A stretch of DNA of 64,000 nucleotides, from assembly GCA_045104985.1 (NCBI GenBank), contig JBGCDA010000064.1:24127-88126 (forward strand). The letters are read 5' to 3'. Within the stretch, counting starts at the first letter, position 1; each line of letters starts with the position of its first letter. This DNA is from Flavobacteriales bacterium. GTDB lineage: Bacteria; Bacteroidota; Bacteroidia; Flavobacteriales_D; Sanyastnellaceae. Under the pieces are notes generated by a model. It had not been told where the DNA came from and did not search any database. It worked only from the letters and a program-made list of their open reading frames with translations. The position numbers were made by a program, and so were the translations under genes. Positions 1-64,000 of the stretch are shown in pieces.

Positions 1-5
1 GATAT

Positions 6-488
6 ATGACTAAAACCTACTCAGACGCCAAGTCTGCCGCAGAACGTAGAATTGAATTACTGACAGAAGGTTTTGAAGGAGCGTTTATTACGGCATATAA
101 AAAAGGAGAGAGAATCACGCTAGCCGAAGCTGGACTTAACGTAGTAAAAGGAAAGTCAGATTTAACAGAAGATAAGGAAAATAATTCCATTACTAAATCA
201 TCTGTACGCTTCCAGATCCAACTAGGAGAGTACGTAGACGATATTCCTACAGAAATGTTAGAGAAATATTTAGAGATTGGAAAAGTAAAACCTCAGAAAG
301 AATCAGTTGTTACCAGATATATGTTTGGAGATTTCTCTAGCTACCCTGAGGCTAAGACGTTTTTAGAAACTATAAAAGGAAAAGGAATAGAACAAGCAGA
401 GATTAAAGGACTTTTTGAAGGAAGAATTATTTCCTTAGAAGAAGCACTTAATATAATCGGTGAGCAGGACCAGTCTTATGCTGAGTAA
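6..488 (+). CDS. SPOR-like repeat protein, C-terminal part (frame open to the window edge, probably 5'-truncated)
   Basis: ORF track. Two segments have a SPOR-like pattern (GAFITAYKKGERI; VRFQIQLGEY..YMFGDFSSYPEAKTF). A hairpin terminator follows. Confidence 0.45.
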   Translation: MTKTYSDAKSAAERRIELLTEGFEGAFITAYKKGERITLAEAGLNVVKGKSDLTEDKENNSITKSSVRFQIQLGEYVDDIPTEMLEKYLEIGKVKPQKESVVTRYMFGDFSSYPEAKTFLETIKGKGIEQAEIKGLFEGRIISLEEALNIIGEQDQSYAE

Positions 489-512
489 ACTATAAATTTA
501 TTTTAAAAAGGA

Positions 513-539
513 AAGGAGAGCTATTAGCTCTCCTTTTTT
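513..539. terminator. Bidirectional intrinsic terminator
   Basis: GGAGAGCT-ATT-AGCTCTCC stem-loop flanked by an A-run and a T-run; overlaps the last codons of the minus-strand oxidoreductase gene. Confidence 0.7.
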
Positions 540-2092
540 AGTTTTATAGATTCTATAACTTTTATGCCATCTATGGCCGCAGACATTATTCCACCAGCAT
601 AACCAGCGCCTTCAGCACAAGGATATAGATTAGATACTTCCACATGCTCAAAGGTTTTAGTTCGAGGAATTCGCACTGGAGAAGAAGTTCTGCTTTCTGG
701 TGCCACTATTATGGCATCATTTGTTAAAAACCCTTTCAGCTTTTTCCCAAAGGCTAAAAACCCTTTCTGAAGCCTGCGTGCTATGGGTTCTGGTAATATT
801 TGATCTAGTCTTACGGATACTACTCCAGGCACATAGCTACATTTTGGAAGATCTTTACTCAATGTGCCATTTACGAAATCGAGCAGTCTCTGAGCAGGTA
901 GAGCTTGTGTTTTTCCTGCGGCTTTCCAGCAGTCCTGTTCCACTTTTTCTTGAAATTTTAATCCTTTAAGTGGGCCATAAGATTTAAACGCATCTACCAG
1001 CTCGTCCATCACTTCCACCACCATTCCAGAATTAGCGTAAGGGTTATTCCGCTTACTCGGACTCCAGCCGTTGCTCACTACTGCTGTGGACTCTGTGGCA
1101 CATGGCGCTATTATTCCGCCTGGGCACATGCAGAATGAGTACACGCCTTTCCCTTCTACCTGCTCTACTAAGCTATAGGTGGCAGGTGGCAAGTATTCAC
1201 TGAATCCTATGCCATGGTATTGTATCTTGTTTATGAGCTCTTGAGGATGTTCTACACGCACACCTAAGGCGAATGGTTTGTATTCCAGTGTGATATTTTT
1301 ATCCTGTAATAACTGGAACACATCTCGAGCTGAGTGCCCTGTGGCCAGAACTAAATTAGATACTTTCACCCATTGGTCATTGTTTATTTTTATGCGTTGC
1401 AATGTGTTTTTACCCCATTCCAAATCTGTCATTTTATGGTCAAAATGCACTTCTCCACCAAATTCAATAATGGTTTCTCTAATGGCGGTAATTATCCCTG
1501 GTAATTTATTAGTACCAATGTGCGGATGAGATTCTACCATGATTTCTGCATCTGCTCCATGATGCACCAAAAGGCTTAAAACTTGATTTACATCTCCACG
1601 CTTGGTAGAGCGCGTATATAGTTTTCCATCTGAGTATGTACCAGCACCACCTTCTCCATAGCAGTAATTAGATTCTGGATTGAGCTCATGTTCTTTATTT
1701 AACTTGGCCAGATCTCTTCTTCGGGTTCTTACATCTTTTCCTCGCTCGTAAACTATAGGCTTTAATCCGTTTTCTAAACAAGCCAGCGCTGCAAACAGGC
1801 CTGCGGGTCCAGCACCTATAATATGCACAGGGTCTGCAGAAGAAACATCTTTAAATTCCACTTTTCTAATAGGTGATGTGATTTCATCTCCTTTTAAAAA
1901 TAGCTCTACAGCCAGCTGTATCTTTACTGGTCTTTTTCTAGCGTCTATAGAGCGCTTCTTCAGTTTCCATTCTTTAATGTCTTGGTCGTAAAGTCCACTT
2001 TTTTGCAACGCTAAATGAAATACATAGTCTTCAATATGAGCTTTTTCTGGAGGAACGGATATTTGAACAATTTTCGGCATACAGGAGTTCAA
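524..2092 (-). CDS. FAD/NAD(P)-dependent oxidoreductase (COG2509-like)
   Basis: IIGAGPAGLFAA dinucleotide-binding motif in an uninterrupted 522-aa ORF. Antisense ORFs 700-969 and 1278-1529 were ignored. Confidence 0.8.
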   Translation of the reverse strand: MNSCMPKIVQISVPPEKAHIEDYVFHLALQKSGLYDQDIKEWKLKKRSIDARKRPVKIQLAVELFLKGDEITSPIRKVEFKDVSSADPVHIIGAGPAGLFAALACLENGLKPIVYERGKDVRTRRRDLAKLNKEHELNPESNYCYGEGGAGTYSDGKLYTRSTKRGDVNQVLSLLVHHGADAEIMVESHPHIGTNKLPGIITAIRETIIEFGGEVHFDHKMTDLEWGKNTLQRIKINNDQWVKVSNLVLATGHSARDVFQLLQDKNITLEYKPFALGVRVEHPQELINKIQYHGIGFSEYLPPATYSLVEQVEGKGVYSFCMCPGGIIAPCATESTAVVSNGWSPSKRNNPYANSGMVVEVMDELVDAFKSYGPLKGLKFQEKVEQDCWKAAGKTQALPAQRLLDFVNGTLSKDLPKCSYVPGVVSVRLDQILPEPIARRLQKGFLAFGKKLKGFLTNDAIIVAPESRTSSPVRIPRTKTFEHVEVSNLYPCAEGAGYAGGIMSAAIDGIKVIESIKLKKES

Positions 2093-2124
2093 AAATACAG
2101 TTTGAAAGTCTTAGTATAAGGAAT

Positions 2125-4152
2125 GTGAATGTTTACTTTTGGCCGAAGCCTAAGAACAAAGTTAAAATGAGATATAACAGAAGGGGATTCGAAACAGATG
2201 AGCTGCACAGTATTTATAAAGCACTCCTAAAGCCCAGACTGATAGAAGAGAAGATGCTGAGCCAATTAAGACAAGGTAAAATCTCTAAATGGTTTTCAGG
2301 AATTGGCCAAGAGGCCATTTCTGTAGGATTAACTCTAGCGCTGGATGAGGATGAGTTCATTCTGCCTATGCATAGAAATTTAGGTGTGTTCACCACACGC
2401 CAAATTCCATTGCAACGCTTATTCAGCCAATTCCAAGGAAAAGCCAATGGGTTTACAAAGGGAAGAGACCGTTCGTTTCATTTCGGTTCTAAGGAGCACC
2501 ATATAGTAGGCATGATTTCTCATCTGGGGCCTCAAATGGGAATAGCAGATGGCATAGCTCTAGCACATAAACTTAAAAAGAATAAGAAAGCCACTCTAGT
2601 AATTACTGGAGATGGTGGTGCTTCTGAAGGAGATTTTCACGAGTCTGTGAATGTAGCGTCTGTTTGGGGGTTACCAGTTGTGATATGTGTAGAAAATAAC
2701 CACTGGGGATTATCTACACCATCTAGTGAGCAGTTCAGGTGTGAGTCTTTTGCAGATAAAGGCATAGGTTATGGCATACCTGAGGAAAACGTATTTTCCA
2801 TAGATGGGAATAACATTATAGAGGTAATGAAAACCGTTAAGAAAGCGGCTAAAATCTGTAGGAGAGGAAATGGCCCCACGCTTATAGAGTTTAATACGTT
2901 TAGAATAAGAGGCCATGAAGAAGCCAGCGGAACTAAATATTACCCAGAAGGACTCATTAAAAAATGGGAGAAGTATGATCCTGTAGATTGTTTTGAGGCA
3001 TACTTGCTTCAGAATAGACTCATTAAAAAAGAAGAAAATCAGGCATATAAAGATGAAATTAAAGCAGAGATTAATGAGCATTTAAAGCTGGCCTTAGCCG
3101 AGCCTGAAATAGAAGTAAATTTAGATGAAGAGCTGGCAGATATTTTCAAGCCTTTCTCTACCGAACTTACCGAACCTGGTTATCACACTAAAGAAATGCG
3201 GTTTATAGATGCCATTACAGATGGTCTTAAAGAATCTATGAAGAAGCATGAAAATCTAGTGCTTATGGGACAAGATATAGCTGAATATGGCGGTGTGTTT
3301 AAGGTTACCGAAGGGTTTGTGGAAGAGTTTGGGAAGGAGCGTGTAAGAAACACCCCTCTGTGTGAGTCTGCTATAGTAGGTTCTGCCTTAGGTCTTTCCA
3401 TTAATGGAATGAAAGGAATGATGGAAATGCAGTTTGCAGATTTTGTGACTTGTGGGTTTAATCAAATCGTAAATAATTTAGCCAAGCTGAATTACCGATG
3501 GGGAGAAAATGCTGATGTAGTGGTACGCATGCCTACAGGTGGTGGTATGGCAGCAGGCCCATTCCACAGTCAGTCTAACGAGGCGTGGTTTTTTCATGTG
3601 GCAGGGTTAAAAATAGCATACCCTGCGTTCCCTGAAGATGCTAAAGGGCTGCTTATAAGGTCTTTTGAAGACCCTAACCCTGTATTATTTTTTGAACACA
3701 AAGGGCTTTACCGAAGTATTTCTCAGGAAGTGGCAGAAGGGTATTACTCATTACCATTTGGAAAGGCTAATGTGGTCAATGAAGGAAATGAACTTACTAT
3801 CGTTACTTACGGAATGGGGGTGCACTGGGCGCTTAATTATTCAGAGCAGCATCCTGAGCAAAGCATAGAAATTATAGACTTAAGAACTCTAGCGCCTTTA
3901 GATACTGAAACAATTTACGCTTCGGTTAAGAAAACCAATAGAGCTATAATTTTGCATGAAGATAATATGACGGGTGGAATAGGAGGAGAGTTGTTGTCTC
4001 TGATCCAAGAAAACTGTTTTGAGCATTTAGATGCACCTATCATGAGATGCGCCAGCTTAGACACGCCAGTGCCTTTTGATGCTAATAAAGAGATCCAGTT
4101 TATGGCAAAAGGCAGATTAGCAGAAACAGTCAGTAAGGTACTTTCTTTCTAG
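2125..4152 (+). CDS. Branched-chain 2-oxoacid dehydrogenase E1 component, fused alpha+beta subunits (ATG at 2167 is a more likely start than GTG 2125)
   Basis: TPP-binding signature GDGGASEGDFHES..VENNHWG in the N half and a transketolase-like beta-subunit half (MGQDIAEYGGVFKVT..). The fusion is typical of Bacteroidota. Confidence 0.85.
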   Translation: MNVYFWPKPKNKVKMRYNRRGFETDELHSIYKALLKPRLIEEKMLSQLRQGKISKWFSGIGQEAISVGLTLALDEDEFILPMHRNLGVFTTRQIPLQRLFSQFQGKANGFTKGRDRSFHFGSKEHHIVGMISHLGPQMGIADGIALAHKLKKNKKATLVITGDGGASEGDFHESVNVASVWGLPVVICVENNHWGLSTPSSEQFRCESFADKGIGYGIPEENVFSIDGNNIIEVMKTVKKAAKICRRGNGPTLIEFNTFRIRGHEEASGTKYYPEGLIKKWEKYDPVDCFEAYLLQNRLIKKEENQAYKDEIKAEINEHLKLALAEPEIEVNLDEELADIFKPFSTELTEPGYHTKEMRFIDAITDGLKESMKKHENLVLMGQDIAEYGGVFKVTEGFVEEFGKERVRNTPLCESAIVGSALGLSINGMKGMMEMQFADFVTCGFNQIVNNLAKLNYRWGENADVVVRMPTGGGMAAGPFHSQSNEAWFFHVAGLKIAYPAFPEDAKGLLIRSFEDPNPVLFFEHKGLYRSISQEVAEGYYSLPFGKANVVNEGNELTIVTYGMGVHWALNYSEQHPEQSIEIIDLRTLAPLDTETIYASVKKTNRAIILHEDNMTGGIGGELLSLIQENCFEHLDAPIMRCASLDTPVPFDANKEIQFMAKGRLAETVSKVLSF

Positions 4153-4322
4153 AGCTTAGAGGAGGGTAGATATCAATATATAATGTGTTAAAAGTGCCAT
4201 TGAAAGCTGACTTTTAATTCTGAATAATCAGCCTATTAAGAATATATCGAATTATTCACTATTTTTCTCCTTGAGTGAAAGCTCAAAACTAACTAATTAT
4301 TTACACCCTAAATCTAAGATGC

Positions 4323-4628
4323 ATGCCAGAGGAGAGAATGGCTATGGTGAGAAGTGCCATAGATAATATTATGAATGATGTGCTGCAGCAAGCTTATCAG
4401 CACTCTATGAATTACCCTCAAGATTCAGATCAGTTAAATGTCTTGATTAGAGCAGTGAGTGAGGATAACGAGAGCTTAATTAACAGGCTTCATCAAGTCA
4501 AGGTGTTAAATGATAAACCTCTAATAGATTTAGAATTGAATAGTATTACTAAAACTCTTAAAAAGAAGAGTTTAGAGCATCTTTCAGCACTTCAAAAACT
4601 CAAAGAGAAGAATTCACCTAAGACCTAA
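4323..4628 (+). CDS. Hypothetical protein (101 aa)
   Basis: ORF only; no recognisable motif. Confidence 0.35.
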   Translation: MPEERMAMVRSAIDNIMNDVLQQAYQHSMNYPQDSDQLNVLIRAVSEDNESLINRLHQVKVLNDKPLIDLELNSITKTLKKKSLEHLSALQKLKEKNSPKT

Positions 4629-4649
4629 CTGGGAACTGGTTTTTTGAAA

Positions 4650-5171
4650 TTAAATCCGTTTCAATCCGTCTTTTACCTGCTTTATTTGTGCAGTCATCAT
4701 TCCTCGCTTATCTAACTTTTTCACTTCAGATAGTAAATTAGTGGCTTCTCTTTTCTTACGTTTACTTATGGCTATTACCGCTAAGTTTAATTTGGCAGTG
4801 GCTTTATCTAAGTCTAATCTAAGTCCATTACTTAGAGATTTCTTGAAAAGTCCTTCTGCTTTAGTAAGGCTTCCTTGACCTCCACTTTGTACAGAAGTTA
4901 ACCCTGATAAGTAGTAATAATACCCTCTAGATTTAGGAAATAATTTTTCTGGATTTACTCTGCTCACCCATTTATCACACGCCTCCATTTTACCTCTTCT
5001 TAAACTGATAAATGCCATTATGAGTCGCACACTTCTAAAAATCAAGAATGTAAGTAAGGCGGTTAAGAGTACTATGAATATGCCACTCCAAATGTTTCCT
5101 TGACTAAAATGATAAATTGCCCATGCTAATGAAGCTGCCGCTATAATTCCTTTTATTATTCGAGTATCCAT
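4650..5171 (-). CDS. Membrane protein of unknown function (two N-terminal TM helices, helical C-terminal part)
   Basis: Hydrophobic segments GIIAAASLAWAIY and IFIVLLTALLTFLIF; sits in a divergent promoter region with ytxJ. Confidence 0.55.
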   Translation of the reverse strand: MDTRIIKGIIAAASLAWAIYHFSQGNIWSGIFIVLLTALLTFLIFRSVRLIMAFISLRRGKMEACDKWVSRVNPEKLFPKSRGYYYYLSGLTSVQSGGQGSLTKAEGLFKKSLSNGLRLDLDKATAKLNLAVIAISKRKKREATNLLSEVKKLDKRGMMTAQIKQVKDGLKRI

Positions 5172-5269
5172 ATTTCACCTTGTTTAAAAGAGCCGCAAAG
5201 CTATTAATTTTAACTCATCTTTAATGGGTTCTAACTGGTAGGTTTTTTAGCTGGTAACTTGACATGGTT

Positions 5270-5278
5270 TTGCAACGC
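5270..5278 (+). repeat. GCGTTGCAA-family motif (TTGCAACGC on + strand), intergenic
   Basis: Exact 9-mer 48 nt upstream of the ytxJ ATG. Confidence 0.9.
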
Positions 5279-5326
5279 AAATTCCGCCATTAAATGTAAT
5301 TTTACACACTGATAAAATGCCCTGCT

Positions 5327-5659
5327 ATGAACTGGAAAATGATTACCTCAAAAGAAGATTTAGAAGAAGCCATAATGTTGAGTCATAAGAAACCAGCAGT
5401 GATTTTTAAGCACAGCACCAGATGCTCAGTGAGCATGATGGCTAAAAAGAGTTTAGAATATGGTTGGGACCTTAATGAAGATGAGGTAGAAACCTATTTT
5501 TTGGACTTGATCCAATACCGAGAAATATCTAATCAAATAGCCTTAGATTTAGAGGTAATTCATCAGTCCCCTCAGCTTATTGGGTTAAAGAACGGAGAAG
5601 TGTTTTATCATGCTTCTCATAGCGTGATAAGTGCAGACAGTTTTAAAAGCGCGCTTTAA
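5327..5659 (+). CDS. ytxJ: Bacillithiol-system redox-active thioredoxin-like protein YtxJ
   Basis: 110 aa with the monothiol motif FKHSTRCSVS characteristic of YtxJ. bshC is present in the same window. Confidence 0.8.
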   Translation: MNWKMITSKEDLEEAIMLSHKKPAVIFKHSTRCSVSMMAKKSLEYGWDLNEDEVETYFLDLIQYREISNQIALDLEVIHQSPQLIGLKNGEVFYHASHSVISADSFKSAL

Positions 5660-5661
5660 AG

Positions 5662-6258
5662 ATGGAAGAAGATCTTAAAATATTAAAGTTTAGGGTTATT
5701 CTAGATACTGAAGAAGACATCTTCAGAGATATAGATATTCCACATGACTGTTCATTTATAAATTTACACGAGTGCATACAGCAGTCGTTTGGGTTTTCAG
5801 GTATGGAAATGGCCTCATTCTACAGAAGCGGTGAGTTCTGGGATAAAGGAGAAGAGCTTCCACTTATGGATATGGGCGGAGTAGAAGAAGGAGCTCCAGG
5901 GCTGTCTATGAATGATTTAGTGCTTAAGGATCATATTTTTAAAGAACACGAACGGTTTTTATATGTGTATGACTTTTTAAGAATGTGGTGTTTTTATGTG
6001 GAAGTGGTGGAGATTTATAAGCCAGATCCTAAGGTGGATTATCCTGTAATGACTTTTGAGCTGGGTGAAGCTCCAGCAGAAGACAGTAAGGAAATAGACT
6101 TACTAGATGACTTAGATTTAGGTGATTTAGGAGGTTCTACTAAGCAAGAAAAAACAGGAGATCCAGAAATAGATGCTTATTTGGATGATATGGATGATGA
6201 TGAGAATTATGACGACATGGGCATGGAAAATCTGGATGACTATCAGGATCTGTTTTAA
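5662..6258 (+). CDS. pRiA4b ORF-3-like family protein with a poly-acidic C-terminal tail
   Basis: The N-terminal LKFRVILDTEEDIFRDIDIP...FGF...ASFY pattern is typical of the family. The tail is DDMDDDENYDDMGMENLDDYQDLF. Confidence 0.6.
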   Translation: MEEDLKILKFRVILDTEEDIFRDIDIPHDCSFINLHECIQQSFGFSGMEMASFYRSGEFWDKGEELPLMDMGGVEEGAPGLSMNDLVLKDHIFKEHERFLYVYDFLRMWCFYVEVVEIYKPDPKVDYPVMTFELGEAPAEDSKEIDLLDDLDLGDLGGSTKQEKTGDPEIDAYLDDMDDDENYDDMGMENLDDYQDLF

Positions 6259-7184
6259 TGTCATCTCAGAAATTATTAATATGCATAGTAGGGCCTACGG
6301 CCGTAGGCAAGACCAAAATAGCCATTTCAGTGGCTAAGCACTTCGGTGCTGAGATCATATCTGCAGATTCTAGGCAGATGTTTAAAGAAATAGCTATAGG
6401 CACAGCTAAACCTACACCCTCTGAAATAGCGCAGGTGAAGCATCATTTCGTAGATGTTTTGAACTTAGAAGATGATTACAGCGCAGGCCAATTTGAGCGT
6501 GAAAGCCTCGAGTTTTTAAACACCTATTTCCAGAATAATGATGTGTGCGTGTGTGCTGGTGGATCTGGTTTATATGTGAATGCATTGTTGTACGGATTTG
6601 ACGAGCTGCCATCAGACGAAGGAGTTAGAGCTGAGATAATAGCACTGTATGAGAAAGAAGGCATATCAGCGTTGCAACGCGAATTAGAAACCTTAGATCC
6701 TGAATATTTCAATTATATAGATCAATCCAATACTCAGCGTGTAATGCGTGCAATAGAAGTCTGTAGGGTTTCTGGAAAAAAGAACTCTGAGCTGAGAACA
6801 GGACAGAAAAAGGAGAGGCCGTTTAAAACCGCAGTCATAGGTTTATCAAGAGAACGAGAAGAACTTTACCGAAGAATAAACGCTAGGGTAGATCTTATGC
6901 TCAAAGAAGGATTGGTAGAAGAGGTGAAATCAGTTTATGATAGAAAACATTTGAACTCTCTTAATACCGTTGGTTACAGAGAGCTCTTCGGAGCTTTAGA
7001 TGGAGATTATGATATAGAAGAGGCTATAAGACTTATAAAACGAAACTCTAGAAGATTTGCTAAGCGCCAGCTTACATGGTTTAAACGGTTGCCAGAAATC
7101 AATTGGTTTCATCCAGAAGAAGATGACAAGCTCAGGAAACATTTAGACCAATTCTATAAGGGAGGAAAGCTATCTGAAGATTAA
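6258..7184 (+). CDS. miaA: tRNA dimethylallyltransferase
   Basis: P-loop GPTAVGKT, ISADSRQ, and TWFKR near the C-terminus. The start overlaps the upstream stop (TAATG). Confidence 0.92.
   Translation: MSSQKLLICIVGPTAVGKTKIAISVAKHFGAEIISADSRQMFKEIAIGTAKPTPSEIAQVKHHFVDVLNLEDDYSAGQFERESLEFLNTYFQNNDVCVCAGGSGLYVNALLYGFDELPSDEGVRAEIIALYEKEGISALQRELETLDPEYFNYIDQSNTQRVMRAIEVCRVSGKKNSELRTGQKKERPFKTAVIGLSREREELYRRINARVDLMLKEGLVEEVKSVYDRKHLNSLNTVGYRELFGALDGDYDIEEAIRLIKRNSRRFAKRQLTWFKRLPEINWFHPEEDDKLRKHLDQFYKGGKLSED
6669..6680. repeat. Full 12-bp palindrome GCGTTGCAACGC inside miaA
   Basis: Exact; read as Ala-Leu-Gln-Arg. Confidence 0.9.
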
Positions 7185-7198
7185 AAGATCCTTTAATA

Positions 7199-8305
7199 TT
7201 AGAGAAGGTCTGCTACTTCCTTACCTACTAGAGATCCTATGGCTACTCCCATTCCACCTAACTTCACGCCATATACTACATGTTCGTTTAAACGGTTTAC
7301 GAGTGGTTTTTTAGAGTTTCCTACGCCCATAATGCCTGTCCATTCCATTTCTATCTGCTCAGGTAGAATACCGAAATGTTCTTTTAGATAGCGTTCTAAG
7401 CGAAGTCTAAGATCTGAGTTCACCTCGAATTTACTTGTTTCTTCTTCAGCCAAGAATTCATGTCTTCCTCCACCTAGTAATAAACGGTCATGGATTTTTC
7501 TAAAATACATATAGCCCTGTAAATGGTGGTAGGTAGAAGGTAGTTCTAATTTTGGAATAGGTTCAGTCAATACCACTAAGTTTCTGGCAGGGGAGAGTTT
7601 TAGGTCTAACCGTAAAGATTCTGATAACCCATTAGTACATACCGCTATTTGCTTAGACTTGATAACATGATTTTTTATAGAAACACCAGAGTAATCTTCT
7701 AAAAGCTGTGCAGACATTCCACCATAAATCTCTACACCTAAATCTTGGCATTTTTTAGCCCAGGCTTTCATCAATGACCCAGGGTTTAGTTTTCCTTCCA
7801 GCTCATTTTTAATGGCATACTTGAATCCAACTAAAGCGCTAGGAGGAGATGAAACCTGAAAAGTGTCTGCAGAATTGGTAAATTCATTTAGCTGATAATT
7901 CAGTTCATCCAATTGGTTTAAAATGCCGTGGTATTCGTTTTCTTGATTGGAGGTGAAAATCTCAGTGCCTCCACAGGACTCATAGTCTAGAGCTGAATCT
8001 CCTAGAGTATCTCTCAGAAGAGTTAAGCCTTTTAATCTTTTTTCTAAGGTAGAAAACACTTCCTTATAAGAAAGTCCATTTCTCAAATCAGCGGTCAATT
8101 CTCCAGCACTCCCAAAACATGCAAAGCCGGCATTTCTAGTGCTTGCAGCGTTACTGTAAACAAACTTGTCTAACACTATAATTTTCCATTTAGGATGCTT
8201 CGAAGCAGCGTGATAAGCGGCAGAAAGACCAGTAATGCCACTGCCAATAATTATTAAATCTGCGCTGCTAGAAATAAACTGCTTTTCCCAATAACTAAAA
8301 TTCAT
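7199..8305 (-). CDS. FAD-dependent oxidoreductase (DAO family)
   Basis: N-terminal DLIIIGSGITGLSAA Rossmann motif; 368 aa. Confidence 0.75.
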   Translation of the reverse strand: MNFSYWEKQFISSSADLIIIGSGITGLSAAYHAASKHPKWKIIVLDKFVYSNAASTRNAGFACFGSAGELTADLRNGLSYKEVFSTLEKRLKGLTLLRDTLGDSALDYESCGGTEIFTSNQENEYHGILNQLDELNYQLNEFTNSADTFQVSSPPSALVGFKYAIKNELEGKLNPGSLMKAWAKKCQDLGVEIYGGMSAQLLEDYSGVSIKNHVIKSKQIAVCTNGLSESLRLDLKLSPARNLVVLTEPIPKLELPSTYHHLQGYMYFRKIHDRLLLGGGRHEFLAEEETSKFEVNSDLRLRLERYLKEHFGILPEQIEMEWTGIMGVGNSKKPLVNRLNEHVVYGVKLGGMGVAIGSLVGKEVADLL

Positions 8306-8364
8306 ACTTTTACGTTATATTACTTGTGTTTAGACCATTCGGCTAAATACTGTAAAACAAATAT

Positions 8365-11316
8365 ATGCAAGGCTTTACTGGACATAAAATTCTACTACTT
8401 ACCATTGGCATCTTACTGAGTACTTTTCTATGGGCTCAGGATGACTTCTATATACACGGAACGGTTAAACAAGAATCCACTAATCAAAAGATGGATAATG
8501 TAGAGGTTCAAGTGTTTCAGGATGGGAAATTACTAGATAGCTATGCTACTTCAGGTAATTCTAAATATGAATTCCAAGTTTCTTTAGGTCACTTATATCT
8601 GTTTAAATTCAGTAAATCTGGATTTGTAAATAAGAGTGTGGAGGTAAACACAAAAAATATTCCTGAAGAAGATCAAGAAGGAGGTTTTAAGCTGAATATG
8701 GATATGACCCTCTTTGAATATGTAGAAGGTTTTAATGAAAGTATTATGGATGAACCTCTAGGTAAAGCAGGTTATGACGTAAATATGAATGACATCACTT
8801 TTAACTTGGGGCATACTACCCAAATGAAAAATAAGATAACTGCTGAAAGAGAGCGATTAGAAAATGCAGGTGCTTTAGAAGCTGAAAATAGAAAAAAGTA
8901 TGAAGATCTTATGATCCAGGGAAGTGATAATATGACCAAAGAGAAGTATGAAGGAGCCATAGGAAGTTATGAGTCAGCACTTGCGCTTTTCCCAGATGAA
9001 ATTGAAGCTCAGAATAAACTGCAGGAGGCTAAGGATTTATTGGCGTTGCAAAACAAGGATAAGGAGCTAGAGGCACAATACCAAGCACTTTTAAAGGAGG
9101 GTGAAAGCCTAATGAAAGGAAAGTCGTATGAAGATTCTAAGTCCAAATATGAAGAGGCTTCCTCACTAAAGCCAGATCAGAGCGAGCCTAAAGATAAAAT
9201 CAGAGAACTAGAAGAACTTATAGACGCTGCTGGAAACCAAGCCCAATTTGACGAATTTATGGCTGCTGGAGATGCGGATATGAGCACAGAAGAATACCAA
9301 TCAGCAGTAGATAATTACATGTCTGCCAGAGACATCATTCCTTCTGATAAAGGAGTTCAAAAGAAACTCACAGAAGCACAAGAAAAGCTGGCAGCATTAT
9401 TAGCGGCTGCAGATGCTGAGGCAGCTAAGGAAAAGAGATATAATGATTTAATAGATCAGGCTAACGCTTCCTTTGAAGCAGAAGACTACTCTTTATCTAT
9501 AAACCAGTATAATTCTGCTCTAGAAATAAAGCCCGATGAGGAATATCCTCAGAAGCAGATAGATGAGGCTAATAAGCGCATTAAAGATCTAGCAGCAGCT
9601 GCAGAAACAGATGCTGCCAATGCTGAACAAGCAGCCATAGATGCAGAGTATCAGGGGTTCATAGACATAGCTAATCAAGCGTTTACCCAGGAGGACTTTG
9701 ACAGAGCTAGAAGTAATTACCAAAGTGCTCTAGGAGTTAAGCCCACAGACCAATATGCTAAAAAAAGACTAGAGCGCATAGACGAGCTGGAAGCGGACGC
9801 TTTAACTTCGGCTGCCGAAAGTGAAGCCAATGCTGCACAAGCAGCTAAGGATGCTGAATACCAAGCATTCCTAAATAAAGCTAATGAGGCATTTACAAAT
9901 GACGATTTGACGTTTGCTAAATCTAATTATCAAGAGGCATTAGGCATAAAACCATCAGAAAAGTTCCCTAAGCAGAGAATAAAAAGAATTGAAGAAATTT
10001 TAGCAGAAAGAGATGCGGAGCTACTAGCAGATGACAAAGCTGCAGAAGAGGCTGCTGCTAAAGAAAGAGAGCTTTTAGCGGAGAGAGAAAGAAAGGCTGC
10101 CGAGAAAGCTGCTTCAGAGGAGGAAGAGAGATTGAGACTAGAAGGAGAGTTAGCAGAGAAAGAAAGACTAGCAGAGGAGGAGCGTAAACGAAAAGAAGAT
10201 GCTGATAAACGAAGAAATCTTACTAATAATATAGATGCTAACGCTGAGAAACAGGCTGAAGAGTTTTATCAGCAAATGAAAAAGACAGAAAACCAAGCCA
10301 GGTATGAATCACTTAATTCGAAGAAGGAAGAGTTAAAAAATGCCCTAACGGATAGTTCTACAGCAGCCGAAGATCAAGCTAAAGACGAAAATTCTCAGAT
10401 TAATACTGCTAAGAACGAGATGCAGAAGTTATACTCCGAGGGAGAAAATTATCAAAGAGATAAAAGAGAAAACTTCGATTCTGGTGATGAACGTATAAGA
10501 GCAGAAAATGAAGAAGTGAGATTGAATGCAGATGATAGAAGAAAGGCGGATGTGTTTAAGCTAGATGAGTTTAAGAAGAAAGACATCCAGGCTAAAGCAG
10601 ATGCCAATGGTAAAGCTGTAGATAGGAACGCAGAGAGCACTAGAAATGCTATGAAAGAAGTGTCTAAAGCTCAAAAAGGCTATAATGACACAGGGGAAGT
10701 TCTGAGAAAAGATAACGCCTATAAAATAGACCGTGTAAAGTCAGATATAGCTGAAATGAAAGATGATGGCGAAGATGAGCGCCAGAAATCTGAAAAAGAA
10801 AATCAGAAAGCGAAAGATGAAAGAGCTAAGTTTATAAAAGAAAATACGGAGCTTAACGATGAAAAACTTGCTTCTAACCTAGGGAAAATAGATAATGCCA
10901 AAGATGTAGCCAGTAATCTGGTAAATGAAACTGATAATCAGAAGTCAGGAAATTACGATGAAGTAGAATACCAGAAGGAAAAACGTGCAGAGATGCTAAC
11001 TTCTAATGATGAAAAAACCTTATTGCAAAGCAAAATTAACAGAGAAGAAGCATTTAATCTCAAAAAAGGTGAGCCTAAAAACTATGACGATTACATAGTT
11101 CCTAAAGGAAAAGAGGAATTAGCGGAAGGAGTAACAGAGAGAAGCTATGAAATCAATGAAGGTAGGAAGCTAGTAATAGAACGAACTGTTAAGATTGGAA
11201 ATAAGGTAGACACATTCCTTAAAGTAATTGACAAGAACGCCACTTATTACTTTAAGAATAATAGAAGCATAACTAAGAGCAGCTGGGACAGAGAAACCCT
11301 CTATGCACAAGACTAA
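8365..11316 (+). CDS. Large envelope protein with a signal peptide, a CarboxypepD_reg-like N domain, about 7 TPR-like repeats and a long charged coiled-coil region
   Basis: Signal peptide LLLTIGILLSTFLWAQ. Repeated Y..A...Y..AL.IKP.E.YP..I units. About 330 aa of K/E/D/A-rich low-complexity sequence. Confidence 0.7.
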   Translation: MQGFTGHKILLLTIGILLSTFLWAQDDFYIHGTVKQESTNQKMDNVEVQVFQDGKLLDSYATSGNSKYEFQVSLGHLYLFKFSKSGFVNKSVEVNTKNIPEEDQEGGFKLNMDMTLFEYVEGFNESIMDEPLGKAGYDVNMNDITFNLGHTTQMKNKITAERERLENAGALEAENRKKYEDLMIQGSDNMTKEKYEGAIGSYESALALFPDEIEAQNKLQEAKDLLALQNKDKELEAQYQALLKEGESLMKGKSYEDSKSKYEEASSLKPDQSEPKDKIRELEELIDAAGNQAQFDEFMAAGDADMSTEEYQSAVDNYMSARDIIPSDKGVQKKLTEAQEKLAALLAAADAEAAKEKRYNDLIDQANASFEAEDYSLSINQYNSALEIKPDEEYPQKQIDEANKRIKDLAAAAETDAANAEQAAIDAEYQGFIDIANQAFTQEDFDRARSNYQSALGVKPTDQYAKKRLERIDELEADALTSAAESEANAAQAAKDAEYQAFLNKANEAFTNDDLTFAKSNYQEALGIKPSEKFPKQRIKRIEEILAERDAELLADDKAAEEAAAKERELLAERERKAAEKAASEEEERLRLEGELAEKERLAEEERKRKEDADKRRNLTNNIDANAEKQAEEFYQQMKKTENQARYESLNSKKEELKNALTDSSTAAEDQAKDENSQINTAKNEMQKLYSEGENYQRDKRENFDSGDERIRAENEEVRLNADDRRKADVFKLDEFKKKDIQAKADANGKAVDRNAESTRNAMKEVSKAQKGYNDTGEVLRKDNAYKIDRVKSDIAEMKDDGEDERQKSEKENQKAKDERAKFIKENTELNDEKLASNLGKIDNAKDVASNLVNETDNQKSGNYDEVEYQKEKRAEMLTSNDEKTLLQSKINREEAFNLKKGEPKNYDDYIVPKGKEELAEGVTERSYEINEGRKLVIERTVKIGNKVDTFLKVIDKNATYYFKNNRSITKSSWDRETLYAQD

Positions 11317-11876
11317 TCTTTCATCTTTTTTATAGAGGCATTCATCAGCTCTGAAAGTAATTTAGCATCTTTCTTTTGAAGCTGCATCCCCAGTAAAAAG
11401 TATCTTCTAGGTGTTTTAAACCCTATGGTTTCTGCACCCATACTCCAGAAGTATGATTCCATACTTTTTTTAAATGATTTTTCTGTATAGCCTATAAGTC
11501 CGAATTCAGAGATGTCTTCTAGGTTGACCACCTTAGCTCGTCCTAACCCTGAGTAAGATTTTTTATAGGTTAGTTTTCCTTTAGAAATTTCCACATCTTC
11601 TGAGCCTATAATTCTCCAGAGTAATATTTGAATAGCTTTGAATAAGAGATAAGACCAAACCAAAAGGAAGCCCAGTATTACCGCTTTTTGCTCAGAGGAT
11701 TCAGATAGTAGAAAATGACTCAAATAGAAAAAGCCACAAGTGAGCCATAGAAGCACCCATGCTGCTATAAGAGCTTCTTGCCAAGGTTTTACCCTCTGAC
11801 TTATTTTAATGGAAGTCTGCTGTGGTGTTCTATTGAATTTTATGCGTTCTCCTATGGTTTTCAATTGAGCATTCAT
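11313..11876 (-). CDS. Membrane protein of unknown function
   Basis: Two predicted TM helices (LIAAWVLLWLTCGFFYL, VILGFLLVWSYLLF). Its stop overlaps the convergent gene by 4 nt. Confidence 0.5.
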   Translation of the reverse strand: MNAQLKTIGERIKFNRTPQQTSIKISQRVKPWQEALIAAWVLLWLTCGFFYLSHFLLSESSEQKAVILGFLLVWSYLLFKAIQILLWRIIGSEDVEISKGKLTYKKSYSGLGRAKVVNLEDISEFGLIGYTEKSFKKSMESYFWSMGAETIGFKTPRRYFLLGMQLQKKDAKLLSELMNASIKKMKD

Positions 11877-11975
11877 GCTATGGATATCTATATTGGAATT
11901 TTAGATCGTCAAAAGTAAGCACTCTCTCTAGGATAAAAAGTGTTTAATTTGTATTACCTAAAATCATCCTGCAAA

Positions 11976-13607
11976 ATGAAAAAACTACTGAGTATCCTAA
12001 TTATTTGTACCTGTGCTTACAACTGTACAGCGCAGATTTTCGTGAACGAAGTTATGGCTAGAAATAACTTTACCATAGCCGATGAATTTGGGGAGTTTGA
12101 TGATTGGATAGAAATATATAACCCTACCTCAGAAGCTGTAGATTTGGCAGGAGGCTATTTGACAGATGACTTAGGTGATTTAACAGCACACTTGATAGAG
12201 TCTGGCTCACCAGCGCTAACAACAGTTCCCGCTAATGGCTATCTCATTTTTTGGGCAGATAGTTCTCCAGAGCAGGGAGCTAATCACCTGAGTTTTTCGT
12301 TAAGCGCTGGAGGAGAATCGGTAGCCTTAGTCTTAGGAGATGGTGAGACAGTAGCCAATGCCATTCAGTTTCAGGATCAGGAAAACGATATATCTTTTGG
12401 AAGAGAAACAGATGGAGCCATAGCGTTGCAATACTTTTCTATACCTACCCCTAATGCCTCTAATGTAGATGTAACTCCAGACACTGAGCTCATTCATATA
12501 AATGAAGTGGTGTCAGAGAATACCTCTATCATATTTGATGAAACAGGCCAATACGAGCCTTGGATAGAACTCTATAACCCTAACGATTTTCAGGTAAATC
12601 TAGCTGGATATTCTATAGATTATAATAATGGAGAGTCTGTATATTTAATCGAAAACACAGACCCTAACACTACAGTAATAGAAGCTAATAACTACAAGCT
12701 GTTTTGGTGCGATGCACAGAGCATAGAAGGTCTGCTTCATACACCTTTTACTTTGGCATCTATTGGTACAATAGCTCTTATAGGCCCTGATGGTACTACT
12801 GTTCATGAAATCAGTTACACCAGCCCAGGTGAAGATAGTTCAGTAGGAAGTGAAGAGGATGGTTCGGATACCTACATCACGTTTGATATTCCTACTCCTA
12901 ATGTAACTAATCAGTTAGAGATAGTGTTTCCAGAAATACTATATATAAATGAGTTCATGGCCAGTAACCTCACAGACGTTACAGATAATGCTGGTGAGTA
13001 TGACGACTGGATAGAGATTTATAACCCTAACAGTTATCCCGTAGATCTTTCGGGGTATCATCTGAGCGATAATCTTGGAGGTGATTCTTGGGAAATCCCA
13101 TCTACCTACCCCGATTCAGTGACAGTGCCTGCGGAAGGGTTTCTAATGTTTTGGGCAGATAATGATGAGGAACAGGGAGTAAGACACACTAGTTTTAGAC
13201 TCACGTCTTCAGGAGAAGATGTTATACTTTATTCTACAGATAACTTCACCATGGCAGATTACATAGACTACCCACTCCAGAGTGAGGATGTGAGTTATGG
13301 CAGAGAGATAGACGGTGGAGAGCCTTGGGTATATTTTATTCCCGGAGAGACTACACCCGAAGCCTCTAATAGCGGTACAGATAACGTTACTGACACGTAT
13401 AGAGGTGAATTTAGCTTTTATCCAAATCCTGTCATTCATGAAGTGATATTTTCAGACCGAGTTTCTACGGCAGAGGTGTACACACTTTCAGGAGCACTAG
13501 TTATAAACGAGAAGAATACTAGAGGTTTGGATTTAAGTAGTTTAGAGTCAGGGGTTTATTTTATGACTCTAGATAGTGTTTATTCTCATTTGCTAGTAAA
13601 AGAGTAG
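11976..13607 (+). CDS. Secreted protein with three lamin-tail-like (LTD) domains and a T9SS type A C-terminal sorting domain (ORF-track GTG 11940 replaced by ATG 11976)
   Basis: Three copies of INE(V/F)M/V..N...DE.GE.DDWIE(I/L)YNP....V(D/N)L.GY.L.D. Signal peptide MKKLLSILIICTCAYNCTAQ. The C-terminus FYPNPV...GVYFMTL is typical of a T9SS CTD. Confidence 0.75.
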   Translation: MKKLLSILIICTCAYNCTAQIFVNEVMARNNFTIADEFGEFDDWIEIYNPTSEAVDLAGGYLTDDLGDLTAHLIESGSPALTTVPANGYLIFWADSSPEQGANHLSFSLSAGGESVALVLGDGETVANAIQFQDQENDISFGRETDGAIALQYFSIPTPNASNVDVTPDTELIHINEVVSENTSIIFDETGQYEPWIELYNPNDFQVNLAGYSIDYNNGESVYLIENTDPNTTVIEANNYKLFWCDAQSIEGLLHTPFTLASIGTIALIGPDGTTVHEISYTSPGEDSSVGSEEDGSDTYITFDIPTPNVTNQLEIVFPEILYINEFMASNLTDVTDNAGEYDDWIEIYNPNSYPVDLSGYHLSDNLGGDSWEIPSTYPDSVTVPAEGFLMFWADNDEEQGVRHTSFRLTSSGEDVILYSTDNFTMADYIDYPLQSEDVSYGREIDGGEPWVYFIPGETTPEASNSGTDNVTDTYRGEFSFYPNPVIHEVIFSDRVSTAEVYTLSGALVINEKNTRGLDLSSLESGVYFMTLDSVYSHLLVKE

Positions 13608-13672
13608 GTACATTGTGCAGCTTCTCTATTCCTGAAGAGATGTCAATTATTTGATGTACCTGGTTCGTTTTA

Positions 13673-13681
13673 GCGTTGCAA
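13673..13681 (-). repeat. GCGTTGCAA-family motif (GCGTTGCAA on + strand), intergenic
   Basis: Exact 9-mer 66 nt after the LTD gene stop. The context TAGCGTTGCAATACT is identical to the copy at 12421. Confidence 0.9.
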
Positions 13682-13839
13682 TACTGATTAAAATCTTAAT
13701 AGTGCTATAAATTTATTAAGAGTTAAGAAGTAGAATAATCTGAAAGTCGCTTTGGTTAAAGTCTCTAGCGCAAAAGAGCAGTTTAAAAAAGAGGCCTGAA
13801 TTAATGAAGCTGGAAGGTGTTAGTTAATAAGATAATCAG

Positions 13840-13847
13840 TACTTTTG
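13840..13847 (+). promoter_or_regulatory. Bacteroidota -7 box TACTTTTG upstream of rpsA
   Basis: Perfect TAnnTTTG about 100 nt upstream of the ATG. Confidence 0.45.
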
Positions 13848-13946
13848 CACCTCCTAAAAAATTAGGGAGCTGCAAGCGGTGCAGAATTCATTTTAACTTC
13901 TCTTAGATTCCCGCATTATCTAAGATACAATTACATAAGCCCAAAT

Positions 13947-16376
13947 ATGGCTGAAGAAAACAAAGAAGTAGAAAAGCAGGAAGAAACTGCTAATACTACT
14001 CAAGAATCTCAGAAAGCAGAAGCCTCTGCTGAAACTGCATCAAAAGCAGTAGAAGAAACCAAATCAGAAGTAGAAGAAGTGGCTGAAGAAGCTACTGAAA
14101 AAGTAACTGAAGCTGCGGCAGAAGTAACTGAAACTGCGGCAGAAGTAACTGAAACTGCGGAAGAAGTAGCCATGGAAGAAGCTCCAGCTGAAAAGCCTAA
14201 AATGGAAGCGGACGACACTGCTACTAAAATGATTGGTGAAGGTGATAACGTAACATTTGAATTTAACAAACCAGCAGAAGCTTTCGACTGGGATGCTACA
14301 GATGATTCAGTAGCAGCTTATTCTGAAGATGAGTTTAGTGATTTCGAAAACAAGTATTCAGAAACGCTTTCTGAACTTGTAGAAAAGTCTGTAACTACAG
14401 GGAGAGTTGTAGATATAGGTAAAAAAGAAATCGTTGTGAACATAGGTTCTAAATCTGAAGGTGTAGTTCAAGCATCAGAATTCAGATATAATCCTGATCT
14501 TAAGATCGGAGATGAGGTGCCGATTTTCGTAGAGCAGCAGGAAGACAGAAACGGACAGTTAGTAGTTTCTCATAAAACTGCCAGACTTCACAGCGCTTGG
14601 GATAGAATTAATACTGCACTAGACACTGGAGATATTCTTCAAGGTTTAGTTAAAAGTAGAACAAAAGGTGGTTTAATCGTAGACGTATTCGGTCTAGAGG
14701 CATTCTTACCTGGTTCTCAAATAGATGTTAAGCCTATTAGAGATTACGATATCTATGTAGGTAAGCAAATGGAATTCAAGGTGGTGAAAATTAATCACGA
14801 GTTTAAAAACGTGGTAGTTTCTCATAAAGCGCTTATAGAAGCTGAGCTTGAAGAACAAAAGAAACAAATTATAGGTGGTCTAGAAAAAGGTCAGGTACTA
14901 GAAGGTCAGGTGAAGAATATTACATCTTACGGTGTATTCATAGATCTAGGTGGTATAGATGGTCTTGTTCATATTACAGATTTAAGCTGGGGTAGAATTA
15001 ATCACCCAGAAGAGATTGTAGAATTAGATCAGAAATTAAACGTAGTAATTCTTGACTTTGATGATGATAAGAAGAGAATAGCACTAGGTTTAAAACAACT
15101 TTCTCCACATCCATGGGAGGCTCTAGATGAGAACCTTAATGTAGGAGATAAAGTAAAAGGAAAAGTAGTAGTTCTAGCTGATTATGGAGCATTCGTAGAA
15201 GTAGCTGCAGGAGTAGAAGGTTTAGTTCACGTAAGTGAAATGAGCTGGAGCCAGCACTTAAGAAGTGCTCAAGATTTCCTCAAAGTAGGGGATGAGGTAG
15301 AAACTGTGATTTTAACTTTAGATAGAGAAGAAAGAAAAATGTCTCTAGGAATTAAGCAATTAGTTCCAGATCCATGGGCAGATATAGAATCTAAATATCC
15401 TGTGGAAAGCAAGCACACTGCTAAAGTGAAAAACTTCACAAACTTCGGTGTATTCGTAGAGCTAGAAGAAGGCATAGATGGTTTAATTCATATTTCTGAT
15501 TTATCATGGTCTAAGAAGATCAAGCATCCATCAGAATTCTGTACAGTAGATCAGGAGCTAGACGTAGTAGTTTTAGAGCTAGATAAGGAGAACAGAAGAT
15601 TAAGCTTAGGACATAAGCAGTTAGAAGAAAATCCATGGGATGTATTCGAAACTGTATTCTCTAACGGGTCTTCTCATCAAGGAACAATTGTGAGAAAAGA
15701 AGGAAGCCAGTTCATAGTAGCTCTTCCTTATGGAGTAGAAGGTTATGCCACTGCTAAACAATTGAAGAAAGAAGATGGAAGCCAAGCTGAAATCGAAGAA
15801 ACTATAGATTTCGTAGTTACGGATTTCAATAAGAATGCTAAGAGAATAGCTGTTTCTCACGTGAGAACATACAGTGATGAAGAAGTTAAACCAGAAAGAA
15901 AAGGGAAACCATCTAACTCTGGAGGTAACAGAGGAACTTCAGCTGCTGTAGCTCGTGTTAATGATAAAGTAGAAAAAGCTACTCTAGGTGATTTAGGTGT
16001 TCTTTCTAGCTTAAAAGCTGAAATGGAAAGCGGTGCAGCTGCTGCCCCAGCTAAAAAAGAAGCTCCTAAGAAAGAAGCTCCTAAAGCTGAGAAAAAAGAA
16101 GAAGCGCCTAAGGCAGAGAAAAAAGCTGCTGGAGCAGATGACCTGAAGAAAATTGAGGGAATCGGTCCTAAAATAGCTTCTACTTTAGCTGAAGCTGGTG
16201 TAGACACTTATGCTAAGTTAGCAGATACTGCATCAGAGAAAATCTCAGAAATCATAGCAGAGGTTCGTGGAAACCACGTAACTGACACTTGGCCTGCACA
16301 AGCTAAAATGGCTGCTGAAGGTAAATGGGATGAGCTTAAAAAATGGCAAGATGAACTAGACGGTGGAAAAGCCTAA
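13947..16376 (+). CDS. rpsA: 30S ribosomal protein S1 with an acidic N-terminal extension and a C-terminal Lys/Ala/Pro-rich linker plus helix-hairpin-helix-like module
   Basis: Six S1/OB repeats (..GRVVDIGKKEIVVNIG.., ..GQVKNITSYGVFIDLGG.., ..GKVVVLADYGAFVEV.. and others). At 809 aa it is longer than the roughly 560-600 aa usual for S1. Confidence 0.9.
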   Translation: MAEENKEVEKQEETANTTQESQKAEASAETASKAVEETKSEVEEVAEEATEKVTEAAAEVTETAAEVTETAEEVAMEEAPAEKPKMEADDTATKMIGEGDNVTFEFNKPAEAFDWDATDDSVAAYSEDEFSDFENKYSETLSELVEKSVTTGRVVDIGKKEIVVNIGSKSEGVVQASEFRYNPDLKIGDEVPIFVEQQEDRNGQLVVSHKTARLHSAWDRINTALDTGDILQGLVKSRTKGGLIVDVFGLEAFLPGSQIDVKPIRDYDIYVGKQMEFKVVKINHEFKNVVVSHKALIEAELEEQKKQIIGGLEKGQVLEGQVKNITSYGVFIDLGGIDGLVHITDLSWGRINHPEEIVELDQKLNVVILDFDDDKKRIALGLKQLSPHPWEALDENLNVGDKVKGKVVVLADYGAFVEVAAGVEGLVHVSEMSWSQHLRSAQDFLKVGDEVETVILTLDREERKMSLGIKQLVPDPWADIESKYPVESKHTAKVKNFTNFGVFVELEEGIDGLIHISDLSWSKKIKHPSEFCTVDQELDVVVLELDKENRRLSLGHKQLEENPWDVFETVFSNGSSHQGTIVRKEGSQFIVALPYGVEGYATAKQLKKEDGSQAEIEETIDFVVTDFNKNAKRIAVSHVRTYSDEEVKPERKGKPSNSGGNRGTSAAVARVNDKVEKATLGDLGVLSSLKAEMESGAAAAPAKKEAPKKEAPKAEKKEEAPKAEKKAAGADDLKKIEGIGPKIASTLAEAGVDTYAKLADTASEKISEIIAEVRGNHVTDTWPAQAKMAAEGKWDELKKWQDELDGGKA
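14100..14168 (+). repeat. About 3.3 copies of a 21-bp in-frame repeat in the rpsA N-terminal extension
   Basis: GAAGTAACTGAAACTGCGGCA repeated; encodes (E/K)VTE(A/T)AA units. Confidence 0.8.
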
Positions 16377-16397
16377 GTTCTAATTAGAATATGTTTA

Positions 16398-16438
16398 AAA
16401 TCCTGTTTAGCACATGCTAAACGGGATTTTTTTTACAC
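16398..16438 (+). terminator. rpsA intrinsic terminator
   Basis: 13-bp stem AATCCTGTTTAGC/GCTAAACGGGATT (one G-U) followed by T8. Confidence 0.85.
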
Positions 16439-16460
16439 CAGAAATTCTGTTCATTTTCTA

Positions 16461-16476
16461 TAGCGTTGCAACGCTA
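16461..16476. repeat. 16-bp perfect palindrome TAGCGTTGCAACGCTA, intergenic
   Basis: Lies between the rpsA terminator and pyrR, 36 nt before the pyrR ATG. Confidence 0.9.
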
Positions 16477-16494
16477 GACCAGCTCTAAGTCAAT

Positions 16495-16502
16495 TATATT
16501 TG
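16495..16502 (+). promoter_or_regulatory. -7 box TATATTTG upstream of pyrR
   Basis: Perfect TAnnTTTG 10 nt before ATG 16513 (very short leader). Confidence 0.45.
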
Positions 16503-16512
16503 TACCTCAGAT

Positions 16513-17064
16513 ATGAAACCACAAATTTTATTAGACAACACCCTATTTAACCTAGTTCTGAATAGGTTATGCTATGAGCTTATAGAGCAGCATGACGATT
16601 TTGAGAATACAGTACTGATAGGTATTCAGCCTAGAGGGGTGTTTTTTGCAAGGCAAATAATAAATAGATTAAAAGAGATAGCTCCTAAATCTAATTTAGA
16701 GTATGGCGAATTAGATATTACCTTCTACAGAGATGATTTTAGACGCAGAGAAGGTGGCCATTTAATGGCCAATATGACAAAAATTGATTTTCTTATAGAA
16801 GGTAAAAAAGTGGTTTTAGTAGATGATGTGTTATTCACTGGCAGAACTATACGTTCAGCTTTCGATGCACTTTTAGCATTCGGAAGGCCAGAAACCATAG
16901 AGCTCCTAGTGCTCATAGAGAGACGATTTTCAAAGCAAGTTCCTGTAGATGCATTTTATATAGGAAAGTCTATAGACAGTATAGCCAGCCAAAGAGTTTT
17001 AGTAAAGTGGTTAGAAAACGGTGCCCCGGATAAAGTAATTCTTCATAATTCAGATAATGACTAA
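16513..17064 (+). CDS. pyrR: Bifunctional pyr operon regulator / uracil phosphoribosyltransferase PyrR
   Basis: PRPP-binding motif VVLVDDVLFTGRTIRSA; overlaps pyrB by 8 nt. Confidence 0.9.
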   Translation: MKPQILLDNTLFNLVLNRLCYELIEQHDDFENTVLIGIQPRGVFFARQIINRLKEIAPKSNLEYGELDITFYRDDFRRREGGHLMANMTKIDFLIEGKKVVLVDDVLFTGRTIRSAFDALLAFGRPETIELLVLIERRFSKQVPVDAFYIGKSIDSIASQRVLVKWLENGAPDKVILHNSDND

Positions 17065-18007
17065 GGAGTTAAGCGTAAGACATTTATTAGGTATCAAGCA
17101 GCTCACGTCTGATGATATAAATCTAATATTTCATCATGCAGAGGAGTTTAAGCGAGTCATTAATCAGCCTATAAAAAAGGTGCCTTCTCTTAGAGATATA
17201 ACCATAGCCAATTTATTCTTTGAAAATTCTACTAGAACAAAATTGAGTTTTGAGCTTGCAGAAAAGAGGTTAAGTGCTGATATTATAAACTTTACTGCGT
17301 CAGGATCTTCTGTAAAAAAAGGAGAAACTCTTATAGATACGGTTAATAACATCCTTTCTATGAAAGTAGATATGTTAGTTATGAGGCATTCATCTCCTGG
17401 AGCTCCACATTTCTTAAAAGAAAATACCAATACGGTGATAGTAAATGCAGGAGATGGTACTCATGAGCATCCTACACAAGGGCTTTTAGATGCATTTTCA
17501 TTGAGAGAAAAGTTAGGCGATTTAAAAGGTAAGAAAATAGCCATAGTAGGAGATGTAAAACACTCAAGAGTAGCTTTATCTAATATCTTTTGTCTACAGA
17601 AGTTAGGCGCAGAAGTTATGGTGTGTGGTCCTGCTACACTCATTCCCAGACACATTTCAGAACTAGGAGTGCATGTAGAGTATGATTTGGTTAAAGCTAT
17701 AGAATGGGCAGATGCTCTAAATATGCTTAGAATACAGTTAGAACGACAAGCCGATTCGAGTAAAGAAGTGCCTAACTTTCCCTCTTTAAGGGAATACAGT
17801 TCACTTTACCAGCTTAACACTGAAGCGTTAATAAAAGCTAAGAAACAACCTATTATACTTCACCCTGGTCCAATAAATAGAGGGGTAGAAATAACCAGTG
17901 AGTTGGCAGATAGCAGTAACTCTGTGATTTTACAGCAAGTAGAAAACGGAGTGGCCATTCGAATGGCTGTGATTTACTTGTTAGCAAGTCATATAAAACG
18001 TAACTAG
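17057..18007 (+). CDS. pyrB: Aspartate carbamoyltransferase catalytic subunit
   Basis: STRTKLSFE, HPTQGLLD and HPGPINRG signatures. Confidence 0.93.
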   Translation: MTKELSVRHLLGIKQLTSDDINLIFHHAEEFKRVINQPIKKVPSLRDITIANLFFENSTRTKLSFELAEKRLSADIINFTASGSSVKKGETLIDTVNNILSMKVDMLVMRHSSPGAPHFLKENTNTVIVNAGDGTHEHPTQGLLDAFSLREKLGDLKGKKIAIVGDVKHSRVALSNIFCLQKLGAEVMVCGPATLIPRHISELGVHVEYDLVKAIEWADALNMLRIQLERQADSSKEVPNFPSLREYSSLYQLNTEALIKAKKQPIILHPGPINRGVEITSELADSSNSVILQQVENGVAIRMAVIYLLASHIKRN

Positions 18008-18024
18008 TACTGAAGAAATTTTGG

Positions 18025-18032
18025 TATCTTTG
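18025..18032 (+). promoter_or_regulatory. -7 box TATCTTTG upstream of the STAS gene
   Basis: Perfect TAnnTTTG 25 nt before the ATG. Confidence 0.4.
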
Positions 18033-18057
18033 TAGAAACCCTTTTTAATACATACAA

Positions 18058-18420
18058 ATGAAATTTGAGATAGAACAAAAAGACAAGGTAACTGTAATCA
18101 AGTCTAAGGTAGAAAAGTTAGATGCTTTGCACGCGCCTGAGCTAAAAGGAGAGTTTGTTCTTCAAAATAAGAATGGTAAAAAGAATTTAGTTCTAGATTT
18201 ATCTGAAACTAGATACTGTGATTCTAGTGGTTTAAGTGCTGTTTTAGTGGCCAATAGATTATGTAGAGAATCTCAAGGTGTGTTTGTATTGTGCGGATTA
18301 CAAGATGCGGTATCAAAATTGATAACTATTTCTCAACTTGATTCAGTATTGAAAATAGTGCCTACTCCAAATGAAGCTGTAGACTTAGTTTACATGGAAG
18401 AGGTAGAGAAAAATTTATAA
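18058..18420 (+). CDS. STAS-domain protein (anti-sigma-factor-antagonist-like)
   Basis: 120 aa with a DSSGLSAVL phosphorylatable-Ser-type motif. Confidence 0.75.
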   Translation: MKFEIEQKDKVTVIKSKVEKLDALHAPELKGEFVLQNKNGKKNLVLDLSETRYCDSSGLSAVLVANRLCRESQGVFVLCGLQDAVSKLITISQLDSVLKIVPTPNEAVDLVYMEEVEKNL

Positions 18421-18421
18421 T

Positions 18422-19216
18422 ATGATTAAAAACTTACTTTTTATACTTTGCTTAACGCTTTCTACTTTCGGTTCCTTAGCTCAATGTGTGGATGATTATG
18501 ACTGGGGAGATGATACCTTTGGTATAAGCCCTGACCCAGAGAACGGTGAATCTTTAATGACAGGAGTTCTTAATGAGCCATATTCTCAGACCATTTATTT
18601 ACTAATTCCTGCTAGTGCTAGTGACGTAGATGCGAGTTTTCCTAGCATTCCTTTAGATTCAGCAGAATTAGTAAGCATTACTATAATGCAAGATGGTAAC
18701 ATGTTTACTCCTGAAGAGTTTGGCTTGAGTTTAACATGTAATAATGGAGGTTCAAGCTCTAATTCGTGTACATTCATTGGAGGTCAATCTGGATGCGGCT
18801 TACTCTCTGGTACTCCGCTATTACCTGGACAATTTACCATTTCAATTAATGCGTTTATATATGCTAGTTTAGCCGGACAGGTTCTGGAATTGCCTTTTGA
18901 CTATGACGGTTATTCCATTACTATCGACCAAGTAGGTAGTACTTTAGAACAAGAAAAAGAAGTCACAGAACTTAGAATAAGTCCTAATCCATTTGCAAGT
19001 AAGGCCCTTTTACAATTTGAATCTTCAAATGCTGGGAATGGACAGTTTACAATCATGAACTTATTAGGAGAAGTGAAATATGACGAAGCGTTCGATGTAA
19101 AGAGAGGTTTTAATAAGCTCCAAATTAATTCAAATGACCTGTCATCTGGAATATATTTGTACCATTTAGAAGTAGGAGGTTTCAATGTGACTAAACGTCT
19201 TGTGGTAAATAAATAA
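18422..19216 (+). CDS. Secreted protein with a T9SS type A C-terminal sorting domain
   Basis: Signal peptide LLFILCLTLSTFGSLAQ. The C-terminus ISPNPF..LQF...G.FTIMNLLG......GIYLYHLE is CTD-like. The start is 1 nt after the STAS stop. Confidence 0.65.
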   Translation: MIKNLLFILCLTLSTFGSLAQCVDDYDWGDDTFGISPDPENGESLMTGVLNEPYSQTIYLLIPASASDVDASFPSIPLDSAELVSITIMQDGNMFTPEEFGLSLTCNNGGSSSNSCTFIGGQSGCGLLSGTPLLPGQFTISINAFIYASLAGQVLELPFDYDGYSITIDQVGSTLEQEKEVTELRISPNPFASKALLQFESSNAGNGQFTIMNLLGEVKYDEAFDVKRGFNKLQINSNDLSSGIYLYHLEVGGFNVTKRLVVNK

Positions 19217-19232
19217 TCCTTAAAATAATTTT

Positions 19233-19263
19233 AAAAAGCCTGGTAGATTCCAGGCTTTTTTTG
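19233..19263 (+). terminator. Intrinsic terminator after the T9SS cargo gene
   Basis: AGCCTGG-TAGATT-CCAGGCT followed by T7, with an A-run upstream. Confidence 0.8.
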
Positions 19264-19267
19264 TTTT

Positions 19268-20182
19268 ATGAAATTTGAAGTGAACATATTAGGCTGTGCA
19301 GCAGCTACACCTACGCTGAATCGAAATCCTACAGCTCAGCTCATCAATGTTCATGATAAGCTTGTTCTAATAGATTGTAGTGAGGGTACTCAACTTCAGC
19401 TGAGAAGATTCAAGTTTCGATTTCAAAAAATTGGACATATTTTCATTAGTCATTTACATGGAGATCATTATCTAGGTCTTTTTGGATTAATAAGTTCCAT
19501 GCATCTTTTAGGAAGAACTAAAGACCTTCATATTTACGGGCCACCTGGGCTTCACGATCTAATTGATAGACATATAAAGGCCAGTCAGACTTTTTTAAAT
19601 TACACCTATATTTTTCACGCGATTGATTCAGATCGAGTAGCGCCTCTCTATGAAGACAATACTTTTACAATACACTCTTTTCCATTAAAGCATAGAATTC
19701 CTACTACTGGTTTTATTATAAAAGAAAAGCCTAAGAAGAACAGGATCATAAAGGAAATGATTAGAGAGTATGGACTAGGGATAGAAGAAATTCTGAATTT
19801 AAAAAAGGGAATGGACCTAAAGAGGGAGAATGGAGATATTATTCTATCTTCTCAATGCACCAAGCCTCCGCTTCCTCCCAGAAAGTACGTGTATATGAGC
19901 GATACTGCTCCTCTAGCGGAACTTCCTGAAGAGGTGTTAGGAATGGACTTGTTGTACCATGAAAGCACATTCTTAGAAGAGAACAAGGAGAGAGCTAAAA
20001 AGACCTATCATTCTACAGCTAAACAAGCGGCTAATATCGCTCTTAAGGCAAAGGCTTCAAAGCTTTGTCTTGGTCATTACTCGAACAGATATACAGATAT
20101 ATCGTTATTTGAAAAAGAGGCTCGAGAGGTATTTCCAGAGGTGGTTTTAGCCCGAGATGGCTTGAGCATAAGAATTGAATAA
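19268..20182 (+). CDS. rnz: Ribonuclease Z
   Basis: Metallo-beta-lactamase motif SHLHGDHYLGL; 304 aa. Confidence 0.88.
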   Translation: MKFEVNILGCAAATPTLNRNPTAQLINVHDKLVLIDCSEGTQLQLRRFKFRFQKIGHIFISHLHGDHYLGLFGLISSMHLLGRTKDLHIYGPPGLHDLIDRHIKASQTFLNYTYIFHAIDSDRVAPLYEDNTFTIHSFPLKHRIPTTGFIIKEKPKKNRIIKEMIREYGLGIEEILNLKKGMDLKRENGDIILSSQCTKPPLPPRKYVYMSDTAPLAELPEEVLGMDLLYHESTFLEENKERAKKTYHSTAKQAANIALKAKASKLCLGHYSNRYTDISLFEKEAREVFPEVVLARDGLSIRIE

Positions 20183-20221
20183 GTTGTTCAGAATCGTTAT
20201 CTGATAATCGGGTTGTAAGCT

Positions 20222-20229
20222 TATTTTTG
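20222..20229 (+). promoter_or_regulatory. -7 box TATTTTTG upstream of the LuxR-type regulator
   Basis: Perfect TAnnTTTG 22 nt before the ATG. Confidence 0.4.
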
Positions 20230-20251
20230 TTATTTAGAATCATTATAAGTA

Positions 20252-20920
20252 ATGAAATTAGTTATAGCAGATAGCAGCGAGTTGATATTAGAAGGGTTAA
20301 AAAAAATATTTGAAGAATCAGATATTGAAATTACTCTCATCGCTAGAGACAGTTCGGAACTAATGGAAAGTCAAAGTTTGCAGGATTGTGATGTTTTACT
20401 GATTGATTTTGTATCCAATGGTTTTTCAATAGATAGTATAGCTCATGCTCAAAAAATAATGAAGAGCCCAAATATTCTAGCCATTACTAATGAGCAAACT
20501 GCACTTATTATTACATCAGCTTTAAAGGCCGGAGTAAAGTCTTATGTAAAGAAGTGCTGCAGTTTACAAGAGATTAGAGATGCAGTTTCCTCCACATCTA
20601 AAGGCGAAGCTTTCTTTTGCGGGCAGATAGTAGAAACTATTCAAGCGGAGAGTATAGATGTTCAGGATTTTAACCCCGATCATTTCAGCTGTGAGCCTAT
20701 CAAGTTATCTGTTCGAGAAATTGAAGTGATTAAGCTCATCTCAGAAGGGTATACAAATTCTCAAATAGCTGATAAATTATATCTTTCTTCTCACACTATA
20801 AATACGCATAGAAAGAATATCATGGCCAAGTTAGGTGTTAATAATACTGCCGCCATAGTTATGTATGCTGTTAAGTCTAAAATAATTAGCCCTAACAGAT
20901 TCTTGTTTAATGCGACATAG
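20252..20920 (+). CDS. LuxR/NarL-family response regulator (orphan; the N-terminal acidic pair is replaced by D-S)
   Basis: Receiver-like N half (VLLIDF acceptor Asp context) and a C-terminal LuxR HTH (LSVREIEVIKLISEGYTNSQIADKLYLSSHTINTHRKNIMAKL). Confidence 0.8.
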   Translation: MKLVIADSSELILEGLKKIFEESDIEITLIARDSSELMESQSLQDCDVLLIDFVSNGFSIDSIAHAQKIMKSPNILAITNEQTALIITSALKAGVKSYVKKCCSLQEIRDAVSSTSKGEAFFCGQIVETIQAESIDVQDFNPDHFSCEPIKLSVREIEVIKLISEGYTNSQIADKLYLSSHTINTHRKNIMAKLGVNNTAAIVMYAVKSKIISPNRFLFNAT

Positions 20921-20993
20921 CAAATGCCTTAATAGGACGTTGTAAGTTGTGTCCATGATACACTAAGCTATTGTGTGAACCCTTTAAATTGCT

Positions 20994-21001
20994 TACTTTT
21001 G
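20994..21001 (+). promoter_or_regulatory. -7 box TACTTTTG upstream of ilvE
   Basis: Perfect TAnnTTTG 60 nt before the ATG. It shares the 11-mer TACTTTTGCAC with the rpsA box. Confidence 0.45.
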
Positions 21002-21061
21002 CACGGCTTTTTTACATGAGTAAATTCAGTAAAAATTAGTATTCTCATTAAAATTATCTCT

Positions 21062-22135
21062 ATGCAAGAAGACCTTTTATCATCAATAAATATCCAGAAA
21101 GTAGCTAAGTCTAGAATAAAAGACCTTGATTTCGAAAACATCCAGTTCGGAAAGGTGTTCACAGACCACATGTTTATCATGGATTATAAGGATGGTAAAT
21201 GGCACACACCTGTAATTAAGGCTTTCGAACCGTTAATTATGCATCCTGCTACTTCAGTTCTGCACTACGGGCAGTCTATTTTTGAAGGAATGAAGGCCTA
21301 CAGAAATGAAAGAGGGGAGGTGTTTCTTTTTAGACCAGAGAAGAATGTTAAAAGACTTAATGTGAGTGCAGAAAGAATGTGTATGCCGCATGTTCCTGAA
21401 GACGTTATGTTTAATGGTCTTTCTGAACTAGTGAAATTAGACCAAGAATGGATCCCTGTTAACAGAGGGAGTTCACTTTACATCAGGCCGCTTTTATTCG
21501 CTACGGATGAATACATTGGTGTAAAGCCTAGTCAAACTTACAGGCTTATGATATTTCTAGCTCCAGTAAATCAGTATTATAAAGGAGCAGTTAAGGTTAA
21601 AATAGAAGAGCACTTTTCCAGAGCAGTAAAAGGCGGAACTGGTTATGCTAAAGCCGCAGGAAATTATGCAGCATCCCTTTATCCAGCTAAACAAGCACAA
21701 AAGGAAGGGTTCGATCAATTGATCTGGACAGATGCTATAGAACATAAGTACATTGAAGAAAGTGGTACCATGAATATCATATTCAGAACAGGAAATAAGA
21801 TTATTTCTCCTTCAGTCGGTGATAGTATTTTAAGTGGTGTAACTAGAGATTCTATACTAAGATTAGCGGAAAGTTGGGGTTATGAAGTAGAAGAAAGAAA
21901 AGTAGAGGTGCAGGAAATAGTAGATTTACTTAGAAAAGGAGAGTTAAACGAAGTTTTCGGTGCAGGAACTGCAGCTACTATAGCCAGAATTAAAGCTATA
22001 GGGTTTAGAGACGAAGTCTTCGAACTTTCTAATGTAGATGATTGGGAATTTGCTAATAAGGCTAACGAGGAACTTATAGCGCTCAGAAGAGGAGAGAAGG
22101 AAGATACTATGGGCTGGACTCATAGACTTGTATAG
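21062..22135 (+). CDS. ilvE: Branched-chain-amino-acid aminotransferase
   Basis: Class IV aminotransferase pattern (FEGMKAY, YIRP, GG.G.AK..GNYA, EE.GTMN). Confidence 0.9.
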   Translation: MQEDLLSSINIQKVAKSRIKDLDFENIQFGKVFTDHMFIMDYKDGKWHTPVIKAFEPLIMHPATSVLHYGQSIFEGMKAYRNERGEVFLFRPEKNVKRLNVSAERMCMPHVPEDVMFNGLSELVKLDQEWIPVNRGSSLYIRPLLFATDEYIGVKPSQTYRLMIFLAPVNQYYKGAVKVKIEEHFSRAVKGGTGYAKAAGNYAASLYPAKQAQKEGFDQLIWTDAIEHKYIEESGTMNIIFRTGNKIISPSVGDSILSGVTRDSILRLAESWGYEVEERKVEVQEIVDLLRKGELNEVFGAGTAATIARIKAIGFRDEVFELSNVDDWEFANKANEELIALRRGEKEDTMGWTHRLV

Positions 22136-22204
22136 GTTCTCGGGTCAATTAATAGTTTTTCTACCACCTTTTATGGAAAATGAATTAAATTTCATCTAAT
22201 AAGT

Positions 22205-23551
22205 ATGAGATTCATTTTTTGCATAGCGTTTATCCTGTTGAGTTCATTGACTGAGGTGTCTGGTCAAATATCTTGTTCAATTTTAATTCTTGATGAAATT
22301 ACTCAAAAGCCTGTGGCTGATGTAAATATTTCTTCTGAAAATGGTTATTACCTGGGTAAAACAAACGTTGAAGGAGAGTTTCTGATTAAATCTATTGCAA
22401 CGCAAATCCTCACCCTAGAGCATGTTTCTTATACTGCTGAACAACTAACGGTAAAAGCAAACTCCAAAAGTTTAACTGCAGAGCTTACTCCTAAAACAGA
22501 ACTTTTAGATGGAGTAGTCATATCCGCAAAAGAGCCTGAGGTGGTGTATAAAGATGAAGTCTATCATGCTTCTGATTATGAATTCTTAGATAAGAATAAC
22601 CTCTTAATTCTTACTTATGAGAAAAAGAGAATGTTTAAGCGTGAGTCACAGGCTGATTTGGAGATTTTAGAGCGTTGCAAATTGGTATGCTTAGATGATA
22701 ATTTAGAAGTTAAAACCGAATCGAGACTAATTCCTGAAGCTCTAGAAATTCGTAAAGATGCTTACAATCAGTGTTTTTTGAAGTCTACTAAGAGCATCTT
22801 TTTTATAATGATTACAGATCAAGGTATAGTCTTAGATGAAATGCCTGACGACTTTTCGCTTAATAAGAATCAGGATTTGGTGTTAAATGAGTCTGAAGGA
22901 ATTCAGCTAGTGTCAGATTATGAAGAATCTTATCCTGAATTTAATTACTACATAATTAAGCAGGGCGAAGAATTAGAAAAAGTATGTACTATTAATGATG
23001 AAAAATTGATGCATTTATTTAGAGCACAATACAGAAATTTTCAGCCGAGAGAAAAATTGGAAGCCTATAGAATGGAGCTAAAGACAGGAATAGATAAAGA
23101 AGTTATTTCTGGTTACATGTCTGGATTTCATAAGTCTATGTATTTTAAAGCGATATATGCACCTGCGTTTCATACCAATTCTGGCTTTGTGATTTTCAAT
23201 CATATTACTGATAAAGCTATTAACTACAATCAGACAGGAAATGTCTTAGATAGCACCGGAATATCCTATCATTTAAAACCAAGAAAAAGTGGCTGGGCTA
23301 ATCACCTTATCCAGGATAAAGTAACCGGGGATATTTACACTTATTTTCAGGTGAATGGTAATACCTCTTTACATAGAATAAATCTAGACACAGGTGAACT
23401 AGAAGAAAGCATTAAACTGAGTTACAGATACCCTGATCAAATAGGGGTGTTAAACGGAGAGGTTTACTACCTCTACAGGCCTTTCGGTTCTAGTCAGAAG
23501 ATGTATGTCTACAAAGAAGGAAGCCCCATAGAAGATTTCCTAGCTAACTAG
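22205..23551 (+). CDS. Hypothetical secreted protein with a CarboxypepD_reg-like N-terminal domain
   Basis: Signal peptide, then ILDEITQKPVADVNISSENGYYLGKTNVEGEF. The remaining 350 aa have no motif I recognise. Confidence 0.55.
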   Translation: MRFIFCIAFILLSSLTEVSGQISCSILILDEITQKPVADVNISSENGYYLGKTNVEGEFLIKSIATQILTLEHVSYTAEQLTVKANSKSLTAELTPKTELLDGVVISAKEPEVVYKDEVYHASDYEFLDKNNLLILTYEKKRMFKRESQADLEILERCKLVCLDDNLEVKTESRLIPEALEIRKDAYNQCFLKSTKSIFFIMITDQGIVLDEMPDDFSLNKNQDLVLNESEGIQLVSDYEESYPEFNYYIIKQGEELEKVCTINDEKLMHLFRAQYRNFQPREKLEAYRMELKTGIDKEVISGYMSGFHKSMYFKAIYAPAFHTNSGFVIFNHITDKAINYNQTGNVLDSTGISYHLKPRKSGWANHLIQDKVTGDIYTYFQVNGNTSLHRINLDTGELEESIKLSYRYPDQIGVLNGEVYYLYRPFGSSQKMYVYKEGSPIEDFLAN

Positions 23552-23581
23552 CTCGCTTTTACTGCTTCTGAGAAACTGTTC

Positions 23582-24295
23582 TTATCGTTCTGAAGATAAT
23601 GTTCTAATAAACATACGCTTAGCTACTGGAAGAAGGGTAGCTTCTTTAGGAAGTGTGAGTCTGCTAGAAATGATATATGTAGCAGGGTTAGGTAGGTTTT
23701 TGAACTCTTTGATTAACCTGCTTTTTATCGAATAATAGGTATTTGATAAAGATCTGGTGGTGTTTTTTAGAAACTCTGTCTGCAGCACTCTTCCTAGTTT
23801 TCCTTGCTCTAAAAAAGACACCTTATAGGTGTAAATATCTGTAGTAGGATCGCTATCGTTCTGTATAAATAGGTAGCCTTCGTCTTTATAAATGGGAATA
23901 ATGCCTAGGGGTTCTATCTCAATATACTGTTCTACAGTATCGTATATTTCTTTTCCTTCTTGTACTTTTTGTTCGATTTTAGGTAAGGAAAAATCTATAA
24001 TTTCATACATCACAGAAAGCAGTTCAGGATCATGTATGTTAGGAGTGAAGGAAAGCGAGAGACTTTCAGGGTTAATGCCTTTAAGAGTTTTAGGAAATGC
24101 ATTTGAGAGCTCATCACATTTTTCTTTAAACTCCTTCATAGAGGTCATGTTTTGTGCTAAATTCTGCAATGCAGGAAAAATTTTGGACTGTTTATACTCT
24201 TTCTCTACCTCCAGTAAATAAGCCAGCAAAATGTATCTCTTATACTCTACATCTAATAAACCTTCAGAGAACCAGTACGGATTTAGTGTTTTCAT
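23582..24295 (-). CDS. Hypothetical protein (237 aa)
   Basis: Uninterrupted ORF with normal composition; antisense ORF 23892-24221 ignored. Confidence 0.55.
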   Translation of the reverse strand: MKTLNPYWFSEGLLDVEYKRYILLAYLLEVEKEYKQSKIFPALQNLAQNMTSMKEFKEKCDELSNAFPKTLKGINPESLSLSFTPNIHDPELLSVMYEIIDFSLPKIEQKVQEGKEIYDTVEQYIEIEPLGIIPIYKDEGYLFIQNDSDPTTDIYTYKVSFLEQGKLGRVLQTEFLKNTTRSLSNTYYSIKSRLIKEFKNLPNPATYIISSRLTLPKEATLLPVAKRMFIRTLSSER

Positions 24296-24392
24296 GAGTT
24301 CTGATTTATTATGTTAACGAAAGAATACTAGAACAAGTTATACAATGTGCGGCACATCTCTTAAAAAGTGAACTATTTTTGTAGAGTTAAGT

Positions 24393-24959
24393 TTGGTTAA
24401 ACAGATGGGATTGGCAGCAGTTTTAAAACATAAAATCAGTGGATTATTTCCTGCTAAGGTGAGGGAAGTAGAAAGGGTTAAGAAAGGATGTAATCTAAAT
24501 AATGGTATAAGTATAGCCCTGATTTTTGTAGATAGAGATGAGAAATACCTCAATGCTAAGAAGAAGTATCTTCAGAGTTTAAAAGGAGATCATGGAGTGA
24601 GAGAGGCGGTAATTTTAACTTATGTAGATGAGTTCGAAAAAGATGTTCCTTCTCATTTGAGTAAGCTGAAAGAACTAGATTATTTCACAAGAGAAGACCT
24701 AAATTGGCGTCAAAAGCCGATATCAGTTCTGGATTCTTTTTGTAAAAAGAGGTATGATATTTTATTAGACTTAACTGTTGAAGAATGCGCACCACTAAGC
24801 CATGTTATGGCCAATTCTTTGGCAGGCTTGAAGGTGTGTAGGAAAGGTAGTCAAAATCAAGAGTTTGCAGATATAATAGTAGACATAGAAGAACAAAATA
24901 GCGAACAAGATTTTCTCCTCCAAACAAAACAAATGCTATCAAAATTAAGTTTTAATTGA
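24393..24959 (+). CDS. Hypothetical protein (TTG start in the track; ATG at 24405 also possible)
   Basis: ORF ends 1 nt before the dapA start, suggesting co-transcription. Confidence 0.5.
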   Translation: MVKQMGLAAVLKHKISGLFPAKVREVERVKKGCNLNNGISIALIFVDRDEKYLNAKKKYLQSLKGDHGVREAVILTYVDEFEKDVPSHLSKLKELDYFTREDLNWRQKPISVLDSFCKKRYDILLDLTVEECAPLSHVMANSLAGLKVCRKGSQNQEFADIIVDIEEQNSEQDFLLQTKQMLSKLSFN

Positions 24960-24960
24960 T

Positions 24961-25845
24961 ATGAATATACAGGGTTTAGGCGTTGCAATGATTACTCCAC
25001 TCACCAAAGAAGGAGAAATAGATTTCCAGGCACTTAAAGAAATCACAGAAAGACAGATTAGTGGTGGTGTAGATTTTTTAGTGGTTATGGGCACTACTGG
25101 TGAATCAGTTACTTTAGAGCTTTCAGAGAAGAGAAAAGTGTTAGATACCGTGCTTAGCGTTAACTCTAAAAGAATTCCTATCATTTATGGTTTAGGAGGA
25201 AATAACACTAAGGCTGTGGTTAGTGAATTAAAAACCTTTAACCTAGAAGGTGTTAGTGCCATACTTTCTGTAAGTCCTAGTTATAATAAGCCGACTCAAG
25301 AAGGAATTTTTCAGCATTTTAAGCATATTTCTGAAGCGTCTCCTGTGCCGGTCATGGTGTATAACGTGCCAGGGAGAACGGCATCTAATGTCACTGCTGA
25401 AACGTGCTTGAGAATAGCTCACGAATTACCTAATGTATTCAGTGTAAAAGAGGCTAGTGGAGATTTAGATCAAATAAAGAGTATTATAACTCACGCTCCA
25501 GAAGGTTTTCTCATTTTTGCAGGAGATGATGGATTAGCCATTCCTGTTATAAAAGCAGGTGGAGCAGGTGTTATTTCTGTAGTAGGAAATGCGCTGCCTA
25601 AGATGTTTTCAGAATTGGTTACAAGTGCCATGAATGACGAGTGGATTAAAGCTAAAGAGCTGGATCAGTTATTCCAACCACTCATTCCACTACTCTTCAA
25701 AGAAGGAAACCCAGCCGGCATTAAGGCCATTATGGAAATTAATGGTGAGTGTACTTCTGTGGTCAGGTTACCGTTAATGGAAGCGTCTAGTAGGTTAAAA
25801 GAGGAGTTAAAATTACAACTACAGTCTTTTCAGACTGTAGTTTAA
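24961..25845 (+). CDS. dapA: 4-hydroxy-tetrahydrodipicolinate synthase
   Basis: GTTGES motif, active-site Lys context VKEASG, 294 aa. Confidence 0.93.
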   Translation: MNIQGLGVAMITPLTKEGEIDFQALKEITERQISGGVDFLVVMGTTGESVTLELSEKRKVLDTVLSVNSKRIPIIYGLGGNNTKAVVSELKTFNLEGVSAILSVSPSYNKPTQEGIFQHFKHISEASPVPVMVYNVPGRTASNVTAETCLRIAHELPNVFSVKEASGDLDQIKSIITHAPEGFLIFAGDDGLAIPVIKAGGAGVISVVGNALPKMFSELVTSAMNDEWIKAKELDQLFQPLIPLLFKEGNPAGIKAIMEINGECTSVVRLPLMEASSRLKEELKLQLQSFQTVV

Positions 25846-25849
25846 CTAG

Positions 25850-27631
25850 TTACATTCTTTCTGGCATGTCTATGCCTAATAACTTCATTCCTGATTTTAT
25901 AACGTTAGCTGTTAATCTAGAGAAGTGTAGTCTTAAACTTACTAAATCTTCGTCCTGTTCCTTGAGAATATTTGTACTTTGATAAAACGAGTTGTAATCT
26001 TTAACTAATTCATAAATGTAATTGGCTAAAACCCCAGGATTATAGAGCTTAGCAGATTCTGCTAATACAGCAGAATAATCATAAAGCCGTTTAATTACTT
26101 GTTTTTCAGAATCTGAAATGTCAAGATCTCTTTTAATCGTATCTGATAAAGCATTGGCTTTCTTAAGAATAGCATTAGCACGTACATTGGTGTACTGTAT
26201 AAAAGGCCCTGTGTTCCCTTGAAAATCTACTGACTCTGCAGGATTAAACATCATTCCTTTTCTAGGGTCTACCTTTAGAAGGTAATATTTTAATGCGCCA
26301 TAGCCTATTTTCTTAAAGGTATCATACTTTTCATCTTCTGAAAGATCGTCTAGTTTACCTTTACTTTCAGCTTCTTTTCTAGCAGTATCTATCATTTCTG
26401 CCAATAAGTCATCAGCATCTACCACTGTTCCTTCTCTAGATTTCATTTTTCCCTCTGGCAGTTCTACCATTCCATAACTCAGGTGCAGGTTACTTTTAGC
26501 CTGAGAAAAACCTAGTTTTTCGAGTATTAAAAAGAGTACTTTAAAGTGATATTCCTGCTCGTTTCCTACAGTATAAATCTGATAGCCTAGGTTAGGATAG
26601 TCTTGAAATCTAAGAATAGCGGTTCCTATATCCTGAGTCATGTAAACTGCCGTTCCATCACCTCTTAATACTAATTTCTCGTCTAATCCATCTCCGGTGA
26701 GATCACACCAAACAGAGCCATCGTCTTTTTTGAATAACGCACCAGAAGCCAGTCCTTTTTCTACCTCTTCTTTTCCTTTTAGGTAAGTGTTAGACTCGTA
26801 ATAAAGCTTATCGAAGTCTACACCCATTTCAGTATATGTATGCTCAAAGCCTCCATAAACCCAGCTGTTCATTTTTTTCCATAAGGCATAAACTTCAGGG
26901 TCTTTAGCTTCCCATTTACGAAGCATCTCTTGGGCTTCTGAGAGGATAGGTGCGGTTTTCTCAGCAGTTTCTTGACTTGAACCGTTACTTACTAGTCCCT
27001 TAATTTGAGTTTTATATTCCTGATCAAATCTAACATAGTATTTGCCGACCAGCTTGTCTCCTTTAATTCCAGAGCTTTCTGGGGTTTCTCCTTCTCCGAA
27101 TTTCTGCCATGCTACCATACTTTTACAAATATGGATGCCACGGTCGTTTATGATCTGAACCTTATAGATTTTATGCCCATTGGCTTTTAGAATTTCAGCT
27201 ACGGCATAGCCTAAAAAGTTATTCCTTAAATGGCCTAAGTGCAGGGGTTTATTAGTGTTAGGGGAGGAGTACTCCACCATAATTTCACTTTCAGAATTAG
27301 CAGGTTTAAACCCAAACTTAGGATTAGAACTAGATTCTTCCAGAAAGTTTATCCAATAATTAGAGTCTATTTCTAAGTTCAGAAAACCCTTAACCACGTT
27401 AAAACCTACCACTTCCGATAAGTCATTTAATAGAGCATTTCCTATAGCTTCTGCAGTGAGCTCAGGAGAAGTTTTACTCATTCTTAAAAACGGAAATACT
27501 ACCACAGTTCTGTCTCCTGTAAACTCTTTTTTAGTCTCTTGAACTGAAACATTTTCACTCGGAAAATCTGAACTGTATAGCGCTTTAATGGCATTAGAAA
27601 CGCCATTAGAAATTATATTCTCTAAAGTCAT
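25850..27631 (-). CDS. argS: Arginine--tRNA ligase
   Basis: Class I HIGH motif (PLHLGHLRN), DALR anticodon-binding C-terminal region ending in M; 593 aa. Confidence 0.95.
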   Translation of the reverse strand: MTLENIISNGVSNAIKALYSSDFPSENVSVQETKKEFTGDRTVVVFPFLRMSKTSPELTAEAIGNALLNDLSEVVGFNVVKGFLNLEIDSNYWINFLEESSSNPKFGFKPANSESEIMVEYSSPNTNKPLHLGHLRNNFLGYAVAEILKANGHKIYKVQIINDRGIHICKSMVAWQKFGEGETPESSGIKGDKLVGKYYVRFDQEYKTQIKGLVSNGSSQETAEKTAPILSEAQEMLRKWEAKDPEVYALWKKMNSWVYGGFEHTYTEMGVDFDKLYYESNTYLKGKEEVEKGLASGALFKKDDGSVWCDLTGDGLDEKLVLRGDGTAVYMTQDIGTAILRFQDYPNLGYQIYTVGNEQEYHFKVLFLILEKLGFSQAKSNLHLSYGMVELPEGKMKSREGTVVDADDLLAEMIDTARKEAESKGKLDDLSEDEKYDTFKKIGYGALKYYLLKVDPRKGMMFNPAESVDFQGNTGPFIQYTNVRANAILKKANALSDTIKRDLDISDSEKQVIKRLYDYSAVLAESAKLYNPGVLANYIYELVKDYNSFYQSTNILKEQDEDLVSLRLHFSRLTANVIKSGMKLLGIDMPERM

Positions 27632-27638
27632 GTTTGGA

Positions 27639-28580
27639 TTAAATCTTAGGTAAAAACACTTCTGCCATCATACATCTGGCACTTCCGCCACCACAAATTT
27701 CTATTGTATCTATAGCGCTGTGAATGATTTCGTTAAAGCTTGTGAGTTGCTCTATTTGGTCTTTTTCTAGTGAGTTGAAAGCCGCTGAAGACATTACCAA
27801 GTAGGATTTGCCTTCTTCATTAAACACTTGAAGCATATTTCCCGCAAAATGTTCTTTTTGGTCTTCAGTAATTTCTACTATGGTCTTACCAGTTTTTTCT
27901 ATCACATCTATCACTCTCATGCGCTCTTCTATAGCATCTATACTGTCTAAGCAGATGACTGCATATTTATCCGCTATGCACATCATAACGTTAGTGTGGT
28001 AGATGAGCTTTCGCTCTTCATTTACTGATTGCAACGCGGAAAATGCGCATTTTACGTAGCTGAACTGCTCACAAAAGTGATCCAGTGCACCCTGATCCGT
28101 TCTTACAGAAAGTGCTGCGTAGCAAATTTTATTTACCCTATCAAGCACCATACTCCCAGTGCCTTCTAGAAACTTATTATGTTCTTCGAACTCGGTGAAA
28201 TCTACTATTTCTTCTACTTTAAAACCATAATGATTTCTGAGTAGGTCTATAATATCTTCTCTTCTTTCGGCTCTTCTGTTTTCAGCAAACATGGGGTATA
28301 AGCCTACTCTAGCATCTGCGTGAAAAGATATCCAGTTGTTTGGGAAAATTGAATCTGGAGTATCAGGATCAGAGGTATCCTCCACTACTATTACTTTTAC
28401 TCCTTTATCAGTGAGTTTTTCTACAAAAGTGTTGAATTCTTGAAGTGCTTTTTCTTGCACATTTTCAGAAGTGAGGTTTTCTAATGCAGATTGGTAGTAG
28501 TTATTTACTGCTGTCTGCTCATTCATTCTGAAGCACACAGGCTGAATCATCAGAATGTTAGACGTAGATTGTTTATTCAT
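27639..28580 (-). CDS. ctlX: Amidinotransferase-fold hydrolase, CtlX-like (citrulline utilisation hydrolase family)
   Basis: 313 aa, N-terminal MIQPVCFRMNEQTA and C-terminal catalytic Cys context GGGSARCMMAEVF. Confidence 0.7.
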   Translation of the reverse strand: MNKQSTSNILMIQPVCFRMNEQTAVNNYYQSALENLTSENVQEKALQEFNTFVEKLTDKGVKVIVVEDTSDPDTPDSIFPNNWISFHADARVGLYPMFAENRRAERREDIIDLLRNHYGFKVEEIVDFTEFEEHNKFLEGTGSMVLDRVNKICYAALSVRTDQGALDHFCEQFSYVKCAFSALQSVNEERKLIYHTNVMMCIADKYAVICLDSIDAIEERMRVIDVIEKTGKTIVEITEDQKEHFAGNMLQVFNEEGKSYLVMSSAAFNSLEKDQIEQLTSFNEIIHSAIDTIEICGGGSARCMMAEVFLPKI

Positions 28581-28589
28581 TTTGAAGTA

Positions 28590-29507
28590 CTATATGGCGC
28601 GCAGCAAAGGTAGGGTAGAACATCTAAGGAGGCCTTCCATTTTAGCAATCTCTCTGTAGCTAATTTCAGAAACTGTATACCCGTTTTGCCTTAAAAAATC
28701 ATTTACCTGAGTAAAGCTAGAATCTGAGATGACGTGGTTTGGAGCTAAAGAAAAAATATTAGCACCCATTTCATACATCTGGTCTGCATCAATTAATAGA
28801 CAATTTTCTTTTCCGAAAAGATCGACTAGCCAATGGAAATCCTCATTGTTTTTAAAGCCATTCTCATGGATTATGGCGTGACCTAGGCCTAACGGCTGAA
28901 AACAGCAGTCGAGATGTAAAGCATTTTTTCTAGGGTCCGTATCACTTTTTGAAAGTTCAAAAGCTTTTATAGTTTTTTCTGGAAATAAGTCTTTAAAAAA
29001 GTTAACTCCGTTTCTATTGGTTCTAGCCACCTTATAATTAGTGAAATCTGGTTCTTGAGCATAACCTATAAATAGGTAATCATTATGAGGCATAATATCT
29101 CCACCTTCAAATCGAACTCCTTCTGGTGCTCTAATAATATCATCTTCAGAAATGTTGTCTATAACTCCCGTAATGGCATTTATTTCACGCTCACGTTCTT
29201 CGATAATATTTGCTATAATGAATTTTTGATCTATTACACATGCTATATCTCTAGAAAAAATCTGATTATAGTCTTGGATAACACTTGGTCTAACTACCTC
29301 AATTTTATTCTTGATAAGAACATCATGAAATGTATCCATTTCTTTAATCACATCTTCTTCAGTAGGAAAAGTCCCATTTAGAATATGTTCTTTAGATTTA
29401 GGATCATAGGTCTCGTTAATATCGGGGACGCCACCTAGAGAGTGTGGGTTTCCTAGCACCACTTTGACCAGTTGAGAGAATTCATTTGTGACGTTTAATT
29501 TCTGCAT
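28590..29507 (-). CDS. Arginine deiminase / dimethylarginine dimethylaminohydrolase-family amidinotransferase (start moved to ATG 29507)
   Basis: C-terminal catalytic Cys context GLLRCSTLPL. The first 44 residues of the track ORF are Cys/Asn-rich non-protein-like sequence lying over the promoter region. Confidence 0.7.
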   Translation of the reverse strand: MQKLNVTNEFSQLVKVVLGNPHSLGGVPDINETYDPKSKEHILNGTFPTEEDVIKEMDTFHDVLIKNKIEVVRPSVIQDYNQIFSRDIACVIDQKFIIANIIEEREREINAITGVIDNISEDDIIRAPEGVRFEGGDIMPHNDYLFIGYAQEPDFTNYKVARTNRNGVNFFKDLFPEKTIKAFELSKSDTDPRKNALHLDCCFQPLGLGHAIIHENGFKNNEDFHWLVDLFGKENCLLIDADQMYEMGANIFSLAPNHVISDSSFTQVNDFLRQNGYTVSEISYREIAKMEGLLRCSTLPLLRAI

Positions 29508-29675
29508 GTATAAAGTTATTGTCACAAATGTACATTTCTTCCGTATATATATGTCACAGTTATAAATATGTCGATTTGAATTTACGCACAATGAGTTAGT
29601 AGCAAAGAAGTGATGACTAAGCTTCTTACAAATATTCATTATTTTATAATTGACAATTATTAAGACGATTAAGCT

Positions 29676-30422
29676 ATGTTAAATCAATTGAAAGGATTAA
29701 TAATCATATTGCTTGCAAGTGTCGCTTTGTTTGGGTGTTTAGAAAATAATACCAACTCTAAATCGGATGCTGAAGTAAATGAAGAAGGTCAGATTGTACA
29801 AGGAGAGGTTGTTTATTCGGTTGAATTCCCATATATAAACGATCCTACATTGATCAAGTGGTTTCCTACAGAATACACCACAAAATTTAATAAAAATGAA
29901 ATTTATGGTGAGATGAACTCAAGAATGAATGTAATCACTAATAGATTTTATAGCAATCAGGAAGCATTTGAATTAAAACAGACTTTGGAAAATATGTCAG
30001 GAAATTATTTGAGTGAACTTACCGCAGAAGATGTAAACTCTATGGTTAATCAAATGCCAGATATGATAATTTCTGAGCCTCACGGAGATACTTCTATAGT
30101 GGGGTTGAAGTGTAAAATAGCTTTTGCAGAATTTAAAATAGATTCAGTACCACCAGTAATATTGTATTACACAGAAGAGATAAAAGTCAATTCCCCTAAT
30201 TGGTTTAATCAGTTCAGAGGGTTTGATAAATTTTTATTAGGTTATGAAATAGAGCAGTTCGGAATGAGGATGAAACTCATGGCTAAAGAACTCAAAAAAG
30301 GGGAGCCTGACATAAGACTTGAGCAGATTTACGCTAGTAAGGAAAAAGAAGCTTACACCAGTTTAAGCGGTTCTGAACTTAAAAGCACTTTTAATCAGAT
30401 GCTCGTGGATTTTATGCAGTAG
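29676..30422 (+). CDS. Hypothetical lipoprotein
   Basis: Lipobox-like LFGC after a hydrophobic signal peptide. Confidence 0.55.
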   Translation: MLNQLKGLIIILLASVALFGCLENNTNSKSDAEVNEEGQIVQGEVVYSVEFPYINDPTLIKWFPTEYTTKFNKNEIYGEMNSRMNVITNRFYSNQEAFELKQTLENMSGNYLSELTAEDVNSMVNQMPDMIISEPHGDTSIVGLKCKIAFAEFKIDSVPPVILYYTEEIKVNSPNWFNQFRGFDKFLLGYEIEQFGMRMKLMAKELKKGEPDIRLEQIYASKEKEAYTSLSGSELKSTFNQMLVDFMQ

Positions 30423-31017
30423 CAAAATTTCTGAGGATTTCACTGACATTTAAATGTTCTAGTTTTAAAAATCCGAAGAAAACGTCAGGAACAATGTAGC
30501 ACTTACCCTCTTCTTTTATCACCATTAGTTGTCTTTTATCAGCATACTTCAGGGTCAAGTTTTCTCTATTTATTTCTACATTAGAATCTGAGTTTTGAGC
30601 TTCGGAGCTGAGTAAATCAAACATATTAATTGGGGTGTTCTCATGAAGTACCATTTCTATTTCAGAATGGTATTTTTGACAATAGACCTCTATCCCCAAA
30701 GAGTCGGCTATAAGAGTAGCCTCTTTATCGAATTCTAAATTAGAAATTTCAAATTTCTTTGTCGCGTTTAATTGATTGTAAAACATTTCTATTACAGCCT
30801 TTCTGTTCATGCTGTCATTGTATAATCTAGGATATAATAAATCTGGTATCACTTCAGCCGTTCTTTCATTATTTGCTTTACAATATTCTGAAATTACCGA
30901 TTCTATCTTAGTTTGTGTGCTTCTGGTGTCAACAGTCTCTGAAGGGCTGTTTTCCATAGAATCGCAGGCTCCAAGCACGAAAGTAAATGAAGTCATTAAT
31001 ATTAAGAATTGTTTCAT
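30412..31017 (-). CDS. Hypothetical lipoprotein
   Basis: Signal peptide with LGAC lipobox; converges on and overlaps the previous gene by 11 nt. Confidence 0.55.
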   Translation of the reverse strand: MKQFLILMTSFTFVLGACDSMENSPSETVDTRSTQTKIESVISEYCKANNERTAEVIPDLLYPRLYNDSMNRKAVIEMFYNQLNATKKFEISNLEFDKEATLIADSLGIEVYCQKYHSEIEMVLHENTPINMFDLLSSEAQNSDSNVEINRENLTLKYADKRQLMVIKEEGKCYIVPDVFFGFLKLEHLNVSEILRNFATA

Positions 31018-31030
31018 ATCTAGATTTTTT

Positions 31031-31039
31031 GCGTTGCAA
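31031..31039 (-). repeat. GCGTTGCAA-family motif, intergenic
   Basis: The minus strand reads TTGCAACGCAAAAAATCTAGATATG, 13 nt from the start of lipoprotein gene 30412-31017. Confidence 0.9.
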
Positions 31040-31047
31040 TTTTAACT

Positions 31048-31088
31048 TCAAAACCATAAGAAAAAGGTTGTTTTCTTATGGTTTTGAA
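31048..31088 (-). terminator. Hairpin downstream of gap
   Basis: Perfect 18-bp stem TTCAAAACCATAAGAAAA / TTTTCTTATGGTTTTGAA with U-rich arms. Confidence 0.65.
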
Positions 31089-31125
31089 GCCTGATTTTAT
31101 TTTTAATTCGGGTAAGAAATATAAA

Positions 31126-32589
31126 TTAATAATAAATATTTCTTCTCACCTTAGCTACATATTTAGCAAGTCGGATGACTTGCTTAGTATAGCCAAATTC
31201 ATTATCATACCATGTGTAGAGTACTATTTTTTTACCATCGCTAGAAACGATAGTTGCCGGGCTATCGAAGACTGCGCAGCATTCGTTGCCTATTATGTCA
31301 TTAGAAACCAACTCCTCGTTTTGAGAATAATAGATTTGATTTACTAATTCTCCATTTAGAGCGCTGTCCTTCATCAAGTGTTTTACTTGAGTTAAATCTG
31401 TTTTTTTATCTATTTGTAGATTCATAATAGCCAATGAGCCGTTTGGGGTAGGCACTCTTACCGCATTAGCAGTGAGTTTATCAGCTAATGACGGAATTAC
31501 TTTAGTAACTGCCTTGCCAGCTCCAGTCTCTGTTATTACCATATTTACAGCCGCTGACCTTCCTCTTCTATGCTTGCTATGCATATTATCTAAGAGATTC
31601 TGATCATTAGTGTAAGCGTGTACAGTTTCTATATGTCCTGAGAGGATGCCATACTTGTCATCTATGACCTTGAGTATAGGAGAAATAGCATTGGTAGTGC
31701 AGCTGGCTGCAGAAAACACATTTTCCTTTTCTATATCTAGGTCTCTGTGGTTTATTCCATATACAATATTCGGCACACCTTTTCCTGGTGCGGTGAGAAT
31801 AACTTTACTTACACCTTTAGATTTTAAGTGAAGACTAAGGGCTTCCCTATCTCTAAATACACCCGTATTATCTATGACTAGAGCATTAGAGATACCATAC
31901 TCCGTGTAGTCTATGGCATCTGGAGATTTAGATCCTATCATATTTACTCTTTGTCCATTAATGATTAAGCAGGAGTTAGGTATATCGGTTTCTACTGTTC
32001 CCTTAAAACTACCATGGACAGAATCATTTTCTAGCAGTGAAGCTCTTTTAGCTATAGAAACTTCATTTACAGACCTCATTACAATGGCTCTTAGTCTTAA
32101 TTGTTGGCCTTTTCCTGCTTGTTTTATTAACTCTCTGGCAGCTAGTCTTCCAATTCTCCCAAACCCGTATAAGATTACATCTCTAGGCTCAAGTGGTTTA
32201 CTTTCAGCTGTAAGAAAGTTTTGGAACTTGTCTTCTAAAAAGACCTTGATTGATTTATAAGTTTCTCTTTCTGTTAACCACTCATCGGCTAATTTTCCGA
32301 TGTCAATTTTAGCTGGTGCTAAATCCATTAGGTAAATTTCCTTGGCTAGTTCTGCAGAGTCAAATACTGATATAGATTTACCTACCATCTCGGCAGCATA
32401 TCTATGTAGCTTCAGCACTTCTGAAATGCTAGTGTCTACTAAATGATTCCTAAATAGCACAAGTTCTATGGACTTCTCGTACATTAATTTGCCTATAGAG
32501 TGTATTAAATCTACGGCTGCTTTTTCTTGATTAACGTAAACCCCCAGTTCATTGCTGTAAGTTTCCTGTGTTAATGCTGAATTTGACAT
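31126..32589 (-). CDS. gap: Glyceraldehyde-3-phosphate dehydrogenase (long ~480-aa form)
   Basis: Active-site SCTTNA (AASCTTNAISP), NAD-binding GFGRIGR, and an extra N-terminal ~130 aa. Confidence 0.9.
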   Translation of the reverse strand: MSNSALTQETYSNELGVYVNQEKAAVDLIHSIGKLMYEKSIELVLFRNHLVDTSISEVLKLHRYAAEMVGKSISVFDSAELAKEIYLMDLAPAKIDIGKLADEWLTERETYKSIKVFLEDKFQNFLTAESKPLEPRDVILYGFGRIGRLAARELIKQAGKGQQLRLRAIVMRSVNEVSIAKRASLLENDSVHGSFKGTVETDIPNSCLIINGQRVNMIGSKSPDAIDYTEYGISNALVIDNTGVFRDREALSLHLKSKGVSKVILTAPGKGVPNIVYGINHRDLDIEKENVFSAASCTTNAISPILKVIDDKYGILSGHIETVHAYTNDQNLLDNMHSKHRRGRSAAVNMVITETGAGKAVTKVIPSLADKLTANAVRVPTPNGSLAIMNLQIDKKTDLTQVKHLMKDSALNGELVNQIYYSQNEELVSNDIIGNECCAVFDSPATIVSSDGKKIVLYTWYDNEFGYTKQVIRLAKYVAKVRRNIYY

Positions 32590-32646
32590 TTGATGTAACT
32601 GTTATAAATTAATAATAAATGGGCTTTTTCATTGAAAGCCATTTTC

Positions 32647-32655
32647 GCGTTGCAA
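32647..32655 (-). repeat. GCGTTGCAA-family motif, left arm of an inverted pair
   Basis: Exact 9-mer 57 nt upstream of the gap ATG (minus strand). Confidence 0.9.
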
Positions 32656-32660
32656 AGGTA
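32653..32660 (-). promoter_or_regulatory. -7 box TACCTTTG upstream of gap, fused to a TTGCAACGC motif
   Basis: The minus strand reads TACCTTTGCAACGCG, 57 nt upstream of the ATG. Confidence 0.45.
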
Positions 32661-32685
32661 ACATTGAAATTTTCATTGCAACGCA

Positions 32686-32694
32686 TACCCAAGC
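32686..32694 (+). repeat. GCGTTGCAA-family motif, right arm of an inverted pair
   Basis: Exact reverse complement of 32647-32655, 30 nt away. Confidence 0.9.
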
Positions 32695-32760
32695 ACTACT
32701 TTAAGCACAAAACATCTTAGCAATTAACAATTGATCATCAAAGTAAAAAACTGAGACATG

Positions 32761-32800
32761 AAAAAACCTCTATTCCTAAAATAGAGGTCTTCAAAAAAAA
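32761..32800 (-). terminator. Intrinsic terminator of the HtrA-like gene
   Basis: ACCTCTAT..ATAGAGGT stem. On the minus strand it is followed by T6 and preceded by an A-run. Confidence 0.75.
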
Positions 32801-32813
32801 AGAATTTAGAGTT

Positions 32814-34277
32814 CTAAATACCAAATCCATAGTAAGCTTTTACTCCATTTTCATAAACCCCTTCTAGTAATATTCCACCTGATTTTTTACTAATAATCTT
32901 TTGGAACTCCTTAGCGCTTTTTACTTCTAGCCCATCTATCTTGGTTACTATAAATCCTTCTTTTATTCCACTAAAGCTTAGCTTTCCCCTTTCTAAGTTA
33001 ACCACTTGAGCACCTCCATCTATGCCTAACTTTGAGGCTACTGATTTATCTACATCATAAAAATCTGCGCCTAGCAAACTTAAAGCTTCTGTTTTTTCCA
33101 CCTTTTTAAGATCTGTTCCACCTTCTGTATCTCTTAATTCTACAGTTAATGTATTCTTTTTAGAATTTCTCCAAAGAGTAACTCCTACTTCATCTCCAGG
33201 TCGATATTTAGAAATTTGCTCTTGGAGTTGAGGCACGGAATTGACTTCTACCGAGTTTACTTCAAGGATGATGTCTCCTGACTTGATGCCTGCTTCAAAA
33301 GCAGCTCCATTCTCAGTTAAGTCACTTACATGTATGCCATTTACTGAAGGCAGATTAAACTCTTCTGCCATTTCTTCAGTTACAGGTTGAATTCTAACTC
33401 CAATATAAGCGCGTTGCACTTGGCCATATTGGATTAAGTCCTCCGCTACTTTACTAGCTATACTGCTAGGAACGGCAAAACTGTAGCCAGTAAAAGAGCC
33501 CGTTCTAGAGGCTATAGCAGTGTTTATTCCTATAAGCTCACCACTTGTATTAACCAGAGCACCTCCACTGTTACCTGGGTTCACTGCTGCGTCAGTTTGA
33601 ATAAACGACTCTATAGGGTATATCTGTTTACGGTAATCTGCGTTCAGTAGATTAATATTTCTAGCCTTTGCACTTACTATACCAGCTGTTACAGTAGAGG
33701 TGAGGTCGAAAGGATTTCCAACAGCTAATACCCACTGTCCGATTTTAACTTTTTCAGAATCTCCTATTTCTATAGCAGGTAGATTTTCACCTTTTATTTT
33801 AAGAACAGCTATATCTGTAGTAGGATCTGTGCCTACTAATTCCGCATCATAGGATTTATTGTCATTTAGGCTAACCTTAATCTTATCTGCACCATCTATT
33901 ACATGGTTATTAGTTATGATATAACCATCCTTAGAAATTATAACTCCAGAACCCGACCCATGCTGGATGTAGGGTTCCATGTTTTCAGAAGAACCGAAAA
34001 AATCTGCCCATGGATTATTTACATTTTGAACTTCTACTTCTGTTTTAACATGAACCACACCGTCTACTGTTTTAGAGGCGGCTAGTGTAAAATCATCTAC
34101 ACTAGCAGTAATAATTGGTGAGTTACTTACAAAATTGAAAGCAGGCTGGGGAGTTTCAGTTTTTAAGACAGAGGTGTTTTCTGTAGGGGTGTGAAAAAAA
34201 TATTTAGCTCCTGCTAAAGCTAAAAAACCACCTACAAATGCTGCTAATGTGAATGTTATTATTCTTTTCATGTTCAA
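32814..34277 (-). CDS. Periplasmic serine endoprotease, HtrA/DegQ family (trypsin domain + 2 PDZ)
   Basis: Catalytic triad contexts TNNHV, DIAVLK and GNSGGALVN. Two PDZ-like segments follow. Confidence 0.9.
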   Translation of the reverse strand: MNMKRIITFTLAAFVGGFLALAGAKYFFHTPTENTSVLKTETPQPAFNFVSNSPIITASVDDFTLAASKTVDGVVHVKTEVEVQNVNNPWADFFGSSENMEPYIQHGSGSGVIISKDGYIITNNHVIDGADKIKVSLNDNKSYDAELVGTDPTTDIAVLKIKGENLPAIEIGDSEKVKIGQWVLAVGNPFDLTSTVTAGIVSAKARNINLLNADYRKQIYPIESFIQTDAAVNPGNSGGALVNTSGELIGINTAIASRTGSFTGYSFAVPSSIASKVAEDLIQYGQVQRAYIGVRIQPVTEEMAEEFNLPSVNGIHVSDLTENGAAFEAGIKSGDIILEVNSVEVNSVPQLQEQISKYRPGDEVGVTLWRNSKKNTLTVELRDTEGGTDLKKVEKTEALSLLGADFYDVDKSVASKLGIDGGAQVVNLERGKLSFSGIKEGFIVTKIDGLEVKSAKEFQKIISKKSGGILLEGVYENGVKAYYGFGI

Positions 34278-34354
34278 TTATTTTTTTCTAGTTTATCAAA
34301 CTTAACGCCAATTTATTTTTTTATGATAAGATGTCAGTCTTAATTATTGTTAAG

Positions 34355-34386
34355 CAAAAAAGGAAGGCCGAGGCCTTCCTTTTTAA
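34355..34386 (-). terminator. Intrinsic terminator of the 1150-aa gene (bidirectional shape)
   Basis: AGGAAGGCC-GA-GGCCTTCCT flanked by A6 and T5. Confidence 0.8.
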
Positions 34387-34445
34387 TAAATATTTCTAAG
34401 TTTTAATTAAGGAGTTACATTTAACAGTGTCCTTATGCTTTCTGT

Positions 34446-37400
34446 TTATTCTTCAGGAGCACATGGTAAACCAAATGCTGCTAAGAAACCACTTAAATCT
34501 ATTACAGATACAAACCCATCTCCATCGAAATCTCCTGGGCAAGATGAGCATGAATATATACAAGTGTCATTGTCATCAAAGTTAGCTGCAGGGTTAAAGT
34601 TTAGTGCCTCCATGTCTGTACAACCCTCTATCTTTTCTTCACATGAACCATCGTCAAAGTCAGCAAGTGGGTTAAAGTTTAAGGCGAAAGCATAAGTACA
34701 ACCTCCTACTTCGTCTTCATTACAAATACCGTCATTGTCGTCATCGTTATCTATAATAGTTCCAGTACCATCAGTTTCACCTGAGCATGTGGCACAATCT
34801 CCGGTAGCACCCCCATCACATGATCCATCATCAGTAGTAGCATTCACATTATAGTTGCATGAATTAGCATCTGTACAACCTAATACAAAAGCACAATCTG
34901 TAGAAACACAAAGGTTACTGAACTCAACTATGATATCACTAGAAAGTGGAGATCCACTAAAGTTAGCTATTGCAGCTACTATAGATGCGTTAGATCCAGC
35001 GGGATCGAAAGATCCATTTGCGCTGGGTGTTCCAGTCGAAACAATCCCTCCGAATGTGTATGTTCCAGGTCCAGGAACTTCCATATTAAAATCATTCCAA
35101 GGACAAGGGAAGAATCCACAATCATTATTTTCTATTCTAAATTCTAGCACTCTAGGGAAGTCTGCTTCATCACCAGAAACAGTGAAGTCAATTGAGATAC
35201 AGAACTCATCGTTCGTCAATCCAGTAGTATTTACACTCCAGATATTACCTGCAAAATCATTATTTGCTCCTGCTAAAAGACCCATTGATGAACTTTGACC
35301 AAAGGCTAATGCACTGCTAGCAAAGCCGACATCATTAGAAACATCTAATAGATCTATTGGTTCAGAATCACATAAGTATAAGCAAGAATTGTCATCCACA
35401 TTTGCATTTTCATTATAGTTTGAAGCACTTGGGTCTAAACAACCTTCTACAGGAGGTGAGCAGCTAACTGCTAATTCATATTCGCCTGAGCTAGAACTAA
35501 ATCCTTCTACTCTTATGATGTAAGTCGTCTCCCCATCTGAAATAAAAGTTAATTCTGATTGTAAACCACAAGAATCATCATTGCTTGATACAACTGTTCC
35601 TCCACAAGAATCGAATATTGTTAGTATCGTATCGAATGAAGAACCACATAAACTAACAGTGACTTCTTCACCATTTGCTGTATCTGCTAAAGAATAGAAT
35701 ACATCTGGTGAAGCTGTTCCACCGCTATCTGTAGCGTTTGCAGTTGAGCCCGAAACGGAATCGCCACATTCTATAGCAGTAGCACCATCACAAATATCAT
35801 TATCAGGTGCTGGAACTGGAGCTACGCATGTTACATCTAAAGTATATTCACCAGCAAAACCAGAGAATCCATGCACTAGCACGAAATAATCAGTTCCTAC
35901 GGCAGTTGGTACTGTGAATAAGGACGTTGCTCCTGCTCCTCCATCATCATTTCCACCAATGCATGAAAGATCATCACATGCACCAGAAAAAACTCGAATC
36001 TTAGTATCGAAAGTTGATAAGCTTAAATCTAACGTTACATCATCTCCTTCGCTTCCTACCGCTGCTCCTGCATCATCTGAATTTGAACCAGTAAATCTAT
36101 ACCATACTGCTCCCGCAGTTCCTGCGCTAGTTCCGCAGAATCCTGGGTCTAGATCCTCTGGATTAGCATTGGAAGTATCTCCAGTATATTGACCTCCGCA
36201 AGTAACTTCAATAGCTCCATCACAGTTGTCATTCGAAGGCCCAGAGATAGTTCCAGCACATGAACAATCGGCTTGAATAACATCATTATCTGTCCCTTCG
36301 TTTCCATCATCACAAGATTCACCTTCTTCTGGATTGTTTATAACTACACCAGTTCCATCTGTTTCACCAGAGCAAGTGTCACAGCCAGCAGCAGAAATAC
36401 AAGATCCGTCTTCTTCAGTAGCATTAATGTTATAATTACAGGCTGAAGGGTCAGTACATCCATTCACTTCGTCAATATCACATATGCCATCTCCATCTGC
36501 ATCGTTTGTAAGAATAGTTCCAGATCCATCAAGAGCACAAGTTTCGCAACCTGAAGGTATTAAACAAGACCCATCATCACAATCGGCATCTGCATCAAAA
36601 TTACAAGCTGAAGCGTCTGTACATCCAGTGGTATCAGTACCACCACAGTTTCCACACTCATCAAGAGTTAAACAAGACCCATCATCACAATCGGCATCAG
36701 CATCAAAGTTACAAGCTGAAGCGTCTGTACATCCAGTGGTATCAGTACCACCACAATTCCCACACTCATCAAGAGTTAAACAAGACCCATCATCACAATC
36801 GGCATCAGCATCAAAGTTACAAGCTGAAGCATCTGTACATCCAGTAGTATCAGAACCACCACAGTTCCCGCACTCATCAAGAGTTAAACAAGATCCATCA
36901 TCACAATCGGCATCAGCATCAAAGTTACAAGCTGAGGCGTCTGTACATCCAGTAGTATCAGTACCACCGCAGTTCCCGCACTCATCAAGAGTTAAACAAG
37001 ATCCATCATCACAATCGGCATCAGAATCAAAGTTACAAGCTGAAGCATCTGTACATCCAGTGGTATCAGAACCACCACAGTTCCCGCACTCATCGTTGTA
37101 AAGGCAAGAACCATCTTCGATTGTTGCACCCTCGAAATTACAAGCAGAAGGATCAGTACATCCGCAATCTGTGGAATCAAAAGAAAGACCTAAACCTGTG
37201 TCAACGTTATGAAAATATTCAATGAAGCCACCAGCTTGAGGGAAAATAACTACGTTGATATTAAAAGAAAAGTCTCCATCAGTAGTGAATTGTCCTAGTA
37301 AAACAGAATTGTCAGCATCAACACCAAATGCGTTTAACCCATTTGGAGCTCCTCCTCCTGGAGGATTTTGGTCACCTGGTGGCATTAACCATCCACCACC

Positions 37401-37898
37401 TACTAAAGTGTTAATTACAATATTTTCTCCTGAAGAAAAATTACTGACCCATGGAGCCGTATTATCTTCTGCCGTAAATAAATTAGCAACATTTCCTGGG
37501 TTAGGAATTTCTCCTGCAGGATTTGAAGAGGTAGGAATTCCAAGGTTTGCTGAATTTACTCTCCCTATTGTTACAGTTGAATTGTACTGTAATGAAGGTG
37601 CAAGAGAGAAGAAAAATGGATCTATTGACTCCCCTAAAACAGGACCAACATCAGAGAATCTATAAAAGTCCGTAGATGAGGTGATATCAAGAGGGGCTGA
37701 TAAAGAACCTTGAACATTAGAGACTTGGTCTCCTGAATTTGAGAGTTGAGCATAGATTCTGTAAGTAGTCTCACCAGCCAAGGAAGGTTCTCCCTCGGTT
37801 TCAGAGTGCACTATCTTATCTACAATTATTTGTTCTAATTGAGAGAAAACGAGACAGCTTGTACTTAGAAAGGATGCTAATAATAATAGCTTTTTCAT
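34446..37898 (-). CDS. 1150-aa secreted Cys-rich repeat protein (adhesin-like) with a dockerin-like C-terminal module
   Basis: Signal peptide MKKLLLLASFLSTSCLVFSQ. Many GCTD.(S/N)ACN(F/Y)....(D/E)DGSC modules, including 5 tandem 36-aa copies, and two NDxCDGA...VWY(R/S)..FDT-type domains. The C-terminus is CPGDFDGDGFVSVIDLSGFLAAFGLPC. Confidence 0.85.
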   Translation of the reverse strand: MKKLLLLASFLSTSCLVFSQLEQIIVDKIVHSETEGEPSLAGETTYRIYAQLSNSGDQVSNVQGSLSAPLDITSSTDFYRFSDVGPVLGESIDPFFFSLAPSLQYNSTVTIGRVNSANLGIPTSSNPAGEIPNPGNVANLFTAEDNTAPWVSNFSSGENIVINTLVGGGWLMPPGDQNPPGGGAPNGLNAFGVDADNSVLLGQFTTDGDFSFNINVVIFPQAGGFIEYFHNVDTGLGLSFDSTDCGCTDPSACNFEGATIEDGSCLYNDECGNCGGSDTTGCTDASACNFDSDADCDDGSCLTLDECGNCGGTDTTGCTDASACNFDADADCDDGSCLTLDECGNCGGSDTTGCTDASACNFDADADCDDGSCLTLDECGNCGGTDTTGCTDASACNFDADADCDDGSCLTLDECGNCGGTDTTGCTDASACNFDADADCDDGSCLIPSGCETCALDGSGTILTNDADGDGICDIDEVNGCTDPSACNYNINATEEDGSCISAAGCDTCSGETDGTGVVINNPEEGESCDDGNEGTDNDVIQADCSCAGTISGPSNDNCDGAIEVTCGGQYTGDTSNANPEDLDPGFCGTSAGTAGAVWYRFTGSNSDDAGAAVGSEGDDVTLDLSLSTFDTKIRVFSGACDDLSCIGGNDDGGAGATSLFTVPTAVGTDYFVLVHGFSGFAGEYTLDVTCVAPVPAPDNDICDGATAIECGDSVSGSTANATDSGGTASPDVFYSLADTANGEEVTVSLCGSSFDTILTIFDSCGGTVVSSNDDSCGLQSELTFISDGETTYIIRVEGFSSSSGEYELAVSCSPPVEGCLDPSASNYNENANVDDNSCLYLCDSEPIDLLDVSNDVGFASSALAFGQSSSMGLLAGANNDFAGNIWSVNTTGLTNDEFCISIDFTVSGDEADFPRVLEFRIENNDCGFFPCPWNDFNMEVPGPGTYTFGGIVSTGTPSANGSFDPAGSNASIVAAIANFSGSPLSSDIIVEFSNLCVSTDCAFVLGCTDANSCNYNVNATTDDGSCDGGATGDCATCSGETDGTGTIIDNDDDNDGICNEDEVGGCTYAFALNFNPLADFDDGSCEEKIEGCTDMEALNFNPAANFDDNDTCIYSCSSCPGDFDGDGFVSVIDLSGFLAAFGLPCAPEE
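36550..37100 (-). repeat. Five near-identical in-frame tandem repeats of 108 bp (36 aa) inside the 1150-aa gene
   Basis: The unit start TAAACAAGA(C/T)CCATCATCACAATCGGCATC recurs at 36561, 36669, 36777, 36885 and 36993 with only a few substitutions. It encodes CGNCGG(S/T)DTTGCTDASACNFD(S/A)DADCDDGSCLTLDE. Confidence 0.9.
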
Positions 37899-38189
37899 TT
37901 TGGTTGTTTTTAATAAGATTTTTTTCGTAAGATAATTTTGCGAACAAAGATATGTTAAAAATCGAGAAATTCGACAAAAAAGTCAATAGCTTAGACGAAA
38001 ACAAATATTCTACTCACTAGAAAAGCAGAGGTGTTAGTCATAATATCTTTTGAGATTCAGAAGAATTTTAAGAATTCTTTAGTATCTCATAATATGCACA
38101 GCTTTATACAGGTAAATCTTCTAAGGCGCTTTACTACGAGATGTTGATTAGCGGGTGGAGAAGTAATTGGAATTTGAAAATACCTGATT

Positions 38190-39152
38190 CTACTTTTTAT
38201 TTAATCCTATTTCTGTTAGTCTTTGATTCAAATATTTGCCTGCTGTAATAGGTGGATAGTTGGGTTCAGTTCCTTCAGGAATACAAGATTCTAGACAGTT
38301 GAGGCTCATGTCACTTCTCGGGTGCAGAAAGAAAGGAATAGAGTATCTAGAGCTTCCCCATTTTTCTCTTGGTGGATTTACTACTCTATGTGTAGTGCTT
38401 TTCAATTTGTTATTAGTCAGCCTCTGAAGCATGTCACCTACATTAACTACTATTCTATCTGGAAGAGCAGTTACTGCTATCCATTCGTTCTGTTTGTTAA
38501 GCACCTCTAGTCCATCTGCAGAAGCTCCTATTAGTAATGTTATCAGGTTAATGTCTTCATGCTGTCCTGCCCTTACTGCTGATTTAGGTTCATCTGTTAT
38601 GGGAGGGTAGTGGATAGGGCGAAGAATGCTATTCCCATTATGAATTTTAGCATCGAAATAGTTTTCTTCTAATTCTAAGTAAAGTGCTATAGCCCTTAGT
38701 ATTTGTTTCCCAGTATTTTCTAGGTCCTTATATGCACTCAAGCCAATATTGTAAAAACCAGGAACTTCTGCTGTTTTAATGTTGTCAGGATAAATATCTT
38801 TAATAGGGTCACCATCTGTTACTTCTTGGCCGAAATGCCAGAATTCTTTTAAATCTCCCGCGTTAGAATCTTTAGCATGCTCTTTACCAAAGCTGGTGTA
38901 GCCTCTTTGCCCTGCTAAGCCCTCTATTTCATAACCCAGTTTGGTTTCTTTGGGAAGTAAAAAGAATTTCTGTACCTCACTATAAAGTTCGGCTACTGTT
39001 TCTTCTGAAATCAAGTGATTCTTTAAAGCCACAAACCCAATATCTTCGTAAGCCTCTCCTAGTTCTTTTACAAACTTTTCCTTTACTGAGGGATCTGAAC
39101 TTAAAAAATCATTTAAATCTACGGTAGGTATTCCTTCTAAGTATGCGCTCAT
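38190..39152 (-). CDS. 2-oxoglutarate/Fe(II)-dependent oxygenase (isopenicillin N synthase-like family); start moved from 39188 to ATG 39152
   Basis: HxD...H facial triad contexts (GQHEDINLITLL, STTHRVVNP). The moved start removes a 32-nt overlap with the upstream gene. Confidence 0.8.
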   Translation of the reverse strand: MSAYLEGIPTVDLNDFLSSDPSVKEKFVKELGEAYEDIGFVALKNHLISEETVAELYSEVQKFFLLPKETKLGYEIEGLAGQRGYTSFGKEHAKDSNAGDLKEFWHFGQEVTDGDPIKDIYPDNIKTAEVPGFYNIGLSAYKDLENTGKQILRAIALYLELEENYFDAKIHNGNSILRPIHYPPITDEPKSAVRAGQHEDINLITLLIGASADGLEVLNKQNEWIAVTALPDRIVVNVGDMLQRLTNNKLKSTTHRVVNPPREKWGSSRYSIPFFLHPRSDMSLNCLESCIPEGTEPNYPPITAGKYLNQRLTEIGLNKK

Positions 39153-39156
39153 GTTA

Positions 39157-39573
39157 TCAGTGTTTAAAAATGGAGTCTGAGTTTTCAAAAGATTTAAATT
39201 CTATTACATGTCCATCTTCGTCTTTTATCATCATAGTCACTTGCTCGCCAGCTTCACCTGGGAAAACAGTTTGAGGTTCTATTACAAAGAGTATTTTTTC
39301 TTCTACTAATTTATCCTTAAGGACATGCCAGTCTCCCCATGATAATATTATTCCGAAGTGATTAGCAGGAAACATAGTTTTAGGATGAAAGTAATTAGCG
39401 GTCATAACACGTTTAGAACTCACAAACTGGATGGTTAGCTGATGACCGAAAAAATCATAATCAACCCAAGTAGATCCGCTTCTGCCTTCCTTACATCGTA
39501 AAACGTCTCTATAAAAATGTTTAGCTTTATCTAAATCTCTAGTAGCAAAAGCCAGATGAAATTTTCCTTCCAT
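39157..39573 (-). CDS. VOC (glyoxalase/dioxygenase-fold) family protein
   Basis: 138 aa with an N-terminal FHLAFATRDLDKAKHFY pattern typical of VOC modules. Confidence 0.65.
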   Translation of the reverse strand: MEGKFHLAFATRDLDKAKHFYRDVLRCKEGRSGSTWVDYDFFGHQLTIQFVSSKRVMTANYFHPKTMFPANHFGIILSWGDWHVLKDKLVEEKILFVIEPQTVFPGEAGEQVTMMIKDEDGHVIEFKSFENSDSIFKH

Positions 39574-39658
39574 TTAATTTCTCTTGAATTTCAAATATCT
39601 TTCTTCGGCCTTAAAAGTAATACTATGTGCTGAGAAGTTCTTAACGGTGTTCTTTTCA

Positions 39659-40723
39659 TTAGGAAACACTAAACCCTATTGTAGAAAATCTAAGCGTAGT
39701 TTCTCCCTCTCTATTCTCTTTTTTTATCATTTCAGTTCCTGTAGATCCTCTACTTACATCTTCCATGTTTTTAATTTCGCCAAATGGAATGTCATGGACA
39801 TTAAGTTGTTCTCTCCAATGAACTAAAGAGCCAGTTTTAAACTTAGATCGGATAAGCTCGCTGAGTGCATCTAAATGTTCTAAGCGTACTAGATTTGAAT
39901 CATACTTTTGGATAAGTTCTTCTAATTGTAGTAAACGACATAGCTTTTCAAAGTGTTTTTGAGAACCCAATGCCAGAACTAACTCCTTTTGGTCTGATGA
40001 GGTTACTATTTCTCCGTATAGAGCTATGTTAGGATGCCTGCTGCCTAGGCGTTCAGGGAGGTTTCCATTCATCAAATAATTGGTACCTTGGTTCACTAAG
40101 CTGGCTATAGCAGATGATTCTAAACTCACCTCTACCAGTGCTCCTTTACCTGTTTTAGTTCTACGTAGCAATGCTGCTAAGATTCCACTTCTCAGCTGAT
40201 GACCTGCTAATACATCCATTAATGCTACAGGTATTTTAGTAGGAGGTCCTTCTGGAGAGCCGTTCATATACATGTAGCCACATTCTGCCTGAACTACTAC
40301 GTCATAAGCCACTTTTGTAGGTTCTGAATTAAAGCCTAAAAGCTTGGCATAAATGATTTTTGGATTTACTGTTTTCACTCTTCCATAGTCTAATGCGAAC
40401 CTAAAGTCATCTCCAAATTTAAAATTAGTGATGACCACATCTGCTGTTTTTAGTAGCTCATATACTTTATTAATGTCATTCATTTTGGTGAAATCCAGCA
40501 TCAACACCTCTTTTCTATAGTTCACAGAAGCGTAGTAGCTAGATATAGACGTTTTAGCAGATTCTCCTTTGCTTTTCCAGCCTCGGGTTACATCACCACC
40601 TGTAGTTTGGTTTTCGACTTTTATCACTTTGGCTCCTAACTCAGAAAACATCATTCCTGCATAAGGGCCTGCTAACACACTGCTTAATTCTATAACAGTG
40701 TATCCTTCAAATAGGTTTTCCAT
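39659..40723 (-). CDS. CoA-transferase family III (CaiB/BaiF-like)
   Basis: N-terminal VIELSSVLAGPYAGMMFSELGAKVIKVE signature. Confidence 0.85.
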   Translation of the reverse strand: MENLFEGYTVIELSSVLAGPYAGMMFSELGAKVIKVENQTTGGDVTRGWKSKGESAKTSISSYYASVNYRKEVLMLDFTKMNDINKVYELLKTADVVITNFKFGDDFRFALDYGRVKTVNPKIIYAKLLGFNSEPTKVAYDVVVQAECGYMYMNGSPEGPPTKIPVALMDVLAGHQLRSGILAALLRRTKTGKGALVEVSLESSAIASLVNQGTNYLMNGNLPERLGSRHPNIALYGEIVTSSDQKELVLALGSQKHFEKLCRLLQLEELIQKYDSNLVRLEHLDALSELIRSKFKTGSLVHWREQLNVHDIPFGEIKNMEDVSRGSTGTEMIKKENREGETTLRFSTIGFSVS

Positions 40724-40741
40724 CTTAGGCTAAATTATGAA

Positions 40742-40750
40742 TTGCAACGC
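40742..40750 (+). repeat. GCGTTGCAA-family motif, intergenic
   Basis: TTGCAACGC 76 nt upstream of the choice-of-anchor B gene ATG. Confidence 0.9.
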
Positions 40751-40826
40751 AGATTAAAGCAAAGTTAGAGTGATATACTGTGCTGCTTAATCCATTATCT
40801 TTACCATTCATTAAAGCATTTCAGAC

Positions 40827-42365
40827 ATGAAGTTTTTATACCTAGCCTTAGCCACTTTCTTATCGTCTATTCTTTTTGGTCAGACACCATGTGTTAATGG
40901 AACGTCTGGCGGCTACCCGTGTGAGAATGTAGAATTATTATCTCATCTAACTTCGTCTGAACTAGGAGGTGGAGAAATGAATGATTTATGGGGATGGACA
41001 AGTCCAGAGAGCGGTAAAGAGTATGTAATGATTGGAAGAGATGCAGGAACTTCTTTTGTGGATATTTCAGATCCTTTGTTTCCAGTTTATTTAGGGGTGC
41101 TCCCTACGCACACGTTTAATTCTATTTGGCGAGATATTAAAGTTTATGAAAACCATGCATTTATTGTAAGCGAGGCTAATAATCATGGCATGCAGGTATT
41201 TAACCTAATGCAGCTCGAAACTGTGGTAAACCCACCAGTGGTTTTTGAAGATGATGCGCATTATGGCGTATTTGGCGATTGCCATAACATAGTAATAAAT
41301 GAGGAATCAGGCTATGCCTATGCGGTAGGAAGTAATACTGCTAATGGTGGATTACATGTCATAGATGTAACGTCTCCGACACAGCCGACATTAGCAGGTT
41401 TTTTTAGTAATGATGGATACACTCATGACGCTCAGGCAGTAAATTACATAGGGCCAGACCCGGATTACACTGGTTCTGAAATCGTGTTTGCTGCTAATGA
41501 AAATAACATAGCGATCATAGATGTTACAGATAAGTCTGACATGGAACTCATAGAACATGCCACTTATCCAAGTCTGTTCTACACTCATCAATGCTGGCTT
41601 ACAGAAGACCACAGATTTTTATTGGCTAACGATGAGTTAGATGAACTTAATGGGAGTGGAAACACTAGAACTTTCATATTTAATGTAGAGGATTTAAATA
41701 ATCCTATTTATCTCGGAGCATATGTGCATCCTACTGCAGCCATAGACCATAATTTATACATTCATGAAGGATATGTTTACCAGTCTAATTACAGAGCTGG
41801 TTTACGAATATTAAACACTGACCAAGTGTCTAACGGAGTACTAAATGAAGTAGCTTTCTTCGATGTTTACCCTCAAAGTAATGCTGCGGCTTTTAATGGT
41901 TCTTGGAGTAATTATCCATACTTTGAATCAGGCGTAGTAGCGGTGAGCCACATAGAAAACGGGTTATTTCTTCTAAAACCAGACATCAAAACATTTTACG
42001 CAGATGCAGATTCAGATGGGTTTGGTGATGATTTAGTAACAGCACAAGGTTTTACTTCGCCAGAGGGTTTCGTAGAAAATAACTTAGACTGTGATGATGC
42101 ATTAGAAACTGTTTTTCCTGGGGCTACTGGCACAGGCGAAGGCATAGATAATGACTGTAATGGAGAAGTAGAAGGTGATGAAATGGAATCTACCTGTCCA
42201 GAGGATTTTAATTCTGACGGTATAGTAAGTATAGAAGATATTTCTATTTTTCTGTCAGGCTTTGGGTGCATATCCCAATGCGAAGTAGACCTTAACGGAG
42301 ATGGTTTAACTAGCATAGACGATCTGAGCTTGTTCTTAATAGCCTTCGGAACAGTATGCGATTAA
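40827..42365 (+). CDS. Choice-of-anchor B-like beta-propeller (LVIVD-type) secreted protein with a MopE-like Cys motif and two dockerin-like C-terminal repeats
   Basis: N-terminal C.NG.SGGYPC.NV.LL....L......ND.WGW......EY...G...G..FVDI.DP pattern. FYADADSDGFGDD...DCDD...PGA...GIDNDCNG. The C-terminus is CPEDFNSDGIVSIEDISIFLSGFGC...DLNGDGLTSIDDLSLFLIAFGTVCD. Confidence 0.7.
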   Translation: MKFLYLALATFLSSILFGQTPCVNGTSGGYPCENVELLSHLTSSELGGGEMNDLWGWTSPESGKEYVMIGRDAGTSFVDISDPLFPVYLGVLPTHTFNSIWRDIKVYENHAFIVSEANNHGMQVFNLMQLETVVNPPVVFEDDAHYGVFGDCHNIVINEESGYAYAVGSNTANGGLHVIDVTSPTQPTLAGFFSNDGYTHDAQAVNYIGPDPDYTGSEIVFAANENNIAIIDVTDKSDMELIEHATYPSLFYTHQCWLTEDHRFLLANDELDELNGSGNTRTFIFNVEDLNNPIYLGAYVHPTAAIDHNLYIHEGYVYQSNYRAGLRILNTDQVSNGVLNEVAFFDVYPQSNAAAFNGSWSNYPYFESGVVAVSHIENGLFLLKPDIKTFYADADSDGFGDDLVTAQGFTSPEGFVENNLDCDDALETVFPGATGTGEGIDNDCNGEVEGDEMESTCPEDFNSDGIVSIEDISIFLSGFGCISQCEVDLNGDGLTSIDDLSLFLIAFGTVCD

Positions 42366-42373
42366 GAAGTTAA

Positions 42374-44230
42374 TTATTCTTCTACCAATTGTTTTTGGTA
42401 AAGTTCAGCGTAATACCCCTTTTGTTCTAAGAGTTCTTCATGAGACCCTTGTTCGGCTATTTCCCCTTTCTCTAATACAAGAATATGATCTGCCAAGAGA
42501 ATGGAGCTTACTCTGTGGCTTATAATCACACTCGTTTTTCCTTTCATAATACGTTTTAGACTAGAAAGAATCTTCTCTTCTGTTTCCGTATCCACAGCAC
42601 TCAAGCAGTCATCAAAAATCAATACGCTAGGATTTTTAATAATAGCTCTAGCTATGGAAATACGCTGTTTTTGACCACCAGAAAGGTTAATGCCTCGTTC
42701 ACCCAATATGGTGTCGAACTTGTCAGGAAAGTCCATGATGTTTTCATAGATATCAGCATCTTTAGCAGCTTGAATTATTTCTTCTTCGCTTATTTCTTCA
42801 CCACTAAAGGCTATGTTATTTCTTATGGAGTCAGAAAACAAAAACACATCTTGAGGAACTGTTCCTATATTGCTTCTTAGATTCTCTAAATTCATGAAAT
42901 TCAGCGGAGTGTCATCCATAGACACACTCCCATCCGTAGGGTCATACTGTCTTGAAATCAGATTAACTATGGTGGATTTACCACTTCCTGTTCTTCCTGT
43001 AATTCCTAGGGTTTTACCCTGAGGAATTCGGAAGGACACATTTTTTAGTGCAGTTATTCCAGTATCTGGATAGATAAAAGAAACATTAGAGAACTCTATG
43101 TCACCATTAATAGGAGGAGTATCTTCATTATCTGAAACTATTTCAGGTTTCGATTTTAAGAATTCGTTTATACGTTTCTGAGAAGCCTCTGCCTTATTTA
43201 CTAGTGAAGTAACCCAACCTACAGAAGCGAAGGGCCATGTCAAAAAATTGACATAAATAACAAATAGAAAAATATCTTCTTCTTCAAAAGGTATGTTAGG
43301 GTCTAAGGCATCTATTCCACCTAAATAGATGGCGAGTACAGTACTTAAGCCTACTAAAAGAACTATTAGAGGCATGAACAGAGCTTCTACTTTTACTAGA
43401 GAAAGCTTCTTGCTTTTATAATCATCACTAGACTCTGTAAATGTGTCCATATAGGCCTTTTCCCTATTGTAAGCTTTTAGTACTCTAACACCACTGGTAG
43501 ATTCCTGTGCGAAAGTTGAGAGGTCACTCTGTTGTTTTTGTACCGCATCGCTTTTTTTGTTTATCAGCGTGCTCACATAATAAATACTAATAGATAGAAT
43601 TGGAAGTGGTAACAATGTGTAAAGGGTGAGCTTCACGCTTACATTCAGCATCTCATATAGTACAAAAGAGAACAGAAAGATCAGATTAAGCGTATACATT
43701 ACAGCAGGTCCCAAATACATTCTCACCTTAGACACATCTTCGCTTATTCGGTTCATTAAATCTCCTGTACTGTTTCTTTTAAAGAAGGATAACGAGAGTT
43801 TTTGGTAGTGAGAGAATATTTCATTTTTTAAATCATACTCTATTCTTCTACTCATTATAATGATAGAAACTCGAGTGAGAAAAAGGAAAATACCCTGCAT
43901 AAAATAAAGTACACCAAATAGTAGCCCGAGGGTTATGCTAATTCTAATAATAAACTGATTAGTAGTTTCTTTTGATGTTCCAGAAGGTAGTTCATTAAAT
44001 TCTGTAATACCATAATCATTCAGTGTTATCACACTTCTAGGCAGAGTGGCAGGGTCTAGAGTTGGGTCTTCTAGAGATTGCAACGCAGATTTCACATAAC
44101 CCAGCCCTTCTCGAACCAACTGTGGAGCATATACCTTAAAGTAGTTAGTAGCCACTATAAATATCAACCCAAAAAGCAGGTGCCATTTGTACTTTAAGAA
44201 GTATTTATTTAAGTGTGAAAGTTCTTTCAT
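42374..44230 (-). CDS. ABC transporter, fused permease/ATP-binding exporter (MsbA-like)
   Basis: Six-TM N half, Walker A GRTGSGKST, signature LSGGQKQRISIARA, Walker B LIFDD. Confidence 0.9.
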   Translation of the reverse strand: MKELSHLNKYFLKYKWHLLFGLIFIVATNYFKVYAPQLVREGLGYVKSALQSLEDPTLDPATLPRSVITLNDYGITEFNELPSGTSKETTNQFIIRISITLGLLFGVLYFMQGIFLFLTRVSIIIMSRRIEYDLKNEIFSHYQKLSLSFFKRNSTGDLMNRISEDVSKVRMYLGPAVMYTLNLIFLFSFVLYEMLNVSVKLTLYTLLPLPILSISIYYVSTLINKKSDAVQKQQSDLSTFAQESTSGVRVLKAYNREKAYMDTFTESSDDYKSKKLSLVKVEALFMPLIVLLVGLSTVLAIYLGGIDALDPNIPFEEEDIFLFVIYVNFLTWPFASVGWVTSLVNKAEASQKRINEFLKSKPEIVSDNEDTPPINGDIEFSNVSFIYPDTGITALKNVSFRIPQGKTLGITGRTGSGKSTIVNLISRQYDPTDGSVSMDDTPLNFMNLENLRSNIGTVPQDVFLFSDSIRNNIAFSGEEISEEEIIQAAKDADIYENIMDFPDKFDTILGERGINLSGGQKQRISIARAIIKNPSVLIFDDCLSAVDTETEEKILSSLKRIMKGKTSVIISHRVSSILLADHILVLEKGEIAEQGSHEELLEQKGYYAELYQKQLVEE

Positions 44231-44234
44231 TTAT

Positions 44235-44243
44235 GCGTTGCAA
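44235..44243 (-). repeat. GCGTTGCAA-family motif, intergenic
   Basis: 4 nt upstream of the ABC exporter ATG (minus strand). Confidence 0.9.
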
Positions 44244-44248
44244 ACTTA
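44241..44248 (-). promoter_or_regulatory. -7 box TAAGTTTG upstream of the ABC exporter, fused to a TTGCAACGC motif
   Basis: The minus strand reads TAAGTTTGCAACGCATAAATG, implying an almost leaderless mRNA. Confidence 0.4.
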
Positions 44249-44271
44249 TACTTAAAAGAACGAAAGAAGTG

Positions 44272-46674
44272 TCAAAATTTGAAATTCCAAGTTACACTAG
44301 GCAGCACTGGAAATAGGCTCACCTGACGAGCTGAAATCTGAACTTCTCCAGCCTGAAGGTTTCCACTATTCACGTAATAGATGAAAAATGGATTTCTCCT
44401 ATTGTACACATTATAAATGCTGAATGTCCAGCTGCTCTGTATTTTTTTCGGTGTTTTAAGCACTGATCCATCTTCTAGTGTACTATAGTTGAATTTTTCA
44501 GAATAACGCGTAGCAGAAAGATCTAACCTGTGAAAGTCTGGGAGTCTAAAGCTATTTCGCTCTGCGTATTCAAAAACTGTTCTGCCTTCTAACACATACC
44601 AGCTCACGGGAGGTGTAAATGCATTTCCACTGCTGTAAACAAAAGCTCCAGAAAACGTCCAAGTTTTAGAGCGCTCATAATTCGCTACAGCGCTAAAATC
44701 ATGTCTCCTGTCGTATTTGGCAGGAAAAGAAATACCACTGTTTAAATCTTCAAAGAGTCGGTCTGTTTTACTCCATGTATAACCGATCCACCCATTAAAA
44801 TCTCCCTTGTTTTTTTTTAGAAAGAATTCTAAACCATAACTAGTTCCATCTCCAAAAACCAGTTGGGAATCTATATTAGTATTTACATTATCCTCAGGGC
44901 GAGCTCCTTCTTTATACTCTACGAGGTTATTCATAGTTTTATAATACGCTTCTATACTAGCCTCAAAATTTCCATCATCTAAATCTCTGAAGTAACCTAT
45001 GGCACTTTGTACACCGCTCTGCGGCTGAATTCTATCCGTAGTAGGTAACCAAGTATCTGTAGGAAGAGTTAGTGAACTGAACGAAGCTAAATGCACGTAC
45101 TGAAAGTTTCGATTAACTCCTAGTTTAATACTGCTCTGTATTCCAGTCTTATACCTGAGAGAAAATCGTGGTTCTAGGCCGCCATATTGAGCTACTATTT
45201 CATTCTTTCCATAAGAGAGAGTATCTCTAGATAATGAGCCAGAAATAGGGGTGAACCTGTCAAACGGACCAACATGCTGAAAAGCAGAAAATCGTAAGCC
45301 AGCATTGATCTTTAGTCTGTCGGAAAACGAGAATTCATCATTTATGTATATCCCATATTCTCTTCCAGAAATTTCTTGAACGCCTCCTGTATCGAATTCG
45401 GTTTCTCCTGAGCTGGCTTCTACACTGCTGGGTGTAAAAGTGTGGTCTATAAATTCTGCTCCAAACTTAATAGAATGCCCAGCTTTAGGGAAATAGCTAA
45501 AGGCTACTTTTCCCGTGAGATCCTTTATTCCTGAGAGTAAGCTGAATTTAAAATCATCTTGGTCTCCTACAAATTCAAACTCGAAATTAGAGTAGGTAAA
45601 GATGGTGTTGGCTACTAGTTTATTCCCGAACTGGTGATTCCATCTAAAAGATCCAGTAGCATTTCCCCAGAGTATATCTGACCCGAAACCAGCGTCTGGA
45701 CTCACAAAACCAAACACATCTTTTCCGAAATATCCGCTTAAGTAAATCTGGTCTTTATCTGAGAATTTATAGTTCAGTTTAGCATTCAGATCATAAAAAT
45801 AATAATCGCTTTCTCTGGCCTGTGAGCCTTCTGGGGCAAAAGGCTTAACTAATACATCTGCATAAGTTCTTCTTCCAGAAATAATAAAGGAAGATTTGTT
45901 CTTTTTTAGGGGACCCTCTAGGGTGAGTCGGCTAGCTATTAATCCTAAACCTCCCTCAGCATGAAACTCTTTATTGTTTCCTTCTTTCAGAGAAATGTCT
46001 AAAACTGAGCTTAATCTGCCTCCGTATTGGGCTGGGATACCGCCTTTTATGAGTTCTATGTTTTTAACAGCATCAGCGTTAAATACTGAGAAAAAACCTA
46101 AAAGGTGAGAGGCGTTATAAACTGTGGCATTGTCTAGAAGAATTAAATTTTGGTCAGGACCACCTCCGCGCACATAAAAACCAGAGTTTCCCTCTCCATT
46201 AGCTTGAACCCCTGGTAAAAACTGAATGGTCTTTAAAATATCTACCTCTCCTAAAAAAGCAGGCAGTGTCTTTATTTTCTCCACTTCTAGAGAAATGGTG
46301 CCCATTTCTGTGCCTTCTGTGTTATTGTTCTTATCAGACTCTACTAGGGCTTCTTCTAGAACAGAAACACTAGAGAGCTCTAGATTGATTTTAATATCTT
46401 TATCTAGAGTTACTTGTTTTTCAACGCTCTTATATCCTATATAAGTGTATTCTACGATGTATTCACCTTTAGCTACGGTGATACTATAGAACCCATATAC
46501 ATCGGTAGTGGTAAACTGAGAATCGCTAAGAAAGATATTAGCGCCTATTAATGTCTCTCCCGAATTAGCATCTGTGAGGGTTCCTGAAATAGTGAAATCC
46601 TGTGTATGTGCAGAACTAACGCAGAGTGCTACTAAAGAAATTAATAAGAAGTAAAGTTTCAAACCTCGATTCAT
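44272..46674 (-). CDS. TonB-dependent outer-membrane receptor with a CarboxypepD_reg-like N domain
   Basis: Signal peptide, SGTLTDANSGETLIGANI, plug region, 800 aa, terminal ..WNFKF. Confidence 0.88.
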   Translation of the reverse strand: MNRGLKLYFLLISLVALCVSSAHTQDFTISGTLTDANSGETLIGANIFLSDSQFTTTDVYGFYSITVAKGEYIVEYTYIGYKSVEKQVTLDKDIKINLELSSVSVLEEALVESDKNNNTEGTEMGTISLEVEKIKTLPAFLGEVDILKTIQFLPGVQANGEGNSGFYVRGGGPDQNLILLDNATVYNASHLLGFFSVFNADAVKNIELIKGGIPAQYGGRLSSVLDISLKEGNNKEFHAEGGLGLIASRLTLEGPLKKNKSSFIISGRRTYADVLVKPFAPEGSQARESDYYFYDLNAKLNYKFSDKDQIYLSGYFGKDVFGFVSPDAGFGSDILWGNATGSFRWNHQFGNKLVANTIFTYSNFEFEFVGDQDDFKFSLLSGIKDLTGKVAFSYFPKAGHSIKFGAEFIDHTFTPSSVEASSGETEFDTGGVQEISGREYGIYINDEFSFSDRLKINAGLRFSAFQHVGPFDRFTPISGSLSRDTLSYGKNEIVAQYGGLEPRFSLRYKTGIQSSIKLGVNRNFQYVHLASFSSLTLPTDTWLPTTDRIQPQSGVQSAIGYFRDLDDGNFEASIEAYYKTMNNLVEYKEGARPEDNVNTNIDSQLVFGDGTSYGLEFFLKKNKGDFNGWIGYTWSKTDRLFEDLNSGISFPAKYDRRHDFSAVANYERSKTWTFSGAFVYSSGNAFTPPVSWYVLEGRTVFEYAERNSFRLPDFHRLDLSATRYSEKFNYSTLEDGSVLKTPKKIQSSWTFSIYNVYNRRNPFFIYYVNSGNLQAGEVQISARQVSLFPVLPSVTWNFKF

Positions 46675-46766
46675 TGGGAGGGTAAAAGTAAAGTGTGGTC
46701 AGCTAGAAATGGCAACTTTTTTATCATTCATGACGTAGAACGATCAGTACTTAACACAACTTAACC

Positions 46767-47171
46767 ATGAAATTAGTTATTACCGTTTGTTTTCACCTGC
46801 TTGCATTTTCCGTTTTTTCTCAAAATTCTAATACTGATTATTTAGACATGTACTTGGATGTTACCAGAAAAGGTGATGCTCACTACGAAAGATATTTAGA
46901 ACAAATAGATGAAGATGTCTTCAAAGCAGAAATTAAAGATCTAACTGGAAGGTTAAAAGCCAAAGGAACTTATAAACAAGTGGAAGGCGAGCTAATACCC
47001 CACGGTAAATTTGTCTTTTTCCATTACAATGGTCAGAAGGAATCTGAGGGCATATTTAAAATGGGGTACAAGGTAGAAACTTGGCAAAGGTTTATGATAG
47101 ATGGGACCGAACGTCCGCCTAAGTATTACAAGTCTGACCTTGGCAATATGATAAAAGAATTAAAGCAATAA
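46767..47171 (+). CDS. Small secreted protein with MORN/YwqK-like repeats
   Basis: Signal peptide, then G.Y......G....HGKF.F.HYNGQKESEG.F..G.K...W pattern. Confidence 0.45.
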   Translation: MKLVITVCFHLLAFSVFSQNSNTDYLDMYLDVTRKGDAHYERYLEQIDEDVFKAEIKDLTGRLKAKGTYKQVEGELIPHGKFVFFHYNGQKESEGIFKMGYKVETWQRFMIDGTERPPKYYKSDLGNMIKELKQ

Positions 47172-47223
47172 TTCTCATCTTCTCCTTCTTCAAAATCATG
47201 GGTAAATAGGCTAAATTTGGCCT

Positions 47224-48855
47224 GTGATTAGAGTTTTATGTCTTTTCTGTTTGGTGTGTGTGTGCGTGGTTTTTTCGCGTTGCAATGGCGACTCAGAACA
47301 GTCTCAAAAAAAAGTATTTCGCTATAATGAAGCCGCTGGAGTGAATACTCTAGACCCTGCCAATGCTCGCTATTTAGAAGACATGAGAGTAATAGATCAG
47401 ATCTATGATGGTCTTTTATATTTAGATGATTCTATGAGGGTAAAACCTTCTTTGGCTAAATCATATAAAGTTTCTGAAGATGGTCTAGAATACACTTTCA
47501 TTCTAAAAGAGAATATTCATTTTACTGAACACGAAGCCTTTCCAGATGAAGCCTCTAGGCAAATTACTGCCCAGGATTTTGTGTATAGTTTTAACCGCAT
47601 TTTAGACAAAAAAGTGGCCTCTCCTGGCATGTGGATATTCAGCCAGGTAGATAGAAATAGGCATGATGGGTTTCGTGCTGTAAATGATTCTACACTGATC
47701 ATCTACCTTAAAGAGCCATTTCCTGCGTTTAGTGGGATCTTAACTATGCAGTATTGCAACGCAGTTCCTGAAGAAGTAGTTAATTTTTACGGAGAAGACT
47801 TTAGAAATAACGCTGTAGGTTGTGGTCCGTTTAAACTAGCTTTTTGGTTAGAAGGAGTCAGCTTAGTGCTGCATAAGAACCAGGAGTACTGGAGGGCACA
47901 GAATGAAGGAAGAGACATTCCGAAATTAGATGCGGTTCGAGTAGATTTTATAAGAGATAAGTCTACCATGTTTCTGGATTTTTTAAAAGGTAAGTATGAT
48001 TTCATTTCTGGTTTAGACGGCAGTTATAAGGATGAATTGCTTACTCAGAATGGTGAACTTAGTCCTGCGTATGCCGAGAAAGTGAAGTTTCAGAAAGTAC
48101 CGTTTATAAAAACAGATTACATAGGTTTATTGGTAGATGACAGCCTACTGTCTCATAATAGTCCGCTGAGATCTAAAGCTTTTAGACAAGCGCTGAATTA
48201 CAGTGTAAACCGAAAAAAGCTCTCTAAGTACCTCAGAAATAACTCTGTGTTTCCTGCAGAAAATGGCTTTCTTCCAAAAGGCTTCGATTCTCATGGAAAT
48301 CATAACCATTCAGGTTATAGCTATGATTTAAAATTGGCTAAGGAGCTAATAACTGCTTCAGGGTTTTCAGATCTAACAGAATCTTTAGTCATAAGTACTA
48401 CTGGTGAGTATGTAGACATATGTGAATATTTACAATACCAATGGGAGCAGCTGGGTATTCCAATAAAGGTAGAAACACTTCAGAGCTCAAACCATAGAGA
48501 CTTGGTGGCCAATTCAGAAATAGAGGTGTTTAGAAAAAGCTGGTTAGCAGATTACAGTGATGAAGAAAACTTTCTAGGGCTGTTTTACAGTAAGAACTTT
48601 GCACCCAATGGCCCCAACTATACCCACTTTTCTAATACAGAATTTGACCAATTGTTTGAGAAGGCCATGACCATCTCCGATTATAATGAGAGAAAACACC
48701 TCTATGGAAGAATGGATAGTCTCATTCTGGAAGAAGCTCCTGTAGTGCCATTGTTCTATGATCAAGTATCTCATTTCTTGAATGTTAGGGTGGTTAATTT
48801 TTCTACTAATTCTGTAAATATGATAGATCTGTCTGAGGTAGATTTAATGGAGTAA
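47224..48855 (+). CDS. ABC transporter substrate-binding protein, family 5 (peptide/nickel type), probable lipoprotein
   Basis: GTG start, signal peptide with Cys (FSRC), and SBP_bac_5-like length and pattern (NTLDPA.., ..WLADY.D..NFL). Confidence 0.85.
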   Translation: MIRVLCLFCLVCVCVVFSRCNGDSEQSQKKVFRYNEAAGVNTLDPANARYLEDMRVIDQIYDGLLYLDDSMRVKPSLAKSYKVSEDGLEYTFILKENIHFTEHEAFPDEASRQITAQDFVYSFNRILDKKVASPGMWIFSQVDRNRHDGFRAVNDSTLIIYLKEPFPAFSGILTMQYCNAVPEEVVNFYGEDFRNNAVGCGPFKLAFWLEGVSLVLHKNQEYWRAQNEGRDIPKLDAVRVDFIRDKSTMFLDFLKGKYDFISGLDGSYKDELLTQNGELSPAYAEKVKFQKVPFIKTDYIGLLVDDSLLSHNSPLRSKAFRQALNYSVNRKKLSKYLRNNSVFPAENGFLPKGFDSHGNHNHSGYSYDLKLAKELITASGFSDLTESLVISTTGEYVDICEYLQYQWEQLGIPIKVETLQSSNHRDLVANSEIEVFRKSWLADYSDEENFLGLFYSKNFAPNGPNYTHFSNTEFDQLFEKAMTISDYNERKHLYGRMDSLILEEAPVVPLFYDQVSHFLNVRVVNFSTNSVNMIDLSEVDLME

Positions 48856-48866
48856 CTGATTTTGCA

Positions 48867-48875
48867 TTGCAACGC
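48867..48875 (+). repeat. GCGTTGCAA-family motif, intergenic
   Basis: TTGCAACGC 54 nt upstream of the ECF sigma start. A TATCTTTA box lies 17 nt downstream of its TTG. Confidence 0.9.
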
Positions 48876-48929
48876 GCAACCTTTACTATCTTTAGAAAGT
48901 CTTTAAACCAAGAAAACAGAACCTAAAGT

Positions 48930-49487
48930 TTGGATCAAGAAGAAATCATAGCAGGGTGTATAAAAGGAAAACGAAAAGCGCAGGATGCTTTTTTCCAGAA
49001 ATACAACGGACTCCTATTCGGAGTATGCCTGAGGTATGCTAAGAATAGATTCGAAGCTCAGGATGTGTTACAAGAAGGCCTAGTTAAGATTTACAAGAAT
49101 ATGGGTATGTACAGCCCCGGGAAATCTTTCGAAGGCTGGATTCGTAGAATAATGATTAATACTGCCATTACCTACTACAGAAAAATGCAGAAGCACGCTT
49201 ACCATGAAGATGTGAGTGAGGTTTCAGTCTCTACTTCTGAAAGTGAGCTGTTTTCTGAGTGTGAATTTACTAAGGAGGAATTACTTGGTACCATAAGTGA
49301 ACTTCCTACGGGATATAGAACAGTGTTCAATCTTTATGTTATAGAAGGTTATAAGCATAAAGAAATAGCTGAACAGCTAGGAATAGATATCAATACATCT
49401 AAATCTCAACTGAGCAGAGCTAAAAAACTATTACAACAAAAGCTGAATGATTTATCAGCTATTAAGTTACCATTAGAAAGAGAATGA
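48930..49487 (+). CDS. ECF-type sigma-70 family RNA polymerase sigma factor
   Basis: Region 2 (DVLQEGLVKIY) and region 4 HTH (GYKHKEIAEQLGIDINTSKSQLSRAKK); TTG start. Confidence 0.88.
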   Translation: MDQEEIIAGCIKGKRKAQDAFFQKYNGLLFGVCLRYAKNRFEAQDVLQEGLVKIYKNMGMYSPGKSFEGWIRRIMINTAITYYRKMQKHAYHEDVSEVSVSTSESELFSECEFTKEELLGTISELPTGYRTVFNLYVIEGYKHKEIAEQLGIDINTSKSQLSRAKKLLQQKLNDLSAIKLPLERE

Positions 49488-50221
49488 AAAATCAAGATAA
49501 CATAACCCAGCTTTATCAAGATGCTTTTAATGATTTTGAAGTGCAAGCCCCAGCAGAGGTTTACACTAAAGTTCAGAATCAGCTTGGGAGAAAGAGCCTG
49601 CTTACGCTCGATCCCACTAGACTAAACGTGTTTTATTTAGCCCTACTGTCAGGTATAGTGGCGTGGTCTATTCTAGGGAATACGTCCGATGCACCACTAG
49701 CGGAAGACTTTAAGGAAAAAACAGAAACAGTTTCTAAAGTTCTGGCAGTGCAGGATCAAGCTTCTACTGAAACAACTTTTTTATCTGATAAAACTGAAGA
49801 GGAGTTTAAAGCTAAGCCAGAGGAGGCCACAGGACAAGTGGTTTTAGCTTCGGAAAGTACTTTAGATCAAATGGCTGAATCTAACATTGTGTTAAGTTCA
49901 GTTACAAATACTCCGATGGAGATTCAAGCTCGTGTAGAATCTGAAAACACTGGTTTAGCCATCGCAGATGAAAACCTTGAAGAGAAAACAGCTATAACTG
50001 GCTTGGAAGAAATCATTCCAGAAGAAAAAGATGCTGGAATAAGTAACAATACCTTATTAAATGAGGTTTCAGAAGAGGAGCCGACTGTGGCAGAAGAGGT
50101 GAAAAGAGCCACTGCGCCCACATCAGTAAATGGCTCAACTCCAGAATCTGCGAAAGCATTTTTAGACGGTTTAAAGCTTGATAGAGATAATCAAAAGGAT
50201 TTAAAATTAAAAAAGAAGTAA
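49484..50221 (+). CDS. Putative anti-sigma factor (single-pass membrane protein)
   Basis: 4-nt overlap with the sigma gene, one TM helix (VFYLALLSGIVAWSIL), and a low-complexity acidic exterior domain. Confidence 0.45.
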   Translation: MKNQDNITQLYQDAFNDFEVQAPAEVYTKVQNQLGRKSLLTLDPTRLNVFYLALLSGIVAWSILGNTSDAPLAEDFKEKTETVSKVLAVQDQASTETTFLSDKTEEEFKAKPEEATGQVVLASESTLDQMAESNIVLSSVTNTPMEIQARVESENTGLAIADENLEEKTAITGLEEIIPEEKDAGISNNTLLNEVSEEEPTVAEEVKRATAPTSVNGSTPESAKAFLDGLKLDRDNQKDLKLKKK

Positions 50222-50258
50222 TTTGAGTATTATTGGCTGCTGCTAATAGGACTAGCTT

Positions 50259-51209
50259 TTGAACACTATTAAGACATATAAGGATTTAGAAATTCTAATT
50301 AAAAGAACCGCTCTTTGGGCGGTTCTTCTATTTATTTCTTCATCTGCATATTCTAGTGTATTAGACTGCATCAGTGATACCCTGATTATAGATGGAATTA
50401 CTATAGGAGTGGAAGTGGAAGAAGAGCCAGAAGATTCTACTTTAATAGAAGATAAAGACAGTATTCCTGCAATTATTCCTAAGAAAGACAGAAACTTTAA
50501 TCTAGGTATGAGTTATACCTATGGCTTAGGCAGGGCAGAAGTGCTAAAAGAAACCACTAGTGATCCAGTTGATCTTTTTATCGGTAATGAAAAAGTGCCC
50601 CAGTCTTTTCAGTCCATAAACGTATTTACAGAAATTTTAAGCTTAGAAAAGCTATCGATTGAAATAGGTTTGTCTCATTCTACTTGGAGCCAAACCTTTA
50701 CCCAAGTAGACAGCGAATTAACGGACATCACATGGGCATTTGATAGCCCTTCAGATGGAAGTTTGTTTCAGATTACTCGTGTGGTAACACCATTAGGAGT
50801 AGAGTTTGATTCCTTAGAGATGAGATTGTCAGAAGATAAGTGGAAACAATCATATATAGAACTGCCCATAACTTTATTAGAGAGACTTACTCCAAAAAAA
50901 AATAAACTTGGTGTTTCTGTAGGCTTATCCATTATTCCAGGTTATAGCTATACTTCTTATGAAGGTACTACATACATACTAAGCCAAACCGACATAGAAT
51001 TATTTGAATCAAGTAAACCGTCTGCTCAGAGATTAAACTTAAGCGGGCAAATAGAAGGAAGGCTAAATAGGCAGTTTACTGACCATATCAATGCGTTTTT
51101 TAACGTAGGCTTCAGAAATAATTTCACAGGTTTGTTTTCTTCTCAAAGCCCCGTTGAACTTAGCAGATCTGTAGGATTTGCTTCTCTGGGTTTACACTTT
51201 TTTTTCTAG
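50259..51209 (+). CDS. Putative outer-membrane beta-barrel protein
   Basis: Signal peptide ALWAVLLFISSSAYS, alternating-hydrophobicity strands, C-terminal ..ASLGLHFFF; TTG start. Confidence 0.45.
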   Translation: MNTIKTYKDLEILIKRTALWAVLLFISSSAYSSVLDCISDTLIIDGITIGVEVEEEPEDSTLIEDKDSIPAIIPKKDRNFNLGMSYTYGLGRAEVLKETTSDPVDLFIGNEKVPQSFQSINVFTEILSLEKLSIEIGLSHSTWSQTFTQVDSELTDITWAFDSPSDGSLFQITRVVTPLGVEFDSLEMRLSEDKWKQSYIELPITLLERLTPKKNKLGVSVGLSIIPGYSYTSYEGTTYILSQTDIELFESSKPSAQRLNLSGQIEGRLNRQFTDHINAFFNVGFRNNFTGLFSSQSPVELSRSVGFASLGLHFFF

Positions 51210-51450
51210 TCGCACAATATTATTAAAGTCACTTACGTCTATAAGGGGAGATTCATTCTCACTTTCTAAATTTGTAAACCTGCAAGTTTCACAGAGCTTA
51301 GAAAATCGTATTAGTTGTTTTGGTTAAGGTAGTTAAGCTCTCAAACGTGGGAGCTTAACTCATTTCCTAATGTTTTTAACAAGTGGCGTGATAAATATCA
51401 CCTGTAGGAGATAAATAATGCTCTGATTTCATTATATTTACATCTTAGTA

Positions 51451-52500
51451 ATGAAAAAACTTTTAGCGATATCCTCTCTTGTTTGCTTAACTGCTTTCAG
51501 CTTTGCGCAAAACCTAGTGCCAAACCCTGGTTTTGAATCATTTACTACCCTTCCTTCTGATTTAGGTCAGTATGATCTTTGTGCTCCCTGGGGTAATGCC
51601 CAAAGTACAGATGCAGATCCTGACTACTATCATCTGAATGCATCACTTCTTGCAGATCTTCCTGTAACCTCAGTGGCGGATGTCTCTCCATATGAAGGAG
51701 ATGCGGTAATGGGATTCACTGCTACTGGTAAATCAGGATCTAATTATAGAGAATATTTAACCGTTAAATTAAACGCTCCATTAACCATAGGAAATAAGTA
51801 CAGAGTTTCTTTTAAAATTACTAATGGAACCATATTTAATCATGCTTTAAGCGGTTTAGGAACAGATAAAATAGGCGTTTCGTTCAGTATGAATGAGCAA
51901 GTGCAATCTGCCAACGCACCACTTAATGCTACTCCAGTTTACGAAACTTCTGATGTCATTTATTCAAGAGCTTGGGAGACCATTCGGTTTAACTTCAGAG
52001 CTACCGATAATTCTGAGTATATCACTATAGGTGTGTTTGGTGATGATTCTGGGAAGAATATTTCTTTCCAAGAAGGGAATTCAAACCTGGCTGAGCTATC
52101 TTATTATTTTTTAGATGATGCAGAAGTAATGCACATTCCTGATGTAATAGTAGAAGCTGAAATTACCGATAGAGACCCTAGATTAACCATAGAGGAAGAA
52201 GTGGAGTCCGATTTTCCGTTTTTTGTTCCGAACGCATTTACACCAGACGGAAACGGAAATAATGATGTGTTCAACATCATCCCTGGTAAAAAAGGAATTG
52301 ACTACACCATATTTGTCTTTGACAGATGGGGTAACCAAATTTACTCAGCTGAAAACGGTAAGCCTGAGTGGGATGGGCGTTGCAATGGAGCTTTGTGTCC
52401 ATCAGACATTTACATTTGGGTCATAAAGTATGAAACTCAAAACGAGGATGGTGAAACTGTGAATAAAGAAGAAACAGGTACTATTCATTTGTTAAGATAG
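51451..52500 (+). CDS. Secreted protein with a CBM4_9-like N domain and a T9SS type B (gliding-motility-associated) C-terminal sorting domain
   Basis: NLVPNPGFE start after the signal peptide. The C-terminus is PNAFTPDGNGNNDVF.......Y.I.VFDRWGN.I........WDG......P...Y.W. Confidence 0.8.
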   Translation: MKKLLAISSLVCLTAFSFAQNLVPNPGFESFTTLPSDLGQYDLCAPWGNAQSTDADPDYYHLNASLLADLPVTSVADVSPYEGDAVMGFTATGKSGSNYREYLTVKLNAPLTIGNKYRVSFKITNGTIFNHALSGLGTDKIGVSFSMNEQVQSANAPLNATPVYETSDVIYSRAWETIRFNFRATDNSEYITIGVFGDDSGKNISFQEGNSNLAELSYYFLDDAEVMHIPDVIVEAEITDRDPRLTIEEEVESDFPFFVPNAFTPDGNGNNDVFNIIPGKKGIDYTIFVFDRWGNQIYSAENGKPEWDGRCNGALCPSDIYIWVIKYETQNEDGETVNKEETGTIHLLR

Positions 52501-52525
52501 ATCATTCTATCTGTTCAGGACATTC

Positions 52526-54124
52526 ATGTATTTTCGTGCTATGAATGGCGATATACCTCTTAAATCCACATCTTTTTATAAGTCTCTAGTTACTGATTAT
52601 TTGAACCAAAATGAAGTGCTTTCTTCATTTACATCTGGTTTTCCTGCATTGGACAACTTTGAACGAAGCATAGAAAATAAATTCATGCCTCCAGCTCATA
52701 GAGCTGTTTTATCTTCTGTGCTGACCGAGCAATACAAAGGTCTCGCGGTCAATACTAAAGTGTCTGCTAATATTAATCTGCTGAAAGATTCCAGAACCTT
52801 TACAGTGTGCACTGGACATCAATTAAATGTGTTTACTGGGCCACTTTATTTTCTAATTAAAATAGCTCAAACCATCTCTCTAGCTAGAAGTTTAAAGACC
52901 AAATATCCAGGTTACAATTTTGTGCCTGTTTATTGGATGGCTACCGAAGATCATGATTTAGAAGAAATTAATCACTTTCATTTGTTTGGCTCTAAAAAAG
53001 AGTGGAGTACAAGTCAAACTGGAGCAGTAGGCAGAATGTATACATCTGGTTTAGAGAAACTGGCTGAGCATACTTCTCAATTATTTCAGAGAAGCCCAGA
53101 AGCTTTGAGTTTATTGGAAGAAATTAAAGCATCTTATGTTTCAGCTAAAACTCTTTCTCAAGCCACTAGAGCTTTAGTGCACACGCTATTTAAAGGTGAA
53201 GAACTAGTGATTTTAGATGCAGATTCGCCTAAGCTAAAAACGCTATTTGCACCACTCATGGAGCGCGAATTAGCAGACGGAATAGTTTATGAAAGATTAA
53301 ACCAAACAAATGAGCTGCTAGTTTCTAAGGGGTATCATGTGCAGGTCAATCCTAGAGAAATTAATTTATTTTACTTGACAGAAGGCCTTAGAACACGCAT
53401 TGTTAAAGACGGCATTAGGTTTAGGACCAATGATGATTCTGCCACATGGTCAGAATCTGAATTAATGGCAGAGCTTCACCGTCATCCTGAAAGATTCAGT
53501 CCTAATGCCGCATTCAGGCCAGTATATCAAGAGTTAATTCTCCCTAATATAGCTAACGTAGGTGGGCCTGGAGAAGTGTCTTACTGGCTCCAGCTTAAAA
53601 ACTTATTTGATGTGTGCAAAGTTGACTTCCCGCATTTAGTCATGCGGAATAGTTACTCATTTATCTCAGAAAAAAGTCTAAACACTGTTACTGAATTTCA
53701 CCTAGAGTTTAGAGATCTGCTTCAAAGAACGGAAGATCTTATGAAGCAGGCCACACTGAGCAGTGCCGACTTCTCATTAGAATCAGAGTTAGCAGAGTTA
53801 AAAAAACTATTTACTATAGTCTCAAATAAGGTAGAACTAATAGACCCCAATCTATTAGGACGTGCACATAGTGTGCTAAGCTCAGCTGAAAAACAACTTT
53901 CGCAGTTAGAATCTAAGGTGGTGAAGTCTATCAAAACTCAGCAAGAAACGGGGCTAAATAGACTTAAAAAAGTACAAGACCAGGTATTTCCGAATGGTGC
54001 TTTAGCGGAACGTTCTATTAACTTTTTAGAACTACTTAATTACATGTCATGGAAAGAATTAAAGGAAATTCTACTCGAAAATGATGTAGCTCTAGACGCC
54101 ACTTTAAAAGTCATTAGATACTAA
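52526..54124 (+). CDS. bshC: Bacillithiol biosynthesis cysteine-adding enzyme BshC (ATG 52541 is a plausible alternative start)
   Basis: About 530 aa. The N-terminal IPLKSTSFYKSLVTDYL pattern and overall length are typical of BshC, and ytxJ lies in the same window. Confidence 0.8.
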   Translation: MYFRAMNGDIPLKSTSFYKSLVTDYLNQNEVLSSFTSGFPALDNFERSIENKFMPPAHRAVLSSVLTEQYKGLAVNTKVSANINLLKDSRTFTVCTGHQLNVFTGPLYFLIKIAQTISLARSLKTKYPGYNFVPVYWMATEDHDLEEINHFHLFGSKKEWSTSQTGAVGRMYTSGLEKLAEHTSQLFQRSPEALSLLEEIKASYVSAKTLSQATRALVHTLFKGEELVILDADSPKLKTLFAPLMERELADGIVYERLNQTNELLVSKGYHVQVNPREINLFYLTEGLRTRIVKDGIRFRTNDDSATWSESELMAELHRHPERFSPNAAFRPVYQELILPNIANVGGPGEVSYWLQLKNLFDVCKVDFPHLVMRNSYSFISEKSLNTVTEFHLEFRDLLQRTEDLMKQATLSSADFSLESELAELKKLFTIVSNKVELIDPNLLGRAHSVLSSAEKQLSQLESKVVKSIKTQQETGLNRLKKVQDQVFPNGALAERSINFLELLNYMSWKELKEILLENDVALDATLKVIRY

Positions 54125-54144
54125 TCACTTATCTAAATGTTCTG

Positions 54145-54152
54145 TACTTTTG
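54145..54152 (+). promoter_or_regulatory. -7 box TACTTTTG upstream of the HAD-like gene
   Basis: Perfect TAnnTTTG 71 nt before the ATG. Confidence 0.4.
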
Positions 54153-54223
54153 TAACCCATACAAAGTAAAAAAGTAAATAGGGTATAAAATTTAACCTAA
54201 CTAGACCTGATAACTACTGTTAA

Positions 54224-54652
54224 ATGAGTAACGAAGCTAACCTTGAAGAAGCATTCGATGAGAATGGAGAACACATTAGTCCTCAACTGCCAGACGAGGT
54301 CAAAAATTACCTCATAGATATAGACGGCACTATTACAGAAGATGTGCCTAATGAGGAACCGGAGAGAATGGCGACTTGTGAACCTTTCCCTGATGCCTTA
54401 GAGATATTAAATAATTGGTATCAAGATGGTCACATCATCACATTTTTTACATCTAGAACAGAAGAGCACAGAGAGGTTACGGAAAAATGGTTAGATAAAC
54501 ATGGCTTTAAATACCAAGGACTATTAATGGGTAAACCGAGAGGAGGGAATTACCATTGGATAGATAATCATATAGTTAAAGCCACTCGTTTTCACGGGAA
54601 ATTTACAGACCTTATAAAGAAAACTAAAGAAATAGAAGTGTTCAAACGCTAG
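54224..54652 (+). CDS. Small HAD-superfamily phosphatase-like protein
   Basis: DIDGTIT motif I and TSR motif II; 142 aa. Confidence 0.6.
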   Translation: MSNEANLEEAFDENGEHISPQLPDEVKNYLIDIDGTITEDVPNEEPERMATCEPFPDALEILNNWYQDGHIITFFTSRTEEHREVTEKWLDKHGFKYQGLLMGKPRGGNYHWIDNHIVKATRFHGKFTDLIKKTKEIEVFKR

Positions 54653-54660
54653 GGAACTGG

Positions 54661-55077
54661 TCAACGCTGTATGCGCTCCATGTAGCGTTGGAGAATTATG
54701 GTAGCAGAAATTTTGTCTACTAGTTTCTTATCTCTACGTTTCATTTTAGGCACACCAGCCTGAATCATGGCCTGCATAGATTCTCGAGAAGTAAAGCTTT
54801 CATCTTCACGTTCGATTTTTATGTTAGGATATTTCTTTTCTAACGATCGAGCGAATTCATTACTGGGCTTGGTGTTGTGCGTGTCTGAACCATCATAGTT
54901 ATTCATTTCACCTACCACTATGGTTTCTACATTATTAGACGCTACATACTTTTTTATAAATTCATACAGGTCTTTTGTGTCTACTGCTGTGAGTGCACTA
55001 GCTATAATTTGAAGATCATCTGTTTCAGCTAATCCTGTGCGTTTACTTCCGTAATCTATTGCTAATAATTTAGGCAT
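54661..55077 (-). CDS. ruvX: Holliday-junction-resolvase-like nuclease RuvX/YqgF
   Basis: N-terminal LAIDYGSKRTGLA motif; 138 aa. Confidence 0.88.
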   Translation of the reverse strand: MPKLLAIDYGSKRTGLAETDDLQIIASALTAVDTKDLYEFIKKYVASNNVETIVVGEMNNYDGSDTHNTKPSNEFARSLEKKYPNIKIEREDESFTSRESMQAMIQAGVPKMKRRDKKLVDKISATIILQRYMERIQR

Positions 55078-55096
55078 AAAAATTCATTTCAGAGGG

Positions 55097-55104
55097 TATA
55101 TTTG
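55097..55104 (+). promoter_or_regulatory. -7 box TATATTTG upstream of dapD, abutting the 14-bp palindrome
   Basis: Perfect TAnnTTTG immediately 5' of TGCGTTGCAACGCA. Confidence 0.45.
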
Positions 55105-55118
55105 TGCGTTGCAACGCA
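55105..55118. repeat. 14-bp perfect palindrome TGCGTTGCAACGCA, intergenic
   Basis: Lies in the ruvX/dapD divergent region, 28 nt and 46 nt from the two start codons. Confidence 0.9.
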
Positions 55119-55163
55119 GATAAAAAACACCGCATACTTAGGACAAAATAAATCATTAAATCA

Positions 55164-55982
55164 ATGGATAGTAGAAAAGAGATCATAAATAAGGCTTGGA
55201 AAAATAGAGAGCTAATAAAGAATGAAGAAGTAAAAGGAACTATTCTAGAGGTGCTTAATGATTTAGATTTAGGAAAACTTAGGGTAGCAGAGCCTAAAGA
55301 AAATGGAGAATGGAAAGTAAATGAGTGGATTAAGAAGGCTGTGGTACTATTTTTTCCTATAGCAGAAATGGAAACCATAGAAGTTGGGCCTTTCGAGTTT
55401 CATGATAAAATCCCGCTTAAGAAAAATTATGCAGAGTTAGGAGTCAGAGTGGTTCCGCATGCCATAGCCAGATTCGGTTCTTTTGTGAATAGGGGAGTTA
55501 TAATGATGCCTAGTTACGTGAATATAGGAGCTTATGTAGATTCTGGGACTATGGTAGATACTTGGGCCACGGTAGGCTCATGTGCGCAAATAGGAAAAGA
55601 TGTACACTTGAGTGGAGGTGTAGGAATAGGTGGTGTTTTAGAACCTCTACAGGCTGCACCAGTAATTATAGAAGATGGTGCTTTTGTTGGAAGTAGATGT
55701 ATAATAGTTGAGGGGGTTAGGGTAAGAAAGGAAGCTGTGCTGGGTGCTAATGTAGTGCTCACCAAGTCTACAAGAATAATAGATGTAACTGGTGAAAAGC
55801 CAGTTATTCATAGGGGAGAAGTGCCTGAGCGCTCAGTAGTTATTCCTGGAAGTTATGCTAAGGAGTTTCCTGCGGGAACGTATAATGTGCCAGCCGCATT
55901 AATTATAGGAAAACGAAAAACCAGCACAGATTTGAAGACATCCCTAAATGATGTGTTAAGAGATTTTAATGTCGCTGTATAG
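55164..55982 (+). CDS. dapD: 2,3,4,5-tetrahydropyridine-2,6-dicarboxylate N-succinyltransferase
   Basis: Left-handed beta-helix hexapeptide repeats (IG..V.., GAFVGSRCIIVEGV); 272 aa with a DapD-type N domain. Confidence 0.92.
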   Translation: MDSRKEIINKAWKNRELIKNEEVKGTILEVLNDLDLGKLRVAEPKENGEWKVNEWIKKAVVLFFPIAEMETIEVGPFEFHDKIPLKKNYAELGVRVVPHAIARFGSFVNRGVIMMPSYVNIGAYVDSGTMVDTWATVGSCAQIGKDVHLSGGVGIGGVLEPLQAAPVIIEDGAFVGSRCIIVEGVRVRKEAVLGANVVLTKSTRIIDVTGEKPVIHRGEVPERSVVIPGSYAKEFPAGTYNVPAALIIGKRKTSTDLKTSLNDVLRDFNVAV

Positions 55983-55995
55983 GAGGATTGAACTA

Positions 55996-56451
55996 TTAAT
56001 CTATTATTTCGACTAATTCTATATCAAAAAATAAAACGGCATTTCCTCCTATATCTCCTCTCCCTGAAGGGCCGTAAGCTAATTCAGATGGAATAAACAA
56101 GGTGCCTGAGCCTCCTTCTCTGAAGAGCGGAATACCCTCTTGCCATCCTTCTATAACATTGGTAAGTCCGAAGGTTATTCCGTCTGGAGGACTCTGGTCA
56201 AATACATTACCGTTAGGATAATAGCCTGTATAGATCACTTTGACATCAGAAAAACCTGTAGGAAAATCCCCTGTGCCTGGTTCATCTATTATGTAATGCA
56301 GTCCTGAGTCTGTACTTTGTGCAGTTAGGTTATTATCTGAAAGGTAGCTTTTAATTTCTGCTATGTCTTCTTCTAACTGCTTCTCTGTATCTTTTTTGCA
56401 TCCTGAAAGAGCTACTAAAGAAACAAGGAAAAGTATAACTGAAAATCTCAT
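55996..56451 (-). CDS. FKBP-type peptidyl-prolyl cis-trans isomerase lipoprotein
   Basis: Lipobox LSGC and an FKBP core (Y.G....G..FD.S, VI.GW.EG, IP..LAYG). Confidence 0.88.
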   Translation of the reverse strand: MRFSVILFLVSLVALSGCKKDTEKQLEEDIAEIKSYLSDNNLTAQSTDSGLHYIIDEPGTGDFPTGFSDVKVIYTGYYPNGNVFDQSPPDGITFGLTNVIEGWQEGIPLFREGGSGTLFIPSELAYGPSGRGDIGGNAVLFFDIELVEIID

Positions 56452-56460
56452 GTGAACAAT

Positions 56461-57438
56461 TTAGGGTCTAAAATAAACCACAAATTGAAAAATTCCATCA
56501 GTAACTGCTGCCATTTTAGCATAATTCAATGTTTCTGGGAGATCTGAAGGTCTGTGGTAATTAGCGTTCCTATAAAATGACGTATCAGTAATCATTAAAG
56601 CGGTGTAGCCTTGATCCCAATAGTTATGATGGTCTGAAAAATCTATGCCTGGTACAGAAGCTGGAGCAGAAACCGAGCGGACATTTACACGGTTTTGATC
56701 ATTTAAAGAGCGTTTTACTTTTCTTAAAAAGTCGCCTTCGCCAAATTTAGAGACTACACTAATGTAGTTAGCTTTAGTGGGATATACCAGTTTCATAGCT
56801 TTCACTGGATAATCTTGAGAGCCTTTTACATCTGAGAAAAACCCTATCATTTCCACAGATATCATTCCTAGCACATCTACACTGTCTTTTTTTAGTGAAC
56901 GCGCATGCACTGCACTTCCCATCATAAAATCTCTAAAGAAAGGAGGTTCTTCTAAAGTATATGCCACTAAGTCTATTCTGAAGTCTAGCTCAGTACTATT
57001 GGCTTTTAGCATTCTGGCCAGCTCTATTATGGCACTCACACCACTGGCATTGTCATCCGCGCCCTGTTGCATGCCGCACACATTATAATGTGCTCCAATA
57101 ATTAGCCTTGGTGCATTTTCAGGGCCGAATGAACTGATGACGTTAAAGTATTCGTTTCTCTTGTCTTCAAACTTTTGTCTAGTCGTTCGTTCGGAATACT
57201 TGGCTAGCTCATCATAAATGTAATTTCCTGCTCTATGAAGCTCTCGAGTATTATTCCATGTGCGAAACTCATTTTCTCTGCACAAAGAATCCACATAGAT
57301 TTTCATGCGGTTGGAATCCGCCTGAACAGTAAAGTCAAGTTTTTTCTTGGTCGAAAATGTTGGATTGGTAAGTGCTAGTAAAGAAATAGTAGTAATACTT
57401 ATAAAACTTATAATTAAAACTAAAACTACTTTTTTCAT
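56461..57438 (-). CDS. M28-family metallopeptidase
   Basis: Zn-ligand contexts (IGAHYN, GADDNASGV, EEPPF, HH..D); overlaps the upstream gene by 4 nt. Confidence 0.8.
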   Translation of the reverse strand: MKKVVLVLIISFISITTISLLALTNPTFSTKKKLDFTVQADSNRMKIYVDSLCRENEFRTWNNTRELHRAGNYIYDELAKYSERTTRQKFEDKRNEYFNVISSFGPENAPRLIIGAHYNVCGMQQGADDNASGVSAIIELARMLKANSTELDFRIDLVAYTLEEPPFFRDFMMGSAVHARSLKKDSVDVLGMISVEMIGFFSDVKGSQDYPVKAMKLVYPTKANYISVVSKFGEGDFLRKVKRSLNDQNRVNVRSVSAPASVPGIDFSDHHNYWDQGYTALMITDTSFYRNANYHRPSDLPETLNYAKMAAVTDGIFQFVVYFRP

Positions 57439-58613
57439 TCTTCCTTATTAGAATCAGTTGTTTGGTGTTTTGCCTTTTTAGAACCTCTGTACATTTCATA
57501 CTTAATGAATCTGCACTCTAAAGATCCATTCATGAGTGGAATTTTTTTAGAAGGTCTTAAACCTACATTTTTAAACGCTTCAGTGTTAGAGCTTATTATC
57601 CAAGCATCAAATCCATTAAAGTCCTGTTTTAGTTTATCACCTATGCGTTTGTACAGTCCTATTACATCCAATTTACTGAGACGCTCACCATAAGGAGGGT
57701 TCATAATCATTACACCAGGTTCACCAGAGTAGTTTAGATGATCAAACTTGGCTTCCTTAAAGGTAATGTAGTCGTTCATTCCTAATTCGTTAGCGCTGTC
57801 TTGAGCCAGATGTACCGCCTTTATACTCATGTCAAAACCATAAATAGGCGCTTGAGGAGTAGTAATGGCAGACCTGGCTTCAGTACATACCTCTTTATAT
57901 AAATCCGCATTAAAATCTTTCCAGTTCATAAACCCGAATCTATCTCTGAGTAGGCCAGGAGCAGTGTTTGTAGAAATCAAAGCAGCTTCTATCGGCAGAG
58001 TTCCAGAGCCACACATAGGATCTATGAAGGGCTGAGTAGGTTCCCATCCAGAGAACTTAATTAGCCCAGCAGCCAGAACTTCATTTAATGGTGCTTGATG
58101 GCCAGAAAATCTGTAGCCACGCTTGTGCAGTCCATCTCCAGAGCTGTCTAGAGATATATCAAAATCTGCTTCACTCACCCTAATGTTAATTTTAATATCA
58201 GGGTTTACAGGATCTACATTAGGTCTACGTCCTAAATGTTCCCTAAACATATCTACTATAGCATCTTTAGCTTTTAGCGCTACATACTGCGAATGTTTAA
58301 AGAAAGTCGAATGAACTGAGGCTGTAATAGCGAAAGTTTGGTCCACATCCATTACGTCCATCCAGTTAAATTTGGCTATTTGCTTATAAAGCACACTCTC
58401 TTTATGGGCTTTAAACCAAAATAAAGGCTTTAAAATAGAAACTGCATAGCGCAAGTTTAGGTTAGCCCTATAAAGTAATTTTTGATCGCCTTCAAAGTAA
58501 ATGGCCCTTCTTTTAGACCGGATATTTTTAGCTCCTAACTCCTTAAGTTCTTGTTCTACTAATGGTTCCATTCCCATTAGGGTCTTAGCCACATATTTAT
58601 GTTGTTCACTCAT
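57435..58613 (-). CDS. THUMP-domain class I SAM-dependent RNA methyltransferase (RlmL/K N-half-like)
   Basis: SAM motif DPMCGSGTLPIEA and catalytic NPPYGERL. Confidence 0.85.
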   Translation of the reverse strand: MSEQHKYVAKTLMGMEPLVEQELKELGAKNIRSKRRAIYFEGDQKLLYRANLNLRYAVSILKPLFWFKAHKESVLYKQIAKFNWMDVMDVDQTFAITASVHSTFFKHSQYVALKAKDAIVDMFREHLGRRPNVDPVNPDIKINIRVSEADFDISLDSSGDGLHKRGYRFSGHQAPLNEVLAAGLIKFSGWEPTQPFIDPMCGSGTLPIEAALISTNTAPGLLRDRFGFMNWKDFNADLYKEVCTEARSAITTPQAPIYGFDMSIKAVHLAQDSANELGMNDYITFKEAKFDHLNYSGEPGVMIMNPPYGERLSKLDVIGLYKRIGDKLKQDFNGFDAWIISSNTEAFKNVGLRPSKKIPLMNGSLECRFIKYEMYRGSKKAKHQTTDSNKEE

Positions 58614-58830
58614 CGCGGTACAAAGGTCGTGTTTATTCCTTATCGCCTAAATCTCTGTTGCAACTAATGAACACCTTCATGGTGATTAGTTAAATCAGCA
58701 GCCTCAGATTATGGGAGTTAATGATTCATCTTTGGAATATCTTGTGGTAAGGCAATGATTGTAAGCCAATACCACAAGTATCCACCTAGGATATTACAGA
58801 GTATAACATAACAGTTTATTTTTTCAGTTT

Positions 58831-58864
58831 AAAGCGGTGAATTAGTTACTCACCGCTTTTTTTT
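58831..58864 (+). terminator. Orphan plus-strand intrinsic terminator with no upstream plus-strand ORF
   Basis: AAAGCGGTGA..TCACCGCTTT stem followed by T8 on the plus strand only. Confidence 0.65.
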
Positions 58865-58878
58865 GTGCTTTAGTTTTC

Positions 58879-58887
58879 GCGTTGCAA
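58879..58887 (-). repeat. GCGTTGCAA-family motif, intergenic
   Basis: Exact 9-mer between the orphan plus-strand terminator and the pruA terminator. Confidence 0.9.
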
Positions 58888-58912
58888 CCTTCCTAACGGC
58901 AGGCAAGCAGCA

Positions 58913-58949
58913 TAAAAAAAGCCTTCAGAAATAGTTCTGAAGGCTTTTA
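58913..58949 (-). terminator. pruA intrinsic terminator
   Basis: AGCCTTCAGAA-ATAG-TTCTGAAGGCT stem; a T7 run follows on the minus strand. Confidence 0.8.
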
Positions 58950-58971
58950 AAGCAATTAGTTAGTTCTATTC

Positions 58972-60597
58972 TTATCCTAAAAACGGGTACTTATAATCTC
59001 TAGGAGAAACGAGTGTTTCCTTAATAGTTCTAGGAGATACCCATCTTAACAGGTTCAATGAACTACCTGCTTTATCATTGGTTCCAGAGCCTCTGGCTCC
59101 TCCAAATGGCTGCTGACCTACTACAGCTCCAGTAGGCTTGTCATTGATGTAGAAATTCCCTGCAGAATTTTCTAAAGCCTTCATAGCTTCTACTATGGCG
59201 TATCTGTCTCCACTAAAGATGGCACCTGTAAGTGCATATTCAGAGGTTTGATCTACTAGCTCTAGTGTAGCTTTCCAGTCTTTATCTTCATAGACATAAA
59301 TGGTAATTACAGGCCCGAAAATCTCTTCACACATAGTTCTGAATTTCGGGTTAGAAGTTACTACCACAGTAGGCTCTACGAAGTATCCTTTAGACCCATC
59401 GTAATTTCCTCCTGCTATAATTTCTGCATCATCTTGTTCCTTTATGTAATCTATATAAGATGAAATTTTCTTGAAAGAGTTCTCATCTATAACTGCATTA
59501 ATAAAGTTACCGAAATCCTCTGGAGATCCCATTTTGAATGACTTTACATCAGCCACTACCTTTTCTTTTACCTCTGGCCAAATGCTCTTAGGAATATATG
59601 CTCTACTGGCAGCAGAACACTTCTGGCCCTGAAACTCAAAAGCTCCTCTAGAAATACCAGTAGCCACTTCTAACGGGTGTGCAGAGGGGTGAGCTACTAT
59701 AAAGTCTTTACCTCCAGTTTCTCCTACTATTCTCGGGTAAGTCTTGTATTTAGAAATGTTGTTTCCTATTTCTTTCCATAAATGCTTGAAAACTGCGGTG
59801 CTTCCAGTAAAGTGCAGACCAGCTAAATCTGGGTGGTTAAATACCACATCTCCTGCATCTGGGCCATCTACAGTAACCATGTTAATGACACCATCTGGTA
59901 ATCCAGCTTCTTTAAATAACTCCATAATTACCTGAGCAGAATACACTTGAGAATCTGCTGGTTTCCATACCACTGTGTTACCCATAAGCGCCACACACGC
60001 TGGAAGATTAGCTGCTATGGCGGTAAAGTTAAATGGAGTCACACAGAACACAAATCCTTCTAAAGGTCTGTACTCAAGTCTGTTCCATACACCATCTCCA
60101 GACTCTGGCTGCTGTGCATAAATGTCTTGAATGTAAGACGCATTAAATCTTAAGAAATCTATAAGCTCACACGCAGCATCTATTTCTGCCTGATAACAGT
60201 TTTTACTCTGCGCCAGCATAGTAGAAGCGTTCATTTTAGCTCTGTAAGGTCCAGCTAGAAGGTCTGCGGCTTTAAGGAAAATAGAAGCTCTGTGTTCCCA
60301 AGACATGTTAGCCCAGTCTTCTTTGGCAGCTAATGCGGCATCTATGGCATCTTTTACATGCTGTTTAGTTCCGTAATTAAAATGACCTAACACATGCTGA
60401 TGGTCATGTGGAGGACTCATGGTTTTCTTGTTTTCAGTTCTTACTTCTTCAGCCCCTATATACATAGGAACGTCTATAGTAGAGTTGAACATTTCTTTAT
60501 ACTTAGCTTGTAGTTCCTCTCTTTCAGGAGTTCCAGGAGCGTAGCTTAAAACCGGTTCATTGATAGGAAACGGTACATTGTAGATTCCATTTGGCAT
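58972..60597 (-). CDS. pruA: L-glutamate gamma-semialdehyde (1-pyrroline-5-carboxylate) dehydrogenase
   Basis: Aldehyde dehydrogenase motifs ETGGKD and catalytic Cys FQGQKCSA; 541 aa. Confidence 0.92.
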   Translation of the reverse strand: MPNGIYNVPFPINEPVLSYAPGTPEREELQAKYKEMFNSTIDVPMYIGAEEVRTENKKTMSPPHDHQHVLGHFNYGTKQHVKDAIDAALAAKEDWANMSWEHRASIFLKAADLLAGPYRAKMNASTMLAQSKNCYQAEIDAACELIDFLRFNASYIQDIYAQQPESGDGVWNRLEYRPLEGFVFCVTPFNFTAIAANLPACVALMGNTVVWKPADSQVYSAQVIMELFKEAGLPDGVINMVTVDGPDAGDVVFNHPDLAGLHFTGSTAVFKHLWKEIGNNISKYKTYPRIVGETGGKDFIVAHPSAHPLEVATGISRGAFEFQGQKCSAASRAYIPKSIWPEVKEKVVADVKSFKMGSPEDFGNFINAVIDENSFKKISSYIDYIKEQDDAEIIAGGNYDGSKGYFVEPTVVVTSNPKFRTMCEEIFGPVITIYVYEDKDWKATLELVDQTSEYALTGAIFSGDRYAIVEAMKALENSAGNFYINDKPTGAVVGQQPFGGARGSGTNDKAGSSLNLLRWVSPRTIKETLVSPRDYKYPFLG

Positions 60598-60616
60598 GTG
60601 TCGTTGTGTTTTTTTT

Positions 60617-60625
60617 GCGTTGCAA
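60617..60625 (-). repeat. GCGTTGCAA-family motif, intergenic
   Basis: 19 nt upstream of the pruA ATG (minus strand), preceded on the + strand by T6. Confidence 0.9.
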
Positions 60626-60630
60626 AGCTA
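60623..60630 (-). promoter_or_regulatory. -7 box TAGCTTTG upstream of pruA, fused to a TTGCAACGC motif
   Basis: The minus strand reads TAGCTTTGCAACGCAAAAAAAACACAACGACACATG. Confidence 0.45.
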
Positions 60631-60660
60631 ATAAAAGTAACACGTTAATAAGGCACATGT

Positions 60661-61119
60661 TTATAATCTAGAATCGAGCTTAAAGGAGTGTGCCCCTTTA
60701 ATTTTCACCTTGGAGATATCGGAGTGATATGGGTTAATAATCACGTTGAATTCCTGAGGTATTACAGCCGATGGCACCCGAATGAGCAGCTTATCCTTCA
60801 CCACTCTCAGGTCATGAAATAGTTCTTGGGTTTTGGGAGAATAAGGGAGTTTCTCCCAAGACTTGGGAGTAAATTTAGAGTCGGCTTCTAGAACCTTGGC
60901 ATTTTTAGGAAGTTCTAGTTCATAAAGCTTAAGATCGTCAGGTAGTAAAAAAGTATCTTGAACATGTACTAATTTTTCTAATAGGCATAAAGACCTATGC
61001 TCGGAGGTATAAATGATGCGCTCTCCTTTTTTGTGCCATCTGCCAGAGGCATATTCTCCGCCTATTCCAGAGAGTAGTGAGGACTCATGTTTGGCACGCG
61101 CCAGTCTAAAAACAGTCAT
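60661..61119 (-). CDS. RES-domain toxin (NAD+-targeting toxin family)
   Basis: 152 aa. R..E..S contexts (GRWH, YTSEHRSLCLLE) directly downstream of a DUF2384-type antitoxin gene. Confidence 0.8.
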   Translation of the reverse strand: MTVFRLARAKHESSLLSGIGGEYASGRWHKKGERIIYTSEHRSLCLLEKLVHVQDTFLLPDDLKLYELELPKNAKVLEADSKFTPKSWEKLPYSPKTQELFHDLRVVKDKLLIRVPSAVIPQEFNVIINPYHSDISKVKIKGAHSFKLDSRL

Positions 61120-61124
61120 AAGGT

Positions 61125-61592
61125 TTAGGCCACAAAGCTGTATTCTATTCTACGAAGCTCTTCTGATACTAAAGAAAACCCTATGCTGGTGTCTAGTAAT
61201 GAAAATGGTGTGGTACCACCTAAGTGATTACTTGAATTTCTTAGCCAAGTGGTGAATTTAGTTATACTGCCGAATACTTCTATGCCCAACTTAAAGAGCA
61301 TAGACAGCTCTATGATGCGCTCACTAGTATCTTTATCATAAATAGAAAGTTTAGAGAGAGAAGAATAAGAGGCTGGCAGAATTTCAGTCATTTCTTTCAT
61401 GGAAAATCCAAACTCTTTAAGGAACAGCTTAAACTGTGCCTGAGTAACTCCGCTTCTTACACTTTTAATGATAGTAAGACGCTGAAGCGTGGAATCAAAC
61501 TTATTTTTAGAATACACTAACTCTAGAGGAGTGAGTGCATTTTTACCGTAAGCTACTGCGGCTTCTTTTACCATGAAATTACGATCTGTCAT
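61125..61592 (-). CDS. Xre-like/DUF2384 antitoxin (MbcA/ParS family)
   Basis: The C-terminal LGGTTPFSLLDTSIGFSLVSEELRRIEY pattern is typical of DUF2384; the gap to the RES gene is 5 nt. Confidence 0.75.
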   Translation of the reverse strand: MTDRNFMVKEAAVAYGKNALTPLELVYSKNKFDSTLQRLTIIKSVRSGVTQAQFKLFLKEFGFSMKEMTEILPASYSSLSKLSIYDKDTSERIIELSMLFKLGIEVFGSITKFTTWLRNSSNHLGGTTPFSLLDTSIGFSLVSEELRRIEYSFVA

Positions 61593-61611
61593 ATTTACCT
61601 ATGCTTATTAG

Positions 61612-61619
61612 CAAATATA
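61612..61619 (-). promoter_or_regulatory. -7 box TATATTTG upstream of the Xre-RES operon
   Basis: Perfect TAnnTTTG 19 nt upstream of the antitoxin ATG on the minus strand. Confidence 0.4.
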
Positions 61620-61739
61620 CTATTTTTATCTGAGAAAAATATCTTTTCACACTTATTTAGCCTAATTCCATTGCACACCCCATAAGATGAGTAGCTATTA
61701 TAGAATTAGTAAGAGAAAGGATATAAAAGGGGGGAGTTA

Positions 61740-62048
61740 CTACTGGATTTCAGCAGTGAGGCCTCTTTCTAGAAGAGCTGTGCACATAGGCTCTAGATCG
61801 TCATACTCACCTTCTTTTACTGCACACTTTCCTTTAAAATGAACTAAGATCGTACACTGCTCAGCCTGAATAGGCTCATGCCCACAAACTTTAATTAATG
61901 CATCTATCACATCATCAAAGGTATGCACATCATCATTAAATAGAACTATCTTTTGAGATAGGGATTCTTCTAGCAGCACATCTGCCAGTTCTTCTGTTTG
62001 AGTAGAGAATTGGATATTCATAGCAGACACAAAGATAACTAATGCCAT
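61740..62048 (-). CDS. clpS: ATP-dependent Clp protease adaptor ClpS (ATG 62021 is the likely true start)
   Basis: The core VLFNDDVHTFDDVIDALIKVCGH....AEQCT..VH..G.. is characteristic of ClpS. Confidence 0.85.
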   Translation of the reverse strand: MALVIFVSAMNIQFSTQTEELADVLLEESLSQKIVLFNDDVHTFDDVIDALIKVCGHEPIQAEQCTILVHFKGKCAVKEGEYDDLEPMCTALLERGLTAEIQ

Positions 62049-62159
62049 TTGATTTTTCAGACTAAGAACAGGCTAGAAAGTAACAATTGATTTTTAGTGA
62101 CAATTGCTCTTGGTTTAATTAGATATTTCAAGTGAAAAACATCTAGTTTTGACCACTAT

Positions 62160-63047
62160 ATGAAAGCCAGTTTAATTTCTGATTTCCCGGGGCATGGAGC
62201 GGCCATATATAAGATCCAGGCACTTGGCTCTAAACTGTTCTCGTGCAGTTCAGATAAAATGCTGGCTTCATGGGATGTAGTAAAGAGAGAGCCAGCACCA
62301 TTCAGTGTTAAAGCAGAAAGCGGGCTTTACACATTTCATATCAGTTCAGAGCGGTTATTTCTTGGTGGAACTTCTGGTCATTTGAACATCATAGATTTAG
62401 AGCTTAAAAAAGAAATTAAGAATCTAAAACTCCACATGAAAGGAGTCTACTCCATTTTGCCGTTAAAAGCAAAGGATCTGATAGTAACAGGCGGAGGAGA
62501 TGGAATGGTACACTTTCTAGAGTATTCCAGTTTGGAGTTAATTAGAAGTATAAAACTGGGAGAGTTTAAGGTAAGAGATATTCATTATTTCGATGATTTG
62601 AACTCAGTAATGCTAGCATGTGGAGATGGCAGAATTAGAGAAATAGAACTGGAGTATTATAATGAGGTGCATGCGCTAAATGCTTCTGAAGAAAGTATAA
62701 ATACACTAGCTCATTTCAAGCGAAAGAATTTACTGGTATCTGCTGGAAAAGACGGTTTTATTTCTTTTTGGCGGTTAGACAACAGAGAAAAAGTGGTGAG
62801 CTTTCCTGCACATTATATGGCCATTTATGATGTGAAATTCAATAATTCAGAAACATATTTTGTAACCTGTAGTAGAGATAAGAGCATAAAAGTATGGGAT
62901 GCCAATACGCTGGAAGTCATAGATAAAATCGAGCGGAGAACCCATAAAGGTCATTCGCACAGTGTAAATAGTGTAGAGTGGTTAGATGACCACACCTTCA
63001 TTTCTGCTGGAGATGATAAGATCATTAAAGAATGGAAGCTGAGCTAA
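62160..63047 (+). CDS. WD40-repeat beta-propeller protein
   Basis: Repeated ...S.S.DK....W(D/R) units (SCSSDKMLASWD, SAGKDGFISFWR, TCSRDKSIKVWD, SAGDDKIIKEWK). Confidence 0.75.
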   Translation: MKASLISDFPGHGAAIYKIQALGSKLFSCSSDKMLASWDVVKREPAPFSVKAESGLYTFHISSERLFLGGTSGHLNIIDLELKKEIKNLKLHMKGVYSILPLKAKDLIVTGGGDGMVHFLEYSSLELIRSIKLGEFKVRDIHYFDDLNSVMLACGDGRIREIELEYYNEVHALNASEESINTLAHFKRKNLLVSAGKDGFISFWRLDNREKVVSFPAHYMAIYDVKFNNSETYFVTCSRDKSIKVWDANTLEVIDKIERRTHKGHSHSVNSVEWLDDHTFISAGDDKIIKEWKLS

Positions 63048-64000
63048 ATACATCAACTCTCTCTAAGCTAAAGAAACGTGCGTTTACTTTCTTAGTGGTT
63101 ATGGCAGCGTTTCTAATAATGAAGTGGTTTGAGCCAGTGTATGAGGTGTATCTCTTATTCTATTTGAAGGTCATCAAAGGAATTTGGGCTTTAGTGCACT
63201 CTGTAACATTTGGGAAACTTCACTTGATTATACTGATAGTAGTTCTAATTAATTTTTTTAAACTATTTAAAGGCTACACATTCAAACAGTTTATGATAAA
63301 GCTGTGTTCAGGTATGCTGCTTATCATTAATATATTCTTCATTTTATGGGGATTTAATTATGCACAACCTACGCTAAGCTCTGCCGATAGCCTTTCTCTA
63401 GATCAGCTTTTTGAGCTAAATGAGAAAGCTTTATTAGAACTCAATCAGCTTAGAGGGCAAGTCACAGATCAGACTTTTTTGAGAGGAAATAAGTTGGACA
63501 CCCCAGATGAAGACGAACTCTTAATTCAATTGGCCCTTCAGACTGATGCCTTAATTCCAGACGTGAGTCATTATACTCAACCTGTAACCGTCTTTAAAAA
63601 TGGAGGACTGCGAATGATGGGAATAGGAGGGATTTACTTTCCATTTTCAGGAGAGGCATTGTATGATGGCTCTAGCCCATTGCTACGCAAAACCTTTACC
63701 TACGCCCACGAGTATTTTCATGCACAATCTGTAACAGGAGAAGATGAGTGCAATTATTTAGCATGGAAAACACTGGCTAATTCTGAAAGGCCTAGCTGGC
63801 ATTATGCAGCTTATTTCGATTTGTATTTTACTACAGCTAGACTGTTAGATTATTCTAGTGATGATATAAAGCAGCAGGTGTCTGCCGCAGTGTGGTCTGA
63901 TGTAGAATTTTTAAGGCAGGAACGCAAAGCATACGCTACGTGGTTTCACTCAGTAAGTGCTACTACTAATGATGCCTACTTAAAGATGTTAAGCAGTGAG
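63032..64000 (+). CDS. DUF3810-like membrane metallopeptidase-motif protein, 3'-truncated by the window end (not in the ORF track)
   Basis: My own translation from ATG 63032 stays open to base 64000 (323 codons). It has TM segments near the N-terminus, GGIYFPFSGEA, and an HExxH-like AHEYFH. It overlaps the WD40 stop by 16 nt. Confidence 0.65.
   Translation, partial: MEAELNTSTLSKLKKRAFTFLVVMAAFLIMKWFEPVYEVYLLFYLKVIKGIWALVHSVTFGKLHLIILIVVLINFFKLFKGYTFKQFMIKLCSGMLLIINIFFILWGFNYAQPTLSSADSLSLDQLFELNEKALLELNQLRGQVTDQTFLRGNKLDTPDEDELLIQLALQTDALIPDVSHYTQPVTVFKNGGLRMMGIGGIYFPFSGEALYDGSSPLLRKTFTYAHEYFHAQSVTGEDECNYLAWKTLANSERPSWHYAAYFDLYFTTARLLDYSSDDIKQQVSAAVWSDVEFLRQERKAYATWFHSVSATTNDAYLKMLSSE

Follow-up and report, generated by a model that had tools for sequence, protein, structure and literature searches.

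A 9-base DNA word enriched more than 100-fold in a clade of marine Flavobacteriales, a putative self-recognition tag

Why does one exact 9-base DNA word, GCGTTGCAA, occur at more than 100 times its chance frequency in the genome of an uncultured marine Flavobacteriales bacterium and in its close relatives? The DNA analyzed is a stretch of 64 kb, here called the window. An exact recount gave 26 loci, the number that a preliminary description of this DNA had reached by eye, and its positions were correct except for one typing error (32686 for 32676). The full palindrome GCGTTGCAACGC accounts for 3 of the 26 loci (6669, 16463, and 55106). With palindromes included there are 29 strand matches, 16 on the plus strand and 13 on the minus strand, which bears out the absence of strand bias. 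The expected number was 0.17 in 100 dinucleotide-preserving shuffles of the window (shuffle maximum, 2) and 0.28, 0.19, 0.09, and 0.05 under Markov models of orders 0 to 3. The 29 matches against 0.05 to 0.3 expected correspond to an excess of 100- to 500-fold, in line with the earlier estimate of well under one expected copy and about two orders of magnitude of excess. By a wide margin, GCGTTGCAA is the top over-represented 9-mer of the window. The word is GC-rich, and the host genome is AT-rich and CpG-poor. No Rfam or tRNA matches were found. The loci are the following.

1394..1402, plus strand: word copy, coding, antisense to the FAD-oxidoreductase ORF 524-2092(-); the gene strand reads Leu-Gln-Arg
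2003..2011, minus strand: word copy, coding, sense, Ala-Leu-Gln by the N terminus of ORF 524-2092(-)
2410..2418, minus strand: word copy, coding, antisense, fused PDH E1 alpha/beta ORF 2125-4152(+)
5270..5278, minus strand: word copy, intergenic, divergent; TGGTT-TTGCAACGC, 48 nt upstream of brxC-like 5327(+)
6669..6680, both strands: full palindrome GCGTTGCAACGC, coding Ala-Leu-Gln-Arg, miaA-like IPP transferase 6258-7184(+)
9043..9051, plus strand: word copy, coding, sense Ala-Leu-Gln, TPR protein 8365-11316(+)
12423..12431, plus strand: word copy, coding, sense, T9SS-sorted protein 11940-13607(+)
13673..13681, plus strand: word copy, intergenic, 65 nt past the stop of 11940-13607, far upstream of ribosomal protein S1
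16463..16474, both strands: full palindrome, intergenic, 38 nt upstream of phosphoribosyltransferase 16513(+); lacking at this spot in relatives L081 and L082
22395..22403, minus strand: word copy, coding, antisense (ATT GCA ACG CAA), poorly conserved protein 22205-23551(+); window's lineage only
22672..22680, plus strand: word copy, coding (GAG CGT TGC AAA), protein 22205-23551(+); Cys conserved in relatives, flanking residues changed
24980..24988, plus strand: word copy, coding (GGC GTT GCA ATG, Gly-Val-Ala-Met), DHDPS/dapA 24961-25845(+); arose by synonymous codon choice, common to L081 only
28029..28037, minus strand: word copy, coding Ala-Leu-Gln, DDAH-like 27639-28580(-); at the same position in L085-87, L089-92, L141, and L171, with one mismatch in L082
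31031..31039, plus strand: word copy, intergenic, 13 nt upstream of the start of 30412-31017(-); gene strand TAAAA-TTGCAACGC-AAAAAA
32647..32655, plus strand: word copy, intergenic, joined to the GAPDH-like gene's -7 box (TACCT-TTGCAACGC); TAAAT-TTGCAC at this place in relatives
32676..32684, minus strand: word copy, intergenic, inverted partner of the 32647 copy, 20 nt apart; L081 reads gtaTTGCAAT
40742..40750, minus strand: word copy, intergenic, divergent; 18 nt to the CoA-transferase start, 76 nt to the 40827(+) start
44078..44086, minus strand: word copy, coding, sense Ala-Leu-Gln, ABC transporter 42374-44230(-)
44235..44243, plus strand: word copy, intergenic, 4 nt upstream of the ABC transporter start; -7 box fusion (TAAGT-TTGCAACGC)
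47277..47285, plus strand: word copy, coding (xxG CGT TGC AAT), lipobox Cys, peptide-binding lipoprotein 47224-48855(+)
47754..47762, minus strand: word copy, coding, antisense, same lipoprotein 47224-48855(+)
48867..48875, minus strand: word copy, intergenic, 54 nt upstream of ECF sigma factor ORF 48930(+)
52377..52385, plus strand: word copy, coding, CHU_C/T9SS protein 51451-52500(+)
55106..55117, both strands: full palindrome, intergenic, divergent ruvX (28 nt) / dapD (46 nt); TATATTTG -7 box 1 nt upstream, dapD side
58879..58887, plus strand: word copy, intergenic, 84 nt past the aldehyde dehydrogenase gene stop, 265 nt upstream of rlmL
60617..60625, plus strand: word copy, intergenic, 19 nt upstream of the aldehyde dehydrogenase start; -7 box fusion (TAGCT-TTGCAACGC-AAAAAAAA)

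The word is sharply defined. One-mismatch variants, all 27 types pooled, number only about nine in the window, and in ORFs such forms occur at 0.12/kb versus 0.19/kb in outgroups. The T-rich 5′ flank described earlier is real and sharper than claimed, with W at -4 in 27 of 29 copies, T at -3 in 24 of 29, and never G at +1. In its extended form the word reads W-T-n-n-GCGTTGCAA and then any base but G, with asymmetric information content of about 13 bp; beyond T-richness, the 29 copies share no flank sequence. The GCG flank is carried by 26 of the 31 TTGCAA hexamers, and total TTGCAA is close to the compositional expectation. The "inverted pairs" reported before come down to one pair and three overlapping palindromes, none of them terminator-like. 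The preliminary description had missed the GCG linkage, the near-absence of mismatch variants, and an avoidance of TTG/CAA in the clade.

The loci divide, as described before, into 12 intergenic and 14 coding (54% of copies in ORFs), and the intergenic DNA amounts to about 4.4 to 5.8 kb (7 to 9%) rather than 4 kb (6%). The density of the word in noncoding DNA of the window's genome is about 11 times the coding density. The coding copies use all six frame/orientation classes, with the frame split of 8/4/2 confirmed, and the three close to ORF 5′ ends (2003, 24980, and 47277) are indeed coding, given the conserved N termini and the lipobox. Eight in-frame copies encode Ala-Leu-Gln or Leu-Gln-Arg, which would be the mark of a trivial cause such as a protein motif or codon usage. 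Together with a longer mobile repeat and an assembly or contamination artifact, such causes are highly improbable. Codon usage predicts 0.2 to 0.3 copies against the 15 to 16 observed: of the 28 positions in the window whose amino acids allow GCGTTGCAA, 15 carry it (0.22 expected), and Ala-Leu-Gln is encoded GCG TTG CAA in 6 of 9 cases. A protein motif is rejected by the use of both strands and all frames and by the 12 noncoding loci, and a mobile repeat is rejected by flanks that share only T-richness and by copies that arise through substitution at orthologous positions. An artifact is rejected by enrichment of the word in independent assemblies from ENA, JGI, TARA, and Logan. GCGTTGCAA is a genomic signature word specific to its lineage and is read as double-stranded DNA.

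The word occurs only in one clade of marine Flavobacteriales MAGs, of family level and with ArgS identities of 68% or more. Nearly all lineages sampled at or above 68% ArgS identity or 86% GAPDH-like identity carry it, except for L169/L170 (72% ArgS identity) and the short fragments L088, L156, and L173. The same word is found from 100% down to 68% ArgS identity, with no dialects seen. Sequence from more distant Bacteroidota, about 2 Mb in total, lacks it; in 80 such loci and approximately 0.8 Mb of metagenome loci there are at most isolated copies, 0 to 2 per locus. In orthologous codon and intergenic alignments, the copies were made by substitutions, at positions differing between lineages. 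Judged from these alignments, new copies arise in place by ordinary point substitution. Coding copies remain exact even between lineages with nearly saturated synonymous sites, and the realized fraction of compatible positions is 55% in the window, 57% in L171, 31 to 40% in five relatives, 10% in L081, and 0/87 in outgroups. A strong directional pressure keeps the copies exact and fills about half of the permissive coding positions. Some sites are exactly conserved across lineages, and in general sites turn over and are not fixed at particular genes.

Intergenic copies are a feature of the window's lineage only, and several are joined to promoter -7 boxes. All copies in relatives are coding, and 12.4 kb of their non-ORF DNA contained no exact copy. 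At most of the 12 intergenic loci, the distance to a start codon is 4 to 86 nt. Fusion to a -7 box in exact register (TAnnT-TTGCAACGC) is seen in three copies, and another three fit with one mismatch, versus 4.3% of all TTG (p about 0.02), and in the window's genome intergenic copies were often seeded from the TTG of such boxes. The downstream genes (PDH, S1, pyrimidine genes, GAPDH-like, ABC transporter, ECF sigma, ruvX/dapD, and aldehyde dehydrogenase) have no common theme.

This placement could suggest the site of an abundant DNA-binding protein (nucleoid-associated, chromosome-organizing, or a global transcription factor), kept by local selection and co-opted at promoters in the window's lineage, where the word would lie over or just after the transcription start. 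The concentration of 12 of 26 loci in about 7% of the DNA, the -7 box fusions and near-fits, and the exactly conserved sites are consistent with it, the 13-bp asymmetric information fits a protein footprint, and a chromosome-structure role has been argued for the cyanobacterial HIP1 word GCGATCGC (PMC5861425). We nevertheless regard this explanation as unlikely. Real operators are degenerate, whereas GCGTTGCAA is all-or-none; half of the copies, and all of those in relatives, are intragenic and in both orientations; sites turn over between lineages; and the downstream genes lack a theme. Seeding from pre-existing TTTGCA accounts for the -7 overlap equally well, and the spacing of the loci is indistinguishable from random (CV 0.77, p = 0.13). 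The promoter-proximal or operator alternative raised earlier fails for the coding half and for the relatives, and may hold for the window's intergenic copies.

A HIP1-like origin is possible, although we doubt it. The word would be made and kept by the joint action of a DNA methyltransferase and a mismatch or very-short-patch repair bias linked to methylation, or it would be selected for a chromosome-level role such as the one suggested for GCGATCGC. The enzyme would act on an internal subsequence, perhaps the TTGCAA palindrome or GCG, and related "sibling" sequences would be converted or purged, leaving depleted subwords. Like HIP1 and the alternate cyanobacterial palindromes, GCGTTGCAA is GC-rich, in its case against an AT-rich, CpG-poor genome, combines GCG with a palindromic core, and has genic and intergenic copies. 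The flanking of nearly every core hexamer, at ordinary TTGCAA totals, parallels CGATCG inside GCGATCGC, and the over-representation of at least 100-fold is within the HIP1 range of 15- to 300-fold. Exact coding copies despite near-saturated synonymous sites resemble the hyper-conservation of HIP1 across diverged genomes (PMC5861425). Subword depletion in step with word strength likewise agrees with the report by Elhai that one form of a methyltransferase's degenerate site is over-represented while sibling forms are depleted (PMC4390886). This is, however, in contrast with a unit that is a nonpalindromic 9-mer, the 12-mer palindrome being present at 3 of 26 loci only, and with the rarity of one-off variants, which are common and outer-position-biased in HIP genomes (PMC4390886). 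The phylum differs, and no cognate methyltransferase is known for GCGTTGCAA; the 64-kb window has no DNA methyltransferase or Vsr-like gene. Contiguous asymmetric specificity over 9 to 13 bp is also unusual for a methyltransferase, and repair bias at one methylated base alone cannot fix nine positions.

The reading that we tentatively favor is that GCGTTGCAA is a putative tag for self-recognition whose numbers grew through biased transmission, like those of USS and DUS. The pressure would come from a sequence-specific protein reading about 13 bp asymmetrically, and word-bearing DNA would be transmitted preferentially, probably because it is favored when cells take up and/or recombine conspecific DNA in natural transformation. 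The same molecular drive builds up USS in Pasteurellaceae and DUS in Neisseriaceae. If true, GCGTTGCAA tags self in DNA exchange within a marine Flavobacteriales family.

The size of the excess, the use of both strands and six frame/orientation classes, the clade restriction, and the rejection of codon usage and mobility all argue for a tag. In USS, A/T-rich flanks surround a 9-bp core that is AAGTGCGGT in the Hin type and ACAAGCGGT in the Apl type, and the Haemophilus USS is laid out like GCGTTGCAA. GCGTTGCAA shares with USS the nonpalindromic exact 9-bp core, the A/T-rich flank, equal use of strands, about one copy per 1 to 2.5 kb, approximately half of copies in ORFs in all frames, origin by point mutation, and family-level distribution. 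The 54% of copies in ORFs is within the 34.5 to 65% of USS/DUS, and the roughly doubled tripeptides (compatible peptides at 1.5 per 1000 aa versus 0.8 to 1.0 in outgroups) and the poorly conserved residues at coding copies match the benchmarks for those elements (PMC2817400). The steep fall from 0 to 1 mismatch, with poorly matching words under-represented, is also as published for USS/DUS (PMC1939737). With DUS, the 12-mer AT-GCCGTCTGAA that is read by the minor pilin ComP and has species dialects, GCGTTGCAA has in common its exactness and great sharpness, marked enrichment between genes (in the window's genome), an inverted pair, and distribution across a family. The likeness to USS, DUS, and HIP1 proposed beforehand held for clade restriction, in-place origin, use of all frames, doubled tripeptides, and intergenic enrichment in this genome. 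We found no literature report of such an element in Bacteroidota, in agreement with the earlier claim, and the one k-mer search for a Flavobacteriaceae uptake sequence yielded poly-A words only (PMC7965970). The phylum offers a precedent in Riemerella, whose species show natural competence and among which R. columbina has a preference for its own DNA; no uptake sequence is known there (PMC7965970).

Several observations stand against a tag. Uptake, competence, pilin, pilus, and recombination genes were neither found in the 64-kb window nor tied to the clade. The putative uptake role has no known receptor, and no ComP-like gene was identified. One-mismatch variants are over-represented in Haemophilus and Neisseria (PMC1939737), unlike here. 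Simple drive should first fill unconstrained DNA, whereas the relatives' copies are all coding. Inverted copies form no terminators and the clade showed no dialects, in contrast to DUS, and the host belongs to Bacteroidota. The 6-bp palindrome in the core, with GCG on most TTGCAA, is more HIP1-like than USS-like.

The trinucleotide TTG/CAA is depleted genome-wide, independently of frame and in noncoding DNA as well, and word strength mostly tracks this depletion. We know of no counterpart in USS/DUS genomes, and an uptake model does not predict it; under the tag reading, it might be a second footprint of the same reader, through avoided partial or decoy sites or cleavage sites. The depletion reaches the trinucleotide level, well past any hexamer site of a HIP1-type enzyme. 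It would be explained together with the word enrichment by another self/non-self or genome maintenance signal, either Chi-like helicase-nuclease protection or an immunity word against a defense nuclease attacking TTG/CAA. The frame independence of the depletion and its broad agreement in rank with word saturation are consistent with such a signal, but it is wholly inferential and we hold it to be quite improbable. Chi and KOPS/AIMS are likewise short over-represented chromosomal words read by DNA-processing machines, yet they are strongly strand-skewed with replication and only few-fold enriched, whereas GCGTTGCAA shows no polarity in this one 64-kb window (16 versus 13) and an enrichment of more than 100-fold, far above that of known Chi sites. 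A candidate nuclease gene was also not found in the window. The observed/expected ratio of TTG/CAA is 0.60 in the window, 0.62 in L171, 0.75 to 0.81 in five relatives, 0.96 in L081, and 0.94 to 1.09 in outgroups, with L169/L170 as the exception (0.72 to 0.73 and no word copies). The approximate match in rank order between word saturation and TTG/CAA depletion across lineages suggests one cause.

An exact search of both strands returned 29 strand matches to GCGTTGCAA at 26 loci of the window, which is the number of loci given in the preliminary description; its coordinates were also correct, except for 32686, a misprint for 32676. The matches are divided between the plus strand (16) and the minus strand (13), so that the absence of strand bias claimed earlier holds, and within this one 64-kb window the word shows no skew of the kind found for polar words such as Chi and KOPS, which is strong and co-oriented with replication. 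Three of the 26 loci in the exact search carry the full palindrome GCGTTGCAACGC, which contains two overlapping copies:

Loci with the full palindrome
6669, full palindrome
16463, full palindrome
55106, full palindrome

Dinucleotide-preserving shuffling of the window (100 shuffles) gave an expectation of 0.17 copies and never more than 2, and Markov models of order 0, 1, 2, and 3 predicted 0.28, 0.19, 0.09, and 0.05 copies, respectively. Among the 9-mers of the window, the over-representation of this word is by far the highest. All 27 types of one-mismatch variants together sum to about 9 occurrences, and the 7- and 8-mer sub-words lie almost always within full copies. The flank is also informative, with A or T at position −4 in 27 of 29 matches, T at −3 in 24 of 29, and never G at +1, which indicates that the recognized unit is an asymmetric sequence of ~13 bp. 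The spacing of the copies showed no significant regularity or periodicity (CV 0.77, p = 0.13). A structured RNA or tRNA origin was rejected, given that no Rfam families and no tRNA genes (ARAGORN) were detected in the window. In the literature, the word itself matched only primers and unrelated constructs.

The division into 14 coding and 12 intergenic loci was upheld, and the copies at 2003, 24980, and 47277, which lie near the 5′ ends of ORFs, are genuinely coding. Coding copies occupy all six frame and orientation classes, and the frame tally of 8, 4, and 2 reported in the preliminary description was reproduced. Positions were scored as word compatible when the amino acids of the window proteins were able to encode the word in any of these six classes. 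The word is present at 15 of the 28 compatible positions, against 0.22 expected from codon usage, and at 6 of the 9 Ala-Leu-Gln sites. Codon usage or a protein motif was therefore rejected as the cause, with 0.2 to 0.3 copies expected against 15 to 16 observed, in line with the initial proposal of a word acting at the DNA level. The window-specific coding copies sit in variable protein segments.

The ArgS protein of the window is identical to MFK7757457.1, from an NCBI MAG named “Flavobacteriales bacterium.” The nearest sampled relative has 76% ArgS identity, and the closest named genomes, which are MAGs of Crocinitomicaceae, Fluviicola, Parvicellaceae, and Cryomorphaceae, are 74% identical in S1. 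No enrichment of the word was found around S1 in 80 related Bacteroidota loci (~1.3 Mb, with 0 to 2 copies each). Contigs that are syntenic with the window and bear the word came from marine metagenomes in ENA, JGI, TARA, and Logan. In the syntenic contigs, ArgS is 68 to 76% or the GAPDH-like protein 86 to 87% identical to that of the window, and the chance expectation of the word is ~0.06 copies in 21 kb.

Word loci in metagenome contigs syntenic with the window
L081: 1 locus in 21.8 kb
L082 to L084: 3 loci in 21 kb
L085 to L087: 1 to 2 loci in 5.6 to 11.6 kb
L089 to L092 and L141: 2 to 3 loci in 14 to 21 kb
L096: 1 locus in 1.7 kb
L171: 4 loci in 21.8 kb
L172: 1 locus in 7.9 kb

Three groups of these contigs are near-clonal strain sets, namely, L082 to L084, L085 to L087 with L091, and L089 and L090 with L141. 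Two further syntenic contigs, L169 and L170 (72% ArgS identity), have no copies, and no position there permits the word; the short fragments L088, L156, and L173 are syntenic yet without it. Metagenome loci with a GAPDH-like identity of 73% or less (~0.8 Mb) lack the word save for one isolated copy. Its presence in close relatives and absence beyond them indicates that the word characterizes a single clade at the family level, the boundary of which is sharp. In binning, it can serve as a sharp taxonomic marker of the clade. No dialect differences were seen within the clade. In sister lineages, an unbiased scan of 8- and 9-mers for dialect words was dominated by repeats within large genes, and the candidate AGCAATTGCT in the distant Flavobacteriales locus L002 was rejected as ordinary Ala-Ile-Ala coding, which is also present in sister loci. 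For Bacteroidota, a literature search found neither this word nor a comparable element described. A Flavobacteriales MAG with 61% GC (L069) carries the palindrome GGTGATCACC three times, at 9377, 10899, and 21198, in 21.8 kb (0.035 expected), perhaps a separate case of palindrome over-representation in another lineage.

With an independent ORF call, 55% of compatible positions are realized in the window, 57% in L171, 31 to 40% in L082, L085 with L086, L090, and L092, 10% in L081, and 0 of 87 in the outgroups. Compatible peptides are themselves commoner in the window (1.49 per 1,000 amino acids, versus 0.76 to 0.99 in outgroups), which indicates that the word strongly distorts codon choice and shapes even protein sequence. 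The lineages thereby form a natural gradient of strength, from the window and L171 through five relatives and L081 to the outgroups, where it is nil. This gradient makes a gene for a putative reader of the word findable by phylogenetic profiling, and such a comparative system could help to separate molecular drive from selection.

Orthologous codon alignments showed that the copies formed in place by substitution. The peptide Gly-Val-Ala-Met is encoded by GGC GTT GCA ATG in the window and L081, and begins with GGA GTT GCT or GGA GTG GCT in other lineages. In a DDAH-like protein, Ala-Leu-Gln is GCG TTG CAA in the window, L085 to L087, L089 to L092, L141, and L171, GCA TTG CAA in L082, and the corresponding site of L081 reads TCA TTA CAA. 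Other copies fall in segments of poor conservation, in which even the encoded residues vary between lineages. The majority of the 12 orthologous word sites compared are confined to one lineage or shared by a subset, other lineages often being 1 to 3 mismatches away. Several coding sites are exact in 2 to 6 lineages, between which synonymous sites are near saturation, and recurrent gain at permissive positions is possible.

The same process operated outside genes. In front of the GAPDH-like gene, a −7 box (the Bacteroidota promoter element TAnnT followed by TTG) is conserved in every relative and followed by TTTGCAC, as TAAATTTGCAC, and the window has TACCTTTGCAACGC at this place; where the window has an inverted partner copy of this promoter site, L081 has gtaTTGCAAT. 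Since both intergenic and coding copies were made by substitution, a mobile element is ruled out. A mobile repeat, REP, or MITE was rejected on the same grounds, orthologous loci showing substitutions and not insertions and flanks being unrelated save for their T-richness, which disposes of the longer repeat family considered in the preliminary description. The word is neither a mobile repeat nor a protein motif nor an artifact, and the probability that its abundance has a trivial cause is negligible. It is a lineage-specific, double-strand DNA signal that evolves in place and is held by strong directional pressure.

With the word masked, no other trinucleotide of the window is as depleted as CAA/TTG.

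Observed/expected (O/E) ratio of CAA/TTG, computed relative to dinucleotides
Window: 0.60
L171: 0.62
L169 and L170: 0.72 to 0.73
L082 to L092: 0.75 to 0.81
L172: 0.91
L081: 0.96
Outgroups: 0.94 to 1.09

The rank order of this depletion is broadly that of word saturation, so that the word is accompanied by a correlated genome-wide trinucleotide bias, from which L169 and L170 depart by being depleted but copy-free. The avoidance is independent of reading frame. Leu is encoded by TTG in 9% of cases in the window, 19% in L081, and 29% in distant relatives, and Gln by CAA in 55% of cases in the window and 68 to 70% in relatives. Across codon boundaries of the window, TTG/CAA occurs at 0.40 to 0.83 of the codon-shuffle expectation, and in its non-ORF DNA the value is 0.69. 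TTGC and GTTG are depleted further than the trinucleotide level accounts for, and as a result of these depletions TTGCAA without the adjoining GCG makes up just 5 of 31 hexamers. Words two and three mismatches from the full word are 2.8-fold and 1.8-fold rarer, respectively, than in outgroups. Synonymous sites are saturated between the available lineages, which hides the direction of the mutations that remove TTG/CAA.

Restriction-site avoidance was rejected as the cause of TTGCAA depletion, which is part of the broader avoidance of TTG/CAA and not specific to the hexamer. CpG is also depleted in the window (O/E 0.53) and was rejected as a correlate, since some word-free outgroups are CpG poor too. 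The oligonucleotide usage of the window is unusual among bacteria. Relative to the distant Flavobacteriales loci L002 to L017, CTAG is ~3.3 times as frequent in the window, with an AG/CT O/E of 1.28, and CCGG shows strong depletion (M2 O/E 0.36).

Intergenic copies are specific to the lineage of the window. There, the word density is 2.7 loci/kb in non-ORF DNA (12 loci in ~4.4 kb) and 0.24/kb in ORFs; in the relatives, 12.4 kb of non-ORF DNA holds 0 exact copies, the density in ORFs is 0.15/kb, and every copy lies within a called gene. Three of the 15 intergenic readings in the window (32647, 44235, and 60617) join a −7 box in exact register as TAnnT-TTGCAACGC, and three further copies match this register with one mismatch. 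The register holds 4.3% of all TTG sites, and the fused copies have p of about 0.02. In this clade, GCAC typically comes next to the −7 box (TAAATTTGCAC, TACTTTTGCACCGC), so that these boxes offer the word natural seeds of six or seven bases, some of which were left unconverted. Most one-mismatch copies in the intergenic DNA of relatives proved to be exact copies read on the opposite strand, protein motifs under conservation, or one conserved promoter, TACTTTTGCACCGC. A role for the TTG of the word as a −33 element was rejected, given that the nearest TAnnTTTG stands at the wrong distance (for example, 26 nt at 16463) or that no −7 box follows.

Most intergenic copies in the window are oriented with TTGCAACGC and its A-run toward the downstream gene. 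Such an orientation would follow, without regulation, from the A-rich mRNA leaders of Bacteroidota together with the T-rich 5′ flank that the word prefers. The promoter-proximal copies would fit a site for an abundant DNA-binding protein, either an operator or a site for a nucleoid protein. This is, however, quite improbable, as the word is exact, intragenic copies make up half of the total in the window and the whole in relatives, the downstream genes are unrelated, and sites turn over between lineages. The small share of intergenic readings in the −7 register also argues against an operator or promoter element.

Two conserved features were observed upstream of window genes. The promoter TACTTTTGCAC(C/G)GC upstream of a class IV aminotransferase (window ~20990 to 21010) is also found in L081, L086, L092, and L172; it is one mismatch from the word in relatives and two in the window, and was converted in no lineage. 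The leader of the GAPDH-like gene (~32621 to 32640, minus strand) contains a hairpin without an Rfam match, GGCTTT-caatga-AAAGCC in the window and GACTTT-caatga-AAAGTC in relatives. The compensatory pair change points to a structured element in the 5′ UTR.

Exact words are seldom hyper-abundant, and we know of just two classes, uptake sequences and HIP1, that behave like the word of the window. The uptake sequences of Pasteurellaceae (USS) and Neisseriaceae (DUS) show how bacteria limit genetic exchange to their own kind, and HIP1, the iterated palindrome of cyanobacteria, is to our knowledge still unexplained after 30 years. Word enrichment coupled with the purging of sub-words is, as far as we know, undescribed for USS, DUS, and HIP1. 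Three traits distinguish the present word, namely, the near saturation of codon-compatible positions, the coupled genome-wide trinucleotide purge, and the spread into promoters in one lineage.

USS and DUS are words of 9 to 12 nt with a hundreds-fold excess and about 1 copy per kb; competent cells take up DNA that bears them preferentially, and a dedicated receptor exists. Similar to USS and DUS, the word is short and non-palindromic, occurs far over chance on both strands equally, and has copies that arose by point mutation in place, as seen in the alignments with syntenic relatives. It fits the USS/DUS benchmarks for the share of copies in ORFs (34.5 to 65%), the use of several frames by coding copies, the approximate doubling of encoded tripeptides, and the location at poorly conserved residues (PMC2817400). 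The steep fall from zero to one mismatch and the under-representation of poorly matching words, both described for USS (PMC1939737), are also observed. In form, the closest resemblance is to the Pasteurellaceae USS, with a 9-bp non-palindromic core, an A/T-rich flank, and a family-level distribution. Natural competence occurs in Flavobacteriaceae, and Riemerella columbina prefers its own DNA, a k-mer search there having found no uptake sequence (PMC7965970). From this comparison, we tentatively read the word as a self-recognition tag that would be amplified by biased transmission during DNA exchange. In USS and DUS, however, one-mismatch forms are over-represented too, graded with mismatch load (PMC1939737), whereas in the ORFs of the window they occur at 0.12/kb versus 0.19/kb in outgroups. 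USS and DUS are also denser in noncoding than in coding DNA, which is seen in the window and not in its relatives. The lack of intergenic copies in relatives and the rarity of one-mismatch forms speak against a simple model of drive by uptake, and this model does not predict the avoidance of TTG/CAA.

Origin as a product of methylation or repair, as for HIP-like words, is unlikely, although the GCG next to a palindromic core and its presence beside nearly every core hexamer are HIP1-like. The exactness of several coding sites across lineages with nearly saturated synonymous sites may recall HIP1 sites, which are conserved between genomes beyond neutral expectation (PMC5861425), and the depletion of sibling sequences is comparable to that in Calothrix (PMC4390886). 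In contrast to HIP1, the iterated unit is not itself a palindrome; both the 9-mer and its flank are asymmetric, and the 12-mer palindrome accounts for 3 of 26 loci. One-off variants, which in HIP genomes are common and biased to the outer positions, are few here and show no such bias. HIP-like words or their internal sub-sequences are targeted by a genome-encoded methyltransferase (PMC4390886), and the window contains no such gene. According to a 2024 preprint, Synechococcus is better transformed naturally when HIP1 is present (bioRxiv 2024.09.10.611283), and the uptake-tag and HIP-like readings may partly overlap.

The self-recognition tag could belong to a system unknown to date, in which one reader protein would drive GCGTTGCAA to near saturation and purge TTG/CAA genome-wide, in all frames and in noncoding DNA; this is conceivable but somewhat unlikely. 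Some other self/non-self signal, which would also explain the purge, is a very improbable alternative. If the single-reader system exists, no uptake-signal-like word would have preceded it outside Proteobacteria, or no HIP-like one outside cyanobacteria. The word of the window is a new, independent hyper-abundant word in an abundant uncultured marine Bacteroidota lineage.

The genes of the window are ordinary housekeeping genes, including those for a fused PDH E1, ribosomal protein S1, ArgS, DapA, DapD, RuvX, and BshC, together with an ECF sigma factor, T9SS proteins, and SusC-type proteins. No DNA methyltransferase, competence, pilus, or nucleoid-protein genes were found within it. Several of its features are as follows:

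2125 to 4152, plus strand: alpha and beta subunits of pyruvate/2-oxoacid dehydrogenase E1 fused in one 675-aa ORF
13947 to 16376: ribosomal protein S1 with an acidic N-terminal extension of ~100 aa and a C-terminal tail
31126 to 32589, minus strand: GAPDH-like protein of 487 aa, with an N-terminal extension of ~130 aa before the Gp_dh_N and Gp_dh_C domains
34446 to 37898, minus strand: 1150-aa protein without a Pfam or NCBIfam match
60661 to 61592, minus strand: RES-domain toxin and Xre/MbcA/ParS-type antitoxin pair

The N-terminal extension of the GAPDH-like protein is 85 to 87% identical across the clade (L081 to L092 orthologues). The word copy at 60617 lies just outside the RES/Xre pair, within the promoter of the neighboring aldehyde dehydrogenase. 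The extension and tail of S1 hold in-frame tandem repeats with 21-nt and 27-nt units (14097 to 14168 and 16072 to 16125). At 36560 to 37094, the ORF of the 1150-aa protein contains five copies of a 108-nt tandem repeat (95% identity) that encode 36-aa repeats and account for the other repeated 12-mers of the window, for example, CCATCATCACAA.

Follow-up and report, generated by a model that had tools for sequence, protein, structure and literature searches.

A 9-nt word about 100 times over-represented in an uncultured marine Flavobacteriales genome resembles the uptake sequences known from Haemophilus and Neisseria

In known uptake sequences, the frequency drops 92- and 82-fold from zero to one mismatch; in Haemophilus and Neisseria their one- to three-mismatch forms are over-represented, too (PMC1939737). 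Uptake sequences roughly double the tripeptides that they encode and, in the genomes known to carry them, the choice of the reading frame correlates with preferred codons (PMC2817400). The function of the cyanobacterial HIP1 (GCGATCGC) was long obscure and is now tied to natural transformation (PMC5861425; 10.1101/2024.09.10.611283; 10.64898/2026.06.24.733823), HIP1 being proposed as an uptake or transformation motif; its conservation has been read as evidence for selection and for a role in the nucleoid (PMC5861425). As for the Flavobacteriales, Riemerella, also a member of this order, is naturally competent and R. columbina prefers its own DNA, no uptake sequence having been identified in the latter (PMC7965970).

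The word described here, TTGCAACGC, occurs at approximately 100 times its chance expectation in an uncultured marine Flavobacteriales genome, as counted in the window, i.e. the whole 64-kb stretch of DNA that was analysed. The source organism is known as a MAG only. The window contains 29 matches at 26 loci versus 0.24 expected—on average one exact word per 2.4 kb—and none of 100 shuffled windows reached this number of matches; plus-strand (13) and minus-strand (16) copies are intermixed. An exact copy stands at every position given in the preliminary description, save '32686', which is actually 32676. Three of the 26 loci (6669, 16463 and 55106) carry the perfect palindrome GCGTTGCAACGC, the remaining 23 are non-palindromic, and the enriched unit is the asymmetric 9-mer. 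Concerning its exactness, the one-mismatch forms number 9 versus 7.5 expected, the enrichment not being clear, and the profile of the mismatch load is 102x at 0, 1.0x at 1, 0.64x at 2 and 0.71x at 3 mismatches. The forms with one to three mismatches are thus not over-represented and even mildly depleted under simple nulls, whereas the order-3 Markov null gives a 3.9x over-representation of the one-mismatch forms; versus permuted control words, the depletion of near-cognates is borderline (3.7th and 16th percentiles). Among the most avoided 4-mers outside the motif, GCAA/TTGC and CAAC/GTTG rank 3rd and 4th. No conserved flank was found around the copies past an A at +3 (24 of 29 copies, p=1e-8; extended form TTGCAACGCnnA), apart from a weak upstream g-c-a, and the left flank is weakly palindromic.

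Being short, exact and over-represented, with some copies palindromic and intergenic, the word might be a polar signal for recombination or segregation (Chi-like or KOPS-like) or a vestige of a miniature mobile element (REP/MITE). This origin is scarcely credible and has been largely refuted, since the strands are balanced (13:16) and interleaved over the 64 kb, half of the loci are genic, the flanks are unconserved—which rules out a mobile element—and the copies at the cleanly aligned intergenic sites 44235 and 48867 came from substitution, with no indel.

The loci are distributed very unevenly: the spacers, about 4.0 kb in all (6% of the window), hold 12 and the roughly 60 kb of coding sequence 14, in agreement with the roughly 13-fold higher intergenic density reported in the preliminary description (binomial p=1.3e-8). 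Inside genes the word is still about 60-fold enriched, the coding copies being 4 sense and 9 antisense. The coding loci are as follows:

1394..1402, minus strand: TTGCAACGC in a gene for an FAD-dependent protein (524-2092), sense, Leu-Gln-Arg; kept in relatives L081, L084 and L088, L172 having ACGTTGTAA
2003..2011, plus strand: TTGCAACGC in the same gene (524-2092), antisense, Ala-Leu-Gln; window-specific, relatives having CGTAAGAGC or AGTAGTGCC at the orthologous position
2410..2418, plus strand: TTGCAACGC in a 2-oxoacid dehydrogenase E1 gene, sense, Leu-Gln-Arg; kept in all close relatives examined but L090, which is without a copy
6669..6680, unstranded: palindrome GCGTTGCAACGC in miaA, Ala-Leu-Gln-Arg; no copy in L084, one half in L081 (Arg = AGA), both halves in the window and L088 (Arg = CGC)
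9043..9051, minus strand: TTGCAACGC in a TPR protein gene, antisense, Ala-Leu-Gln; window-specific, L081 having GCATTCCAA and L084 GTTTTACAC
12423..12431, minus strand: TTGCAACGC in an LTD/T9SS-tail protein gene, antisense; window-specific, relatives having CAGTTTCAA (Gln-Phe-Gln)
22395..22403, plus strand: coding TTGCAACGC, sense, frame Ile-Ala-Thr-Gln; window-specific
22672..22680, minus strand: coding TTGCAACGC, antisense; window-specific
24980..24988, minus strand: TTGCAACGC at dapA (DHDPS) codon 6, antisense; kept in L174, with a two-mismatch form in L175
28029..28037, plus strand: TTGCAACGC in a DDAH-like gene, antisense, Ala-Leu-Gln; L175 has GCATTGCAA
44078..44086, plus strand: TTGCAACGC in an ABC exporter gene, antisense; window-specific
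47277..47285, minus strand: TTGCAACGC at codon 17 of a solute-binding protein gene, antisense; kept in L091
47754..47762, plus strand: TTGCAACGC in the same solute-binding protein gene, sense, Tyr-Cys-Asn-Ala; L091 has TTGCAATGC
52377..52385, minus strand: TTGCAACGC in a CHU_C/T9SS protein gene, antisense; window-specific

The cause of the word in genes acts at the level of DNA, not of the protein. The motif spells 3 of the 7 LQR tripeptides, where codon usage predicts 0.02, and 6 of the 10 ALQ tripeptides, where it predicts 0.05, i.e. 9 of 17 together versus 0.07 expected; the total of 17 itself compares with 5.9 expected in the window. Moreover, this spelling uses rare codons, namely GCG, TTG and CGC, with shares of 10%, 10% and 6% in their respective codon families.

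Alignment with relatives was obtained for 22 of the loci, 8 of them being common to at least one relative and 14 window-specific. These alignments show that copies were built in situ by point substitution, in genes as well as in spacers. The motif-making changes are synonymous at 47754 (AAT to AAC, from the relative's form), 28029 (GCA to GCG, toward the rarer codon) and 6669 (AGA to CGC), and non-synonymous at 9043 (Ala-Phe-Gln to Ala-Leu-Gln) and at 12423, where the relatives' Gln-Phe-Gln became Ala-Leu-Gln; in the spacers, the copies at 44235 and 48867 correspond position by position to other bases in the relatives, without any indel. Several copies required 3-5 substitutions, transversions among them, which speaks against the word being a by-product of biased repair, with a 5mC methyltransferase and a Vsr-like enzyme converting near-cognates to the cognate. 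An enriched perfect word accompanied by depleted related words is qualitatively the signature of such very-short-patch (VSP) repair, and the motif has a CpG and a TGCA core; known VSP effects, however, shift word frequencies by far less than 2-fold, as against 100-fold here. The 64-kb window showed neither a methyltransferase nor a vsr gene, and this explanation is regarded as improbable.

The word is restricted to one lineage. Other Bacteroidota contain 13 copies in 2.35 Mb, taken as the background, the close relatives about 21 loci in about 163 kb (Poisson p=5e-17 for the first 16 loci, in 123 kb) and the window 26 loci in 64 kb, corresponding to enrichments of about 24-fold in the close relatives and about 75-fold in the window.

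Concerning the spacers, several copies meet the Bacteroidota sigma-A -7 box, TAnnTTTG, which has been placed at -12 to -5 (PMC9723704). The intergenic loci are as follows:

5270..5278, plus strand: TTGCAACGC between two divergent genes, with gaps of 48 nt to brxC/ytxJ and 98 nt to the opposite start codon; relatives have unrelated sequence
13673..13681, minus strand: TTGCAACGC, antisense, 65 nt past a stop codon and 265 nt before an S1 gene; the spacer in L172 has an independent TTGCAACGC copy in the opposite orientation
16463..16474, unstranded: palindrome GCGTTGCAACGC, 38 nt before a pyrR-like gene, about 35 nt past a terminator-like hairpin and T run; perfect -7 box TATATTTG 26 nt downstream
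31031..31039, minus strand: TTGCAACGC, sense, 6 nt past a terminator hairpin (19 bp) and 13 nt upstream of an ATG; missing from the 92%-identical relative L173
32647..32655, minus strand: TTGCAACGC, sense, 57 nt upstream of the GAPDH gene; its TTG closes a perfect -7 box TACCTTTG; window and L173 are identical here, L174 having TAACTTTGtactaa and L175 TAAATTTGcacaaa
32676..32684, plus strand: TTGCAACGC, inverted partner of 32647 across a 20-nt spacer; the pair is kept in L173 in the same 29-nt register, L174 having GTATTGCAA at 32676
40742..40750, plus strand: TTGCAACGC in a divergent spacer, 76 nt before an LVIVD gene (sense) and nearer, at 18 nt, to a CoA-transferase start (antisense to that gene); kept with its flanks in L091
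44235..44243, minus strand: TTGCAACGC, sense, 4 nt upstream of the ABC exporter ATG; the TTG completes a perfect -7 box TAAGTTTG, and this box recurs motif-free in L091 (TAAGTTTGctcggt)
48867..48875, plus strand: TTGCAACGC, sense, 54 nt before the ECF sigma gene, adjoining a conserved block GCGCAACCTTTnnTATCTTTA; L091 retains the block with TTTTTTCGG where the motif stands
55106..55117, unstranded: palindrome GCGTTGCAACGC in the ruvX-dapD spacer; on the dapD strand it follows the end of a perfect -7 box TATATTTG after 4 nt
58879..58887, minus strand: TTGCAACGC, sense, 30 nt past the pruA terminator, with the next start codon 265 nt further on
60617..60625, minus strand: TTGCAACGC, sense, 19 nt before the pruA ATG, its TTG ending a perfect -7 box TAGCTTTG

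Nine of these loci lie 4-76 nt ahead of a start codon, the gaps of 48, 38, 13, 57, 76, 4, 54, 28/46 and 19 nt all being as previously described, and the full range of distances to the ATG is 4 to 265 nt. The gene names given earlier proved broadly right by Pfam (BrxC, PyrR-like PRTase, GAPDH, ABC exporter, ECF sigma, RuvX and DapD, with pruA as an aldehyde dehydrogenase). The preliminary description had noted a shared polarity of the copies toward start codons, and had taken the functionally unrelated downstream genes as pointing to a general promoter, leader or nucleoid-organising role instead of a pathway regulon. Its counts, densities and gaps hold, but the polarity falls short of significance: either orientation in a divergent spacer faces a start codon, which leaves only the co-directional spacers to judge by, and among the seven cases of 'same polarity' two (5270 and 40742) lie in divergent spacers. 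The co-directional spacers give 5 sense to 1 antisense (p=0.22), or 6:2 with the inverted pair counted (p=0.29).

The rejection of a regulon was well judged, and the tendency of intergenic copies to lie near promoters is upheld, three of 12 (32647, 44235 and 60617) completing a perfect -7 box (p=0.011) and the copy at 55109 following one by 4 nt. Given a box at -12 to -5, the predicted transcription start falls within the motif, leaving 5' untranslated regions of about 6, 21 and 59 nt; together with the nine loci close to start codons and the 5:1 ratio, this would suit a general promoter, leader or 5'-UTR element acting in sense on the downstream gene. Such a role is nevertheless quite improbable. 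The 5:1 ratio is not significant and partly circular, 14 of the 26 loci are coding and mostly antisense, the spacing varies both to the ATG and to the box (overlap, 4 nt past, 26 nt before), no sequence conserved at a fixed spacing was found downstream of the aligned copies, and no Rfam family matched the loci in the window. CAACGC follows none of 540 candidate -7 boxes in other Bacteroidota. At two of the three fused copies (32647 and 44235) the relatives keep the box without CAACGC, so that the promoter predates the motif. Since -7 boxes already supply the TTG, many intergenic copies would be sense and close to a start codon; the overlap explains the sense polarity in part.

The word could instead be the selected site of an abundant DNA-binding protein, either nucleoid- or chromosome-organising or linked to a methyltransferase as in HIP1, the selection acting on chromosome function rather than through an uptake bias. 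The persistence of intergenic copies between lineages only about 66% identical in nucleotide sequence (the copy at 40742, flanks included, in L091 and the inverted pair in L173) would agree with this, as would the palindrome at three loci with the weakly palindromic left flank, and the avoidance of GCAA/TTGC and CAAC/GTTG, as if decoy sites had been purged. To our knowledge, exact words that recur every 2.4 kb and impose amino-acid replacements and rare codons are not a feature of any nucleoid site family described so far. The enriched unit is an asymmetric 9-mer, with 23 of 26 loci non-palindromic, the near-cognate depletion is borderline, and no methyltransferase or candidate binding protein was found in the window. 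The precedent of HIP1, whose conservation was taken for selection and a nucleoid role (PMC5861425), is offset by the recent work on HIP1 itself, which favours transformation. Altogether, a selected binding site is possible, if rather unlikely; a nucleoid-organising role may apply, no result being specifically in its favour.

TTGCAACGC resembles the 'self-tags' in the DNA of Haemophilus and Neisseria more than it does a signal of promoters or leaders, and may well be a genome-wide 'self' word of the USS/DUS/HIP1 kind, spread by molecular drive, with a putative role in uptake, a reading on which our judgement is evenly divided. From this likeness we infer a competent host, with the uptake or transformation machinery as the reader of the word. 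A DNA-handling machinery—a receptor of the natural-transformation pathway being the likeliest candidate—would recognise the exact 9-mer in double-stranded DNA, and fragments or alleles bearing the word would be preferentially taken up and recombined, so that point mutations creating or improving a copy would spread. Purifying selection on proteins, promoters and terminators would set the surviving positions: copies would accumulate in the scarce free intergenic DNA, settle in genes in the tolerable frames Leu-Gln-Arg and Ala-Leu-Gln, and arise directly after sigma-A -7 boxes as well. No competence genes were found in the 64-kb window. The rare-codon frames, the strong intergenic bias, the near-cognates that are not enriched and the single inverted pair count against an uptake sequence, and the conserved intergenic copies (40742 and the pair 32647/32676) fit a selected binding site equally well.

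Compared with the known systems, the sigma-A -7 box shares with three intergenic copies the TTG, in sense and just upstream of genes, but most copies are without a box and the word is equally a feature of coding regions. HIP1, too, is exact and hyper-abundant (15-300x), occurs both within and between genes and is conserved at orthologous positions; it is, however, a true palindrome read by two methyltransferases, whereas TTGCAACGC is asymmetric, with the 12-bp palindrome at only 3 of 26 loci. From the USS of Pasteurellaceae (e.g. AAGTGCGGT) and the DUS of Neisseriaceae (e.g. GCCGTCTGAA) the word differs in sequence and phylum (Bacteroidota), in its mildly depleted near-cognates and rare-codon frames, in the one inverted pair of the window, 32647/32676, not being a terminator, and in that no dialects were seen; the 13-fold intergenic bias found here also appears stronger than that of USS and DUS. 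With both it shares the short, asymmetric and exact form of 9-10 nt, at about 0.5-1 copy per kb on both strands, the location in genes and spacers, the origin by point mutation, the inflated tripeptides, the restriction to a clade with the density varying among relatives, the A/T-rich 3' flank and the approximately 100-fold over-representation that drops steeply at one mismatch (PMC2817400, PMC1939737).

An exact search on both strands of the window finds the word TTGCAACGC 29 times, while dinucleotide-preserving shuffles of the window yield a mean of 0.24 copies and a maximum of 2. Because three loci (6669, 16463 and 55106) are perfect 12-bp palindromes, GCGTTGCAACGC, the 29 copies represent 26 loci, corresponding to a density of 0.41 loci per kb. 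A gene model of long non-overlapping ORFs (60.0 kb coding) places 12 of them in spacers and 14 in coding sequence, the spacers being 13-fold denser (binomial p=1.3e-8), which reproduces the counts of the preliminary description; the phenomenon it reported is real and unusual. Its motif-to-start-codon distances are all correct, as are its coordinates with one exception (32686, which is really 32676), and Pfam supports its gene names for BrxC, the PyrR-like phosphoribosyltransferase, the 487-aa GAPDH, the ABC exporter, the ECF sigma factor, RuvX, DapD and the aldehyde dehydrogenase. Three gene regions of the window exhibit features of their own.

Gene regions of the window with features of their own
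31126-32589: 487-aa GAPDH, its Gp_dh_N domain beginning only at residue 137; the N-terminal extension of ~130 aa keeps its length across the clade (all homologues 485-487 aa)
60661-61592: RES-domain toxin and Xre/MbcA/ParS-type antitoxin pair directly upstream of pruA, motif-free
34446-37898: 1150-aa ORF without a Pfam match, inside the longest motif-free stretch (32684-40742); the region is variable, since two related loci (L091 and L174) hold a transposase and a 3539-aa HYR-repeat protein at the same position

The word is sharply delimited. One-mismatch variants amount to 9 against 7.5 expected, and virtually all occurrences of TGCAACGC (30) and TTGCAACG (29) lie within the 9-mer. In an alignment of all copies the flanks are unconserved with three exceptions: an A at the third base on the 3' side (24 of 29 copies, p=1e-8), a richness in A over that side in general and, 5' of the word, a weak g-c-a, which forms part of the palindrome's other half. 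It should be pointed out that the spacing of the copies (CV 0.77 vs 0.95 for random placement, p=0.12) is not significantly even. The Rfam scan of the window returned no family, and a literature search for the TTGCAACGC string yielded primers only. Inside coding sequence the word is still 60-fold enriched; this, together with its exactness and the functionally unrelated flanking genes, excludes a transcription-factor operator and agrees with the preliminary description in arguing against a pathway regulon. Over the 64 kb the copies are divided into 13 on the plus and 16 on the minus strand, interleaved with each other, and this balance argues against polar signals of the Chi or KOPS kind.

Concerning the origin of the copies, 22 of the 26 loci could be aligned with orthologous sequence, at ~66% nucleotide identity. 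Eight of them (1394, 2410, 6669, 24980, 32647, 32676, 40742 and 47277) are, as a raw count, common to at least one relative, and the remaining 14 are specific to the window, the relatives showing unrelated or partly similar sequence where these copies stand. No indels occur at motif sites wherever the spacers align cleanly, and the changes that create the word can be read directly from the alignments.

Motif copies created by substitution
47754, coding: synonymous AAT to AAC creates the motif
28029, coding: synonymous GCA to GCG creates the motif, the new codon being the less frequent one
6669, coding: synonymous Arg AGA to CGC, by which a single copy becomes the palindrome
12423, coding: non-synonymous, Gln-Phe-Gln to Ala-Leu-Gln
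9043, coding: non-synonymous, Ala-Phe-Gln to Ala-Leu-Gln
52377, coding: non-synonymous change
44235 and 48867, spacers: copies formed by substitution

In the spacer of 13673, moreover, the relative L172 has a copy that is independent and oppositely oriented. The alignments thus indicate that the copies accumulate via point mutation under a directional force. Biased repair as an explanation of the motif is considered improbable. An REP- or MITE-type element is excluded by the unconserved flanks and the substitutions in place, half of the loci being, in addition, coding; mobile-element remnants or, given the balanced strands, polar signals can be granted hardly any probability. A rival reading deserving more weight takes the word for a binding site under selection, recognised by some abundant system of DNA binding or methylation. 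The conservation of intergenic copies and the partial palindromy of the motif speak for it, and we regard it as possible, if rather unlikely; among the 57 genes of the window there are no competence genes, no cognate DNA receptor and no DNA methyltransferases, the genes other than those named at the outset being ordinary housekeeping genes.

The cost of the word is visible in the proteins. Of the 14 coding loci, nine are read as TTG-CAA-CGC (Leu-Gln-Arg, LQR) or, on the opposite strand, GCG-TTG-CAA (Ala-Leu-Gln, ALQ), and the codons concerned are rare in this genome (GCG 10% of Ala, TTG 10% of Leu, CGC 6% of Arg). The motif nevertheless spells 3 of 7 LQR and 6 of 10 ALQ tripeptides, for which codon usage predicts 0.02 and 0.05, respectively, and the two tripeptides together occur 17 times as compared with 5.9 from amino-acid composition, i.e. 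approximately three times more often. A similar distortion of the proteome is known from uptake sequences, which roughly double the tripeptides they encode (Findlay and Redfield, PMC2817400). The abundance of the motif has its cause at the level of DNA and not of protein or RNA. As regards codon usage in general, CAG accounts for 44-45% of Gln codons in the window at a GC content of 37%, and the share of TTG among Leu codons falls from 25% in distant relatives through 16% in near relatives to 10% in the window, and that of GTT among Val codons from 38% through 33% to 25%; this lineage-specific drop in the use of TTG, CAA and GTT runs parallel to the motif density.

The relatives were divided into two tiers. 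The far tier, formed by 79 dapD loci of GTDB species representatives and 80 metagenomic pruA loci with a total length of 2.35 Mb, contains 13 copies, i.e. 0.0055 per kb. The near tier (L001, L081-L091 and L172-L175), whose conserved proteins are 85-92% identical to those of the window with only ~66% identity of nucleotides overall, contains ~21 loci in ~163 kb, i.e. 0.13 per kb or about 24-fold enrichment (Poisson p=5e-17, calculated from the first 16 loci over 123 kb). From these two densities and the 0.41 per kb of the window it follows that the enrichment is a property of the clade, reaching its maximum in the lineage of the window. The clade is marine, its relatives including Tara and other ocean assemblies. 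The records of L001 (CAZTVP010000385.1), L040 and L053 name Comamonadaceae or Limnohabitans MAGs, yet their dapD is 75-87% identical to that of the window, so that the labels are probably a binning error. When motif 'dialects' were sought in the 79 dapD loci, the striking 9-mers, such as GCGTTTCAA (16 times in L066), proved to be tandem repeats, unrelated and not dispersed. Such arrays in unrelated Bacteroidota imitate over-represented 9-mers in a k-mer screen: they lie in L066 at 18837-19160, in L047 at 1-80 and 4747-4800 and in L045 at several places, and among these three loci they consist of a 21-bp unit with TTGAAACGC (~15 copies), of the heptamer CAGTTGG and of AGTTGAGG. Within the near tier, the base after most copies in the KOPF/Logan relatives L081, L087 and L088 is C (TTGCAACGCC, frequently as CCT), unlike in the window, where C is the rarest base directly after the motif (3 of 29); this could be a flank 'dialect', although the copies are few and several of them are orthologous.

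The preliminary description had emphasized that all seven non-palindromic intergenic copies upstream of genes share one polarity, sense and close to a start codon. This is partly built in: between two divergent genes a copy faces a start codon whichever way it is turned, so that those at 5270 and 40742, which are placed in this manner, are uninformative; the latter stands just 18 nt from the gene to which it is antisense. Counting only co-directional spacers, five copies are sense (31031, 44235, 48867, 58879 and 60617) and one is antisense (13673), a 5:1 split (p=0.22) that becomes 6:2 (p=0.29) with the inverted pair 32647/32676 added. The coding copies lean in the opposite direction, with 4 sense and 9 antisense. 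The sense polarity of the intergenic copies is, therefore, a trend and not a result.

A likely source of that trend is found in the -7 box, the Bacteroidota sigma-A promoter element TAnnTTTG. At 3 of the 12 intergenic loci, which is above chance (p=0.011), a perfect box runs into the motif, its terminal three bases being at the same time those with which the motif begins.

Intergenic copies adjoining a -7 box
44235: fused to the -7 box, TAAGTTTGcaacgc
60617: fused to the -7 box, TAGCTTTGcaacgc
32647: fused to the -7 box, TACCTTTGcaacgc
55109: 4 nt after the box TATATTTG

In Flavobacterium psychrophilum the box spans positions -12 to -5, and 5' UTRs have a median length of 24 nt (PMC9723704); the 5' UTRs of ~6, 21 and 59 nt implied at the box-fused copies are plausible. 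In L091 the ABC exporter is preceded by the same TAAGTTTG, which continues as ctcggt and not as the motif; upstream of GAPDH, L174 and L175 have TAACTTTGtactaa and TAAATTTGcacaaa, respectively, and the full motif, together with the inverted partner at an unchanged register of 29 nt, is present only in the closest relative L173 (92% identity). At both genes the box thus predates the motif. Among 540 candidate -7 boxes of other Bacteroidota, none is followed by CAACGC, the part of the word beyond its leading TTG, and 29 continue as CAA, a weak tendency. The simplest reading of both features is that a promoter box gives the word a head start of three bases where constraint is weak; copies formed there would automatically be sense and near a start codon. 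Other spacer copies occupy spare DNA separating a terminator from the gene that follows: 31031 lies 6 nt beyond a 19-bp hairpin, 58879 lies 30 nt beyond the pruA terminator and 16463, judged by eye, is placed likewise. Polarity and proximity to start codons would accordingly be a secondary consequence of the places where copies survive and of the head start at the box, rather than the function of the word.

The copy at 48867 adjoins a conserved, ECF-type promoter-like block, GCGCAACCTTTnnTATCTTTAnAnAGTC (48876-48905), upstream of the ECF sigma gene; L091, a lineage with ~66% nucleotide identity, keeps the block without the motif, and the block resembles an autoregulated ECF promoter (AAC ... 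GTC). An ECF-type promoter with TGCAAC of the motif itself as the -35 element was rejected, there being no -10 element conserved 16-17 nt downstream. A scan for sigma-70 promoters gave fewer matches than shuffles (45 vs 53.9 and 49 vs 62.6) and is thus uninformative, as expected for Bacteroidota. The minus strand of 32590-32646, the predicted 5' leader of the GAPDH gene, contains the hairpin GGCTTTCAATGAAAAAGCC, kept with compensatory-looking changes in all four lineages, including L173, L174 and L175 (gactttcaatgaaaaagtc, ggcctaaataaaaaagacc); this could represent a structured leader, although one without an Rfam match. Taken as a general promoter or 5' leader element, the role proposed in the preliminary description, the motif would have to act from distances of 4-265 nt, with no conserved downstream partner, with 14 of 26 loci coding, at a polarity of p=0.22 and with box fusion at only 3 of 12 loci. 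A general function of this kind does not hold in view of these data, and its probability is very low, even slightly below that of biased repair.

The words nearest to the motif are scarce. Outside the 29 copies, TTGCAA occurs 5 times vs 33.5 per 64 kb in far relatives, TGCAAC 6 vs 37 and GCAAC 16 vs 119. GCAA/TTGC and CAAC/GTTG are the third and fourth most under-represented of the 136 tetranucleotides, with observed/expected ratios declining from far (0.95 and 1.15) through near relatives (0.72 and 0.94) to the window (0.61 and 0.62). Ahead of them stand only CCGG (observed/Markov 0.35 over the whole window) and CGCG (0.55), whose scarcity, like that of TCCGGA (none in the window vs ~28 in relatives), looks like restriction-site avoidance unrelated to the motif. 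The profile over 0-4 mismatches runs 102x, 1.0x, 0.64x, 0.71x and 0.98x. This near-cognate 'moat', dramatic against distant relatives, is nonetheless suggestive and not robust, since it is borderline with 300 permuted control words (16th percentile for the two-mismatch ratio, 3.7th for three mismatches) and partly gone under an order-3 Markov null, where three-mismatch forms reach 0.86x. One-mismatch forms depend on the null as well, being 1.0x at zero order, 0.65x against relatives and 3.9x over-represented under the order-3 Markov model; an uptake sequence would be expected to lose its over-representation step by step, with one- and two-mismatch forms keeping some enrichment. In Haemophilus and Neisseria, under-represented high-mismatch classes have been described as the pool on which the drive draws (Bakkali, PMC1939737); purging of decoy sites is an alternative reading of the scarcity.

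The exact word, its origin by substitution, its codon and amino-acid cost and its clade restriction lead us to rank first, with about even confidence, a drive motif resembling USS (the uptake sequence of Pasteurellaceae), DUS (that of Neisseriaceae) and HIP1 (the hyper-abundant word of cyanobacteria). To our knowledge, experimentally established uptake sequences come only from two proteobacterial families, HIP1 being now a candidate. More specifically, and somewhat more tentatively, TTGCAACGC could be the first DNA-uptake or 'self-recognition' sequence of Bacteroidota, with a putative receptor in an abundant uncultured clade of marine Flavobacteriales and sequence-specific transformation in the ocean, the drive rewriting codons, colonising the bases after -7 boxes and draining or purging near-cognates. 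If true, this would be a third, independent case, making sequence-tagged self-recognition of DNA a recurrent solution, and it would provide a handle towards a Bacteroidota DNA receptor, a barcode assigning metagenomic DNA and phages to the clade and a hint as to how related flavobacteria become transformable. The interaction between drive and promoter would matter to anyone taking over-represented upstream words for regulatory motifs. Among the Flavobacteriales, natural competence is known from Riemerella; R. columbina shows a preference for DNA of its own, an indirect precedent, with a k-mer search finding no uptake sequence there (PMC7965970).

With regard to the known systems, HIP1, now proposed to act in transformation (10.1101/2024.09.10.611283; 10.64898/2026.06.24.733823), differs in being a palindrome read by methyltransferases, whereas the enriched unit here is asymmetric, the palindrome being found at only 3 of 26 loci and TTGCAA only 5 times outside the copies. 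The motif, nine bases long, asymmetric and invariant, with ~0.4 copies per kb counted over the two strands, resembles USS and DUS in the following: these are short, exact, over-represented words at one per 1-2 kb (here 29 copies vs 0.24), of point-mutation origin and with codon and tripeptide distortion (here seen in the alignments and the codon test), and restricted to a clade (here ~24-fold in close relatives, background in distant ones and no dialect found). Common to USS/DUS, HIP1 and the motif are the formation of copies through substitution, within genes as well as between them, the codon and amino-acid cost, and the occurrence in one clade only with a graded density among relatives.
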